This document shows, piece by piece, positions 1 to 32,000 of a stretch of 32,000 nucleotides of DNA; position 1 is the stretch's first letter, and the number at the start of each line of letters is the position of its first letter. The stretch spans positions 2,310,001 through 2,342,000 of the forward strand of contig NZ_CP032551.1 in assembly GCF_009734345.1 (NCBI RefSeq), written 5' to 3'. The notes beneath the pieces are model-generated. The model worked only from the letters and a program-made list of their open reading frames with translations, ran no database searches and was not told the DNA's origin. The translations under genes and the position numbers were made by a program. Origin of the DNA: Pseudidiomarina andamanensis. GTDB taxonomy: Bacteria > Pseudomonadota > Gammaproteobacteria > Enterobacterales > Alteromonadaceae.

Positions 1-362
1 TCGTGCTTTTGGCTACCTGTATTCGTGGTAATGCCGACCTGTTCTAGGTCTTCACAATAAAATTTACCGGCTTGGTCATCAGCAACTTTACAGCAGTAAA
101 ATGCTTTACCACCAAACTGGGCAAAACCAACTAACGAGTTGGCTGCAGAACCACCGCCAGATTGTTTCTTCAGTTCGCCGCGCTGAGCCAAGAGTTTAAT
201 TAGTCGTTCTTGGTCCTCATCTTCTATCAGCGTCATCATGCCTTTTTCAATTTGATGCTGCTGTAGAAATTCGTCAGTGATTTCAAATTCCTGATCAACG
301 AGCGCGTTGCCAATTCCAACGATATCAATAGGTTCCATGCCTTTCTCGTATAAGGTTTTCAT
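1..362 (-). CDS. PfkB-family sugar/nucleoside kinase (adenosine-kinase-like), N-terminal part; the gene runs off the left edge
   Basis: The reverse complement of 1-362 reads MKTLYEKGMEPIDIVGIGNALVDQEFEITDEFLQQHQIEKGMMTLIEDEDQERLIKLL...SGGGSAANSLVGFAQFGGKAFYCCKVADDQAGKFY. GIGNALVD and GGSAAN match the N-terminal PfkB signature. It is absent from the ORF track, presumably because the window edge truncates it. Confidence 0.7.
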   Translation of the reverse strand, partial: MKTLYEKGMEPIDIVGIGNALVDQEFEITDEFLQQHQIEKGMMTLIEDEDQERLIKLLAQRGELKKQSGGGSAANSLVGFAQFGGKAFYCCKVADDQAGKFYCEDLEQVGITTNTGSQKH

Positions 363-370
363 TAGGTTAT

Positions 371-412
371 AAAACAAAAAAATCCGGCCGCAAAGTATAC
401 CGCAGCCGGATT
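371..412 (-). terminator. Rho-independent terminator downstream of folE2
   Basis: On the minus strand there is a GC-rich hairpin ATCCGGCTGCGG-tatactt-TGCGGCCGGAT, followed by TTTTTTTGTTTT, about 20 nt after the folE2 stop. Confidence 0.6.
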
Positions 413-430
413 AGTAGGTCGATAAATTGG

Positions 431-1369
431 TTAAGCTTTGTAACCGCCAGGCACGCCTTTGGTGGTGATGCTCACAGCGTCATGAGCGTGCAATGATTCG
501 TAGTGATTTACGCGCACCCAGAAATCGGAGAATTGCGACTGCAAATTCAGTGCATGCTGTAAACGACGAGCGGCGTCTTCACAGAACATCAAGTTCTGAC
601 CGTTCAATCGTGCAAACTCTTGTTCGTCTTCACGTTTCACCGCGGCTTGAACTGGCGTCTTCAACGCATCTTCAATTGCATCAATAAGAGCAATAATCGG
701 TAGCTCTGACACATTGTCGCCCATGATTACTTTCACTTGAGCAATCGAACGCTGACTGTGTGGGGTCGCCACAATACCTTGTGTGGTGCCTAACCAGCGA
801 TGCACCAGTTCCGCATCCACTTCGCTGTCCGTACCAAATTGGTTTGCAAAGGCTTCTTGAATCAATTGACGTGCCAAAGCCGCTGAACACGGGCAGGTGC
901 TTGAATATGGCACTTCAACACCCAGTTCGAGGTTCAGTTTGCCACTGTCATAGCGACCAGTTACGGTGACAGGGTAGGCTTTCCAACCTTGCTTTTTGCT
1001 GATCAGTGACTTGCGACGCAAGTGATAATCAAAACTAAATTTCACGTAAGCTTGATCTGCAAGCCCATCGTGACTATCTATAAAGTCGTGCAATAATTTA
1101 CCGAGCGACTGATGGCTAAGTACGTCATTGTTTGATAAATCTTCCAACAGCAGGTAAAGGCGAGACATGTGTATGCCTTTCGCTTTCGGATCGGTAAGAT
1201 TGACAAATGCATCAACGTGAGCGCTTACTGGGCGCTCAGGTTCTTGTGCAGCACCGACCACCAGAGGCATCTCGATATTACTCATGCCGACCCAATCGAG
1301 TTTACCCTCGGTTTGTGCGCGAGTTTGATTGGCGATATCTGGCATCATTGTTGGTGTAGCTGTTGGCAT
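431..1369 (-). CDS. folE2: GTP cyclohydrolase I type 2 (GCYH-IB, FolE2)
   Basis: The length is about 300 aa. The sequences [24 protein letters not shown] and [14 protein letters not shown] are typical of the FolE2/DUF198 family. The true start may be one of the Met codons 7-8 residues in. Confidence 0.85.
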
Positions 1370-1509
1370 GCTTGTACGGCTCCAAACGTTAAAAATACTG
1401 ATCCCTGCAAAAGGGGGCGATAGTATACAAGAATTATGCTCAATACGGTAGTTTGCCAGATTGGGTTTATAACCGAAGGAAAAGTTTTCGATTAGGTGAA
1501 TCGAAAAAT

Positions 1510-1866
1510 ATGGATAAGGAAAGCACGATGTTGGATGAAAAGCTTTTAGAGCAGTATCACGAGCTGCTTGGGAATGAAGGCGTACACGAAATGTACAATA
1601 CCTTTAGTGACAACATTGCCGGTTACTTAGACCACCTGCAACATGTGGTGAAGAAACGTGATGAAGCTGAAACGCGGCGGCAAGCACATAAAGTGAAAGG
1701 AGCCTGTCGTTCAGTTGGCTTGCGTCAACTAGCGAGTCAAATGGAGCGTTTAGAGCGTGAAGAGTGGCATTGGGATGATGCAGATGACTTGCTGGAGCAG
1801 TGGGCCGTTGAATTGCCACTGCACCAGCATCAATTACGTCGTTGGTTACATGCGCGGGGCATTTAG
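1510..1866 (+). CDS. Stand-alone histidine phosphotransfer (Hpt) protein
   Basis: The phospho-accepting motif [14 protein letters not shown] sits in a small helical protein of about 115 aa. The start is taken at ATG 1510, 10 nt after AGGTGA at 1494-1499. ATG 1528, which follows AAGGA, is an alternative. The track start at 1453 is probably an over-extension. Confidence 0.7.
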
Positions 1867-2601
1867 TGACGGTTGCTCAAGATGTTGAATTGAAACGTCA
1901 CCAATAAAGCGATAGCCCTCACCATGAATGGTCGTAATGAGGTTCGGCGAATCAGGCTGAGCCTCAAAGTGACGACGGATACGACGAATTGCAACGTCAA
2001 CCGTACGATCATTTGGGCGTAATTCACGATCCAGCATTTTCTTCACCAAGGTTTCGCGGTCGAGAATCTTACCAGGGTTCGTCAAAAATAATTCCATCGC
2101 GCGATATTCGCTTTTCGGTAAACGGAACATTTTACCGTCTGGCGAGAACAAACAGCGACTATCACTTTCCAAACGCCAACCATTAAATTCATAGACAACA
2201 CTGTCGTGCCCAACATTTTTCTGCTGGCTCTTTAATGCTTCAATACGGCGATATAAATTGCGAACGCGAATAATCAATTCTTTTGGATTATAAGGTTTGA
2301 TGAGGTAGTCATCAGCACCTAACTCCAGCGCAAGCAAACGGTCTTCTTCAGCATCACGGCCGGTTAAGAAAACTAAGCCGATGTTATCGTTCTCGCGAAG
2401 TTTTTCCGCCAGCTCGATGCCGCTTTTGCCCGGTAAGTTCACATCCATGATGACAAGGTCAATTTGCTGACGAGCCATGATGCGTTGCATTTGCATGCCA
2501 TCTGCCGCGTCGAACACATCATAGCCTTCTTGCTGAAACAGCCGAGTCAGTGTATTTCGAGTGACAACTTCATCTTCAACGATTAGTAATCTGGCGCTCA
2601 T
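1846..2601 (-). CDS. arcA: OmpR-family response regulator, ArcA-like
   Basis: From MSARLLIVEDEVVTRNTLTRLFQQEGYDVFDAADG...VIMDVNLPGKSG...FLTGRD...GADDYLIKPYNPKELIIRVRNL...YEFNGWRL...RLPKSEYRAM...DRTVDVAIRRIRRHFE...TIHGEGYRF, the protein tracks E. coli ArcA from memory almost block by block. The start is at 2601 (MSARLL, GGAACC upstream). The 31-codon N-terminal extension in the track is rejected. Confidence 0.75.
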   Translation of the reverse strand: MSARLLIVEDEVVTRNTLTRLFQQEGYDVFDAADGMQMQRIMARQQIDLVIMDVNLPGKSGIELAEKLRENDNIGLVFLTGRDAEEDRLLALELGADDYLIKPYNPKELIIRVRNLYRRIEALKSQQKNVGHDSVVYEFNGWRLESDSRCLFSPDGKMFRLPKSEYRAMELFLTNPGKILDRETLVKKMLDRELRPNDRTVDVAIRRIRRHFEAQPDSPNLITTIHGEGYRFIGDVSIQHLEQPSLNAPRM

Positions 2602-2710
2602 AGAAGGTTCCAAGAATCTGTTAACATGTGTTGAAATTTGGTAATGAAATATAGTGTAGCATGCGATTTTATATATAGCTGTATATTCATGCAACTATTC
2701 TTACAAAAGT

Positions 2711-4357
2711 TTACTTGCTCTGTGTTACACGCCGAACTGGCAGCTTGATATGGAACTGCGTGCCTTGTGGGGTCGGGCTTACAAGGTTAATCTGCCCCTG
2801 CAACGCATGAACTACTAGATTGTAGACCAAATGCAAACCAAGCCCTGCAGCGCCATGACTTCGCTTCGTTGTGACAAACGGGTCGAACACCACTTTGACT
2901 AAATCATCTGGAATGCCATCACCATTGTCTGAATAGGTCAACTCAAGTTCACCTTGGTCTATGTCATTCGAGCTACCGCTGAACTTAAAGTCAAAGTGAA
3001 TTGCAGGCTTGTCGGTGTTCGCAAACGCATGCTGCAACGCATTCTGTACCAACTGCATGATGACTTGATGGAGTGGGCCAGGACGAATGCTCACCGTTAG
3101 CTCATCCGGAATTTCAGCGCTCAGCGCGACCTTGGCTAATTCAGGGTGACGACTGCTGATATTTTGCACAGCTTCATCCCAGAACTTACTCAGGGTGACA
3201 GGACGATCTTCGTCGCTAAATTGATCCATCGATAGCTTGCTAAAGTTACTGATGAGATCAGCCGTTCGCTTAATATTGCGACTAATGAGCGCAAGGTTTT
3301 CATCAAATGATGTCATGTAGCGCTGGAATTCTTGGCTGGTTAATTTTTTCTCGGCAAACTTCTGCTTTAGTAACAGTAGGTTATCTTGCAATATAGAGGT
3401 TGATGTAACAGCCAAGCCTACTGGCGTGTTGACTTCATGTGCAACGCCAGAAACCAATTTTGCCAAACTCTGCATCTTCTCTGCTTGCACTAGCTCATTC
3501 TGGTATTGATGCGCAGAAGCCAGAGCCTGTTGTAATTCCTGATTTGATTCAAACAGCATCTGCGTACGCTGCTTCACCTGCAGTTCCAGCTCAGCATTAA
3601 GTTCACTAGCCTGACGCTCAGCTTGCTCTTGGCGTTTGATGTGCTGTTGTATACGACTTAACAACGAGTTAAACGCGTCAGCGACCCGATCGAGCTCCTG
3701 CAAATCAAACTCGTGCAATGCCGTGTCGTACTGCTTATCACGAGCGATATCTTGAATACTTTCAACCATTTCATCGAGTGGTTGAGTGATGATGCGACGC
3801 AACCACAAGGACATCAGCCAACTTAGAATTAAGCTCGCCGTTGTGATCGCGGCACTAATGGCAAGCGAGAAAACTTGCGCTTGATCGTACGCCGCTCGCG
3901 ACGTTCGAATATAAACATAACCTTGAAGCGAATCCTCAACCATTAACGGTCGCGCAGTTTCCACATAGTTATCGGTAAAGCGAGCTTGGCTGAGCTCCTT
4001 CGCCCGTTCAAACCGAACCGGAATCGGCGCTTCTTGTTCAGCATAGTAACTGGCAAAGAAACTGAGCGATTCACTGTTTGGGTCATGTCGATAGAGGTGA
4101 ATATGTTTTATGAGCGGCGACGATTTAAATGACTTTAACCAACGCTCGGCAGAATCTGCTTGGTTATAAACCATAAATGCATTCGCATTGTCGGCTACAA
4201 AGCTGGCAACATCATCGGTTTGTCGCAAAAGTCGCTGGTGCGTATCGAGTATAAAATTAAAGCTAAGCACCACACACGCCAACGCCACCGAGATAGTCGT
4301 GATTAGTATCACTAAGCTGGTAACGCTGCGTTTAATGGAGCTAACTTTAAAACTCAT
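2711..4357 (-). CDS. Membrane sensor histidine kinase (2 TM, periplasmic domain, HAMP, HisKA, HATPase); no receiver or Hpt domain
   Basis: TM helices lie at about residues 13-35 and about 160-185, followed by a HAMP-like segment and a coiled coil. The H-box is SGVAHEVNTPVG and the G-boxes are DNGDGIP and GAAGLGLHLV. Confidence 0.85.
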   Translation of the reverse strand: MSFKVSSIKRSVTSLVILITTISVALACVVLSFNFILDTHQRLLRQTDDVASFVADNANAFMVYNQADSAERWLKSFKSSPLIKHIHLYRHDPNSESLSFFASYYAEQEAPIPVRFERAKELSQARFTDNYVETARPLMVEDSLQGYVYIRTSRAAYDQAQVFSLAISAAITTASLILSWLMSLWLRRIITQPLDEMVESIQDIARDKQYDTALHEFDLQELDRVADAFNSLLSRIQQHIKRQEQAERQASELNAELELQVKQRTQMLFESNQELQQALASAHQYQNELVQAEKMQSLAKLVSGVAHEVNTPVGLAVTSTSILQDNLLLLKQKFAEKKLTSQEFQRYMTSFDENLALISRNIKRTADLISNFSKLSMDQFSDEDRPVTLSKFWDEAVQNISSRHPELAKVALSAEIPDELTVSIRPGPLHQVIMQLVQNALQHAFANTDKPAIHFDFKFSGSSNDIDQGELELTYSDNGDGIPDDLVKVVFDPFVTTKRSHGAAGLGLHLVYNLVVHALQGQINLVSPTPQGTQFHIKLPVRRVTQSK

Positions 4358-4372
4358 GACAGTTGTACCTAG

Positions 4373-5416
4373 TTAACGTCGTTTGACGCGAGTTTTTTGC
4401 GCATGATAAACAGCGAATTTGTTGTCTTCAGCAACGCGTTCACAGTGGCCAAAAGCTTGCTCAATCAATTCTGGCCAGGGTAGAAAACGATTTGCGACTA
4501 ACCAAAGCTCACCCTGGGTAGTGAGGTGCTGAAAAACGCTGCGTAAAAACTGCTTTCCAATTTCATAATCGGTTGCTAACCCCGTATGAAAAGGCGGGTG
4601 GCTGACGACGTAATCGAATTGACCAAGAGAATTGGTTAAACCATCCTGAGCAACGCACACACCGGTTAAGTGATTCAATGCGAGAGTCCGCTCAGTTGCC
4701 GCTAAGGCGAGTGCGCTCACGTCTAAATAAGTAACCTCGAGTGCTGGCGCCTGACGGTTCAACCATGCACCCAACACCCCATGCCCGCATGCGAAGTCGA
4801 GTATTTTGCCGCGCTGCCAAGTTGGAAGATGTTTAAGTAACATCGCGCTACCGGCATCAATACCAGGAAACGAAAATACGCCTGGCAAGCTGGCTAGCTT
4901 TAACGGCGCCGCTTGATTTGGTTGGTCTAATTCGACGTACTCGAAATAGTCCTCAACCGCAAACGTAAGCTTTGGTTCATTGACACAAGTGCGTAATAAA
5001 AGCGAGTGGTTACCAACCGCCATTTTTTGCGCAGGAGCCAACGAACCAGGAAATTGCTTGTGAATACTCTTAATGCCACCGCGGTTATCACCAACCAACC
5101 AGATTGTTGCGCCTTCAGGTAATACATGGCGAAGCGCTTCCAACACATACAAAGTGAGCTGCTTTTCTTTTGGTAACCAAACGAGAGCCGCTTTGGCATC
5201 ACCGGCTTGCGGCGCACTTGCACCAAAATGGTGCAATATATCAGGCGCTTGTCGCTGCCACTGTTTGGCATAGCCGGCATGCCATTGCCAACAACTGACC
5301 ACAGGCAACAATTGCGCTAATTCCGCGTCAGGCGCATTCACTACCAACAGTGGCTCATCATCAAACCGTGATTGCTGGCGAAGTACGAGTTGTGAAGGAG
5401 GGCTCATATGCTTCAA
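4373..5416 (-). CDS. rsmC: 16S rRNA (guanine1207-N2)-methyltransferase
   Basis: The 347-aa protein carries LPGVFS, ILDFACGHGVLG, VVSHPPFH, GELWLVANRFLPWPELIEQAFG and KFAVYHA. It is collinear with E. coli RsmC. Its start lies only 15 nt downstream of the kinase gene stop. Confidence 0.85.
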   Translation of the reverse strand: MKHMSPPSQLVLRQQSRFDDEPLLVVNAPDAELAQLLPVVSCWQWHAGYAKQWQRQAPDILHHFGASAPQAGDAKAALVWLPKEKQLTLYVLEALRHVLPEGATIWLVGDNRGGIKSIHKQFPGSLAPAQKMAVGNHSLLLRTCVNEPKLTFAVEDYFEYVELDQPNQAAPLKLASLPGVFSFPGIDAGSAMLLKHLPTWQRGKILDFACGHGVLGAWLNRQAPALEVTYLDVSALALAATERTLALNHLTGVCVAQDGLTNSLGQFDYVVSHPPFHTGLATDYEIGKQFLRSVFQHLTTQGELWLVANRFLPWPELIEQAFGHCERVAEDNKFAVYHAQKTRVKRR

Positions 5417-5449
5417 TGTATGCTTCTCTTCGTTTCTTATCTATTATCG

Positions 5450-6472
5450 TTATATCGGTTTTTGGTCGTAAGCTTCCACGAATACGTCGACATTTTCGCT
5501 GGCATGCTCAATTCGCTCGCCATCAAACTGTGCCACATTAAATAAAGCTTCGCCTTCGTTGGCAACTGGAATATTGCTAATACCTATGACAATACCATGA
5601 TAAGGGCTCTTAATTGCATGCAACTCATCGCCATGCGGGTTCACGGTTTGCGCAATCACTTGGCCCTTATTGATGGTCTGCCCAAGCTCTACCTTTGGTA
5701 CCACTAAACCATCGTACTCATTTCGAATCCATCCGCTACGGTGCGCAACGACGGGTTTGACCTTCTTGCGGCTGCGACGACCTTTCAGCATTTTCAAACT
5801 TTTCATCACGTTCTGTACGCCAATGACGCCGGCTTTAATCGCTGCATAATCAAACCGTAAAGCTTCGCCCGCCTCGTACAGAATCAACGGAATGCCAAGT
5901 TCTGATGCTAACGATCGCAATGAACCGTCACGTTCCTTGCTGTGAAGAATCACGGGTGTACCAAATGCCTCAGCCATCTTCAGCGCGTCACCGTTATCGG
6001 TATCGACACGAATTTGTGGCAAGTTGCTGCGATGAATCGCTCCGGTGTGCAAATCGATAATATGCGTCGCATTTTGCACCAACGTTTCATTAAACAAATG
6101 TGCAAGGCGACTGCCCAAAGCACCTCGTTCCGAGCCCGGGAAACAACGATTCAAATCACGACGGTCAGGTAAATAGCGCGACTGCTGAATAAACCCAAAT
6201 ACATTCACCACCGGTACAATGATCACCGTACCCGCCAATTGCAGCGGGTCAAGCTCACCCATCAAGCGGCGACATACCTCAATACCATTGAGCTCATCAC
6301 CGTGAATAGCCGCACACACTAACAACGTCGGGCCCGGTTTTACGCCATGAAATACTTCAGCATGCAAATCCATTGGGGTATCGTTGTACAGCCGGGCCGC
6401 CGGTATTTTCACGCTGTGGCGCGACCCTGGCGCAATGCGCTGATTAGCTAACTGAAAAGATTTATGCTTCAT
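5450..6472 (-). CDS. Succinylglutamate desuccinylase/aspartoacylase-family (M14-like) zinc deacylase or carboxypeptidase
   Basis: AAIHGDELNG (the HxxE zinc site), RDLNRCFPG and IDLHTG are signatures of the AstE/AspA M14-like family. The gene sits downstream of rimK on the same strand. Confidence 0.75.
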   Translation of the reverse strand: MKHKSFQLANQRIAPGSRHSVKIPAARLYNDTPMDLHAEVFHGVKPGPTLLVCAAIHGDELNGIEVCRRLMGELDPLQLAGTVIIVPVVNVFGFIQQSRYLPDRRDLNRCFPGSERGALGSRLAHLFNETLVQNATHIIDLHTGAIHRSNLPQIRVDTDNGDALKMAEAFGTPVILHSKERDGSLRSLASELGIPLILYEAGEALRFDYAAIKAGVIGVQNVMKSLKMLKGRRSRKKVKPVVAHRSGWIRNEYDGLVVPKVELGQTINKGQVIAQTVNPHGDELHAIKSPYHGIVIGISNIPVANEGEALFNVAQFDGERIEHASENVDVFVEAYDQKPI

Positions 6473-6480
6473 ATAAAAAC

Positions 6481-6650
6481 CGTTAGTCGTTGTTCGTTAT
6501 TCGTTAGTCGTTATTGGTTATTCGTTATTGGTTATTCGAAAAAGCGAAATGAAAAACCCAAAACATCACAACGAAAAGTGAGCTAATACGTCTGCGAATT
6601 CTCCGGCTAACAAAACTCACGAATAACCAATAACGAATAACGAATAACGT
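6481..6650. repeat. Heptamer-armed hairpin element, copy a
   Basis: The left arm is 6482-6537 with 8 units (GTTAGTC GTTGTTC GTTATTC GTTAGTC GTTATTG GTTATTC GTTATTG GTTATTC). The core is 6538-6619. The right arm is 6621-6648 with 4 units (GAATAAC CAATAAC GAATAAC GAATAAC). The element fills nearly all of the rimK-to-M14 spacer. Confidence 0.9.
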
Positions 6651-6664
6651 TTTTGCTTTTGTTG

Positions 6665-7570
6665 TTAGCCTTTGCCCTTGGTTCGGGTTTTGTTCGCTTT
6701 GGCGTTTTTCTCAATGAAACTGATGATTTGATCAGCCACATCTTTGCCCGTTGCACCTTCAATGCCCTCAAGGCCTGGCGACGAGTTCACTTCCATAACG
6801 AGTGGGCCGTGGTTAGAACGCAAAATATCGACACCAGCAACGTTTAAGCCCATGGTCTTTGCAGCTTTCACTGCAGTTGCGCGCTCTGCTGGGGTCAGTT
6901 TGACCAAGCTGGCAGAGCCACCACGGTGCAGGTTAGAACGGAATTCGCCCGGCTTAGCTTGGCGCTTCATGGCGGCAATAACTTTGTCGCCAATCACAAA
7001 GCAGCGGATATCAGCGCCACCTGCTTCTTTAATGTATTCTTGCACCATAATGTGAGATTCGAGTCCCATGAACGCTTCGATTACGCTTTCTGCCGCTTGA
7101 CGTGTTTCGGCTAAAACCACCCCGATACCTTGTGTGCCTTCAAGTAACTTAATTACCAGCGGTGCACCGCCGACCATTTCAATCAAGTCAGGAATGTCTT
7201 GTGGTTGACTAGCAAAACCGGTGGTAGGCAGACCAATCCCTTTTCGGCTAAGCAACTGCAATGAGCGCAGTTTGTCGCGGCTACGTGAAATTGCTACCGA
7301 TTCATTGAGTGGATAGGTGCCAATCATCTCAAACTGACGTAATACTGCGGTACCGAAGAACGTAATTGACGCACCAATACGCGGAATAATCGCATCGTAC
7401 TGCGGTAAGTCTTTTCCTTTCATGTGAATTGAGCTTTCGCGAGCGTTAATATTCATATAGCAGCGTAGCGGGTCGAGAACATCAACAATGTGACCTCGAG
7501 CTTCGCCGGCTTCAACTAAGCGGCGCGTTGAATAAAGACGCGGATTACGCGATAAAATGGCAATTCTCAT
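6665..7570 (-). CDS. rimK: Ribosomal protein S6--L-glutamate ligase (ATP-grasp)
   Basis: The 301-aa protein has [61 protein letters not shown] and [14 protein letters not shown]. This is a canonical RimK. Confidence 0.9.
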
Positions 7571-7998
7571 GCGGTCGCTCCAAGCTGGCCGAGTAAATAA
7601 GATTTGTCAGGGTCGACAAGGAAATGTCCACGCATTGCTTGGCGGCCCAATAACATACGAAACTTCATGGTGTCGCGGTTCGTTAACGTCAACTCGATTG
7701 GTTGCGAGAACTCACCTAAATTTAATGTGGATAGAATAACATATCGCAGCTCGGTATGACCTCCAGAATCTGTTACTTCGCGTTGATCATGTATTTTCGC
7801 CTCACAGACATGCTCGCGATCACTATGTTGTTCCGGATGCAGCCAAATTCGTAACCAATTCTCACCATCTTGTTCAAATGGCTCGAGCTTGAATGCGTGC
7901 AAACACGATGTACGTGCGCCAGTATCAACTTTCATTTTCAGGGCATCGATGCCAAGTTCAGGAAGTGAACCCCATTCGCGCCAACCAAGTGTTTGCAT
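7567..7998 (-). CDS. Retropepsin-like aspartic peptidase / 'ATP-dependent zinc protease' family (DUF785, RimB-like)
   Basis: The 143-aa protein has [13 protein letters not shown] (a DTGA motif). Its stop overlaps the rimK start by 4 nt, which suggests translational coupling. Confidence 0.7.
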
Positions 7999-8022
7999 AA
8001 AAACTCCCTTAAAGACTAAAAA

Positions 8023-8173
8023 CGTTGTTCGTTGTTCGTTATTCGTTATTCGTTATTCGTTGTTCGTGAGTTTGGTTCGCTGGAGAATTCGAGAACGAAT
8101 TTGCTTACTTTTCTGTGCGATGTTTTTGGTTTTTCGTTTTTTTCGAATAACGAATAACCAATAACGAATCACG
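8023..8173. repeat. Heptamer-armed hairpin element, copy b
   Basis: The left arm is 8024-8065 with 6 units (GTTGTTC x2, GTTATTC x3, GTTGTTC). The core at 8066-8143 is homologous to the reverse complement of the copy-a core. The right arm is 8145-8172 (GAATAAC GAATAAC CAATAAC GAATCAC). The last unit contains the stop codon of the gene at 8169-8855. Confidence 0.9.
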
Positions 8174-8855
8174 CTCTTGTGTTTTTTAACTGCTGTAGCC
8201 AGGTGATGAATTCTTCGGGGGCGCGATCAAGCGCAGCCGCCGGTACAAATAAATCATAACCTAATAATTCACGAAAGTGTTCACATCTTACCGCGAACAT
8301 CGCTTGTACGCCGCGATATTCCTTCCCTGAGGCGCTTAGATAGCGGTCGGGAACTTCGAAATAAGGCGAATATTCGCGCAAATCTGGGCGTTCGTGACGC
8401 AGTGCTGCTACTAGTAAGTGGCGTTGCTCACTCAATATATAGACCGCTAGGCGTGGTGTGATGCTTTGAATAATTGGCTCAATATCATGCAGACGAAAGC
8501 CAATGTAGGGCATGGGTTCCAATTCGAGACCGCGGTGAAGGCGTGGAATATCGAAGCGTAAGATATTGTCCCAATGAATGCGCCAAGTGCCGCGTCGGTG
8601 TACATAGACAATTTCTTGTGGGGTGATGGTCATGCTGACCGGTGGTTCAAAGATTTTTGCGCTACCCAGAAAAATAAGAGCAGCACTGGCAATAAATAGC
8701 AGACCGTAAGCAGCGGGAATAATCGGCGTATCAGTTAGCAACAGAAACATGGTGACGGCAAATATTACCAAACCGAGCGCGTTAAACCCTAGGCCATGGG
8801 CTCGTGCTAGCGGCTTGATATAAACAATACGCTCGTCGGTTGAGTTGTCATTCAT
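8169..8855 (-). CDS. Hypothetical two-TM membrane protein
   Basis: The start is taken at [16 protein letters not shown]. Two hydrophobic helices ([13 protein letters not shown] and [17 protein letters not shown]) precede a soluble C-terminal domain. The ATG overlaps the mutH stop (ATGAATGA). I recognise no catalytic motif. Confidence 0.6.
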
Positions 8856-9558
8856 ACACGGTGGCCGGATCGGGCAGACCAAATGTCTCGCGAATGATCT
8901 GACTGGTGAATTGAGTCTTTAAATAAAAGCCCCGTGGTAACGTTTGAATGATTTCACCGTTGGCGCCAATGGCTTCGGTCAGTACACGGCTATTTGCGGC
9001 TTTAGGCCGTAATTGCAGCACTTCGCCCTGATGAGCGGTAATCGATTCCACTTCACCCAATGCAATTTTGTCCATATGCTCTTGCCAGTCTGCGCGTAAC
9101 TGGGCTTCTTGTTGCGCACTAGGCTGCCATAAAAATGCGGTGCCGATGCAGCGCTCGGCCAGCGGCACTTCGCGACGTCCGTCAATGGGTATCCACAGTA
9201 CACACTGAAGTTTATTGCGCACGTTGCTGGTTTCCCATGTCAGCTGGTGTACATCCACCAGTGGTGTGGTACAGACAAACGTGGTTTCGAGTGGTTTACC
9301 GTTGGCATCCAAAGGAATGGTCTTCAATTCCACGCCTAACTCGGGAAAGTCTTGTAATGCCTGAGAACCCGCGCTTGCGCCTAGGGCGCTCTCAAGTAAC
9401 TGACCAACCCAACCTTTGTTGCGACGCAAATCGTTGGGTACGCTCATACCAACTTGAGTCGCCAACTCAGCAAAGCTTAAGCCTGCCAGTGCGCTGGCTT
9501 TATCAAAGAGCTGTTTGAGTTGCACAATTACCTCGTCTAAACGGATTAATCCTTTCAT
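8848..9558 (-). CDS. mutH: DNA mismatch repair endonuclease MutH
   Basis: [71 protein letters not shown] and [12 protein letters not shown] are collinear with E. coli MutH. Confidence 0.92.
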
Positions 9559-9615
9559 TCATGAGCCGATTATGGAAAAATCCAAGCCATATGTCGAATT
9601 TATGAGGGCGCTCGC

Positions 9616-10131
9616 GTGATAGACGCAGAAGGATTTCGCGCCAATGTGGGAATCATTATCTGCAACGAGCAGGGACAAGTCTTTTGGGCGCGTCGATTCG
9701 GTCAACATAGCTGGCAATTTCCGCAAGGCGGAATTGATGATGGCGAAACGCCAGAGCAAGCTATGTACCGTGAACTCTGGGAAGAGGTTGGGCTAAAGCC
9801 CGAACAAGTCGAAATTGTTTACACCAGTCGCAATTGGTTTCGTTACCGATTACCGAAGCGTTTGGTACGACGCGAACAACGACCAACCTGTATTGGTCAG
9901 AAGCAGAAATGGTTTTTGCTGCGGTTAAAATGTAATGAAAAAGATGTGAACGTCATGCAGTCGTCACATCCTGAGTTTGATGACTGGCGTTGGGTCAGTT
10001 ACTGGTATCCTGTGCGACAAGTTGTGTCGTTCAAACGGGAAGTGTATCGACGGGTTCTGAAAGAGTTCTCGGCAGTCGTGATGAATGCTGCGCCACGTCG
10101 CCCAAGACCCCCACGCCGCCGCCGTTCTTAA
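9616..10131 (+). CDS. rppH: RNA pyrophosphohydrolase (Nudix)
   Basis: The start is GTG, 7 nt after [20 protein letters not shown] and the Nudix box [23 protein letters not shown] are present. The gene is divergent from mutH and upstream of ptsP, as in E. coli. Confidence 0.9.
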
Positions 10132-10160
10132 CAAAGGGTTTGTGAATAACAAGGCAGGCT

Positions 10161-12434
10161 ATGCTTCGAGTACTACAGCGCATTGTTGAAGCAGTGAACC
10201 AAGCGCCAGACTTTGATCTGGCGCTGCAAACCATGGTGCGCCAAGTTAAAGAAGCTCTTCATACCGATTCCTGTACTGTTTACCTTGCCGACCATGAGCA
10301 ACGCCAGTTCGCTCTGGCTGCCACTGATGGCTTAGAAATTCGCTCTGACAAACCAATTCATGTGCCATTTGGCGAGGGTGTGATTAGTCTTGCGGCGTCA
10401 CGTGAAGAACCCTTAAATATTGCCAATGCTTCCGATCACCCTGCGTTCTTGAAACTCGAACATGTGGTCGAAGATCGTTATAAAGCAATGCTTGCAGCAC
10501 CAGTCATTCACCGCCGTCGAGTTCTCGGCGTGTTAGCCGTTCAGCAAGAGCAAGCACGCGCATTTACTCGCGACGAAGAGGCTTTTGTGGTGACTTTGGC
10601 TGCTCAGCTAGCTGTGGTGATTGCGCACGCCGAAGCGAAGGGGCTGTTACGCACCGCGAAACAATCGCCATGGTTGCAGACCATTAAAGGCCTGCCAGCA
10701 GCGCCGGGTGTCGCTATTGGCGAAGCGTTTGTTGTCAAACCACCAGCACGATTGAGTGAAGTCACACCGAAGCGTAGTGACATGCCTGAGCACGAAATTC
10801 GTGCATTTCGCGCCGCAGTTGCTCGTACGCGGCAAGAGTTGCTGAACATTAGTGACAGCATGAAAGGGCAGGTGGCAGACGAAACACTCGCAATCTTCGA
10901 TGTCTACCACGCCATGATGGACTCTGCCAGCCTCGGCAAAGAAGTTGAACAAACAATTAATGATGGTTGGCGTGCACAAACAGCGTTGAAGCTGGTGGTA
11001 GAGCAACTGGTTAATCAGTTTGAAAACCTCGACGACGAATACATTCGTGAACGTGCCAGTGATGTACGCGATCTTGGTAATCGGATCTTGGCGCACCTGC
11101 AAAATCGAGAAGCACGCAAGCTGAATCCACCAGCGCAATGTATTTTAGTTGCGGACGAAGTCACCGCGACCATGTTAGCGGAGCTGCCACACGCCGATAT
11201 TATTGGCATGGTGTCGTTACGTGGCTCAGGTAACTCGCATGCAGCGATTATGGCTCGCAGCATGGGCATCCCTGCGGTACTTGGTGTCGATGACATTCAA
11301 TTGAATGAAGTGAGTGGTGAAACACTCATTGTCGATGGCTACAATGGCGACGTATTTGTTAGTCCACCACTACAAGTTGAAAACGAATATCGCCAACTCG
11401 CCGACGAAGAACTCGCGTTACGTCAAAAAGTCATGCAGGCACGTGACTTGCCGGCTGAAACCACCGACGGCGTGCGCGTTCAGCTGAATTTGAATGTCGG
11501 CTTAAATACCGAACGCGATTGGCTGAATGATTTGAATGTGCATGGTGTTGGTTTATACCGCACTGAAATTCCGTTCATGATGCGCGAGCGATTACCGACG
11601 GAAGACGAACAAGAAGAACTTTATAGTCAAGTGCTTGAGCAATTTCGCGGGGCGCCGGTGGTTATGCGTACGCTGGATGTTGGCGGTGATAAACCGCTAC
11701 CGTATCTGCCAATGGATGAAGAGAACCCATTTTTAGGCTGGCGTGGTATTCGGATGACGCTCGACCATCCCGAAATATTCTTAGTACAAATTCGTGCCAT
11801 GTTGCGCGCATCCGTTGGTCGCAATAACTTGCGCATTTTATTACCAATGATTACCAGCGCCGAAGAAGTTGATGAAGCAGTACGAATGATTCATCAGGCT
11901 TATCATGAGGTAGCTGAAGAGTTGCAGTGCAGTGTCGACGAGCAGTTATTTGAGCCACAAATTGGTGTCATGATTGAGGTGCCAGCGCTGATTTATCAAT
12001 TGCATTGTGTTGCCGATAAAGTCGATTTTTTCTCGGTCGGCACGAATGATTTAACGCAATATATGTTGGCAGTTGATCGAAATAATTCGCGAGTAGCCAG
12101 TTTATATGATGCATTTCATCCGGCTGTGCTCCACGCGCTAAAGCAAATTATTGAGCGCTGCGACGCACTGAATAAGCCAGTTTCCGTGTGCGGTGAATTA
12201 GCCGGTGAGCCGGGCGGAGCGCTTTTATTGCTCGCTATGGGTTACCGTAATTTCAGCATGAATAGCTATAATATTGATCGCATTCGTTGGATTATTCGGC
12301 ATATATCAGCCGCCGATTTAGACGAAGTGTTACTGCGCGCTTTAGCATCGCGTTCCCCGCAAGAAGTGAAGCAACACGTTATCATGGCACTGGAAAACGC
12401 AGGTCTTGGCGGTTTTGTTCGTGCCGGTGGTTAA
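10161..12434 (+). CDS. ptsP: Phosphoenolpyruvate-protein phosphotransferase PtsP (EI-Ntr, N-terminal GAF domain)
   Basis: The 757-aa protein has an N-terminal GAF-like region, the PEP-utilizer active site GSGNSHAAIMARSMGIPAV, and the C-terminal motifs GLYRTEIPFM and FFSVGTNDLTQY. Confidence 0.92.
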   Translation: MLRVLQRIVEAVNQAPDFDLALQTMVRQVKEALHTDSCTVYLADHEQRQFALAATDGLEIRSDKPIHVPFGEGVISLAASREEPLNIANASDHPAFLKLEHVVEDRYKAMLAAPVIHRRRVLGVLAVQQEQARAFTRDEEAFVVTLAAQLAVVIAHAEAKGLLRTAKQSPWLQTIKGLPAAPGVAIGEAFVVKPPARLSEVTPKRSDMPEHEIRAFRAAVARTRQELLNISDSMKGQVADETLAIFDVYHAMMDSASLGKEVEQTINDGWRAQTALKLVVEQLVNQFENLDDEYIRERASDVRDLGNRILAHLQNREARKLNPPAQCILVADEVTATMLAELPHADIIGMVSLRGSGNSHAAIMARSMGIPAVLGVDDIQLNEVSGETLIVDGYNGDVFVSPPLQVENEYRQLADEELALRQKVMQARDLPAETTDGVRVQLNLNVGLNTERDWLNDLNVHGVGLYRTEIPFMMRERLPTEDEQEELYSQVLEQFRGAPVVMRTLDVGGDKPLPYLPMDEENPFLGWRGIRMTLDHPEIFLVQIRAMLRASVGRNNLRILLPMITSAEEVDEAVRMIHQAYHEVAEELQCSVDEQLFEPQIGVMIEVPALIYQLHCVADKVDFFSVGTNDLTQYMLAVDRNNSRVASLYDAFHPAVLHALKQIIERCDALNKPVSVCGELAGEPGGALLLLAMGYRNFSMNSYNIDRIRWIIRHISAADLDEVLLRALASRSPQEVKQHVIMALENAGLGGFVRAGG

Positions 12435-12443
12435 GGAGATTCA

Positions 12444-13235
12444 GTGCTCTTAACGGGCTGGTTATGGTGTTTAGCCGGAGGTATGGTGGCAGGCTTGTTA
12501 GCCGGCATGCTCGGTATTGGCGGCGGCCTCGTGATTGTTCCTCTACTGATTTACTTGTTGCCATTATTGGGCGTTGCACCTGATCTGGTGGTGCAAATGG
12601 CGGTAGCCACCTCACTTGCAACCATTGTGATGACCACGTCCAGCTCGGCACGGTCGCATTTGAAGCATGGGCAGGTAAGTTTCTTTTGGGTTCGACGCTT
12701 AATTCCCGGCCTGATGGTAGGCGCCGTGTTGGGTGCTTGGTTAGCAACACTGATACATCCAGAGTGGCTCCAACGTATTTTCGCGGTGGTATTAATGTTG
12801 CTTTCTATTCGAATGCTGATACCACAACGCGGCGGTGAACCGCTCACTGATGTCTCGAAGCGATTGATGGCGTTGATTAGCACTGGCATGGGTACCCTAT
12901 CAGCACTGGTTGGTATAGGTGGTGGCTCGCTAACCGTGCCGCTACTGCAAAGGTTACGAGTTCCCATCCGTCAGGCAATTGCGGTATCCTCTGTGGGAAG
13001 TTTAAGTATCGGTTTAAGTGCCGTCATTGCATTTATTGTGCTCGGTCAACAATTAGAAGGTGCAGATGGTCTGCTTGGGTATGTGCACGTGAAAGCGTGG
13101 CTCGCAATTTCAATCACATCAATGTTATTTGCGCCGATCGGAGCGAGCCTCACACAACGCTTGCCGGTTAAACATTTGCAACGTGGGTTCGCGGTATTTT
13201 TAGTCTTTATTTCAATCAAATTAGCAATAGGATAA
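12444..13235 (+). CDS. TSUP (TauE/SafE, YfcA-like) family anion permease
   Basis: The start is GTG after GGAG. The 263-aa polytopic protein carries the duplicated motif GMLGIGGGLVIVPLL / LVGIGGGSLTVPLL. Confidence 0.75.
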   Translation: MLLTGWLWCLAGGMVAGLLAGMLGIGGGLVIVPLLIYLLPLLGVAPDLVVQMAVATSLATIVMTTSSSARSHLKHGQVSFFWVRRLIPGLMVGAVLGAWLATLIHPEWLQRIFAVVLMLLSIRMLIPQRGGEPLTDVSKRLMALISTGMGTLSALVGIGGGSLTVPLLQRLRVPIRQAIAVSSVGSLSIGLSAVIAFIVLGQQLEGADGLLGYVHVKAWLAISITSMLFAPIGASLTQRLPVKHLQRGFAVFLVFISIKLAIG

Positions 13236-13238
13236 TTG

Positions 13239-14081
13239 ATGCAAACAGGCATGACGCAAGCAGCCATCACGCAAACAGAGTACATGGTGCATCCAAGTAT
13301 CGATCCGATTATTGTCAGTATCGGGCCATTTGATTTACGCTGGTATGGCTTGATGTACCTCGTTGGTTTTCTGTTTGCTTGGTGGTGGGGCAACCGGCAG
13401 TGCCGTATGCCGCATTATGCAAATCAAGGCTGGACAGAAAAACGCTTCAGCGATTTGCTGTTTTGGGCGTTTATGGGCGTTATCTTAGGCGGCCGTATTG
13501 GCTACGTACTGTTTTATCAGTTCGATTACTTCCTACAAAATCCGTTATATCTGTTCGACATAACCAGTGGCGGTATGTCATTCCACGGTGGCATGTTGGG
13601 CGTGATTACGGTGTTATGGCTATTTGCGGCGAAAACCAAACAATCGCTACTTGCTGTGGGCGACTTTATCGCACCGCTAGTGCCAGTAGGTTTAGGTGCA
13701 GGTCGCATCGGTAATTTCATTAATGGCGAGTTGTGGGGGCGTGTGACCGATGTACCGTGGGCGATGATTTTCCCCGCAGCGGGACCTCTGCCACGTCACC
13801 CGTCACAGCTCTATCAAGCAGCTTTAGAGGGTGTCGTATTGTTTATTGTGCTGGCGCTCTACAGTCGCAAACCACGACCAGTTGGCGCTATTGGTGGGTT
13901 ATTTCTGATTGGTTACGGTCTAGCGCGGTTTGCGGTGGAATATGCTCGTGAACCAGATAGCCATTTAGGCCTATTAACCTTCGGTTGGTCGATGGGACAG
14001 TGGTTATCGGCACCAATGATTGTTGTTGGCGCGGTGCTAATGTTGCTAGCTTATAAAAATAAAAACGGAGCAAACGCGTGA
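13239..14081 (+). CDS. lgt: Phosphatidylglycerol-prolipoprotein diacylglyceryl transferase
   Basis: [82 protein letters not shown] and [17 protein letters not shown] are collinear with E. coli Lgt. ATG 13239 lies 6 nt after AGGA. Confidence 0.92.
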
Positions 14082-14929
14082 AACAGTATTTAGAACTCTG
14101 CCAACGAATTGTCGATGATGGCGTTTGGATTGAAAACGAACGTACCGGCAAACGCTGTTTGACTGTCATCAACGCAGACCTTGAGTATCGTGTTGACCGC
14201 AATGAATTTCCGTTAATCACCACCCGCAAAAGCTACTGGAAAGCAGCCATTGCCGAGCTTTTGGGTTATATTCGAGGTTACTCGAACGCCGCTGATTTCC
14301 GCGCCCTCGGCACCCCAACTTGGGATGCGAATGCAAACTTAAATGAAGCTTGGCTTGCTAACCCGCACCGCAAAGGTGAAGACGACATGGGCCGCGTTTA
14401 CGGTGTACAAGGACGTGCTTGGGCAAAACCTGACGGCGGCGTTATTGATCAGTTGCGTAAAGTGGTTGATAACCTGTCGCGCGGCATGGATGATCGAGGC
14501 GAAATCATCAGTTTCTATAACCCAGGCGAGTTTCATATGGGCTGTCTACGCCCGTGTATGCACACCCACAACTTCTCGCTACTTGGTGATACCTTGTACT
14601 TAACCAGTTATCAACGCTCGTGTGATGTGCCGTTGGGCCTGAACTTTAACCAAGTACAAGTATTCACGTTCTTGGCGTTAATGGCGCAAATTACCGGCCA
14701 CAAAGCTGGCGTTGCGTACCATAAAATCGTCAACGCACATATTTACGAAGACCAACTTGAACTGATGCGCGATGTGCAACTGAAGCGCGAGCCATACCCA
14801 GCGCCGCAGCTTGAAATCAACCCAGACATCAAAACCCTCGAAGACTTAGAAACCTGGGTGACCATGGACGACTTCGCCGTCCACAACTACAAACACCACC
14901 CACCAATCGCATACCCTTTCAGCGTGTAG
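14078..14929 (+). CDS. thyA: Thymidylate synthase (283-aa form)
   Basis: The GTG start overlaps the lgt stop (GTGA). [38 protein letters not shown] and [15 protein letters not shown] (active-site Cys region) are present. Confidence 0.9.
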
Positions 14930-14975
14930 CCCGGCCTTCTCTTACAGAAGGAACGCCGGGTGGCGCGAAGCGCCG
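14930..14975 (+). terminator. Double hairpin module immediately after the thyA stop (CCCGGC...GCCGGG, then GGCGC-GAA-GCGCC)
   Basis: The stems are read directly from the sequence. There is no clear T-tract, so terminator function is uncertain. A near-identical module follows the tcdA stop at 20348-20380. Confidence 0.4.
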
Positions 14976-14982
14976 TGTTGAC

Positions 14983-15070
14983 GTTATTGGTTATTCGTTA
15001 TTCGAAGAGAGCTTTGAGTAACGACTCGGCATTGCAACAAACCCCAGAGCTCCTAGACACGAATAACCAA
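14983..15070. repeat. Heptamer-armed element, copy c (short arms)
   Basis: The left arm is GTTATTG GTTATTC GTTATTC (14983-15003). A distinct core follows, then a single right unit GAATAAC (15061-15067). Confidence 0.7.
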
Positions 15071-15488
15071 AGTGAAAGAAGGGTATGTATATCCCCCCTT
15101 TTTGAAAAACCAAGTTTTCATTGACTAGTATAAAGTGCTTAATACGTTACCTAAGTGCTATTTTGTTGTGATTGGGTTCTTTTTATAGGTCTTTATCGTA
15201 GCTTTCTTTAATCTTGAGGTTTTGGTTGCCGACATCATTTAATATCCGATTATTCGTACTTTTCAAGCTAAAACTCATAATAAAGTTCAATTATGGTAAT
15301 ATAAGCCGCATTTTGAATTTTCATGTTTTTCAGAGAATAGCCCCACACATACACCCATCAACGCAGTCCCCCAACCCTACCAGTTTCTATTTCTTTTTGT
15401 GTCTCAAATATCGCATTTAATAGCTAAAATAATCAGTCAAAGTGCAAATAAAAGAACTTTACTTTATCTATCGCAAGGTCTACGCTTT

Positions 15489-15577
15489 AACGAATAACGA
15501 ATAACGAATAACGAATAACGAATAACGAATAACGAATAACGAATAACGAATAACGAATAACGAATAACGAATAACGG
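15489..15577. repeat. Perfect tandem array of 12 x CGAATAA, right-arm type only
   Basis: Twelve identical 7-bp units span 15491-15574. The array ends 11 nt before the hipB-like ATG at 15586. Confidence 0.97.
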
Positions 15578-15585
15578 ACGAAGCC

Positions 15586-15912
15586 ATGCTCTCACCTGCA
15601 GCCCAAGCCGAACAACTCGGCGAACGCCTCAAACAAGCGCGACTTAACGCGAATATTACCCAAGTGCAGCTTGCAGAGCAGGCAGGGGTATCGCGTAAGA
15701 TTGTATTGAATGCCGAAAAAGGCCAAGCCACGCTTGAGAACTTTGTCGCCTTAATGCAAGCGCTTGATCTCACTGCACAGTTAGATAATTTCTTGCCGCC
15801 ACAACCAATATCTCCGGTGCAGCTGAAAAAGCTGCAAGGCAAGAAGCGTAAGCGCGCGACAGGCTCTCGAAGCAAAGGATACGATGACGAATTGGATGTT
15901 GATGCATGGTAA
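15586..15912 (+). CDS. hipB: XRE-family HTH antitoxin, HipB-like
   Basis: The HTH is ITQVQLAEQAGVSRKIVLNAEKGQ, the protein is 108 aa, and it overlaps the downstream HipA gene. Confidence 0.8.
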   Translation: MLSPAAQAEQLGERLKQARLNANITQVQLAEQAGVSRKIVLNAEKGQATLENFVALMQALDLTAQLDNFLPPQPISPVQLKKLQGKKRKRATGSRSKGYDDELDVDAW

Positions 15913-17222
15913 TGGAAGTTATTGGAGTATGGTACCAAGACCGCGAAGTTGGCGCGTTGAGTTTTGACACGGCGCGTGGTGTTGGTGCATTTGAATATAC
16001 GCCAGAATTTCTAACCAGTGGTATTGAGTTAGCACCACTGAAAATGCCACTAAAAAAACAAATTTATAGCTTTCCTGAATTAAACTTTGAAACCTTTCAC
16101 GGACTACCAGGCCTCACGGCTGATTCGCTTCCAGATGATTTTGGTAATGCGGTGCTCAATGCATGGGTAGCTAGCCAAGGTAAACAACCGAGCGACATTA
16201 CGCCGTTGCAGCGCCTGCAATATACAGGTAGGCGCGGCATGGGCGCACTTGAGTATCGACCGGCGACACGGCTTCGGGGCTTTGAGAAGTCGCAAGACGT
16301 TGAAATCAAAGAGCTCATTAAAGTGGCGCAAGACGTACTGAATAAACGCTCGCAATTTCACGTCGAGCTTGATCCGAGTGGTAAAACAGATCAAGAGGCG
16401 ATGTTGTCGTTGCTCTCGGTAGGGATGAGCGCTGGTGGCGCTAGACCCAAAGCGGTATTAGCCTTCAGTGGTGATTTTACCGAAGTGTGCTCAGGCCAAA
16501 CCGATGCACCTGAAGGGTTTGTGCATTACATCATGAAGTTCGATGGTGTGACCGAGCGCACTATTCAGCGGGAAACATTTGATGATCCGCAAGGGTTCGG
16601 AGCCATGGAGTACGTCTATTATTTGATGGCGCGTGAGTGCGGTATCGAGATGATGCCATGCCATTTGTTGGACGAGGGCGATCGGCGCCACTTTTTAACG
16701 CAACGATTTGATCGCCGTGATAACGAAAAGCTTCATGTGCAAACGCTGACAGGTATCGCACATGTCGATTTCAAAAAGCCTGGAAGTTTTTCCTACGCTG
16801 AGCTATTCGCCGTCGCGCGACAACTCAAGCTCAACGCTCATGAGGCGGAGCAGCTTCTACGACGCATGATTTTTAATATAGTCGCCCGCAATCATGACGA
16901 CCACGCAAAGAATTTCGCGTTTCTCTATCAAAACAACCGCTGGCAACTCGCACCAGCGTATGATCTTGCATACAGTTACAAGCCTGGTAGTAAATGGGTG
17001 AATCAACACTGGATGCAGCTCAACGGTAAACGAGAAGACTTCACTCGCGCCGATCTACATAGCCTCGAAAAAGTCAGCCCTATGTTTACCCGCAAGCGCA
17101 TCGACGCCATTCTCGAGCAAACCACTGAAGCAGTCTCCAAATGGCGACACCTCGCCAAAGAGCAACAAGTACCAGTCGACTTAATTAACGAGATCGCCTC
17201 GAATCACCGCCTCGACCTCTAA
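15906..17222 (+). CDS. hipA: HipA-family serine/threonine kinase toxin
   Basis: The 438-aa protein has an N-terminal HipA coupling region (VGALSFD, GLPGLTADSLPD), a P-loop-like GMSAGGARPKAVL, the catalytic loop ARNHDDHAKNFAF and LAPAYDL. ATG 15906 overlaps hipB by 7 nt. ATG 15912 (TAATG) is an alternative start. Confidence 0.88.
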   Translation: MVMEVIGVWYQDREVGALSFDTARGVGAFEYTPEFLTSGIELAPLKMPLKKQIYSFPELNFETFHGLPGLTADSLPDDFGNAVLNAWVASQGKQPSDITPLQRLQYTGRRGMGALEYRPATRLRGFEKSQDVEIKELIKVAQDVLNKRSQFHVELDPSGKTDQEAMLSLLSVGMSAGGARPKAVLAFSGDFTEVCSGQTDAPEGFVHYIMKFDGVTERTIQRETFDDPQGFGAMEYVYYLMARECGIEMMPCHLLDEGDRRHFLTQRFDRRDNEKLHVQTLTGIAHVDFKKPGSFSYAELFAVARQLKLNAHEAEQLLRRMIFNIVARNHDDHAKNFAFLYQNNRWQLAPAYDLAYSYKPGSKWVNQHWMQLNGKREDFTRADLHSLEKVSPMFTRKRIDAILEQTTEAVSKWRHLAKEQQVPVDLINEIASNHRLDL

Positions 17223-17248
17223 TATCCAATATCCAATATCTAATATCG
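17221..17248. repeat. Short tandem heptamer AATATCC AATATCC AATATCT AATATCG
   Basis: Read directly from the sequence. It starts inside the hipA stop codon. This is a different unit from the CGAATAA family. Confidence 0.8.
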
Positions 17249-17313
17249 TTTTTGCTTTTCTATTTTGATAATCTCAATGTTCGTCAAATAATAACAACAA
17301 AAGTGAGCATCGG

Positions 17314-19119
17314 ATGTCAGTCGTCGCATGGATTGCTTTAGCAATTTTATTGTTGGCAGTATTTTTATTTTTTAAATTCAGAAAATTTCGTGGGTTTGTT
17401 TTTCTGACTTTGTTTGCCGCACTATTGGGCATGATATTTGGTCCTCCGTCTTATGTGGTGCACGAAGGCTACACTACAACCCTACGAAACGATCCAACTA
17501 ATACGCGCTATCATTATGCTTGGGCTGTCAATAAACTGGCGCCGACAGAAGCAAAGCGGGCAAAATTGGGCATTTATAATCCCGAAACAGGTGAATTTCA
17601 GCGCTTCAATGAGGAGCTGGCAAAATCTGCTAATCTCGCATTTATTCCGCCAAGCCAACCAACTTGGTTGCTCAATATTTGGTGGTGGATATTTCCAGCA
17701 ACCTATTTGGCGTTCTATATTCAGCGCCGATTTGGGCTATTAGCCAGCTTTGGCGGTGTATTTTACTTCGCGCGGCGTAACAAAAACTGCCAAGAAAAAC
17801 TCGATTTTGCTCGACAACAACGAACGATCTGGGCGTACGAAGATGCTCTAAAACTTTTCCAAAGCTATCGTTTCAAACCCAAACGATTTATTGAACAGGC
17901 GACGCAAGAGTCGGCAGCTATTTACCAGACTTATAAATTACGTGTGCAAACACTCCAGAAACTGTATCGAAATGCCGCAGAGACGCTGCAAAATCGCGAT
18001 GTCACTGCATTCACGAAAACGGGTAAGTTGTTTGCCATTGCTGATTTTATGGGGCTTCTTGGTGAATTGCTGCATGACCGAGAACGCACACAGATGCCGA
18101 ACCTTGCACTCGAGATAACGTTGGATAAGAACTGGCATTTATTTAGCCCAGAACACCGAAAATTTGTCGGTTATTCGAGCATTACAGAGCTTGAGAACAC
18201 CAAACTCAATCAAATTGAAGAGCGTTGGCGCCGAGAAATATCCTCTGCACAACCGATCTCACAGCTGACCGAGTACTATGCGCAAAATGTGAAGTCATTT
18301 GAACAGCAACGCGATAACGTGCGTACGACGGAGTCCGCGCAAAATTACGTTTCTGCAGAGTTGGCGGCGTTTTGGCAGGTGGCTGAATCTCAACTAGCCG
18401 GTGAGTTAACTGAGCAAAACCGCGTCAGCGCACAACGTTACGCGAATGATTATTTTATTAATCGACTGTTTAAAGCGGTGTCAGATCCGACCGCTTTTAA
18501 GTATTTTCATCAATCGTTTGAGAAAAACTTGAGCAAGACGCTCGCCATCATTTTCTCTTCCTATTTTCCAGAAGAACAATGGCATGGTCGGGCACTATTT
18601 AGCGAGCAAAAATCCGAGTCGATTCAGCAGCGGCAATTGCTTTTCAAATTGATTCCAACCGGTCGCTTAACCGGCGGTGCTCCAACCGTTGAAAGTGAGG
18701 TGTCACAGTGGGTTGGTCAGCAAACGGTTTGGGTGAGACGGTTGAATCAACCGCAGCTACCAAATCGATTTAAATCAAAGGCCGATGCATTCGGTGATAT
18801 CACAGCAACGGCCATGTTACGAGATGCGTTCAACACCAGAAAGCAGATACCACAACCGAACTCTCATAAAGTAACAGAACTTGCTCAAAAACATGTCTTA
18901 GATGAACTAAATGAGACGGTGAAAGAGCTTGCACATGGAGTCGGTGAAGACCTCGCACTCGAGTTGATCAACCAAATTATTGACGGCAACGGCGTTAATG
19001 CAATTATCCAATTTGAACAAGTTGTTGATAGCGAATTAAGTAGTCTGGTATTCAATTCGCTAGAAAACGCGGCAAGCTTATTTGAAGCAGGTTTAGGCTT
19101 TTTGGGAGGTGATGATTAA
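17314..19119 (+). CDS. Hypothetical 601-aa inner-membrane protein (about 4 N-terminal TM helices plus a large helical soluble region); no recognisable domain
   Basis: This is a long uninterrupted ORF. Its hydrophobic segments are VVAWIALAILLLAVFLFF, FVFLTLFAALLGMIFG, WLLNIWWWIFPATYLAFYI and LLASFGGVFYFA. The remainder is rich in Q/E/K/R heptad-like sequence. I see no catalytic motif. Confidence 0.6.
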   Translation: MSVVAWIALAILLLAVFLFFKFRKFRGFVFLTLFAALLGMIFGPPSYVVHEGYTTTLRNDPTNTRYHYAWAVNKLAPTEAKRAKLGIYNPETGEFQRFNEELAKSANLAFIPPSQPTWLLNIWWWIFPATYLAFYIQRRFGLLASFGGVFYFARRNKNCQEKLDFARQQRTIWAYEDALKLFQSYRFKPKRFIEQATQESAAIYQTYKLRVQTLQKLYRNAAETLQNRDVTAFTKTGKLFAIADFMGLLGELLHDRERTQMPNLALEITLDKNWHLFSPEHRKFVGYSSITELENTKLNQIEERWRREISSAQPISQLTEYYAQNVKSFEQQRDNVRTTESAQNYVSAELAAFWQVAESQLAGELTEQNRVSAQRYANDYFINRLFKAVSDPTAFKYFHQSFEKNLSKTLAIIFSSYFPEEQWHGRALFSEQKSESIQQRQLLFKLIPTGRLTGGAPTVESEVSQWVGQQTVWVRRLNQPQLPNRFKSKADAFGDITATAMLRDAFNTRKQIPQPNSHKVTELAQKHVLDELNETVKELAHGVGEDLALELINQIIDGNGVNAIIQFEQVVDSELSSLVFNSLENAASLFEAGLGFLGGDD

Positions 19120-19505
19120 TGAAGACGTCTAGTTTTGTTCTATTCATGACGCTCATTGTCAGCATGCCTGTTCAGGCACAAGACAGCTGGGGGCGAAAGC
19201 TTGGCGAAGTACTCGGTGAATTGCCGTTGGCAGATTATTATCGAAGTGCCACCAGTTTCAATGATGTGCATTGGGTAAATGATGCCCAACTGCGAGAAGC
19301 GAATGTGCTGTACAAGATTAGCGCAAGTAGCAACGTGAATGTGCGTGCCGCCGCAACCACCGACAGCGCTGTCATATCAAGTTTACCAGCAAATAGTCTC
19401 GTGCAGATTCTGTCAAAACGACCGTTTGAGCCATGGTTTAAAGTTCAATTAGCTGGCGGAACCGAAGGATTTATTCACGAGAGTTTACTTGTTCGCGTCG
19501 AATAA
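19119..19505 (+). CDS. Exported SH3b (bacterial SH3-like) domain protein
   Basis: A signal peptide MKTSSFVLFMTLIVSMPVQAQ is followed by NVNVRAAATTDSAVISSLPANSLVQILSKRPFEPWFKVQLAGGTEGFIHESLL, which looks like an SH3_3-type fold. The start overlaps the upstream stop (TAATG). Confidence 0.65.
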   Translation: MKTSSFVLFMTLIVSMPVQAQDSWGRKLGEVLGELPLADYYRSATSFNDVHWVNDAQLREANVLYKISASSNVNVRAAATTDSAVISSLPANSLVQILSKRPFEPWFKVQLAGGTEGFIHESLLVRVE

Positions 19506-19549
19506 GGCTGACAAACGCACTGAATGATTAGCTAACGCACTGGCAGAAA

Positions 19550-19558
19550 TGGTAGAAT
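19550..19558 (+). promoter_or_regulatory. Candidate extended -10 promoter element (TGGTAGAAT) for tcdA
   Basis: TGnTAGAAT lies 30 nt upstream of the tcdA ATG. Two copies of AACGCACTG precede it (19514-19522 and 19534-19542). Confidence 0.4.
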
Positions 19559-19588
19559 GCGCCCGGTTTTTCAGGTGAGAGTGGGTTC

Positions 19589-20347
19589 ATGAGCAAAGAG
19601 CGTTTTGCGGGTATTCAACGCGTTTACGGCACGGCCGCAGCGCAATCATTTCAACAGCACCACGTTGCGGTGATTGGCTTGGGCGGCGTTGGCTCATGGG
19701 CGGTTGAGGCGCTGGCGCGCTCTGGTATTGGCGCACTCACGTTGATTGATCTCGACGATGTATGCGTGACGAATATCAATCGCCAGTTACCAGCACTAAC
19801 AAGCACAGTTGGTCAACTTAAAACAGAAGTATTAGCCGCACGGGTAAAAGATATTAATCCAGACTGCGAAGTACGCGTGATTGACGATTTCCTGTCAGCG
19901 GACAACCTCAACGAATATCTCGGTGAACCGGTCACCGCCGTATTAGATGCCATTGATAGTGTGACGGTGAAAGCAGCATTGATTGCTTGGTGTAAGCGCC
20001 GAAAGGTGCCGATGGTGACCTGTGGTGGTGCCGGTGGGCAGATTGACCCAAGCCAAGTGAAGTCGGGCGACTTAGCCAAAGCCACGCAAGATCCGCTGTT
20101 AGCGAAAGTTCGTTCCATGCTGCGTCGCGATTATAACTTCTCAAAGAACCCGAAACGTTCGTTTGGTGTCACCGCCGTGCACTCGACCGAGCAATTACGC
20201 TATCCGACGGGCGACGGCGAATGGTCGCACGCTAAACCCGGCGCTGGCAGCATGCGTATGGATTGCGCCACCGGCTTTGGCGCCGCCATGCCGGTCACCG
20301 CCACCTTCGCCATGCACGCGACCGCATTACTCCTGAAAAAACTGTAG
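19589..20347 (+). CDS. tcdA: tRNA threonylcarbamoyladenosine dehydratase (ThiF/MoeB-like E1 fold)
   Basis: ERFAGIQRVYG, VIGLGGVGSWAVEALARSGIG, LIDLDDVCVTNINRQ and the 252-aa length fit TcdA. The gene is convergent with csdE, as in E. coli. Confidence 0.85.
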   Translation: MSKERFAGIQRVYGTAAAQSFQQHHVAVIGLGGVGSWAVEALARSGIGALTLIDLDDVCVTNINRQLPALTSTVGQLKTEVLAARVKDINPDCEVRVIDDFLSADNLNEYLGEPVTAVLDAIDSVTVKAALIAWCKRRKVPMVTCGGAGGQIDPSQVKSGDLAKATQDPLLAKVRSMLRRDYNFSKNPKRSFGVTAVHSTEQLRYPTGDGEWSHAKPGAGSMRMDCATGFGAAMPVTATFAMHATALLLKKL

Positions 20348-20380
20348 CCCGGCGTTTTACGCTGGGGGCGCGAAGCGCCG
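20348..20380. terminator. Hairpin module between convergent tcdA and csdE (CCCGGCG...GCTGGGG, then GGCGC-GAA-GCGCC)
   Basis: It has the same architecture and the same GGCGCGAAGCGCCGT string as the module after thyA. It fills the entire 33-nt gap between the two stop codons. Confidence 0.4.
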
Positions 20381-20800
20381 TTATTTGTCTTGCAATTTGG
20401 CGATGACATTGCGCAAGCCATTGCGGCGCGAAGACGTGACAAAGTCAGCCAACCCAAGCGCATCAAAGTGGTCATCTAACGAGTAATTTGAAACTTGCTC
20501 TGCACTAGCACCGTGTAATGCCTGCCGAATCACCATCAATAAACCCAACACCACGCGTGACTCGCTATCAACCGTGAGACATAACTGGTCAGCATGCCAG
20601 TCAGCTAGCACCCAAACTCGTGCTTCGCAACCAAACACCTCGCGCTCAGATGTACGAAAGCCATCAGGAATCTCAGCTTGCTTCGCCAATTGCACCAAAT
20701 AACGCATACGATTCTCACGAGAACCTAGTTGCTCTCGCAGCGCCGACAGATCAGATTCAGTTAAAATGCCGTACATGTAATTCCTAGTGAAAAGTGACAA
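20381..20800 (-). CDS. csdE: SufE/CsdE-family sulfur acceptor protein
   Basis: The conserved Cys lies in [10 protein letters not shown], the length is about 139 aa, and tcdA is adjacent. The start may be an internal Met. Confidence 0.75.
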
Positions 20801-20917
20801 TTCGTCAGGTTAGTCAATAAAAACGCCCGTAAGAGTACCATTTTTGTGCCGAAAAATGTTAATCTTGCTCGGTCTCAAATTCATTTGAACAGAACTTTAA
20901 ACAACAGGAACGACAAC

Positions 20918-21667
20918 ATGAAAGTATTAGTGGCGGTCAAACGCGTCATTGATTACAACGTGAAAGTTCGCGTCAAAGCGGACCAATCAGACGTTGATCT
21001 GGCCAACGTAAAAATGGCCCTGAACCCGTTCTGTGAAATCGCTGTCGAGGAAGCAGTACGACTCAAAGAAAAAGGCATTGCCGAAGAAGTTGTGGTTGTG
21101 AGCATTGGCCCGAAAGCGGTGCAAGAACAATTACGCACAGCGTTGGCACTTGGTGCCGATCGTGCAATCCAAGTAGAAACCGATGAGCTTCCAGATTCAT
21201 TAGCCGTCGCCAAGTTGCTGAAAGGCGTGGTGGAAAAAGAACAGCCACAGTTGATTATTCTTGGCAAACAAGCCATTGATTCTGACAACAACCAAACAGG
21301 TCAAATGCTCGGTGCATTGACTGGCATGCCGCAAGGTACGTTCGCATCGAAAGTTGACGTTGCGGATGGCAGCGTGAACGTCACACGTGAAGTAGACGGC
21401 GGTTTGCAGACGGTGAAGTTACAATTGCCAGCAATTGTCACCACTGACTTACGTTTGAACGAACCTCGTTATGCGTCATTACCAAACATCATGAAGGCGA
21501 AGAAAAAGCCGCTTGATGTGACCACGCCAGACGAATTAGGCGTAAGCGTAACTCGTACTGTGAAATTGCTAAAAGTTGAGCCGCCTGCGGAACGTAGTGC
21601 CGGCATCAAGGTAGCAGACGTCGCAGAATTGGTTGAAAAACTTCAAAATGAGGCAAAAGTGATATGA
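20918..21667 (+). CDS. etfB: Electron transfer flavoprotein beta subunit
   Basis: [35 protein letters not shown] and [19 protein letters not shown] are present. The start is taken at ATG 20918. The 24-codon track extension is rejected. Confidence 0.9.
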
Positions 21668-22593
21668 GCATTCTCGTTATTGCCGAACATGACAACGCAC
21701 AATTGAATGGCGCTACGCTGAAAACCCTCGCGGCAGCGAAGCAAATTGGCGGTGACATTCACGTCTTAGTCGCTGGTGAAGGCTGCCAGGCAGTTGCCGA
21801 CGAAGTTGCCAAAGCCGACGGCGTGAGCAAAGTTTTAGTTGCTGACAACGCAGCTTACGGTCACTTCTTAGCTGAAAACTTAGGTCAGCTTGTGGCTGAG
21901 TTAGGCAAAAACTACAGCCACATCTTGGCTCCAGCGACCACTACCGGCAAAAACTTCATGCCGCGTGTCGCAGCGCTGCTAGACGTTGCGCAAATCTCTG
22001 ACATTATCGCAGTAGAAAGCGCCGATACCTTCAAGCGCCCAATCTACGCGGGTAACGCAATTGCAACCGTACAGTCAGAAGACGCAATCAAAGTGATCAC
22101 CGTCCGTGCAACCGCATTTGATGCAGTTGCAGCAGAAGGCGGCAACGGCAGCGTTGAGTCTATCGATAATGTTGTAAACAACGATAAAGCTGAATTTGTT
22201 GGCGAAGAGCTTGCCCAGTCAGAGCGTCCAGATCTCACCGCAGCACGCGTCGTGATTTCAGGCGGTCGCGGTATGCAAAACGGTGAAAACTTTCACCTAC
22301 TTGAGAAAGTTGCTGACAAACTTGGCGCCGCTGTTGGTGCATCACGTGCCGCCGTTGACGCAGGCTTCGTACCAAACGACATGCAAGTCGGCCAAACCGG
22401 TAAAATTGTCGCACCTGAACTCTACATCGCAGTCGGTATCAGCGGTGCTATCCAGCATTTAGCCGGTATGAAAGACTCGAAAGTTATCGTCGCCATCAAC
22501 AAAGACGAAGAAGCACCAATCTTCCAGGTGGCAGATTATGGCTTAGTCGCTGACTTGTTCGACGTACTGCCAGAGCTAGAGCAAAAACTCTAA
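21664..22593 (+). CDS. etfA: Electron transfer flavoprotein alpha subunit
   Basis: [70 protein letters not shown] are present. The start overlaps the etfB stop by 4 nt. Confidence 0.92.
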
Positions 22594-22604
22594 AGACGAA
22601 GAGC

Positions 22605-22724
22605 GTTAGCCGTTATTCGTTATTGGTTATTCGAAAGAGCGAAAACCAAAAGCGTAAAAACCGAAAATCTCCGTTGCACTTTGTGCGCGGAGATTTTTTT
22701 ATCTTTAACGAGTAACCAATAACG
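22605..22724. repeat. Heptamer-armed hairpin element, copy e, with an embedded terminator-like hairpin
   Basis: The left arm is GTTAGCC GTTATTC GTTATTG GTTATTC (22605-22632). The core contains ATCTCCG...CGGAGAT (22667-22694) followed by TTTTTTT. The right arm is GAGTAAC CAATAAC (22710-22723). Confidence 0.85.
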
Positions 22725-22850
22725 TTTTTCGGTTTTCTTTGCGGTTTTTTAACTATGCAAAGTGCGTGGACAGATTTTGAGACCGTTGCTATAACATCCA
22801 TATACGTCAATGATCATATATCAACGTTTATAGTGAAGGATGCTCAAGGC

Positions 22851-23726
22851 ATGAAAACAATACTAACAAAGTCTCTGACAGCATTAACCCTGACCACCGC
22901 CCTTACTGTTATCAGTGCACCAAACGCACAAGCTGAGACCATTGAAGTGCGCGGCCATATTAATTATGGCTATAGCTTCAATCCAACGGGAGTGACTCAA
23001 TACCAAGGTGGCGAGTACGTGCTTGAAATTACGCAGCGTCCGCAAATGCCACTGGTATATGCCGCGAGTACATGGCGCCAATACAGTGATGCTATCGATC
23101 GCGTCACTGTTTCAGTGTATGACAGCGAAGGCAATGCGGTGAGCGTACGTCAACCACTGGCCGCAACCGAGCTCGGTGAACCAACCACCAATACTTTATA
23201 TTTCGATTATGGATACCGCTCAAATTACACCAGCTGGACCATGCTCGGATTAAATAAAGATGGTTACAACAGCCAACTCAATTTAAATCTGCGCGGGCCG
23301 CGCGATAGCTTGTTTGCATCAACGGCTGAGTTTCCACGTTTCGTAAACACTCCCCGGTACGTGAACGCTACTATGTTTTCAAACGTGGAAACCGCCGATG
23401 GTGATGATGTCGTCTATATTTATGGCCCGGTTACGGAAGTGAATTACCTCACTGCAGATAGTGACGGCGATGGCATTAATGATGACGTTGATGCTTGTCC
23501 AGCGTCAGACATCAGCCGCACTGTGGTCATTGATTTTACGGATACCGGTGTTTCCAATAGTGTGGATAGCACAGGTTGCTCGGTAACCGACAAAATTTTG
23601 GCATGCCAAGCCGACGCGAAAAACCGTGGTGATTTTGTTTCTTGCGCGAGCCACTTGGCGAAGCAGTTGCGTAAAGAAGGTGTCATCAGCAATAGTGAAC
23701 ACGGCGCACTCCTCCGTCACCTCTAA
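22851..23726 (+). CDS. Hypothetical secreted protein with an acidic Ca-binding-type repeat
   Basis: The start is taken at MKTILTKSLTALTLTTALTVISAPNAQA (signal peptide). The motif DSDGDGINDDVDACP resembles thrombospondin type-3 / OmpA-like Ca-binding repeats. The C-terminus is Cys-rich. Confidence 0.6.
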   Translation: MKTILTKSLTALTLTTALTVISAPNAQAETIEVRGHINYGYSFNPTGVTQYQGGEYVLEITQRPQMPLVYAASTWRQYSDAIDRVTVSVYDSEGNAVSVRQPLAATELGEPTTNTLYFDYGYRSNYTSWTMLGLNKDGYNSQLNLNLRGPRDSLFASTAEFPRFVNTPRYVNATMFSNVETADGDDVVYIYGPVTEVNYLTADSDGDGINDDVDACPASDISRTVVIDFTDTGVSNSVDSTGCSVTDKILACQADAKNRGDFVSCASHLAKQLRKEGVISNSEHGALLRHL

Positions 23727-23734
23727 AGTCAAAA

Positions 23735-23870
23735 CGTTATTCGTTGTTCGTTATTGGTTAATCGAAAAACCGAATAGCGAAAAAGCCTGAAGACCGAAAA
23801 TCTCCGCTGCGCTCTGCGCACGGAGATTTTTTATGTTTAACGAACAACGAATAACGATTAACGAACAACG
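23735..23870. repeat. Heptamer-armed hairpin element, copy f
   Basis: The left arm is GTTATTC GTTGTTC GTTATTG GTTAATC (23736-23763). The core is homologous to the copy-e core, including the ATCTCCGCTGCGC...GCGCACGGAGAT hairpin (23800-23827) plus a T-run. The right arm is GAACAAC GAATAAC GATTAAC GAACAAC (23842-23869). Confidence 0.9.
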
Positions 23871-23957
23871 ATTTTTTTCCTAACGAATCACTTGCATATT
23901 TGTAACTCATCGGACATGATTGAACCTATAACATCCTAATCGGATTAGGTGGCTAAC

Positions 23958-25802
23958 ATGAAAAGAAGAACAACTATGCTCAAAAAATTACCTATCGCGT
24001 CAGCTATCGCGCTGGCATTAGCAGGAACAGCAAGCGTCCAGGCAGCGGAATTTGAAGTAGGTGACTTCCGCGTTAAGTTCGACTCCATCATTTCATATGG
24101 TGCCGCATGGCGTATGGAAGAGCGCAATATGCGTCTTATCCATCCAGGCAACATGGATGGTGGCCTTGGTCAATCAGGCGTTGCCGACGACGGTAACCTG
24201 AACTACGACAAAGGCGACATGGTTTCTTCTGTTATTAAGGGTGTGCACGATTTAAGTATCGATGGCGGCGATTACGGCGCGTTCGTACGTTTCAAATATT
24301 GGTATGACGATGTCATCAAAAACGAAGAAGTCGCACACGGTCATACTTCAACGAATTACTATCCGAATGTAACCCTTGATAACGACGGTCTTGACGATTG
24401 GTCAACCGGTTCAGGCATCAAATTGCTTGACGCATTCGTATACGGCTACTTCGACATGGGCGATGTGCCAGTTAACGTGCGTTTAGGTCGTCAAGTATTA
24501 AGCTGGGGTGAAAGTACCTTCATCTTTAACGGCGTGAACGCCATCAACCCAGTCGACGTGAACGCAATCCGTCGCCCAGGCGTTGAAATTAAAGAAGCAT
24601 TGCTACCAGTTGGTATGTTGAACATCAACTTAGGTTTAACCAACGAAACCAGCTTAGACATGTTTTATCAATATGAGTGGGACGACTACAAACTAGACGG
24701 TTGTGGTACCTTCTTCTCAACAGTTGATATTTTAGGTGGCGAAGGCTGTAACAAAGTAACGCTAAACCCAACTTTGATTGCAGGCGTACCAAGTTCAAGC
24801 TTAAGCGATTTAGAATCAATTCAATTTGGTACCTACCTTGAGCGTCGTCCTGATATCGAGCCTGACGACGGTGGCCAGTACGGTTTCGCATTACGTCACT
24901 ACGCAACCGATATCGATACTGAATTCGGTGTGTACTACATGAATATTCATACGCAGACACCAATTATTTCTGCGTACAACTGGGTTGAACAGCCATCACC
25001 GGCACTAAGTCACCCAGACGGTATTCCAATTGCTGGTCCTGACTATGTGTTGCAGTTCCCTGAAGACCAAGAAATCATTGGTTTCAGTGCTTCAACCTTA
25101 GTTGGTGAATGGTCTGTTGGTGGTGAAGTTAGCCATCGTTTCGACATGCCAGTGCAAATTAACACCACTGAAATCTTAACGGCTGGTTTGCGCGCAGGCG
25201 TACCAAGCACTTTCTCTGACCGTATTCAGCGCGATGAAACGGGTGCCATCACCAACTTAGGTGAGTTGCAAGAAGGTTACGATAAGTATGATGTTAGCCA
25301 GTGGCAGTTAACCGGTGTTCGTTTCTTTGACCGCGCACTTGGTGCTGACCGCATCACTTTCATCGGTGAAGTTGCAGTAAGCAAGGTTCATGGTTTAGCT
25401 GGTCTAGATGAGCAACGTTACGGTCGCAACCCAGTATTTGGTAAGTGCTTAACTGTGGCTGATCAAGCTGCATTGGGTAACCCAACAGCTACTGCAGACA
25501 TCAACTGTGAAGGTTTTGTAACTGCAACGTCGTGGGGCTACCGCGCGCGTGTTGTGGGTGAATACAACAACGTGTTCTCAGGCTGGAACATGACTCCAAC
25601 TTTAGCATTCGGTCATGACGTAAAAGGTTACTCAGCAAACTCAAACTTTATCGAGGGTCGTAAGACAATCGGTTTAAGCGTTGATTTCAGCTACCTCAGC
25701 AAATACAAAGTTGGTGTTGGTTATAACATCACCGACGGCGCTGAGTTTGATGCAGCCGATGACCGCGATTTCGCAGCCGTCAGCTTCAGCTACAGCTTCT
25801 AA
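23958..25802 (+). CDS. DUF1302-family outer-membrane beta-barrel protein
   Basis: ATG 23958 lies 5 nt after AGGTGG. The signal peptide ends in SVQAAEF. GRQVLSWGESTFIFNGVNAINPVDVNAIRRPGVEIKEALLPV is typical of DUF1302. The protein ends in an aromatic residue (SFSYSF). Confidence 0.7.
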   Translation: MKRRTTMLKKLPIASAIALALAGTASVQAAEFEVGDFRVKFDSIISYGAAWRMEERNMRLIHPGNMDGGLGQSGVADDGNLNYDKGDMVSSVIKGVHDLSIDGGDYGAFVRFKYWYDDVIKNEEVAHGHTSTNYYPNVTLDNDGLDDWSTGSGIKLLDAFVYGYFDMGDVPVNVRLGRQVLSWGESTFIFNGVNAINPVDVNAIRRPGVEIKEALLPVGMLNINLGLTNETSLDMFYQYEWDDYKLDGCGTFFSTVDILGGEGCNKVTLNPTLIAGVPSSSLSDLESIQFGTYLERRPDIEPDDGGQYGFALRHYATDIDTEFGVYYMNIHTQTPIISAYNWVEQPSPALSHPDGIPIAGPDYVLQFPEDQEIIGFSASTLVGEWSVGGEVSHRFDMPVQINTTEILTAGLRAGVPSTFSDRIQRDETGAITNLGELQEGYDKYDVSQWQLTGVRFFDRALGADRITFIGEVAVSKVHGLAGLDEQRYGRNPVFGKCLTVADQAALGNPTATADINCEGFVTATSWGYRARVVGEYNNVFSGWNMTPTLAFGHDVKGYSANSNFIEGRKTIGLSVDFSYLSKYKVGVGYNITDGAEFDAADDRDFAAVSFSYSF

Positions 25803-25814
25803 AATAGAAACACG

Positions 25815-25845
25815 AAAAAAACCGCCATTACGGCGGTTTTTTTTT
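25815..25845 (+). terminator. Rho-independent terminator
   Basis: AAAAAAACCGCC-attac-GGCGGTTTTTTTTT lies 13 nt after the stop codon. Confidence 0.8.
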
Positions 25846-25847
25846 GC

Positions 25848-25939
25848 CGTTAATCGTTAATCGTTATTCGTTACTCGTTAAATGTGCCTAGAATCGAATA
25901 ACTAGTAACGAATAACCAATAACGAATAACCAATAACGA
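25848..25939. repeat. Heptamer-armed hairpin element, copy g (minimal core)
   Basis: The left arm is GTTAATC GTTAATC GTTATTC GTTACTC (25849-25876). The centre is about 18 nt. The right arm has 6 units, GAATAAC TAGTAAC GAATAAC CAATAAC GAATAAC CAATAAC (25896-25937), and runs into GAGG, the likely SD of the next gene. Confidence 0.9.
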
Positions 25940-25950
25940 GGTTTTCACTT

Positions 25951-27966
25951 ATGAAAAAACTCTTAACGCTTAGCTTGGCTTTGGCTGCCACTAGCGCCTT
26001 CGCCAATACCGACAACACACTTCAGCTCGAAGATGTGTTTCAGCTGGAGTATGCCAGCCAGCCAACTATTCACCCTGACGGTGGTTATACCGTATTCGTG
26101 CGCAATTACATGGATATTATGAGCGATCGTCGCTTAGGTAATTTGTGGCGTGTCGATAACAAAGGTGAGCTGCGTCCACTAACTGGCGGTACGGCAAATG
26201 ATCATTCGCCAACTTGGTCGCCAGATGGCAAGACCTTGGCGTTTGTGTCAAATCGTACCGGCGCCAATCAAATCCACCTGTATTGGACAGATACTCGCGA
26301 TAGCGCGCCGGTAACTCGCCTGACAGGTAGCCCAAGCAACCTGACGTGGTCTCCCGATGGTAAGTGGCTTGCATTCACTATGTTCACCCCAAGCAGTAAA
26401 GCGCCACCGGTAAGTCTTCCAGGTAAGCCGAAAGGTGCCGAATGGGCCGAGCCTGCGCGTTATATTGAGAAAGATAACTATCGTTTTGATGGCGCTGGTT
26501 ATGCACCAGACGGCTTCACACAAATTTACGTGATTCCAGCGAGTGGCGGTACACCACGTCAGCTAACGCATGACGAATTTAACCATGGTGGTCAGCTAAC
26601 TTGGACGGGTGATAGCCAGAACATTATATTCTCGGCGAATCGTCGTGATGATGCATTCGAGCAACCGAATAACTCTGAACTGTATCAAGTTGCAATGAAA
26701 GATGGTGCGATCAAGCAATTAACCGATCGCAACGGACCAGATCGTTCACCGCAGGTTAGTCCTGATGGTAAGAAACTCGCCTGGCTGGGTTACGATGATA
26801 ATTATAAGAGTTATCAGCTAACCCACCTGTATGTCATGGACTTAAACGGTAACGGCGTGCCGAAGCTCATGACGACCGAACTTGACTACTCGGTTGACGA
26901 CGTAAAATGGTCAGACGATAGCCGTGGACTTTACTTTAGCTATGATAAAGAAGGTAAAGGTAACATTGCTTATCAAAGTCTCAGTGGTAGCCGACGTGTA
27001 TTAACGGATGCAATGGGTGGTTTGAGTTACACGCGTCCGTATAGTGGTGGTAGCTTCGATGTGAGTAAGAGTGGCGATCTGGTATTTACCATGGCCAACC
27101 CTTATCGACCAGCCGATTTGATGCTGCAAACCAGTAAAATCAAACGTAAGCTTACGAGCCTGAACGAAGATGCTTTAGCTCACAAAGAGCTAGGTCGTGT
27201 TGAAGAAATTTGGTACGAATCCAGCCATGATGATTACAAAATTCAAGGCTGGATTGCTTATCCACCCAATTTTGACCCAACTAAAAAATACCCACTGATT
27301 CTAGAAATTCATGGTGGTCCACATACCGCATATGCCGGCTCATTTGCAGCTGAAATTCAGTTGATGGCAGCGAAAGGTTATGTGGTGCTGTACACCAACC
27401 CACGCGGAAGCACCAGCTACGGCGTTGAATTCGCGCAAGAAATTCATCATAACTACCCGAGCCAAGATTACACCGATTTAATGGACGGCGTTGATGCTGT
27501 CATTGAAAAGGGCTTCATTGACGAAGAACGTTTGTATGTTACCGGTGGTAGCGGTGGTGGTGTGTTAACAGCTTGGATTGTTGGTCATACTGACCGTTTT
27601 GCCGGTGCTGTTGTCGCTAAACCAGTGATTAACTGGTACAGCTTTGTACTCACGGCTGATATGTACAATTACTTCACCAAATATTGGTTCCCTGGCTTGC
27701 CATGGGAGAATCAAGAACATTACATGAAGTATTCACCAATTAGCTACGTGGGCAATGTGAAAACACCAACCATGTTGCTAACCGGTGAGTCAGATTATCG
27801 TACGCCAATTTCAGAATCTGAACAGTATTACCAAGCGCTGAAGTTAGCAGGGGTAGAAACCGCGATGGTTCGTATTCCAGATGCGCCTCATGGTATTGCG
27901 GGACGCCCGTCAAACTTAATGGCCAAAGTGGCTTATATTCTGCATTGGTTTGAAGAGCACAAATAA
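25951..27966 (+). CDS. Exported S9-family serine peptidase (prolyl oligopeptidase / acylaminoacyl-peptidase type, beta-propeller N-domain)
   Basis: The signal peptide is MKKLLTLSLALAATSAFA. Repeated SPDGK PD40-like motifs are present. The catalytic region is YVTGGSGGG, with GESDYRTP and DAPHG as the candidate Asp and His. Confidence 0.85.
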   Translation: MKKLLTLSLALAATSAFANTDNTLQLEDVFQLEYASQPTIHPDGGYTVFVRNYMDIMSDRRLGNLWRVDNKGELRPLTGGTANDHSPTWSPDGKTLAFVSNRTGANQIHLYWTDTRDSAPVTRLTGSPSNLTWSPDGKWLAFTMFTPSSKAPPVSLPGKPKGAEWAEPARYIEKDNYRFDGAGYAPDGFTQIYVIPASGGTPRQLTHDEFNHGGQLTWTGDSQNIIFSANRRDDAFEQPNNSELYQVAMKDGAIKQLTDRNGPDRSPQVSPDGKKLAWLGYDDNYKSYQLTHLYVMDLNGNGVPKLMTTELDYSVDDVKWSDDSRGLYFSYDKEGKGNIAYQSLSGSRRVLTDAMGGLSYTRPYSGGSFDVSKSGDLVFTMANPYRPADLMLQTSKIKRKLTSLNEDALAHKELGRVEEIWYESSHDDYKIQGWIAYPPNFDPTKKYPLILEIHGGPHTAYAGSFAAEIQLMAAKGYVVLYTNPRGSTSYGVEFAQEIHHNYPSQDYTDLMDGVDAVIEKGFIDEERLYVTGGSGGGVLTAWIVGHTDRFAGAVVAKPVINWYSFVLTADMYNYFTKYWFPGLPWENQEHYMKYSPISYVGNVKTPTMLLTGESDYRTPISESEQYYQALKLAGVETAMVRIPDAPHGIAGRPSNLMAKVAYILHWFEEHK

Positions 27967-27987
27967 CCAAGAAGCAACGGTGATATA

Positions 27988-28746
27988 TTACAAGCGCGGC
28001 GTTCGACGTCGCGCTTTTTTGTTATCAAAATACAAACCAACCTGATGCTTCAAACGGCGCCATCCACTTTTGCGAACATCATGTCTGTTCTCGACGGCAA
28101 ATATTTCACTGCCATGCTGGTGCGTGTTATCCACTGTGTAAGGCACCAACCCGAACGTTCGAATGCCAAGTTCAAACGACCACTGAAGATCAACGTCAAC
28201 AGGTCTGAAAATCGGTGGACGCAAACGCAACAGCTGACGTGCGCCGGCATAACTAATTGCTTGAGCACAAGCCCCCATTGGTGGTTTGCGTCGATAATGA
28301 ACCACGTTAAGTTGCCGATCGGATTCAATGATGTCGTACGGTTGATCTTTAAATGGCGCCGCAAGCTTGATCACATCCCATGCATTCTCAAAGGCTGCAA
28401 TACGTTGCGGAACCTCAGCGAATAGGGCGTTAAAATTGATATCGTCCTCAAGCACAATGCCAAAATCGAGACCTTCATCAACAATACGCTGCCAAGCCTT
28501 AATATGGGAAAGATAACAAGCAATCTCGCCGCGAGTTAAACGGTAGTGGAAATATTTATCCGCGAGCGCAGTCGAAAAAACCGTCTCAATTTCTGAGTCG
28601 GTCAGAACCTTGCCGTTTACGGCGTCAATACGCTCGTAGGGTAATTGAAGTTTATCGAGTTGCTGCGAAACATGCTGCCAACGCTCAGTTGAATGTGCCA
28701 AGTTAATGATAAATATCTTGAAGTTAGGCTGTTCAGACTGTTTCAC
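27988..28746 (-). CDS. Glycosyltransferase family 25 (LPS/LOS biosynthesis type)
   Basis: FKIFIINLAHSTERWQHVSQQL, ERIDAVNG, LTRGEIACYLSHIKAWQRIVD and VLEDDI fit the GT25 pattern. Confidence 0.8.
   Translation of the reverse strand: MKQSEQPNFKIFIINLAHSTERWQHVSQQLDKLQLPYERIDAVNGKVLTDSEIETVFSTALADKYFHYRLTRGEIACYLSHIKAWQRIVDEGLDFGIVLEDDINFNALFAEVPQRIAAFENAWDVIKLAAPFKDQPYDIIESDRQLNVVHYRRKPPMGACAQAISYAGARQLLRLRPPIFRPVDVDLQWSFELGIRTFGLVPYTVDNTHQHGSEIFAVENRHDVRKSGWRRLKHQVGLYFDNKKARRRTPRL
27992..28020 (+). terminator. Rho-independent terminator for the S9 peptidase gene, embedded in the 3' end of the convergent GT25 gene
   Basis: AAGCGCG-gcgttcgacgt-CGCGCTT is followed by TTTTT on the plus strand. 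On the minus strand the same bases encode the last ~10 residues (KKARRRTPRL) of the GT25 ORF. Confidence 0.6.
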
Positions 28747-28768
28747 AGTGCCCCCTTATGACATGTAA

Positions 28769-29554
28769 TTACTCATCTCTTGGCTCATCGTGCTGATGCC
28801 TTTGACGGTACTGCATTTCGTAAAGTTTCGCTTCGGTTAAGAAAAAATGAAATGCGTCGATGTTTGCCTTGATAAACCCTCGCCAGCCCGACCAGATCAT
28901 CTGCCTGCCGAGATAGAACTTCAAGAACATTAACGGAAAAATTACTAACAGCCGAGGCAAACTGCAGGGGCGACCTTGCTCCATACGTTGCTCGGCTTTA
29001 AGTTTCGAATACTTATTGAGCTTATCCATATAGCCGTGGGCTGAGTCGTACCCATAATGCTTCAAATAAATTGGCAAATAGCCTGTCGGTTCATCTACTT
29101 GAATGTGTTCGTGCACTAATACCGAGGTATCCATTCGGCTACGATCTTTACGGTACACGCGACGGTATTTGTGATGCCGCGCCTTGTTTAAGCTTTGGCC
29201 CATAAAGATATCATCGTGGTGAATCCAAATACCGTTAATATCGCCCTCGGCAATACGCTCACGAATCATTTGCAAGCCACCCTCCGGCAGTACTTCATCA
29301 CCATCGAGGTTCAGTACCCAGTTGTGCGTGCACTGCTCAATACCAAAAGCTTTTTGCTTCGCATAACCAGGCCAGTCATTGTGAACAATTCGAGCACCGT
29401 GCTTTTTGGCGATTTCCAACGTAGCGTCCGTTGATCCTGAATCGATAATGACAATCTCTTCAACGCCACGAACACTCTCAAGAACCTCATCTAAATGCTC
29501 GGCTTCGTTGAGCGTAATCACAAACACACTCATTGGCGGGTAGGGCTTACTCAT
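28769..29554 (-). CDS. Glycosyltransferase family 2 (LPS core type)
   Basis: The start is taken at MSKPYPPMSVFVITLNE (CAT at 29552-29554). IIDSGSTDAT and NLDGDE (the DxD motif) are present. The 67-codon track extension would overlap ung and is rejected. Confidence 0.8.
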   Translation of the reverse strand: MSKPYPPMSVFVITLNEAEHLDEVLESVRGVEEIVIIDSGSTDATLEIAKKHGARIVHNDWPGYAKQKAFGIEQCTHNWVLNLDGDEVLPEGGLQMIRERIAEGDINGIWIHHDDIFMGQSLNKARHHKYRRVYRKDRSRMDTSVLVHEHIQVDEPTGYLPIYLKHYGYDSAHGYMDKLNKYSKLKAEQRMEQGRPCSLPRLLVIFPLMFLKFYLGRQMIWSGWRGFIKANIDAFHFFLTEAKLYEMQYRQRHQHDEPRDE

Positions 29555-29644
29555 GAAATGCTCTCTTTTGTTGGTATCACAATTCATCTCGATGTTAGGA
29601 TATCGAGTAGATAGTGGCACAATAATACAAAGGTTAGCCCATAA

Positions 29645-30310
29645 ATGACAGCACAGGCATTCAGCTGGAGCGACCTGCTCGGCGATGAAAAGAATCAACC
29701 GTATTTTCTTGAGCTCATGCAGCGGGTACAGTGCGAACGCAATGCGGGTAAACAAATTTATCCACCAAGCGACCAGGTATTTCAGGCATTTAAACTGACT
29801 GCGCTAGCTGATTTGAAGGTTGTGATACTCGGTCAAGACCCATATCACGGCCCAGGCCAAGCTCATGGCTTATGTTTTTCAGTACCAGCTGGGGTGAAGC
29901 ACCCGCCGTCACTGCGTAATATCTTCAAAGCCATTCAGCACGATTATCCTGATTTTCAGATACCTGAGTCAGGTAATTTAGAACACTGGGCGCAGCAAGG
30001 CGTGCTGCTGTTAAATACGGTGTTGACGGTGGAGCAGGGCAAAGCTCACTCACATGCAAGTTGGGGATGGGAAACTTTCACCGATAAAGTGGTTGAACAA
30101 ATTAACCAGCATTGCGAAGGTATCGTGTTCTTGTTGTGGGGTGCGCATGCACAAAAGAAAGGCGCGTTGATTAATCGCAAGCGCCATCATGTTTTAGAGA
30201 CGGTGCATCCGTCGCCGTTATCGGCGCATCGCGGCTTTCTCACCGCTGGCCACTTCCGCCAAACCAACCAACTGCTCACGCAGCAAGGCAAAAGCGTTAT
30301 TCGTTTTTAG
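29645..30310 (+). CDS. ung: Uracil-DNA glycosylase
   Basis: [31 protein letters not shown] and HPSPLSA are present in a 221-aa protein. The last about 5 codons (VIRF-stop) lie inside the left arm of repeat copy h. Confidence 0.93.
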
Positions 30311-30389
30311 TTATTCGTTACTCGTTATTCGAGGGTCTCGATTTTCGCTTTTGGTTTATCGAATAACCAATAACGAGTAACGAACAACG
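30296..30389. repeat. Heptamer-armed hairpin element, copy h
   Basis: The left arm is GTTATTC GTTTTTA GTTATTC GTTACTC GTTATTC (30296-30330). The short core is AGGGTCTCGATTTTCGCTTTTGGTTTAT. The right arm is GAATAAC CAATAAC GAGTAAC GAACAAC (30361-30388). Confidence 0.9.
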
Positions 30390-30392
30390 CTT

Positions 30393-30560
30393 TTACAGGT
30401 CTAATTCGTCGAGTTCGGCATCGAATTCAAAATCGATATCTTGGAGTTCGTCGCGTAACCGATACTTTTCTTTCAGCATCTCAATTTCACGCCACTTACG
30501 AGGGGCTGCTTTCTTGCTAGACTTAGATTCAACTTGCTTTAGCTCTTCTGAATGATCCAT
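30393..30560 (-). CDS. Small acidic protein (55 aa), possibly DUF3545-like; not in the supplied ORF track
   Basis: The reverse complement reads MDHSEELKQVESKSSKKAAPRKWREIEMLKEKYRLRDELQDIDFEFDAELDELDL-stop. The ATG is preceded by GGAGGATCCA, a strong SD. The basic KWREIE segment followed by an acidic tail resembles small conserved gammaproteobacterial proteins. Confidence 0.55.
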   Translation of the reverse strand: MDHSEELKQVESKSSKKAAPRKWREIEMLKEKYRLRDELQDIDFEFDAELDELDL

Positions 30561-30660
30561 TGGATCCTCCGGCTTTTATTGTGTTGTTGTTCTAATTTTG
30601 TGCCTGTTTTTTTGCATAGCGCAACATGGTTATAACACGAGCTGTTTGAAAAGTGAACAC

Positions 30661-30689
30661 TTGCTTAACTGCCTCATTCTACGTATAAT
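30661..30689 (+). promoter_or_regulatory. Candidate sigma-70 promoter for suhB
   Basis: TTGCTT (30661-30666) is separated by 17 nt from TATAAT (30684-30689), which lies 42 nt upstream of the suhB ATG. Confidence 0.5.
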
Positions 30690-30731
30690 CCGCGCCCACA
30701 AAATTGTTCTTTCACAGCACAGGTAATTGGT

Positions 30732-31532
30732 ATGCATCCGATGTTAAACATAGCGGTGCGCGCAGCGCGTGCGGCCGGTAAAATTTTAGTCAAAAACTTT
30801 GGCGTAGAAGTTGACCTTAACGTTCAAACGAAAAGCCAAAACGATTTCGTCACCGAAATTGATAAATCGGCTGAAAGTGCCATCATTCGCACCATTCAAA
30901 AAGCCTACCCAGATCACTCTTTCTTAGCAGAAGAAAGTGGTGAAGTGGTTGGCAAAGACAGCGACCATCAGTGGATTATTGACCCACTTGACGGTACCAC
31001 CAATTACCTGCGCGGTATTCCTCATTTTGCCGTATCTATCGCTTACCTATTTAAAGGTGTTGTGCACGCAGCCGTCGTTTATGATCCGCTGCGCGAAGAA
31101 CTATTTACCGCAACCAAAGGCCAAGGTGCACAGCTAAACGGCAAGCGTTTACGCGTAACCAAACAACGCGACTTGAACGGTGCTTTACTAGCCACCGGTT
31201 TCCCATTCAAACGTAAAGACATGACCAAAGATTATCTCGCGGTGTTTGCAGCGTTATTCGAACACACAGCTGATATGCGTCGTGACGGCTCTGCAGCTCT
31301 AGACCTTGCATATGTTGCTACCGGCCGTATCGATGGTTTCTGGGAATTCAGCCTCAAACCATGGGATATTGCAGGCGGTCAATTAATCGTGCGTGAAGCG
31401 GGCGGTATCGTCACAGATTTCGCTGGCGGTCATGGCTTTATGCGCAACGGTCACGTGGTAGCAGGTAATCCGAAGGTAGTGCAGCATTTGCTAACCAAAG
31501 CGCGCCCGCACTTACCTGAAAGCTTGAAGTAA
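30732..31532 (+). CDS. suhB: Inositol-1-monophosphatase family protein SuhB
   Basis: MHPMLNIAVRAARAAG, FLAEESG, WIIDPLDGTTNY and WDIAGGQLIVREAGG are present. Confidence 0.92.
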   Translation: MHPMLNIAVRAARAAGKILVKNFGVEVDLNVQTKSQNDFVTEIDKSAESAIIRTIQKAYPDHSFLAEESGEVVGKDSDHQWIIDPLDGTTNYLRGIPHFAVSIAYLFKGVVHAAVVYDPLREELFTATKGQGAQLNGKRLRVTKQRDLNGALLATGFPFKRKDMTKDYLAVFAALFEHTADMRRDGSAALDLAYVATGRIDGFWEFSLKPWDIAGGQLIVREAGGIVTDFAGGHGFMRNGHVVAGNPKVVQHLLTKARPHLPESLK

Positions 31533-31534
31533 AA

Positions 31535-31675
31535 CGTTACTCGTTATTCGTTATTGGTTATTTGTTGACGGCGGTAGCGAATAGCCAAGAATTCCGCGCA
31601 GCACCGGAGCAAAATTCGGAGCTGCGCGTAACAGCAAAAGAAGCCACGAATAACGAATAACCAATAACGAACAAC
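31535..31675. repeat. Heptamer-armed hairpin element, copy i
   Basis: The left arm is GTTACTC GTTATTC GTTATTG GTTATTT (31535-31562). The core holds an imperfect hairpin GCGCAGC...GCTGCGC. The right arm is GAATAAC GAATAAC CAATAAC GAACAAC (31647-31674). Confidence 0.9.
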
Positions 31676-31694
31676 GCAGTTAAAGGTTTAAACC

Positions 31695-32000
31695 ATGCTG
31701 GAAAGAATTCGAATTGTTTTAGTCAACACCAGCCACACCGGCAACATCGGCTCAGTAGCCCGCGCCATGAAAACCATGGGGCTGAGCGAACTGTATCTGG
31801 TTGATCCTGTGCAGGAACCAGACAGTCATGCATCGGCACTCGCAGCCGGTGCTACTGATGTGTTGTACAACGCGAAAATCGTATCCACCTTGAGCGAAGC
31901 CATCGGTGATTGTGGTTTGGTGGTTGGCACCAGTGCCCGCAATCGTACCTTAGACTGGCCGTTGTTAGGCCCGCGCGAAGCGGCAGCGAAAGTCTTGGCA
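31695..32000 (+). CDS. trmJ: tRNA (cytidine/uridine-2'-O-)-methyltransferase TrmJ, N-terminal part; runs off the right edge
   Basis: [30 protein letters not shown]...LVGTSAR is the SpoU/TrmJ N-terminal signature. The ORF stays open to the window end. Confidence 0.85.

Follow-up and report, generated by a model that had tools for sequence, protein, structure and literature searches.

Convergent heptamer arrays form the arms of a fast-evolving repeat family in Pseudidiomarina

Results and discussion

The 32,000-nucleotide stretch of the Pseudidiomarina andamanensis genome analysed here (hereafter the window) carries members of a real, fast-evolving repeat family that is closely analogous to the heptamer repeat pairs of Xanthomonas. 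With modest confidence we favour the fuller reading that these are genus-wide non-coding palindromic interspersed repeats, with arms made of inverted AT-rich heptamer arrays, which evolve and act as proposed below and would sit at gene 3' ends and in spacers between co-directional or convergent genes.

Repeat elements in the window

Tandem 7-bp arrays occupy ten loci of the window, eight of which are GTTATTC…GAATAAC pairs. A preliminary description had listed nine loci with their unit counts; Tandem Repeats Finder reported period-7 arrays at 9/9 of these, and a unit-by-unit scan returned the same counts for all nine. The list had missed a tenth array at the hipA 3' end (17220-17247, + strand), which consists of four CAATATC/TAATATC units, a second heptamer family, and is followed by TTTTT.

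Unit counts of the paired elements, to which no strand is assigned, are given as left/right arm. Element 1 (6482-6648, 8/4 units, transcribed on the - strand) lies between rimK (6665-7570) and an astE-like gene (5450-6472) and comprises a left arm of eight units (6482-6537), an A-type core (6538-6620) and a right arm of four units (6621-6648); it is bordered by AAAAA and TTTTT, and 9 nt separate the arm end from the downstream start codon. Element 2 (8024-8172, 6/4), between a DUF2982 gene (8169-8882, - strand) and a rimB-like gene (7567-7998, - strand), has a six-unit left arm (8024-8065), an A-type core (8066-8144) inverted relative to that of element 1, and a four-unit right arm (8145-8172). 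Element 3 (14983-15067, 3/1), downstream of thyA, consists of a three-unit left arm (14983-15003), a core (15004-15060) that BLAST recovered, whole or in its 3' part, from this site in three further genomes, and a single right unit (15061-15067). A single array of 12 perfect GAATAAC units (15492-15575, + strand) lies 10 nt upstream of the hipB start codon (15586).

Element 5 (22605-22723, 4/2), between etfA and a hypothetical gene, has a four-unit left arm (22605-22632), a B-type core (22633-22709) with a GC-rich terminator-like hairpin and T-run at about 22663-22700, and a two-unit right arm (22710-22723) followed by TTTTT. Element 6 (23736-23869, 4/4) separates a hypothetical gene (22755-23726) from a DUF1302 gene, and its four-unit arms (23736-23763 and 23842-23869, the latter followed by ATTTTTTT) enclose a B-type core (23764-23841) with a terminator-like hairpin at about 23796-23832. 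Element 7 (25849-25937, 4/6) is flanked by a canonical bidirectional terminator (25815-25843) and by the start codon of an S9 peptidase (25951), with a four-unit left arm (25849-25876), a 19-nt core (25877-25895) and a six-unit right arm (25896-25937). Element 8 (30296-30388, 5/4) lies between the convergent genes ung (29645-30310, + strand) and DUF3545 (30393-30560, - strand), with borders AAAAGC and GCTTTT; the first 15 nt of its five-unit left arm (30296-30330) encode the last five codons and stop of ung, and a core (30331-30360) and a four-unit right arm (30361-30388) follow. Element 9 (31536-31675, 4/4), between suhB and trmJ, has four-unit arms (31536-31563 and 31648-31675) around an 84-nt core (31564-31647) that has orthologous copies in L277 and L282 and a weak promoter-like TTGACG-16-AAGAAT; its arm ends 19 nt from the trmJ start codon.

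The usual arm borders are AAAAGC on one side and GCTTTT on the other, and about 8/10 sites have a T-run just beyond the 3' arm (flanks read by eye).

Polarity, folding and gene context

The arrays are far from random: (GTTATTC)3 with up to three mismatches has 48 matches in the window and none in 100 dinucleotide shuffles. Each window pair has its GTTATTC array upstream and its GAATAAC array downstream, as first described, and a wider search of 394,653 bp of Pseudidiomarina DNA (the window genome and related ones), with a threshold of at least three units, gave 169 arrays forming 53 convergent pairs and 0 divergent ones. That the arms can pair into long stems was borne out by folding, in which 8/8 window pairs formed long hairpins (RNA minimum free energy -26 to -60 kcal/mol, z -2.5 to -7.9).

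The earlier claim that every copy is intergenic stands as a bias, since 117 of 118 period-7 arrays in a 276-kb subset of the Pseudidiomarina DNA lie outside long ORFs, and fails as a rule at the C-terminus and stop of ung (30296) and at the DUF2982 stop codon, which falls within the outermost unit of element 2 (8166-8172). Among the spacers of the window, arrays occupy 10/14 between co-directional or convergent genes versus 0/5 between divergent genes (Fisher p = 0.011).

The arms have 29% GC in a genome of 47.5% GC, and this would fit a reading of the arrays as protein-binding sites at the DNA level, in which AT-rich units with TpA steps nucleate an H-NS-like or ToxR-like protein that insulates or silences the neighbours. 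CG(A/T)TATT, common to both arm families (see below), partly resembles the H-NS motif tCGATAAATT (PMC2094087), core orientation is irrelevant, as a DNA-level role predicts, and, according to 10.1101/2021.05.14.444153, transcriptional regulators are recruited by (TTTTGAT)n heptads of the Vibrio cholerae ctxAB promoter. However, no more than 5-6 of the 10 positions of the H-NS motif are matched, sites spaced 7 bp apart fall on different sides of the helix, the arrays keep out of divergent promoter spacers, the usual place of a silencer, and a binding array does not need inverted arm pairing; we regard such a role as very improbable.

Cores and arm families

The cores are related, as had been described by eye. 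The core at 6538-6619 and the reverse complement of 8066-8143 share 77% identity (about three-quarters had been estimated) versus 42% in a same-strand control, and the cores at 22633-22709 and 23764-23841 are 80% identical and both keep an ATCTCCG/CGGAGAT hairpin and T-run. A GAAAAAGCGAAAA-like block common to several cores was also confirmed. A-type cores are mosaics of site-specific and genome-specific character states, and the C31 core is present at sites 1, 2 and 7. In the available DNA, GTTATTC-type cores are common to neighbouring sites only.

Two arm families coexist, GTTATTC/G being dominant in the window genome and GATATTA/G in its relatives. The latter is a dispersed repeat with a consensus of about 100 bp and a fixed 28-bp terminal inverted repeat, in which unit order within the arm, core and flanks are conserved at no fewer than nine sites. 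One 78-bp copy recurs unchanged in six genomes whose sequence otherwise diverges by 5-9% (counted from printed sequences). A small GC hairpin and T-run occur within B-type and GATATTA-family cores alike, and nested copies were found in L022, L277 and L282.

Conservation and turnover

When about 20 other genomes or contigs were compared site by site, nearly every one had a hairpin at all nine sites, the allele class varying. At site 7 the spacers of the window and L280 are identical save for an extra 14 bp, the L280/L281 orthologue having eight units, and the perfect units of orthologous hipA-3' arrays number 4-9 in genomes sharing 98% identity. An array occupies the hipB-5' position in every genome compared; perfect in the window with its 12 units, it is less regular and shorter in relatives (about 4.4-6.4 units among those tabulated). 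Such steps of 7 or 14 bp, by which the arms gain and lose units, indicate replication slippage, as the preliminary description had supposed. The arms remain complementary down to their variant units, for which palindrome-templated correction or gene conversion would account. Neighbouring copies exchange sequence, as the mosaic A-type cores show, and cores, found inverted at sites 1, 2 and 8, flip by recombination between the inverted arms.

Whole elements are also replaced or lost between closely related strains. L124 and L125 are 99.1% identical, yet site 1 is wholly different, with breakpoints at most 19 nt from the spacer; L123 and L126 are 98.2% identical and differ at 4/4 hairpin sites, and L284, 98.3% identical to the window, differs at site 9. 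In part this proceeds through homologous recombination across the conserved neighbouring genes, and in part elements are copied non-homologously into new sites. Over 23872-31519 the window shares 97% identity with a lineage to which its left half is only about 84% identical; homologous recombination is clearly frequent at these loci. Two sites of contig L129 have no element, with spacers of only about 13-15 nt; the elements are thus dispensable. This dispensability and the restriction of GTTATTC-type core sharing to neighbouring sites count against our proposed explanation.

Slippage alone might suffice if the arrays were a mutational by-product, that is, heptanucleotide simple sequence repeats (SSRs) without function or mobility that drift where tolerated, as in 3' spacers, with hairpins arising by quasi-palindrome template switching. 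Besides the 7- or 14-bp steps and the dispensability in L129, period 7 dominates both here (118 arrays in the 276-kb subset versus at most 17 for any other period) and in unrelated phyla (370 versus at most 83), composition-matched control heptamers are as common in viral contigs (GTTATTC 16 matches versus 5, 10 and 18), and slippage was proposed by Mrazek, as cited in PMC4679880. Drift in place, however, predicts neither the fixed arms and conserved unit order, core and flanks of the GATATTA family, nor the strict 53:0 polarity, the identical 78-bp copies, or the whole-element swaps and nested copies; because of this the by-product explanation is weakened, and we consider it unlikely.

The swaps could also suggest non-autonomous transposable elements of MITE or REP/REPIN type, moved by a RAYT/Y1 or DDE transposase encoded elsewhere. 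The terminal inverted repeats, the dispersed and nested copies, the empty sites, the TTAA(A/G)AG direct repeats around one filled site, and the rapid turnover at 98-99% identity would all fit. Against this, no consistent target-site duplication was found, arm length varies, the GTAG or CGTC tag and GC-rich palindrome that define the REP families (PMC2817692, PMC3733652) are missing, and homologous recombination can account for much of the allele switching. The called genes with Pfam annotation in the right part of the window and in the syntenic loci include no transposase family, and the earlier remark that the window has no transposase gene holds to that extent. Mobilisation of this kind seems decidedly improbable. 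That no mobilising enzyme and no consistent target-site duplication were found at the loci examined also counts against the explanation that we propose.

Relation to known repeats

Searches of Rfam, plasmids and phages with the elements gave no match. Heptamer-periodic arms had been thought unusual, a view that is overstated in the light of published repeats. Heptanucleotide repeats are reported to be the most abundant class of long SSR in most bacterial genomes (Mrazek 2007, as cited in PMC4679880). Among published repeats, the GGGAATC heptamer pairs of Xanthomonas come closest; they number 70-75 per genome, are always convergent, favour spacers between aligned ORFs, seldom lie between divergent ones, and keep their single or paired type between species while varying in length (Rehm et al. 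2015, PMC4692102). Both systems have 7-bp tandem units of variable copy number, genome-wide in non-coding DNA, in convergent pairs with the same gene-context bias and between-species behaviour. The Pseudidiomarina unit differs in being AT-rich and having just one G, which makes the G-quadruplex rationale put forward for Xanthomonas inapplicable. Further differences are the two arm families, conserved cores and flanks that define dispersed repeats, documented whole-element allele switching and core inversion, and arms that provide stop codons and C-terminal residues.

Cyanobacterial STRR heptamers and the TAACTGA repeats of Beggiatoaceae, Cyanobacteria and Bacteroidetes (MacGregor 2015, PMC4679880) are likewise intergenic, often abut start codons, change copy number between strains in 7-nt steps and are patchily distributed phylogenetically, but comprise 169 direct sets and one indirect repeat, whereas the Pseudidiomarina arrays are mostly paired and hairpin-forming. 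That GTTATTC arrays recur in other phyla does not speak for a shared element, composition-matched control heptamers being about as frequent.

REP/BIME sequences of enterobacteria and pseudomonads are also extragenic palindromes of 3' or intercistronic spacers, clustered in alternating orientation and species-specific in sequence at conserved positions, with proposed roles in mRNA stabilisation and termination. Membership was rejected, as the preliminary description had anticipated: the Pseudidiomarina elements have no GT(A/G)G head (or GTAG in particular) and no GC-rich palindrome, their arms are variable-number tandem heptamers, and no RAYT was found at the loci examined. MITE membership was rejected on the lack of a consistent target-site duplication. 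The Correia element of Neisseria is a MITE whose terminal inverted repeats form hairpins in mRNA that are cut by RNase III. It, too, is small and intergenic and has inverted arms; it is transcribed together with the genes around it, as the Pseudidiomarina elements would be, and can form a long RNA hairpin. The Pseudidiomarina elements, with no sequence similarity to it, no TA target-site duplication and heptamer arrays as arms, lack its defining features and were excluded from that family, again as first described.

Possible roles in RNA

The most likely role would be that of transcribed 3' or intercistronic RNA hairpins serving as attenuators, stabilisers or RNase III targets. The elements would be transcribed within 3'UTRs or intercistronic RNA and fold into AU-rich hairpins of 20-45 bp, usually followed by a U-tract and in some cases enclosing a small GC-rich terminator hairpin. 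These may act as partial terminators, barriers to 3' exonucleases and RNase III substrates, uncoupling the expression of neighbouring genes as with REP/BIME and Correia elements. Single A-rich arrays abutting start codons, as at hipB, may instead tune expression from the 5'UTR. Roles as terminator, stabiliser or RNase III target are plausible, and an experimental precedent is the (ATCTTTC)n repeat in the Haemophilus influenzae hmw 5'UTR, where a heptamer SSR likewise makes up one side of a long RNA hairpin that is processed by RNase III and repeat number tunes expression (PMC12721329); that repeat differs in belonging to a single virulence locus and not to a genome-wide family, and in having a right arm that is G-rich and not repetitive.

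At sites 1, 7 and 9 only 9-19 nt separate the arm end from the next start codon, which leaves no room for a promoter and makes efficient termination there impossible. The stems are AU-rich and far longer than those of typical intrinsic terminators, which counts against a terminator reading. That cores flip with respect to the direction of transcription speaks against a strand-specific core function. The sense RNA was the more stable strand in 20/28 comparisons (p = 0.014, the copies being phylogenetically non-independent), and in 3/7 within the window alone.

Heptamer arrays in the window

At all nine loci where the preliminary description had claimed arrays, Tandem Repeats Finder detected tandem repeats of period 7. 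A unit scan recovered the reported numbers of left and right units (8/4, 6/4, 3/1, 4/2, 4/4, 4/6, 5/4 and 4/4) in the eight paired elements, and the locus upstream of hipB, described as a right-arm-only array of 12 units, proved to be a single array of 12 perfect units. A three-unit 21-mer, with up to three mismatches allowed, matched the window 48 times and 100 shuffled versions of it not once. As had been described, the GTTATTC array lies upstream of the GAATAAC array in every pair. A tenth array, overlooked on first reading and belonging to a second heptamer family (CAATATC/TAATATC), was located at 17220-17247.

The long stems previously proposed were also obtained by RNA folding, in which all eight pairs formed long hairpins with minimum free energies of -26 to -60 kcal/mol and z-scores of -2.5 to -7.9. 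The arms measure 21-56 bp and have 29% GC. They typically lie between the flanks AAAAGC and GCTTTT, immediately past the end of a coding sequence (stop codon); in several cases only 9-19 nt separate them from the next start codon. Among the sequences enclosed by the arms (cores), the inverted relationship suggested for elements 1 and 2 (within 6482-8172), which flank rimB-rimK, corresponds to 77% identity between core 1 and the reverse complement of core 2 (A-type cores). The cores of elements 5 and 6 (B-type), proposed to be homologous, are 80% identical and have in common an internal GC hairpin and a T-run. The shared block GAAAAAGCGAAAA is indeed present in several cores.

The statement that every copy is intergenic holds as a strong bias, given that 117 of 118 period-7 arrays in a 276-kb census fell outside long ORFs, but not as a rule, since the arm beginning at 30296 covers the last 15 nt of ung and the outermost unit of element 2 (8166-8172) holds a stop codon.

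Gene context and census in Pseudidiomarina

The window is 100% identical to contig BAAGYC010000001.1 of GCA_054779515.1, and the named relatives that share the arrays are Pseudidiomarina species. Its genes are ordinary housekeeping genes, including rimK, mutH, ptsP, thyA, hipBA, etfAB, ung and suhB, and no transposase family is annotated among the called genes with Pfam annotation in the right part of the window and in the syntenic loci examined. Arrays occupy 10 of the 14 spacers between co-directional or convergent genes of the window and none of the five divergent ones (p = 0.011).

RimK and DUF3545, both fully conserved (100% identity), served to retrieve the syntenic region of about 20 other genomes or contigs, whose identity to the window or among themselves is 82-99%. 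In 394,653 bp of Pseudidiomarina DNA there are 169 arrays of at least three units, about one per 2-3 kb; the pairs are convergent in 53 cases and divergent in none, and period 7 predominates among all tandem repeats of the census. Two arm families were distinguished, GTTATTC/G, with arms of variable length, and GATATTA/G, besides a GC-richer derivative. Elements of the GATATTA/G family are about 100 bp long and recur at nine or more different sites; they have a fixed 28-bp inverted repeat, GATATTAGCTATTGGATATTAGATATTA, conserved flanks and a conserved core motif, CTGATGTnTCGG, with a T-run after it. The Pseudidiomarina elements form a real repeat family, which is dense and evolves fast.

A different structure, a double hairpin of the form CCCGGCG...CGCCGGG followed by GGCGCGAAGCGCC, was observed in the window past thyA (14930-14975) and past tcdA (20348-20380). 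The thyA copy is conserved in other genomes, and these hairpins may constitute a second, REP-like, GC-rich repeat family.

Variation among related genomes

Each of the nine sites is occupied by heptamer structure in nearly all genomes compared, with unstable sequence. Comparison of the genomes shows slippage, arms that match each other even in their variant units, inverted cores, sequence conversion between neighbouring elements, replacement of whole elements in the manner of cassettes and, occasionally, copying to new sites.

Unit number varies between genomes in 7- or 14-bp steps, so that the slippage inferred earlier from one sequence is borne out, as changes in 7-bp registers, by genome comparison. 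At site 7 (25849-25937) the window equals the related loci L280 and L281 apart from two extra units, the perfect arrays 3' of hipA have anywhere from 4 to 9 units in genomes that are about 98% identical, and the array 5' of hipB, with its 12 perfect units in the window, has fewer and less regular units in relatives. That the elements are neutral products of such slippage is an explanation that we consider unlikely.

At three sites the core has opposite orientations in different genomes: at sites 1 and 2 when the window is compared with L121, and at site 8, where the cores of L277 and L282 are exact reverse complements. The two A-type cores on either side of rimB-rimK exchange sequence; they form a mosaic of site-specific and genome-specific states. 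As a separate observation, the elements flanking rimB-rimK are mutually inverted wherever both belong to the same family, in four independent cases.

Whole elements are also swapped between close relatives. At site 1, the elements of L124 and L125 (99.1% identical) are unrelated to each other, and the breakpoints fall at most 19 nt beyond the spacer; all four hairpin sites differ between L123 and L126 (98.2% identical), and site 9 (31536-31675) differs between L284 and the window (98.3% identical). The same allele classes recur in lineages that are only 82% identical. The stretch 23872-31519 of the window is 96.6-96.9% identical to the L280/L281 lineage (on the same contig as L126), whereas the left part (1-17500) is only about 84% identical to it, a mosaic that points to recent homologous recombination between species; judged from such sequence patterns, homologous recombination between lineages is evidently common. 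Elements are occasionally copied to new sites as well: a core designated C31 is present at sites 1, 2 and 7, and GATATTA elements are nested inside GTTATTC elements in L022, L277 and L282.

In the contig L129 the element is absent at 3010-3024 and at about 10165-10185, where the spacers are just 13-15 nt or so, and both sites are occupied in all other genomes compared. At the second of these sites, TTAA(A/G)AG direct repeats border the filled alleles, and the empty allele contains a single copy of this sequence. Because L129 lacks an element at two sites, the elements must be regarded as dispensable.

In ung (29645-30310), the last 4-5 codons and the stop codon consist of arm units in 11 of 11 genomes, and the C-terminus of the protein switches with the arm family between VIRF*/VIRY*, AISY* and VISY*. 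Heptamer repeats can thus supply both the C-terminal residues and the stop codon of a housekeeping gene.

Other sequences were noticed near hipB. In the long spacer upstream of its array (15080-15488), conserved in outline in relatives, a motif resembling ATAAAGT(G/T/C)C was seen by eye to occur several times; these copies could be HipB operator sites. Upstream of hipB in L123 (1980-2130) and L126 (1980-2100), the array is joined to 5-7 tandem 16-bp units, CGCACGAACAGCAAAG, pieces of which are found again in L041, in L095 and in the GC-rich hairpin alleles.

Comparison with known repeat families

The preliminary description recognized no REP/BIME, ERIC, Correia or other named family, and the searches agree with it. 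Rfam gave no match at gathering score and only sub-threshold chance matches at E<1; the best, Phe_leader on the minus strand (25812-25945; 39.6 bits, below the gathering score of 55), spans a canonical terminator and element 7 and was dismissed as a chance fit to stacked hairpins. BLAST of one element per arm family against plasmids, and of element 1 (6482-6648) against phages, returned no match. REP/BIME was rejected in the absence of a GT(A/G)G or CGTC tag and of a GC-rich imperfect palindrome of 20-40 bp, and no RAYT (Y1 transposase) occurs among the genes called in the DNA covered, some 34 kb from the source genome and roughly 395 kb from the genus. Terminal inverted repeats like those of MITEs are present, of 28 bp in the GATATTA family and of variable length in the GTTATTC arms, but empty and filled alleles at two loci gave no consistent target-site duplication of fixed length, which argues against a classical transposase-driven MITE or REP, an origin that we regard as improbable.

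Two further leads were discarded: a metagenome scan with the A-core pattern gave 95 matches, all low-complexity chance, and AAGTGC at the left ends of elements, considered as an uptake sequence, is not over-represented (23 seen, about 16 expected). A search of the literature for the genus and for the exact sequences turned up no account of the Pseudidiomarina elements.

Heptamer-periodic arms, which had been called unusual for bacterial interspersed repeats, have precedents, as heptamer repeats are known from Xanthomonas, cyanobacteria and Beggiatoaceae. Xanthomonas genomes have 70-75 convergent pairs of GGGAATC heptamers each, which favour spacers between aligned ORFs and avoid divergent ones, and whose single or paired type is preserved while their length varies between species (Rehm et al., PMC4692102). 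Like them, the Pseudidiomarina elements are tandem 7-bp units of variable copy number, are non-coding, prefer aligned-ORF spacers, are depleted in divergent ones and are always convergent when paired. The explanation offered for the Xanthomonas repeats is G-quadruplex potential (PMC4692102); unlike that G-rich, G-quadruplex-capable unit, the GTTATTC and GATATTA units have one G each, and the paired architecture, as Pseudidiomarina demonstrates, does not depend on this potential. Other heptamer repeats are STRR in cyanobacteria and TAACTGA in Beggiatoaceae (PMC4679880), and heptanucleotide repeats are the commonest long simple sequence repeats in most bacterial genomes according to Mrazek 2007 as summarised in PMC4679880. 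The elements are a variant of known intergenic heptamer repeats in convergent pairs, and not a new category.

Possible function

We postulate that the elements form part of 3' or intercistronic transcripts, where they would act as long hairpins with U-tracts, that is, as partial terminators, exonuclease barriers or RNase III targets, and that single A-rich arrays could tune the 5'UTR of hipB. In H. influenzae, RNase III cleaves an RNA hairpin in the hmw 5'UTR, one arm of which consists of a heptamer repeat (PMC12721329). A GC stem-loop with a U-tract, as in a terminator, fits the B-type and GATATTA-family cores, and at about 8 of 10 sites, as read by eye from the flanking sequence, the 3' arm is followed by a T-run. 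Against a simple terminator stand the AU-rich and long heptamer stems, three downstream genes that the elements adjoin too closely to leave space for a separate promoter, the dispensability of the elements and their orientation-free cores. RNA stability compared between sense and antisense strands, as a probe for selection at the RNA level, gave a weak trend among copies that are non-independent. Action at the DNA level, as arrays that bind a protein, is suggested by a partial resemblance to the H-NS motif, but we hold it to be very improbable.

Heptamer repeats in other phyla

A genome scan also found GTTATTC arrays, likewise with convergent architecture, in Bacteroidota, Cyanobacteria, Desulfobacterota and other phyla. 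Homology across phyla was rejected: those loci are full of unrelated heptamers and, in viral contigs, composition-matched control heptamers were equally frequent, indicating a generic heptamer-repeat phenomenon and not one shared element.

In GTTATTC-like pairs outside Pseudidiomarina (L001-L120) the G/T-rich arm comes first in 12 genomes and second in 2. This polarity, with the 53:0 within the genus, is in line with the speculative possibility, to which we give little credence, that the palindromes are products of a dedicated copy-and-replace process, hairpin-templated or enzyme-driven, working in 7-nt registers, and not by-products of slippage. Such a process would install elements at gene boundaries with fixed polarity (G/T-rich arm 5') and exchange them as cassettes; if real, it would explain why, in phyla and groups as different as Xanthomonas, cyanobacteria and Bacteroidota, among others, heptamer repeats dominate and form convergent pairs.

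Why the unit is 7, why the arrays are intergenic and why the pairs converge are questions for which Pseudidiomarina is a tractable system: it is culturable, has a small genome (about 2.5 Mb) and deposited genomes of related isolates, and combines two arm families with empty, flipped, nested and swapped alleles in near-identical strains.

Inverted pairs of unrelated heptamers were also seen in other phyla, such as GTGAGTC/ACTCACG in L027 and AGTGTTT/CACTAAA in L032.

Follow-up and report, generated by a model that had tools for sequence, protein, structure and literature searches.

An orphan, translationally coupled membrane-protein/SH3b gene pair between hipBA and tcdA in Pseudidiomarina andamanensis

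Layout of the thyA–tcdA interval and its hipBA module

We analysed a stretch of 32,000 nucleotides from Pseudidiomarina andamanensis (GCF_009734345.1 NZ_CP032551.1:2310001-2342000), hereafter called the window, and in it the segment between thyA and tcdA (Table 1). All features listed in an earlier note on this DNA were found where the note had placed them, and the flanks are indeed housekeeping genes. The note had also regarded the whole 4.6 kb between thyA and tcdA as accessory. This holds for the slot between hipA and tcdA, which contains the gene pair described below and varies among relatives, but not for the remainder: the thyA–hipB spacer and hipBA keep their synteny in each of the five relatives whose DNA includes them (L001, L004, L005, L094 and L014). 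As only the hipA–tcdA slot varies, a single accessory island between thyA and tcdA was rejected.

Table 1. Features of the thyA–tcdA interval, with positions counted from the first letter of the window
Feature	Position	Strand	Remarks
thyA	end 14929		left border of the segment
Twin hairpin element (TAGCCCGGC…GCCGGG, then GGCGCGAAGCGCC)	14927..14975	+	directly after the thyA stop; 'repeat copy c' of the earlier note
Left heptamer arm, CGTTATT x3.3	14982..15004	+	reverse complement of the right array
AT-rich gene-free spacer, 483 bp	15005..15487		GC about 0.35
Heptamer array, CGAATAA x12.7, perfect	15488..15576	+	100% matches, score 178; stops 9 nt short of the hipB ATG
hipB, HTH antitoxin, 108 aa	15586..15912	+	HTH_3 3e-08; couple_hipB 9e-10 (below cut-off)
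hipA, serine/threonine-kinase toxin, 438 aa	15906..17222	+	Couple_hipA 2e-19, HipA_C 8e-53
Degenerate heptamer arm, AATATCY x4 then CGTTTTTGCTTTT	17221..17259	+	directly behind hipA; belongs to family D2, 85% to the arm at 6622-6660
hipA–orf601 gap, 91 nt	17223..17313
Promoter-like site TTGATA-16-AATAAT	17265..17292	+	10/12 consensus matches (consensus match only); upstream of the pair
orf601, orphan inner-membrane protein, 601 aa	17314..19119	+	no family or fold match
orf601, predicted periplasmic β-domain, residues 44-116	17443..17661
orf601, allele-variable core, residues 190-480	17881..18753
Exported partner, 128 aa	19119..19505	+	SH3_3 domain 1.3e-11; Sec-type signal peptide
Partner, N-terminal motif, within residues 23-50	19185..19268
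Partner, SH3b domain, residues 69-128	19323..19502
tcdA	start 19589		right border of the segment
Twin hairpin element, second copy	20345..20380		after the tcdA stop

The twin hairpin behind thyA is conserved in 5/5 relatives and hence represents a conserved terminator or REP-like element rather than an insertion scar. The inverted-arm heptamer layout of the spacer is seen in at least eight intergenic spacers of the window, and the array in front of hipB has a different repeat unit and copy number in every relative. Hairpin and array are not insertion scars, and both belong to an intergenic repeat system that occurs throughout the window and is kept at the thyA–hipB spacer in all relatives. As a whole, this conserved spacer is made up of inverted heptamer arrays that belong to the genome itself. 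Its AT-rich part, which in relatives shows conserved islands with large indels between them, presumably holds the promoter and operators of hipBA; a search of this part for Rfam families and tRNAs found none.

As the earlier note had proposed, a hipBA pair follows. Judged by its sequence, the segment 15586-17222 is a canonical HipBA type II toxin–antitoxin system, in which hipB, coding for the HTH antitoxin, lies upstream and overlaps hipA by 7 nt, and both HipA domains exceed their Pfam cut-offs (PF13657, 70 bits vs 22.5; PF07804, 180 bits vs 30.5). The HipA translation contains the motifs NHDDHAKN and APAYD, which we take to be the catalytic and Mg-binding motifs of the kinase. Gene order, overlapping stop and start, both HipA domains, the kinase motifs and an HTH antitoxin ending in Trp are shared with HipA/HipB of E. 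coli. However, HipA is not the equivalog of the E. coli protein, its sole NCBIfam match being YjjJ with 35.7 bits vs a cut-off of 401. The dN/dS of hipA against relatives is 0.02-0.03. Four relatives have a hipB 93-97% identical to that of the window, and L014 has one with 73% identity. The module has been inherited vertically within this Pseudidiomarina clade. HipBA covers only these nucleotides and leaves the downstream 601-aa/SH3b pair unexplained.

The orf601/SH3b pair

The first gene of the pair codes for a 601-aa protein (orf601) that the earlier note could place in no family, and it proved to be a true orphan. No match was found in Pfam, NCBIfam, PADLOC or PHROGs, and Foldseek searches of PDB and BFVD with the whole chain gave best E values of 0.59 and 0.50, at a match threshold of E <= 0.001. 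When all 17 family members were compared with Pfam, NCBIfam and PHROG, only scattered matches with E >= 0.001 appeared, none of them common to more than 4/17; against PADLOC the same members gave one chance-level match (E 0.053), and the PADLOC-DB v2 HMMs matched neither orf601 nor the partner of the window. We could recognise neither an effector nor a catalytic motif in orf601; most of its conserved residues are of a hydrophobic or structural kind, and the motifs of the family are conserved down to 18% identity.

Orf601 probably has three TM helices (residues 3-19, 23-42 and 117-140), a periplasmic β-domain of ~70 aa and a cytoplasmic α/β domain of ~450 aa (residues 154-601). TM1 and TM2 are joined by a loop with positive charge, KFRKFR; the C-terminal end is acidic (pI 4.05 for residues 520-601), with GGDD as its last residues. 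Four helices had been counted before, but three are likelier, as residues 142-153 are only ~12 long and absent from distant members; should this allele nevertheless use them as a membrane helix, its C-terminal domain would lie in the periplasm. The family members P0005 and P0035 lack TM1. Whereas the C-terminal part had been described as helical, the AlphaFold model (pLDDT 80.6) shows a mixed α/β and not purely helical structure; since the family is small (~17 sequences), the alignment behind both the model and the conservation analysis is shallow. The best Foldseek rows were the PqiC/DUF330 lipoprotein fold (~108 aligned columns, probability 0.3-0.5) and ClyA-family α-pore-forming toxins (MakB, NheA, AhlB), long helical bundles that vaguely resemble the model (probabilities <= 0.04). 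With all E >= 0.59 and TM-scores <= 0.35, we do not take these rows as evidence of relationship.

The second gene codes for the small partner, which carries a Sec-type signal peptide (residues 1-21, …MPVQA/QD), the motif (G/S)WGxKLGxxLGELPLxD, conserved across the family, and a C-terminal SH3b domain (SH3_3, PF08239: 45 bits vs a Pfam gathering cut-off of 27, residues 71-124). Its start overlaps the orf601 stop in TAATG, with the upstream SD sequence GGGAGGTG. Signal peptide, SH3_3 match and overlap thus confirm the previous description of an exported SH3b protein fused by TAATG to the membrane protein. A signal peptide with a single SH3_3 domain is likewise found in YgiM / TIGR04211 'SH3 and anchor' and other exported SH3b proteins (PF08239), and one source names a partner homologue 'YgiM (DUF1202 family)'. 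However, the partner reaches only 20.7 bits vs the TIGR04211 cut-off of 65 and ends at the SH3 domain without a C-terminal anchor; unlike YgiM, it has the N-terminal GWG…LGELPL motif and is always encoded behind an orphan membrane protein.

Pairing was followed at the loci of the window, L001, L004, L005 and L094 in Pseudidiomarina and of L006/7, L008, L009, L010, L011 and L013 elsewhere. The large gene is followed by the small exported one in 9/9 loci with downstream DNA, with an overlap of 1 or 4 nt in eight of them and an 11-nt gap in L094. A clear SH3_3 match is present in seven of these nine partners, is weak in L010 and is missing in L011. Among 5.8 billion clusters, no more than 12 belong to the partner family, and each is a partner at an orf601-family locus. 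The two genes are coupled in translation and co-occur without exception, and together they make up a genuine module, complete in itself. It is unclassifiable against every library tested, and the novelty lies in the family; we make no claim of a demonstrated new mechanism.

Distribution and allele classes

The orf601 family has 14 matches among 1.84 billion representative proteins; outside Pseudidiomarina it is carried, among others, by Rheinheimera, Marinobacter and an uncultured gammaproteobacterium. Plasmid or phage copies of the family were looked for and none were found. At six independent loci outside Pseudidiomarina the neighbourhood of the pair is different each time and consists mostly of ordinary housekeeping genes; hipBA was found at none of the six, and none has a recognised toxin–antitoxin or defence gene as immediate neighbour. 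The nearest defence candidate is a DUF3800 gene two genes from the pair in L008 (weak PADLOC match, E 6e-06), and in R. soli the pair has as neighbours a transposase and a DUF3800 gene with a weak PADLOC match.

Within Pseudidiomarina the hipA–tcdA slot is a variable hot-spot, which between conserved flanks contains a pair of allele class A, a pair of class B or ccdAB. The latter is found in the close relative L014, where hipBA is present without the pair and is followed by ccdAB in exactly the pair's slot, with higBA one gene further on. The two classes are about 55–61% identical, compared with 92–99% for the flanks. DNA identity declines from the 3' end of hipA (about 17050-17250), is lower within the pair and recovers at the start of tcdA. 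Between the classes, the membrane and periplasmic part of orf601 (66-77% identity) and the N-terminal motif of the partner (82-89%) are better conserved than the cytoplasmic core (23-48%) and the SH3b domain (60%).

The pair's two old allele classes disagree with the phylogeny of the flanks. There, P. marina L005 is the nearest relative of the window for each gene (csdE 91%, orf323 90%, others 95-99%), yet the window carries a class A pair, 55-61% identical to that of all relatives, and L005 a class B pair that shares 80-88% identity with the L004 group. Selection on the pair is purifying, with dN/dS of 0.05-0.07 within class B and 0.02-0.11 within class A. Class A is old and stable, since two further lineages, L095 and L096, also carry it at dS 0.5-1.9 from the window and with this low dN/dS.

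Possible roles of the pair

In our most likely reading, the pair forms an envelope-spanning complex tethered to peptidoglycan. The pair is, in this reading, an autonomous operon of two genes that is preceded by a promoter-like site and codes for a new protein family. Orf601 would be inserted by its three TM helices, with the β-domain directed to the periplasm and the large domain to the cytoplasm, and the partner would be exported via Sec. Conservation between the classes suggests that the GWG…LGELPL motif docks on the conserved periplasmic β-domain, and from the general behaviour of its domain family the SH3b domain is assumed to bind peptidoglycan. The outcome might be a complex that couples the cell wall to the cytoplasmic domain, whose allele-variable core could set the specificity for whatever is bound or sensed. 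We regard it as evenly balanced whether this mechanism holds jointly with our view of the thyA–tcdA interval as a composite of three independent things, namely a conserved spacer, a HipBA module and an autonomous two-gene operon.

MotAB and ZorAB (Zorya defence) are stator-like, peptidoglycan-tethered envelope devices with cytoplasmic output. The pair resembles them in design only, combining an inner-membrane component, a long cytoplasmic domain and a periplasmic peptidoglycan-binding element, and by analogy such a stator-like layout could signal the condition of the envelope. However, there is no similarity in sequence or fold and no PADLOC ZorA/ZorB or Foldseek match; the number of TM helices differs, and an OmpA-like domain and downstream effector genes are lacking. 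The landmark proteins FimV and HubP possess a periplasmic peptidoglycan-binding domain (LysM), a TM helix and a large, acidic, fast-evolving cytoplasmic domain. Peptidoglycan binding outside and a large, variable, non-enzymatic, acidic-ended region inside would likewise describe the pair, but its peptidoglycan-binding domain is SH3b instead of LysM and sits on a separate polypeptide, there is no homology, and the pair is a rare accessory element rather than part of the core.

The likeliest role, which we suggest only tentatively, is one in inter-genomic conflict, that is phage exclusion or an abortive-infection-type sensing of envelope breach. The slot shared with toxin–antitoxin modules, the rare and patchy distribution and the transposase and DUF3800 neighbours in R. 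soli are hints in this direction. The envelope-linked stress or anti-phage function that the earlier note had suggested is likewise no more than a possibility. Taken further, the pair might by itself form a conflict system across the envelope, hitherto unrecognised, for antagonism between strains, abortive infection or phage exclusion, in which the peptidoglycan-bound SH3b subunit would report a wall breach to the three-TM protein, with the novel-fold cytoplasmic domain as sensor or effector, and in which frequency-dependent selection would keep the two diverged allele classes among sister species. In this full form we consider the proposal unlikely.

A possible, though somewhat doubtful, alternative to a conflict role is that the pair serves as a lineage-restricted envelope housekeeping or scaffold element, for example a peptidoglycan-anchored landmark or a tether between inner membrane and wall, resembling FimV/HubP-type proteins in layout and with no part in conflict. 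The missing enzyme motif, the acidic C-terminus, the mostly housekeeping neighbourhoods elsewhere, the defence and phage libraries without match and the purifying selection inside each class are in line with it. The classes would here be explained by relaxed constraint on a non-catalytic cytoplasmic scaffold and occasional recombination. Against a scaffold speak the extreme rarity and patchiness of the family in unrelated genera, its dispensability in L014, where ccdAB fills the slot, and the sharp dimorphism against the flanking phylogeny, which is unusual for a housekeeping scaffold.

It is distinctly unlikely that the divergence of the window pair reflects a burst of positive selection in place in the window lineage instead of old classes distributed by recombination or trans-species polymorphism. 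Such a burst would fit the hipA/orf601 junction and promoter region, which are collinear and conserved between classes, and the divergence, which climbs gradually into the gene without a sharp breakpoint. However, the presence of class A in L095 and L096 argues against it, as do a between-class pS of 0.77-0.92 vs 0.33-0.66 in the window–L005 flanks and the class B pair of L005, the closest relative in all flanks.

The earlier note had suggested a functional link of the pair to HipA, and one could imagine it as a downstream effector or accessory of the kinase, co-transcribed from hipBA as one envelope-linked persistence or defence module. We consider this very improbable. The pair does adjoin hipBA on the same strand in 5/5 Pseudidiomarina genomes that have it, and a simple scan found no + strand terminator in the gap between hipA and the pair or after the pair, as had been noted. 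What had been missed is that the gap contains a promoter-like site, and L001, L004 and L005 share its conserved ATAATAAC element; both allele classes retain the degenerate heptamer arm behind hipA (4-6 copies). The link to HipA is unsupported because hipBA never adjoins the pair outside Pseudidiomarina, and L014 retains hipBA where ccdAB replaces the pair; the link thus fails the check that the note itself had set. HipA also does not co-vary with the pair, since hipBA identity remains at 92-97% in genomes whose pair is exchanged for a 55%-identical allele. The pair is not a HipA accessory.

Decaying or spurious ORFs, a reading that could appeal to the missing family match and to the GC of 0.445 vs about 0.50 in the flanks, have next to no probability and are refuted by intact full-length ORFs with conserved coupling in nine loci, the low dN/dS, the confident AlphaFold model and motifs kept in the most distant members.

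In conclusion, hipBA is ordinary, and the interest of the locus lies in a strictly co-inherited, coupled membrane-protein/SH3b module that is found in few gammaproteobacterial lineages. The module takes two forms among sister species and occupies a chromosomal slot used in other cases by toxin–antitoxin cassettes. If the pair is only a niche scaffold, it would be one more uncharacterised family. If it is a conflict or envelope-sensing device, it would represent a new architecture, wall-tethered and built from two proteins with no known effector domain, and classes A and B would provide a clean natural allele pair for specificity swaps.

A variable slot between hipA and tcdA

The ORF map of the thyA-tcdA interval (Table) agreed with the gene layout that an earlier note had read from the DNA, with a gene for a 601-aa membrane protein (orf601) and a gene for a 128-aa exported SH3b partner lying between hipA and tcdA. 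Pfam and NCBIfam identified the csdE product as SufE/CsdE, and hipBA is a routine representative of a known family. Close homologues of the 601-aa protein were found in P. tainanensis (L004), P. marina (L005) and two metagenome contigs (L001, L094), and in all four the gene order mutH-rppH-ptsP-tauE-lgt-thyA-hipB-hipA-603aa-SH3-tcdA-csdE-etfBA is identical; this shared order means that the segment did not enter the genome of P. andamanensis by recent insertion. A ThyA-anchored metagenome scan recovered a further close relative, L014 (ThyA 96%, PtsP 94%), which carries thyA-hipB-hipA (73-74% identical) followed by ccdA-ccdB where the others have the pair, and higBA between tcdA and csdE. Since hipBA occurs in L014 as well as in the four relatives with the pair, it is fixed at the locus in all genomes sampled, and the variable part of the locus is the slot between hipA and tcdA. 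The two cassettes in L014 therefore make the thyA-csdE stretch a hot spot for toxin-antitoxin (TA) cassettes in this clade. The earlier note had taken about 4.6 kb as accessory-looking; an accessory island of that size is not supported, as hipBA and the spacer layout are present in all relatives and the variation is confined to this slot, in which the orphan pair proved to be real and novel. A foreign origin argued from GC and GC3 was set aside, because the gap (0.445 in the pair against ~0.50 in the flanks) is modest and not decisive. Downstream of etfA, the gene of a 323-aa protein (22755-23726) is fast-evolving (82-90% identity in close relatives, 51% in L014; etfA 92-99%).

All relatives share the layout of the thyA-hipB spacer, down to the twin hairpin that follows thyA, but its core has large indels. 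Its AT-rich part before the hipB-proximal array has a GC content of ~0.35, and among the heptamer arrays of the window only this one is perfect and long. CGTTATT and CGAATAA arrays are mutually reverse complementary, and at least eight intergenic spacers of the window carry them as inverted pairs, often enclosing a short core with a terminator-like hairpin; they look like a genome-wide REP/MITE-like repeat system. A literature search on Idiomarina heptamers gave nothing relevant. Unit and copy number of the right array, which stops 9 nt short of the hipB start codon, differ in every genome compared (window, L004, L005, L001, L094, L014): 7-mers in 4-13 copies, 16-mers in P. marina and 23-mers in L014. 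Such changes could affect the promoter spacing or the 5' UTR of hipBA, which hints at expression that varies through slippage. The arm after hipA is 85% similar to an arm at 6622-6660 and has four copies in the window and L004 and six in L005. The twin hairpins are probably a shared terminator/REP element; as att-like scars they were rejected, because the thyA copy is kept in all relatives, the pair-less one included. The spacer features belong to this apparent genome-wide repeat system and are not insertion scars. Scanning the window for Rfam families and tRNAs gave no match.

Features of the locus, its counterparts and its products (nucleotide positions in the window unless a locus is named; residues are those of the 601-aa protein; identities of the window refer to its relatives)
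Feature	Position	Remark
Inverted degenerate (CGTTATT)n … (CGAATAA)n pairs	6481-6649, 8023-8173, 14982-15576, 22611-22735, 23735-23871, 25848-25939, 30295-30389, 31535-31676	
thyA	14078-14929	ThyA confirmed by Pfam/NCBIfam
Twin hairpin, TAGCCCGGC…GCCGGG/GCTGGG then GGCGCGAAGCGCC	14927-14975 and 20345-20380	after thyA and tcdA stops, direct repeats
Spacer, left arm	14982-15004	with right arm, brackets AT-rich thyA-hipB spacer
Spacer, right arm	15488-15576	12.7 perfect CGAATAA copies, upstream of hipB
hipB	15586-15912	HTH_3 (Pfam)
hipA	15906-17222	Couple_hipA + HipA_C (Pfam)
Degenerate heptamer arm, AATATCY x4 then CGTTTTTGCTTTT	17221-17259	directly after hipA stop
orf601	17314-19119	
128-aa ORF	19119-19505	SH3_3 domain
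tcdA	19589-20347	TcdA 342 bits, cut-off 304; csdE, etfBA come next
ccdAB (hipA-tcdA)	L014, 13197-13762	TA cassette
higBA (tcdA-csdE)	L014, 14590-15338	TA cassette
rve-family transposase + DUF3800 gene	L008 (Rheinheimera soli), 12479-14227	beside pair
Pair	L006/7	616 aa + 129 aa
Pair	L008	573 aa + 158 aa
Pair	L009	565 aa + 138 aa
Pair	L010	597 aa + 307 aa
Pair	L011	437 aa + 92 aa; truncated, partner without SH3 match
Pair	L013	600 aa + 132 aa
Most flanking housekeeping proteins		window 92-99% identity
csdE, orf323 proteins		window 82-91% identity
HipB, HipA		window 92-97% identity, L014 excluded
601-aa protein		window 55-57% identity
SH3 partner		window 58-61% identity
Membrane + periplasmic part	residues 1-153	class A vs B 65-77% identity
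Cytoplasmic core	residues 190-480	class A vs B 23-48% identity
C-terminal helices	residues 521-601	class A vs B 68-72% identity
Partner N-terminal motif		class A vs B 82-89% identity
Partner linker		class A vs B 28% identity
Partner SH3b domain		class A vs B 60% identity
TM1; TM2	residues 3-19; 23-42	AlphaFold model
Four-stranded β-domain	residues 47-97	AlphaFold model
TM3	residues 117-140	AlphaFold model
Long helices incl. hairpin	hairpin, residues 190-259	AlphaFold model
β-hairpin	residues 267-287	AlphaFold model
Helices	residues 290-415	AlphaFold model
β-sheet	residues 430-477	AlphaFold model
Helices	residues 493-596	AlphaFold model
Disordered acidic tail, GGDD at end		AlphaFold model

The pair as a two-gene module

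The two genes are joined by a TAATG overlap with GGGAGGTG upstream of it, and the signal peptide of the 128-aa protein (…MPVQA/QD) is readable in the sequence. At each locus with downstream DNA a small exported gene follows the large gene, overlapping it by 1 or 4 nt, with the sole exception of L094 (11-nt gap). The partners have in common the motif GWGxKLGxxLGELPLxD between signal peptide and SH3b domain, and a profile search with them against 5.8 billion clusters returned just 12, every one from a family locus. The pair is shown to be a translationally coupled, co-inherited and selected module with one membrane and one exported product. For the 601-aa protein, a word-indexed search of 5.8 billion clusters found no more than three homologues, and an exhaustive phmmer search of 1.84 billion representatives found 14 family matches; a profile search with a 16-sequence alignment yielded nothing beyond the three close homologues. 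Distant members (18-34% identical) come from Rheinheimera soli, Marinobacter vulgaris, a gammaproteobacterial MAG and further assemblies and are annotated as hypothetical throughout. The 601-aa protein had no match in Pfam, NCBIfam, PADLOC or PHROGs, 17 family members gave no consistent match in Pfam, NCBIfam or PADLOC, tblastn found no copy in plasmids and phages, and a PDB sequence profile search returned designed helical bundles only. Nothing relevant was found in the literature on Pseudidiomarina TA and SH3b defence systems. The pair falls outside every library tested.

Outside Pseudidiomarina the neighbourhoods of the pair all differ (tauE; aceK with a transposase; an EPS glycosyltransferase cluster; RNase T; CNNM with MscS), and no hipBA or other TA system was found in them. 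The gap between hipA and orf601 contains a promoter-like site, the ATAATAAC element of which is kept in both allele classes (see below). The functional link to HipA that had been proposed is therefore without comparative support. The unknown neighbour genes had no Pfam or PADLOC match, with one exception: the DUF3800 gene of R. soli, two genes away from the pair, gave a weak PADLOC candidate match (PDC-M04A, E 6e-06). Together with the transposase beside the pair, this makes R. soli the sole case outside Pseudidiomarina in which the context hints at mobility or defence. Small membrane genes precede the pair in L006 (131 aa) and in L012 (222 aa); they were dismissed as a third component, being neither conserved across loci nor matched by any family. 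The MAG locus L006/L007 has a TauE-family gene two genes ahead of the pair (L006 8687-9451), and the window has one ~4 kb upstream (12444-13235); this is probably coincidence.

Two allele classes

The pair occurs as a window-type allele (class A, also on contigs L095 and L096) and as the type of L001, L004, L005 and L094 (class B). DNA identity between the window and its relatives begins to drop in the 3' end of hipA (~17050-17250), is 36-75% inside the pair and returns to ~80-90% at the start of tcdA; between L004 and L005 it is ~80% throughout this stretch. In the flanks L005 is the nearest relative of the window in every gene, whereas in the pair it clusters with L004, L001 and L094 (80-88%), all of them equally far from the window. 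Between the classes dN is ~0.36-0.41 with saturated synonymous sites (pS 0.77-0.92); flank dN is 0.005-0.05. Window-type partner variants at 88-91% identity are known from L095 and L096, which encode the same type of large-protein C-terminus, with tcdA downstream in L095. Compared with the window these show dS of 0.5-1.9 and dN/dS of 0.02-0.11, and dN/dS within class B is 0.05-0.07. There are thus two old allele classes, each under purifying selection and distributed against the flanking phylogeny, and the data point to allele exchange or long-lived polymorphism rather than to a burst of change in place.

Topology and possible role

An AlphaFold model from 17 family sequences reached pLDDT 80.6 and pTM 0.66; one from four sequences (pLDDT 51.8) was unusable. 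The loop between TM1 and TM2 is basic, TM1 is absent from two members, and a short hydrophobic stretch (142-153) is absent from distant members; three TM helices are therefore more likely than the four counted previously. On the same observations, the β-domain is probably periplasmic and the ~450-aa domain cytoplasmic. With this model Foldseek gave no significant match, the best E-value being 0.59 in PDB and 0.50 in BFVD, and kinship with PqiC/DUF330 or ClyA-type toxins was rejected on scores. Conserved positions of the family are largely aromatic or hydrophobic, with no catalytic-looking motif among them.

Peptidoglycan binding is general for the SH3b domain family. The conserved N-terminal motif of the partner may dock onto the conserved periplasmic β-domain of the 601-aa protein, and its SH3b domain would bind peptidoglycan. 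Such a complex would tie the wall to the cytoplasmic domain, whose variable core would set specificity. The pair might serve as a niche envelope scaffold, and this is about as likely as a role in conflict. The latter is our best single, if tentative, guess, given that the pair shares its slot with TA cassettes, is patchily distributed and is dimorphic.

Follow-up and report, generated by a model that had tools for sequence, protein, structure and literature searches.

A perfect CGAATAA array at the hipB-like start codon of Pseudidiomarina: hipB-proximal arm of an inverted heptamer element and probable hipBA leader

RESULTS

A hipBA-like module downstream of thyA

The stretch of DNA analyzed here (the window, 32,000 nucleotides) carries, downstream of thyA, a gene pair resembling the hipBA toxin-antitoxin module, with heptamer repeats at both of its ends. 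The two genes and the repeat at the downstream end are as follows.

15586 to 15912, plus strand: hipB-like HTH antitoxin gene, 108 amino acids (HTH_3, 3e-8; XRE, Y4mF "couple_hipB"-like; 4ghj, 1e-20)
15906 to 17222, plus strand: HipA-family kinase toxin gene, 438 amino acids (HipA_C, 8e-53; Couple_hipA, 2e-19), overlapping hipB by 7 nt
17220 to 17247, plus strand: second heptamer repeat, four units of TAATATC/CAATATC, beginning with the hipA stop codon

The domain matches (HTH_3 in the antitoxin, Couple_hipA and HipA_C in the kinase) justify the name "hipBA-like" for the module, while the term "persistence kinase" of the initial annotation holds as a family-level inference only, as do toxicity and kinase activity of the HipA-like protein. 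The antitoxin resembles TIGR03070, the Y4mF "couple_hipB" subfamily, with a score below the model cutoff. Similarly, the kinase scores below every NCBIfam cutoff; it is only a distant relative of HipA from E. coli (3e-7), and its best relatives among solved structures are HipT-like (1e-11). The 7-nt overlap between the two genes, ATGGTAATG, suggests that their translation may be coupled.

The relatives of the HipA-like protein place the window in Pseudidiomarina, with P. marina PIM1 (95%) as the closest species representative. The window corresponds to GCA_054779515.1, to which it is identical over two stretches of about 2 kb each, and exact-protein look-ups for 22755 to 23726, 30732 to 31532, and 21664 to 22593 matched only GCA_054779515.1 or an identical strain. 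The gene order thyA-hipB-hipA-(variable)-tcdA was found in all 12 Pseudidiomarina species retrieved and in one close strain (L001), indicating that hipBA is an old resident of this site and not a recent island. The repeat at the hipA stop codon has six perfect units in P. marina and none in L001.

Twelve identical units end next to the hipB-like start codon

The spacer upstream of hipB ends in the following two elements.

15491 to 15574, plus strand: array of 12 perfect CGAATAA units; A-rich right arm, on the hipB side, of the thyA-hipB inverted heptamer pair, and probable hipBA 5' leader
15575 to 15585, plus strand: linker CGGACGAAGCC, 11 nt separating the array from the ATG; Shine-Dalgarno sequence weak or absent

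Direct reading of the sequence gives 12 CGAATAA units, all identical, and TRF delimits the tract at 15488 to 15576 (period 7, 12.7 copies, 100% matches) with a score of 178, the highest in the window. The runner-up array of the same family, at 6481 to 6538, has 8.3 copies and 82% matches in TRF; the CGAATAA array is the longest in the window and the only one that is 100% homogeneous. The hipB-like ATG at 15586 directly follows the linker, and the predicted anti-Shine-Dalgarno duplex for hipB amounts to -3.2 kcal/mol, within a range of -0.3 to -3.2 kcal/mol across the 14 orthologous loci compared below. On these points the initial annotation was accurate: it had described a perfect run of 12 identical CGAATAA units, prone to slippage, that abuts the hipB-hipA start and stops 11 nt short of the ATG, with at best a weak Shine-Dalgarno sequence.

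The array is almost certainly neither a product of chance nor an artifact of assembly. A probe of two units, allowing at most 2 mismatches, has 63 matches in the 32-kb window versus 0.31 expected from shuffled sequences, which argues against chance. Independent Logan assemblies from several samples share both flanks of the array and break inside it, which argues against an artifact. In addition, orthologous arrays exist in all 12 of the other Pseudidiomarina species examined (see below). Translation of the array was discarded, since TAA every 7 nt closes all three plus-strand frames; the minus-strand open reading frames at 15464 to 15595 and 15480 to 15938, which come from a mechanical listing, are repeat derived and were set aside as well.

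The array has a distant complementary arm next to thyA

An inverted-repeat search identified a T-rich counterpart of the array at the other end of the thyA-hipB spacer, together with a short remnant of a right arm.

14982 to 15004, plus strand: left, T-rich arm (CGTTATTGGTTATTCGTTATTCG), made up of CGTTATT, GGTTATT, CGTTATT, and a final CG; begins 53 nt past the thyA stop codon; complementary both to the array and to the remnant at 15059 to 15070
15059 to 15070, plus strand: short right-arm remnant ACGAATAACCAA, complementary to the left arm at 12 of 12 positions; present in the P. marina clade only

The left arm is 96% complementary (22/23) to every register of the array, at a distance of 486 to 549 nt. 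The earlier statement that the array has no nearby left-arm partner, and so is not a hairpin copy, fails at this longer range, given that the partner lies 486 nt upstream. The arrangement is not peculiar to the window: of the 13 other loci (12 species and strain L001), 12 have an inverted pair that frames the thyA-hipB spacer, and L020, where the first 110 nt after thyA contain no left arm, is the sole exception among all 14 loci. The right arm is the longer one in 14/14 loci. Within a locus the two arms match closely, at 34/34 positions in L026, 40/43 in L022 (inner junction included), 43/49 in L025, and 37/40 in L027, and in the latter two loci the match takes in the thyA stop codon and terminator hairpin, which recur there as a mirrored copy. 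The mean arm-match score is 48 for arms from the same species and 30 for arms from different species, and in several species the arms of one locus share complementary units specific to that species. Strains that encode identical ThyA differ in the left arm itself, which ranges from 3 to 5 units.

Whether the arms pair in RNA would depend on the transcript. In the minimum free energy (MFE) fold of a thyA read-through RNA, the left arm pairs with the first three units of the array, 60 nt from the ATG. When the leader is folded alone, the whole array is unpaired (z = +0.94), and the hairpin expected of a leader of the hmw type, with a partner inside its own 5' untranslated region (UTR), was not found (see Discussion). 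The leaders of L025 and L027 hold GC-rich hairpin copies, so an unstructured leader is not universal in the genus.

These observations bear on the possibility that long-range pairing is what selection maintains. According to this explanation, the T-rich arm and the A-rich array would form a duplex of 20 to 45 bp in thyA read-through RNA, which would be cut by RNase III or would hinder translation of hipB, thereby insulating the toxin module against transcription from outside, while transcripts from an internal promoter, having no left arm, would be translated. The co-variation of the arms between species, down to units seen in a single species and to the mirrored thyA ends of L025 and L027, speaks for it, as does the fact that the read-through fold brings both arms together. 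The putative promoter and candidate operators lie between the arms in all species, and a right arm that always exceeds the left offers many pairing registers. Against this, the start codon is usually left uncovered: the fold of the window engages units 60 nt away, and the paired segments of L025, L026, and L027 likewise lie 30 to 110 nt upstream. Sequestration of the start codon by arm pairing was rejected on the same grounds, and the explanation loses weight because the paired segments mostly stop short of the start codon. Moreover, terminator-like hairpins after thyA may make read-through rare, L020 lacks a left arm near thyA, and copying by template switching could generate similar arms without any selection. 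Taken together, we consider selected long-range pairing rather unlikely.

The array belongs to a repeat family that recurs in the window

The same heptamer family occurs as paired elements at eight other loci in the window. These elements follow a common order: the stop codon of one gene, (CGTTATT)n, a core, (CGAATAA)m, usually a CG with a T-run and a Shine-Dalgarno sequence, and then the next start codon. Several of the cores contain a GC-rich hairpin followed by a T-run, as in intrinsic terminators, and the elements fold as long stems that enclose the core (z = -4.3 to -8.5). Of the gene starts in the window, about one in four is preceded by an A-rich arm at a distance of no more than approximately 35 nt, so that a place beside a start codon is characteristic of the family.

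The hipB array fits this family in that it consists of tandem units of the CGAATAA/CGTTATT type, with an A-rich arm before a start codon, a T-rich arm after a stop codon, and a complementary partner. It departs from the compact hairpins of the family, with their loops of about 15 to 90 nt and a T-run after the A-rich arm: here the loop measures 486 nt and contains candidate operators, and the linker after the array has no T-run. The array is thus an atypical, long-range or near-orphan member. No Rfam family matched anywhere in the window, and a literature search found nothing on heptamer repeats in Idiomarina or Pseudidiomarina.

Arrays at hipB are retained across the genus while their sequence turns over

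In each of the other 12 Pseudidiomarina species examined and in the close strain L001, a 7-nt-based array extends as far as the hipB ATG, making 14 loci with the window, and the layout is common to them: a T-rich arm just after thyA, an interior of about 250 to 500 nt, and an A-rich array reaching to the ATG. No such array was present at the ATG in about 67 orthologous loci of other genera (67 to 71% HipA identity). The Pseudidiomarina arrays before the hipB ATG are composed as follows.

Window: (CGAATAA)12
L001 to L003: one 16-mer and (CGAATAA)2
P. marina (L016): seven 16-mers (CGAACAGCAAAGCGTA), (CGAATAA)3, and CGAACAA
L018: (CGAATAA)6
L019: (CGAATAA)4
P. atlantica (L022): (CGACTAA)11, perfect
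L024: about 22 CGAACAT units
L021 and L023: 14-mers
L025 to L027: 16-mers and 23-mers

Hence, the position beside the ATG is kept throughout the genus, and the sequence of the array is fully turned over between species. Two other loci of the family served as comparators. At the locus of a RimB-like gene, arrays were absent in P. atlantica, P. homiensis, and Idiomarina. At an S9-peptidase locus, where the synteny is unchanged in P. insulisalsae, this species carries no more than a single unit on either side, and a P. woesei-type strain lacks units altogether. While both comparator loci have lost their arrays within the genus, the thyA-hipB arrays are present in every species examined, a retention that mostly neutral slippage does not explain and that gives a hint, from two comparators only, of locus-specific selection.

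The array probably forms the hipBA leader and lies outside the operator region

Two features between the arms are relevant to transcription of hipBA.

15102 to 15131, plus strand: sigma-70-like match TTGAAA-18-TAGTAT, the only consensus match on the plus strand of the spacer; possible distal hipBA promoter
15439 to 15460, no strand assigned: candidate HipB operator, a perfect palindrome AAAGT-N12-ACTTT; the copy nearest to the array, which follows after 30 nt

A 22-bp palindrome, TAAAGT-N12-ACTTTA, is found in one to four copies per Pseudidiomarina spacer (at most 1 mismatch), nearly all with the 12-nt spacer and always upstream of the array; these palindromes are the obvious candidates for HipB operators. 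Many of the orthologous loci of other genera have the palindrome as well; where found at the same stringency, it lies at about -22, -62, -100 to -115, and -139 to -157 relative to the ATG. In these genera the copy closest to hipB adjoins the ATG, and at 49 of 67 loci an ACTTT-like half-site falls within the final 12 nt, often beside a GGA/AGGA ribosome-binding motif. Because the Pseudidiomarina array takes this ATG-side place of the last operator and ribosome-binding site, it most likely corresponds to the 5' leader of hipBA and not to promoter spacing.

The scan for promoters is consistent with this assignment. No sigma-70-like hexamers were detected by consensus in or after the array, so that a promoter inside the array was rejected. 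The two sigma-70-like matches found compare with 2.4 expected and are no better than chance; the one on the plus strand lies 455 nt upstream, and L001 and L016 conserve its -10-like hexamer. Binding of HipB to the array was also rejected, as the unit is unlike the half-site AAAGT/ACTTT. The initial annotation had located the promoter or operator inside or upstream of the array and had left the array either in promoter-operator space or in the 5' UTR; the upstream location and the 5' UTR fit the present data, and the promoter-operator space does not. Likewise, a change in unit number had been expected to shift promoter or operator spacing. As all candidate operators lie upstream of the array, such a change would alter the length of the leader only.

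The same data speak to a role of the arrays at the level of DNA, either as iterated binding sites for a protein or as recombination sites that would allow inversion of the hipBA promoter, as in an inverton. Inverted repeats do flank a promoter-containing segment of 250 to 490 bp, and the units are iterated in the manner of protein-binding arrays. Nevertheless, we regard such a role as highly improbable: the orientation of the interior is the same in the window, L013, L015, L001 to L003, and P. marina, and the inverton in particular was rejected given that none of the contigs and species seen has the interior reversed; at the eight other loci, what lies between these arms is a terminator core and not a promoter; the unit does not resemble the HipB half-site; and no recombinase gene is adjacent.

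Unit number varies among strains at hipB and at an unrelated gene

The initial annotation proposed comparing unit number across strains, and such a comparison shows that the number differs. Where the HipB protein is identical, strains carry 2 units (L001 to L003), at least 5 units, or 12 units (window). The lower bound comes from contigs that are broken in the array, seven of them starting and two ending inside it; exact counts are not recoverable from k = 31 contigs, but a periodic tract that exceeds the assembler's k (which we take to be 31 for the Logan assemblies) must comprise at least 5 units. A metagenome scan with an 18-mer spanning the array/hipB junction returned 15 matches, all of them unrelated chance matches.

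Variation of the same kind is seen elsewhere in the family. The mosaic arm before the RimB-like gene (8023 to 8067 in the window) has 6, 3, or 4 units among strains with an identical protein, and one strain carries units of the TAATATC type instead. In P. gelatinasegens-type strains, a perfect orphan array, (CGAATAA)7 or (CGAATAA)3, lies 14 nt before the RimB-like ATG with no left arm. Hypervariability is therefore a trait of the family and not specific to hipBA, and the uniqueness that had been ascribed to the hipB array does not extend to these strains, where an unrelated gene carries perfect orphan arrays of different length.

DISCUSSION

Graded tuning or a switch

Taken together, we think it probable that the array is the hipB-proximal arm of a Pseudidiomarina-specific inverted heptamer element, that it serves as the leader of hipBA, and that it is shaped by slippage, with graded tuning of hipBA as the most it would do and no on/off switch. 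Such elements are intergenic and built from inverted 7-nt arrays, a T-rich (CGTTATT)n following the upstream gene and an A-rich (CGAATAA)m preceding the downstream one; at the thyA-hipB locus, the arms frame the whole spacer, with the candidate operators and the putative promoter of hipBA between them. The A-rich array, between the last operator and the ATG, would be transcribed as the 5' leader. It would grow, shrink, and become homogeneous by replication slippage, so that the 12 identical units of the window may reflect a recent expansion, and changes in unit number would affect the length of the leader and leave promoter and operator geometry as it is. In transcripts from the hipBA promoter, the array is predicted to be unpaired, A-rich, and without a Shine-Dalgarno sequence, and in thyA read-through transcripts it could pair with the left arm.

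What unit number would do to hipBA expression is constrained by the organization of the module. HipB-type repressors autoregulate. Any effect would presumably be graded at most and buffered by HipB autoregulation and by the coupling of hipB with hipA, and a graded tuning role is possible. The change in HipB:HipA ratio that the initial annotation foresaw is unlikely, because the two genes overlap and autoregulation is expected for the HipB family, which would either buffer the effect or make both proteins vary together.

It is tempting to speculate that the array is nonetheless a selected contingency locus, in which slippage in 7-nt steps sets hipBA expression, and hence persister frequency, stochastically in subpopulations. 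Several observations are in line with this idea. The 12 perfect units have no equal in the window in length or homogeneity, and independent homogeneous expansions have arisen elsewhere, namely, 11 CGACTAA units in L022, about 22 CGAACAT units in L024, and seven 16-mers in L016. Unit number differs among strains with identical HipB, and arrays are kept at hipB in every species examined and lost at the two comparators. A precedent exists in the heptamer rheostat of the hmw 5' UTR of Haemophilus influenzae (PMC12721329). However, similar variation and orphan perfect arrays are found at a gene unrelated to toxin-antitoxin systems, and as about a quarter of the gene starts in the window have such an A-rich arm no more than 35 nt away, the density of the family would lead one to expect an array beside hipB. 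In addition, the upstream position of all candidate operators leaves no spacing effect, the leader contains no pairing partner, unlike that of hmw, and the gene overlap and expected autoregulation would dampen whatever effect there was. A selected contingency locus thus seems to us distinctly unlikely.

The proposal of a contingency switch has accordingly been narrowed. Its slippage-prone array, the variation between strains, and the 5' UTR option stand; the absence of a hairpin partner, the uniqueness of the array, the effect on promoter and operator spacing, and the change in protein ratio, which were its main premises, were not borne out, and a dedicated on/off switch is unproven. We give similarly little weight to a bolder version in which the array would be a selected, genus-conserved, and hypermutable 5' leader that replaced the ancestral last operator and ribosome-binding site and that tunes toxin-antitoxin output by its length or by pairing with a co-evolving thyA-side arm.

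Significance of the locus

If that bolder version were true, lineages would differ in their propensity to form persisters in a way that is heritable and rapidly reversible, amounting to a mutational rheostat on a bet-hedging module, and one function would become visible for an undescribed gammaproteobacterial counterpart of the cyanobacterial STRR repeats. More generally, if unit number alters hipBA output, two mechanisms of bet hedging would be linked in a free-living marine bacterium and not in a host-adapted pathogen. Our literature search found nothing that links hipBA with tandem repeats and no repeat-driven tuning of a toxin-antitoxin or persistence module. Alternatively, if the array is neutral, perfect microsatellites beside start codons would be a common background in Pseudidiomarina, and such an array would not by itself indicate a switch. 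Even so, the genus-wide retention at the start codon of a toxin-antitoxin module, combined with co-varying arms, is interesting. An array that sits in the place of the last operator and ribosome-binding site and is kept through the radiation of the genus, with turnover of its sequence and co-variation of its arms, calls for either selection on RNA pairing or an active copying mechanism. In either case, the hipBA locus would be a tractable site at which to study the function of a repeat family that is seen at eight other spacers of the window.

Comparison with known systems

The closest precedent for a mechanism is the (ATCTTTC)n repeat of hmw1A/hmw2A from H. influenzae, a 7-nt tandem repeat located between promoter and start codon, in the 5' UTR (PMC12721329). 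Its unit number varies between and within strains and acts as a graded rheostat without a frame-shift switch: expression falls as units rise, and the effect requires a hairpin within the leader, formed with a G-rich partner and cut by RNase III (PMC12721329). The Pseudidiomarina array shares the 7-nt unit and the probable position in a 5' leader. It differs in that its partner is some 490 nt away on the upstream side and not part of the likely transcript, whereas the hmw partner is inside the leader; in that it precedes a toxin-antitoxin module of a marine bacterium instead of a surface adhesin gene of a host-adapted pathogen; and in that it derives from a window-wide repeat family, whereas the hmw repeat is specific to its locus.

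With regard to the module itself, E. coli hipBA has four operators of the form TATCC-N8-GGATA. The two systems are alike in having an HTH antitoxin gene that overlaps a HipA-family kinase gene and several spaced palindromic operators, candidates in the case of Pseudidiomarina, upstream. The half-site and spacing of the Pseudidiomarina palindromes are different, and the kinases, as noted, are only distantly related.

For long-range pairing, a looser analogy is offered by the transposase genes of IS10 and IS50, where fold-back inhibits translation in read-through transcripts. As there, only transcripts that enter from outside would carry the upstream complementary segment. Unlike there, the pairing predicted for Pseudidiomarina mostly misses the start codon.

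At the level of the repeat family, two groups of dispersed repeats invite comparison. The REP/BIME sequences of enterobacteria, the looser analogy of the two, are numerous intergenic repeats, usually located after stop codons, that occur as inverted pairs, form RNA stem-loops, and vary in copy number between strains. The Pseudidiomarina elements resemble them in being intergenic inverted pairs with stem-loops and strain-variable copy number, and they differ in being arrays of 7-nt units, whereas REP/BIME sequences are imperfect palindromes of about 35 nt. The nearest structural counterpart of the family is the STRR sequences of cyanobacteria, 7-bp tandem intergenic repeats capable of hairpin formation to which no function has been assigned (PMC2670836). 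Here the likeness is in the tandem 7-bp units, dispersed between the genes of one bacterial lineage and able to fold into hairpins. The unit sequences and the phylum are different (CGAATAA-type units in a gammaproteobacterium, as against the STRR units of heterocystous cyanobacteria), which makes the Pseudidiomarina family an analogue of STRR and not a member; Mazel et al. (1990) is said to be a further source on the cyanobacterial sequences. By this comparison, the array at hipB is an intergenic repeat in a 5' leader and part of an STRR-like repeat family.

Paired heptamer elements and the thyA-hipB spacer

Eight paired intergenic elements were found in the window, and all have a common layout that runs from a stop codon through (CGTTATT)n, a core and (CGAATAA)m to a T-run or SD and the next start codon:

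6481-6538/6619-6649, paired element
8023-8067/8144-8173, paired element
14982-15004/15059-15070, paired element
22611-22633/22709-22722, paired element
23735-23764/23839-23871, paired element
25848-25881/25895-25939, paired element
30295-30331/30360-30389, paired element
31535-31566/31646-31676, paired element

The cores of several contain an intrinsic-terminator-like hairpin, and folding predicts long stems (z -4.3 to -8.5). The elements of the window matched no family in Rfam, and a literature search found no description of such paired heptamer elements.

Between thyA and hipB, the inverted symmetry of the spacer reaches beyond the heptamer units, since in two other Pseudidiomarina loci the hipB-side arm, ~60-110 nt upstream of hipB, carries the reverse complement of the thyA stop codon together with its GC-rich terminator hairpin (TAGCCCGGCGTTATACGCCGGG), in one copy in L027 and in two in L025. 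GCGAAGC, an unusually stable DNA mini-hairpin, lies 3' of the thyA stop codon (window 14961-14975) and also lies inside repeat units of 16 and 23 nt (CGAACAGCGAAGCGCA) in the arrays of several species (L017-L019, L025-L027).

Orphan arrays and a second unit class

Perfect CGAATAA arrays also occur at an unrelated locus. In two P. gelatinasegens-type strains (L119 and L120), (CGAATAA)7 or (CGAATAA)3 stands upstream of the RimB-like gene as an orphan, with no left arm present at the locus; the array (at ~385-450) begins at the stop codon of a DUF2982 gene and stops 14 nt short of the ATG that follows. Both strains encode an identical flanking protein.

In another strain (L118), TAATATC/CAATATC-type units stand before the RimB-like gene in place of CGAATAA units, which makes them a second unit class of the same heptamer family. 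Units of this type are also found at the end of hipA:

17220-17247, TAATATC/CAATATC repeat, its first unit starting with the hipA stop codon

There are four mosaic units here in the window, six perfect ones in P. marina (L016, 4315-4356) and none in the close strain L001. In the clade of the window, repeats thus lie on both sides of the hipBA operon.

The hipA-tcdA insert

Two genes separate hipA from tcdA:

17314-19119, 601-aa ORF
19119-19505, SH3_3 protein gene, directly after the ORF

The ORF has no match in Pfam or NCBIfam. In the closest relatives, its product is just 41-53% identical, against 95-99% for the flanking genes, and several species lack both genes, tcdA directly following hipA. 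The pair is a fast-evolving insert adjoining the toxin-antitoxin module.

A candidate HipB operator and comparison with known systems

A 22-bp palindrome, TAAAGT-N12-ACTTTA, is conserved upstream of hipB, with one to four copies per locus spaced by ~40 nt (L016-L095):

15439-15460, window copy
near 15133 and near 15283, weaker copies

The palindrome occurs in Pseudidiomarina as well as in many orthologues from Marinomonas, Microbulbifer, Alteromonas, Pantoea and other genera. For this subfamily of HipB it is a candidate operator, different from the E. coli hipBA operator, TATCC-N8-GGATA. Upstream of the orthologous hipBA of an unrelated genus, Gilvimarinus gilvus (L090) carries a perfect heptamer array, (GGGGTAC)11.3, whose unit differs from that of Pseudidiomarina and which lies 171-249 nt upstream of hipB, not directly at the ATG. 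By analogy, the paired elements look like a gammaproteobacterial counterpart of the cyanobacterial STRR repeats.
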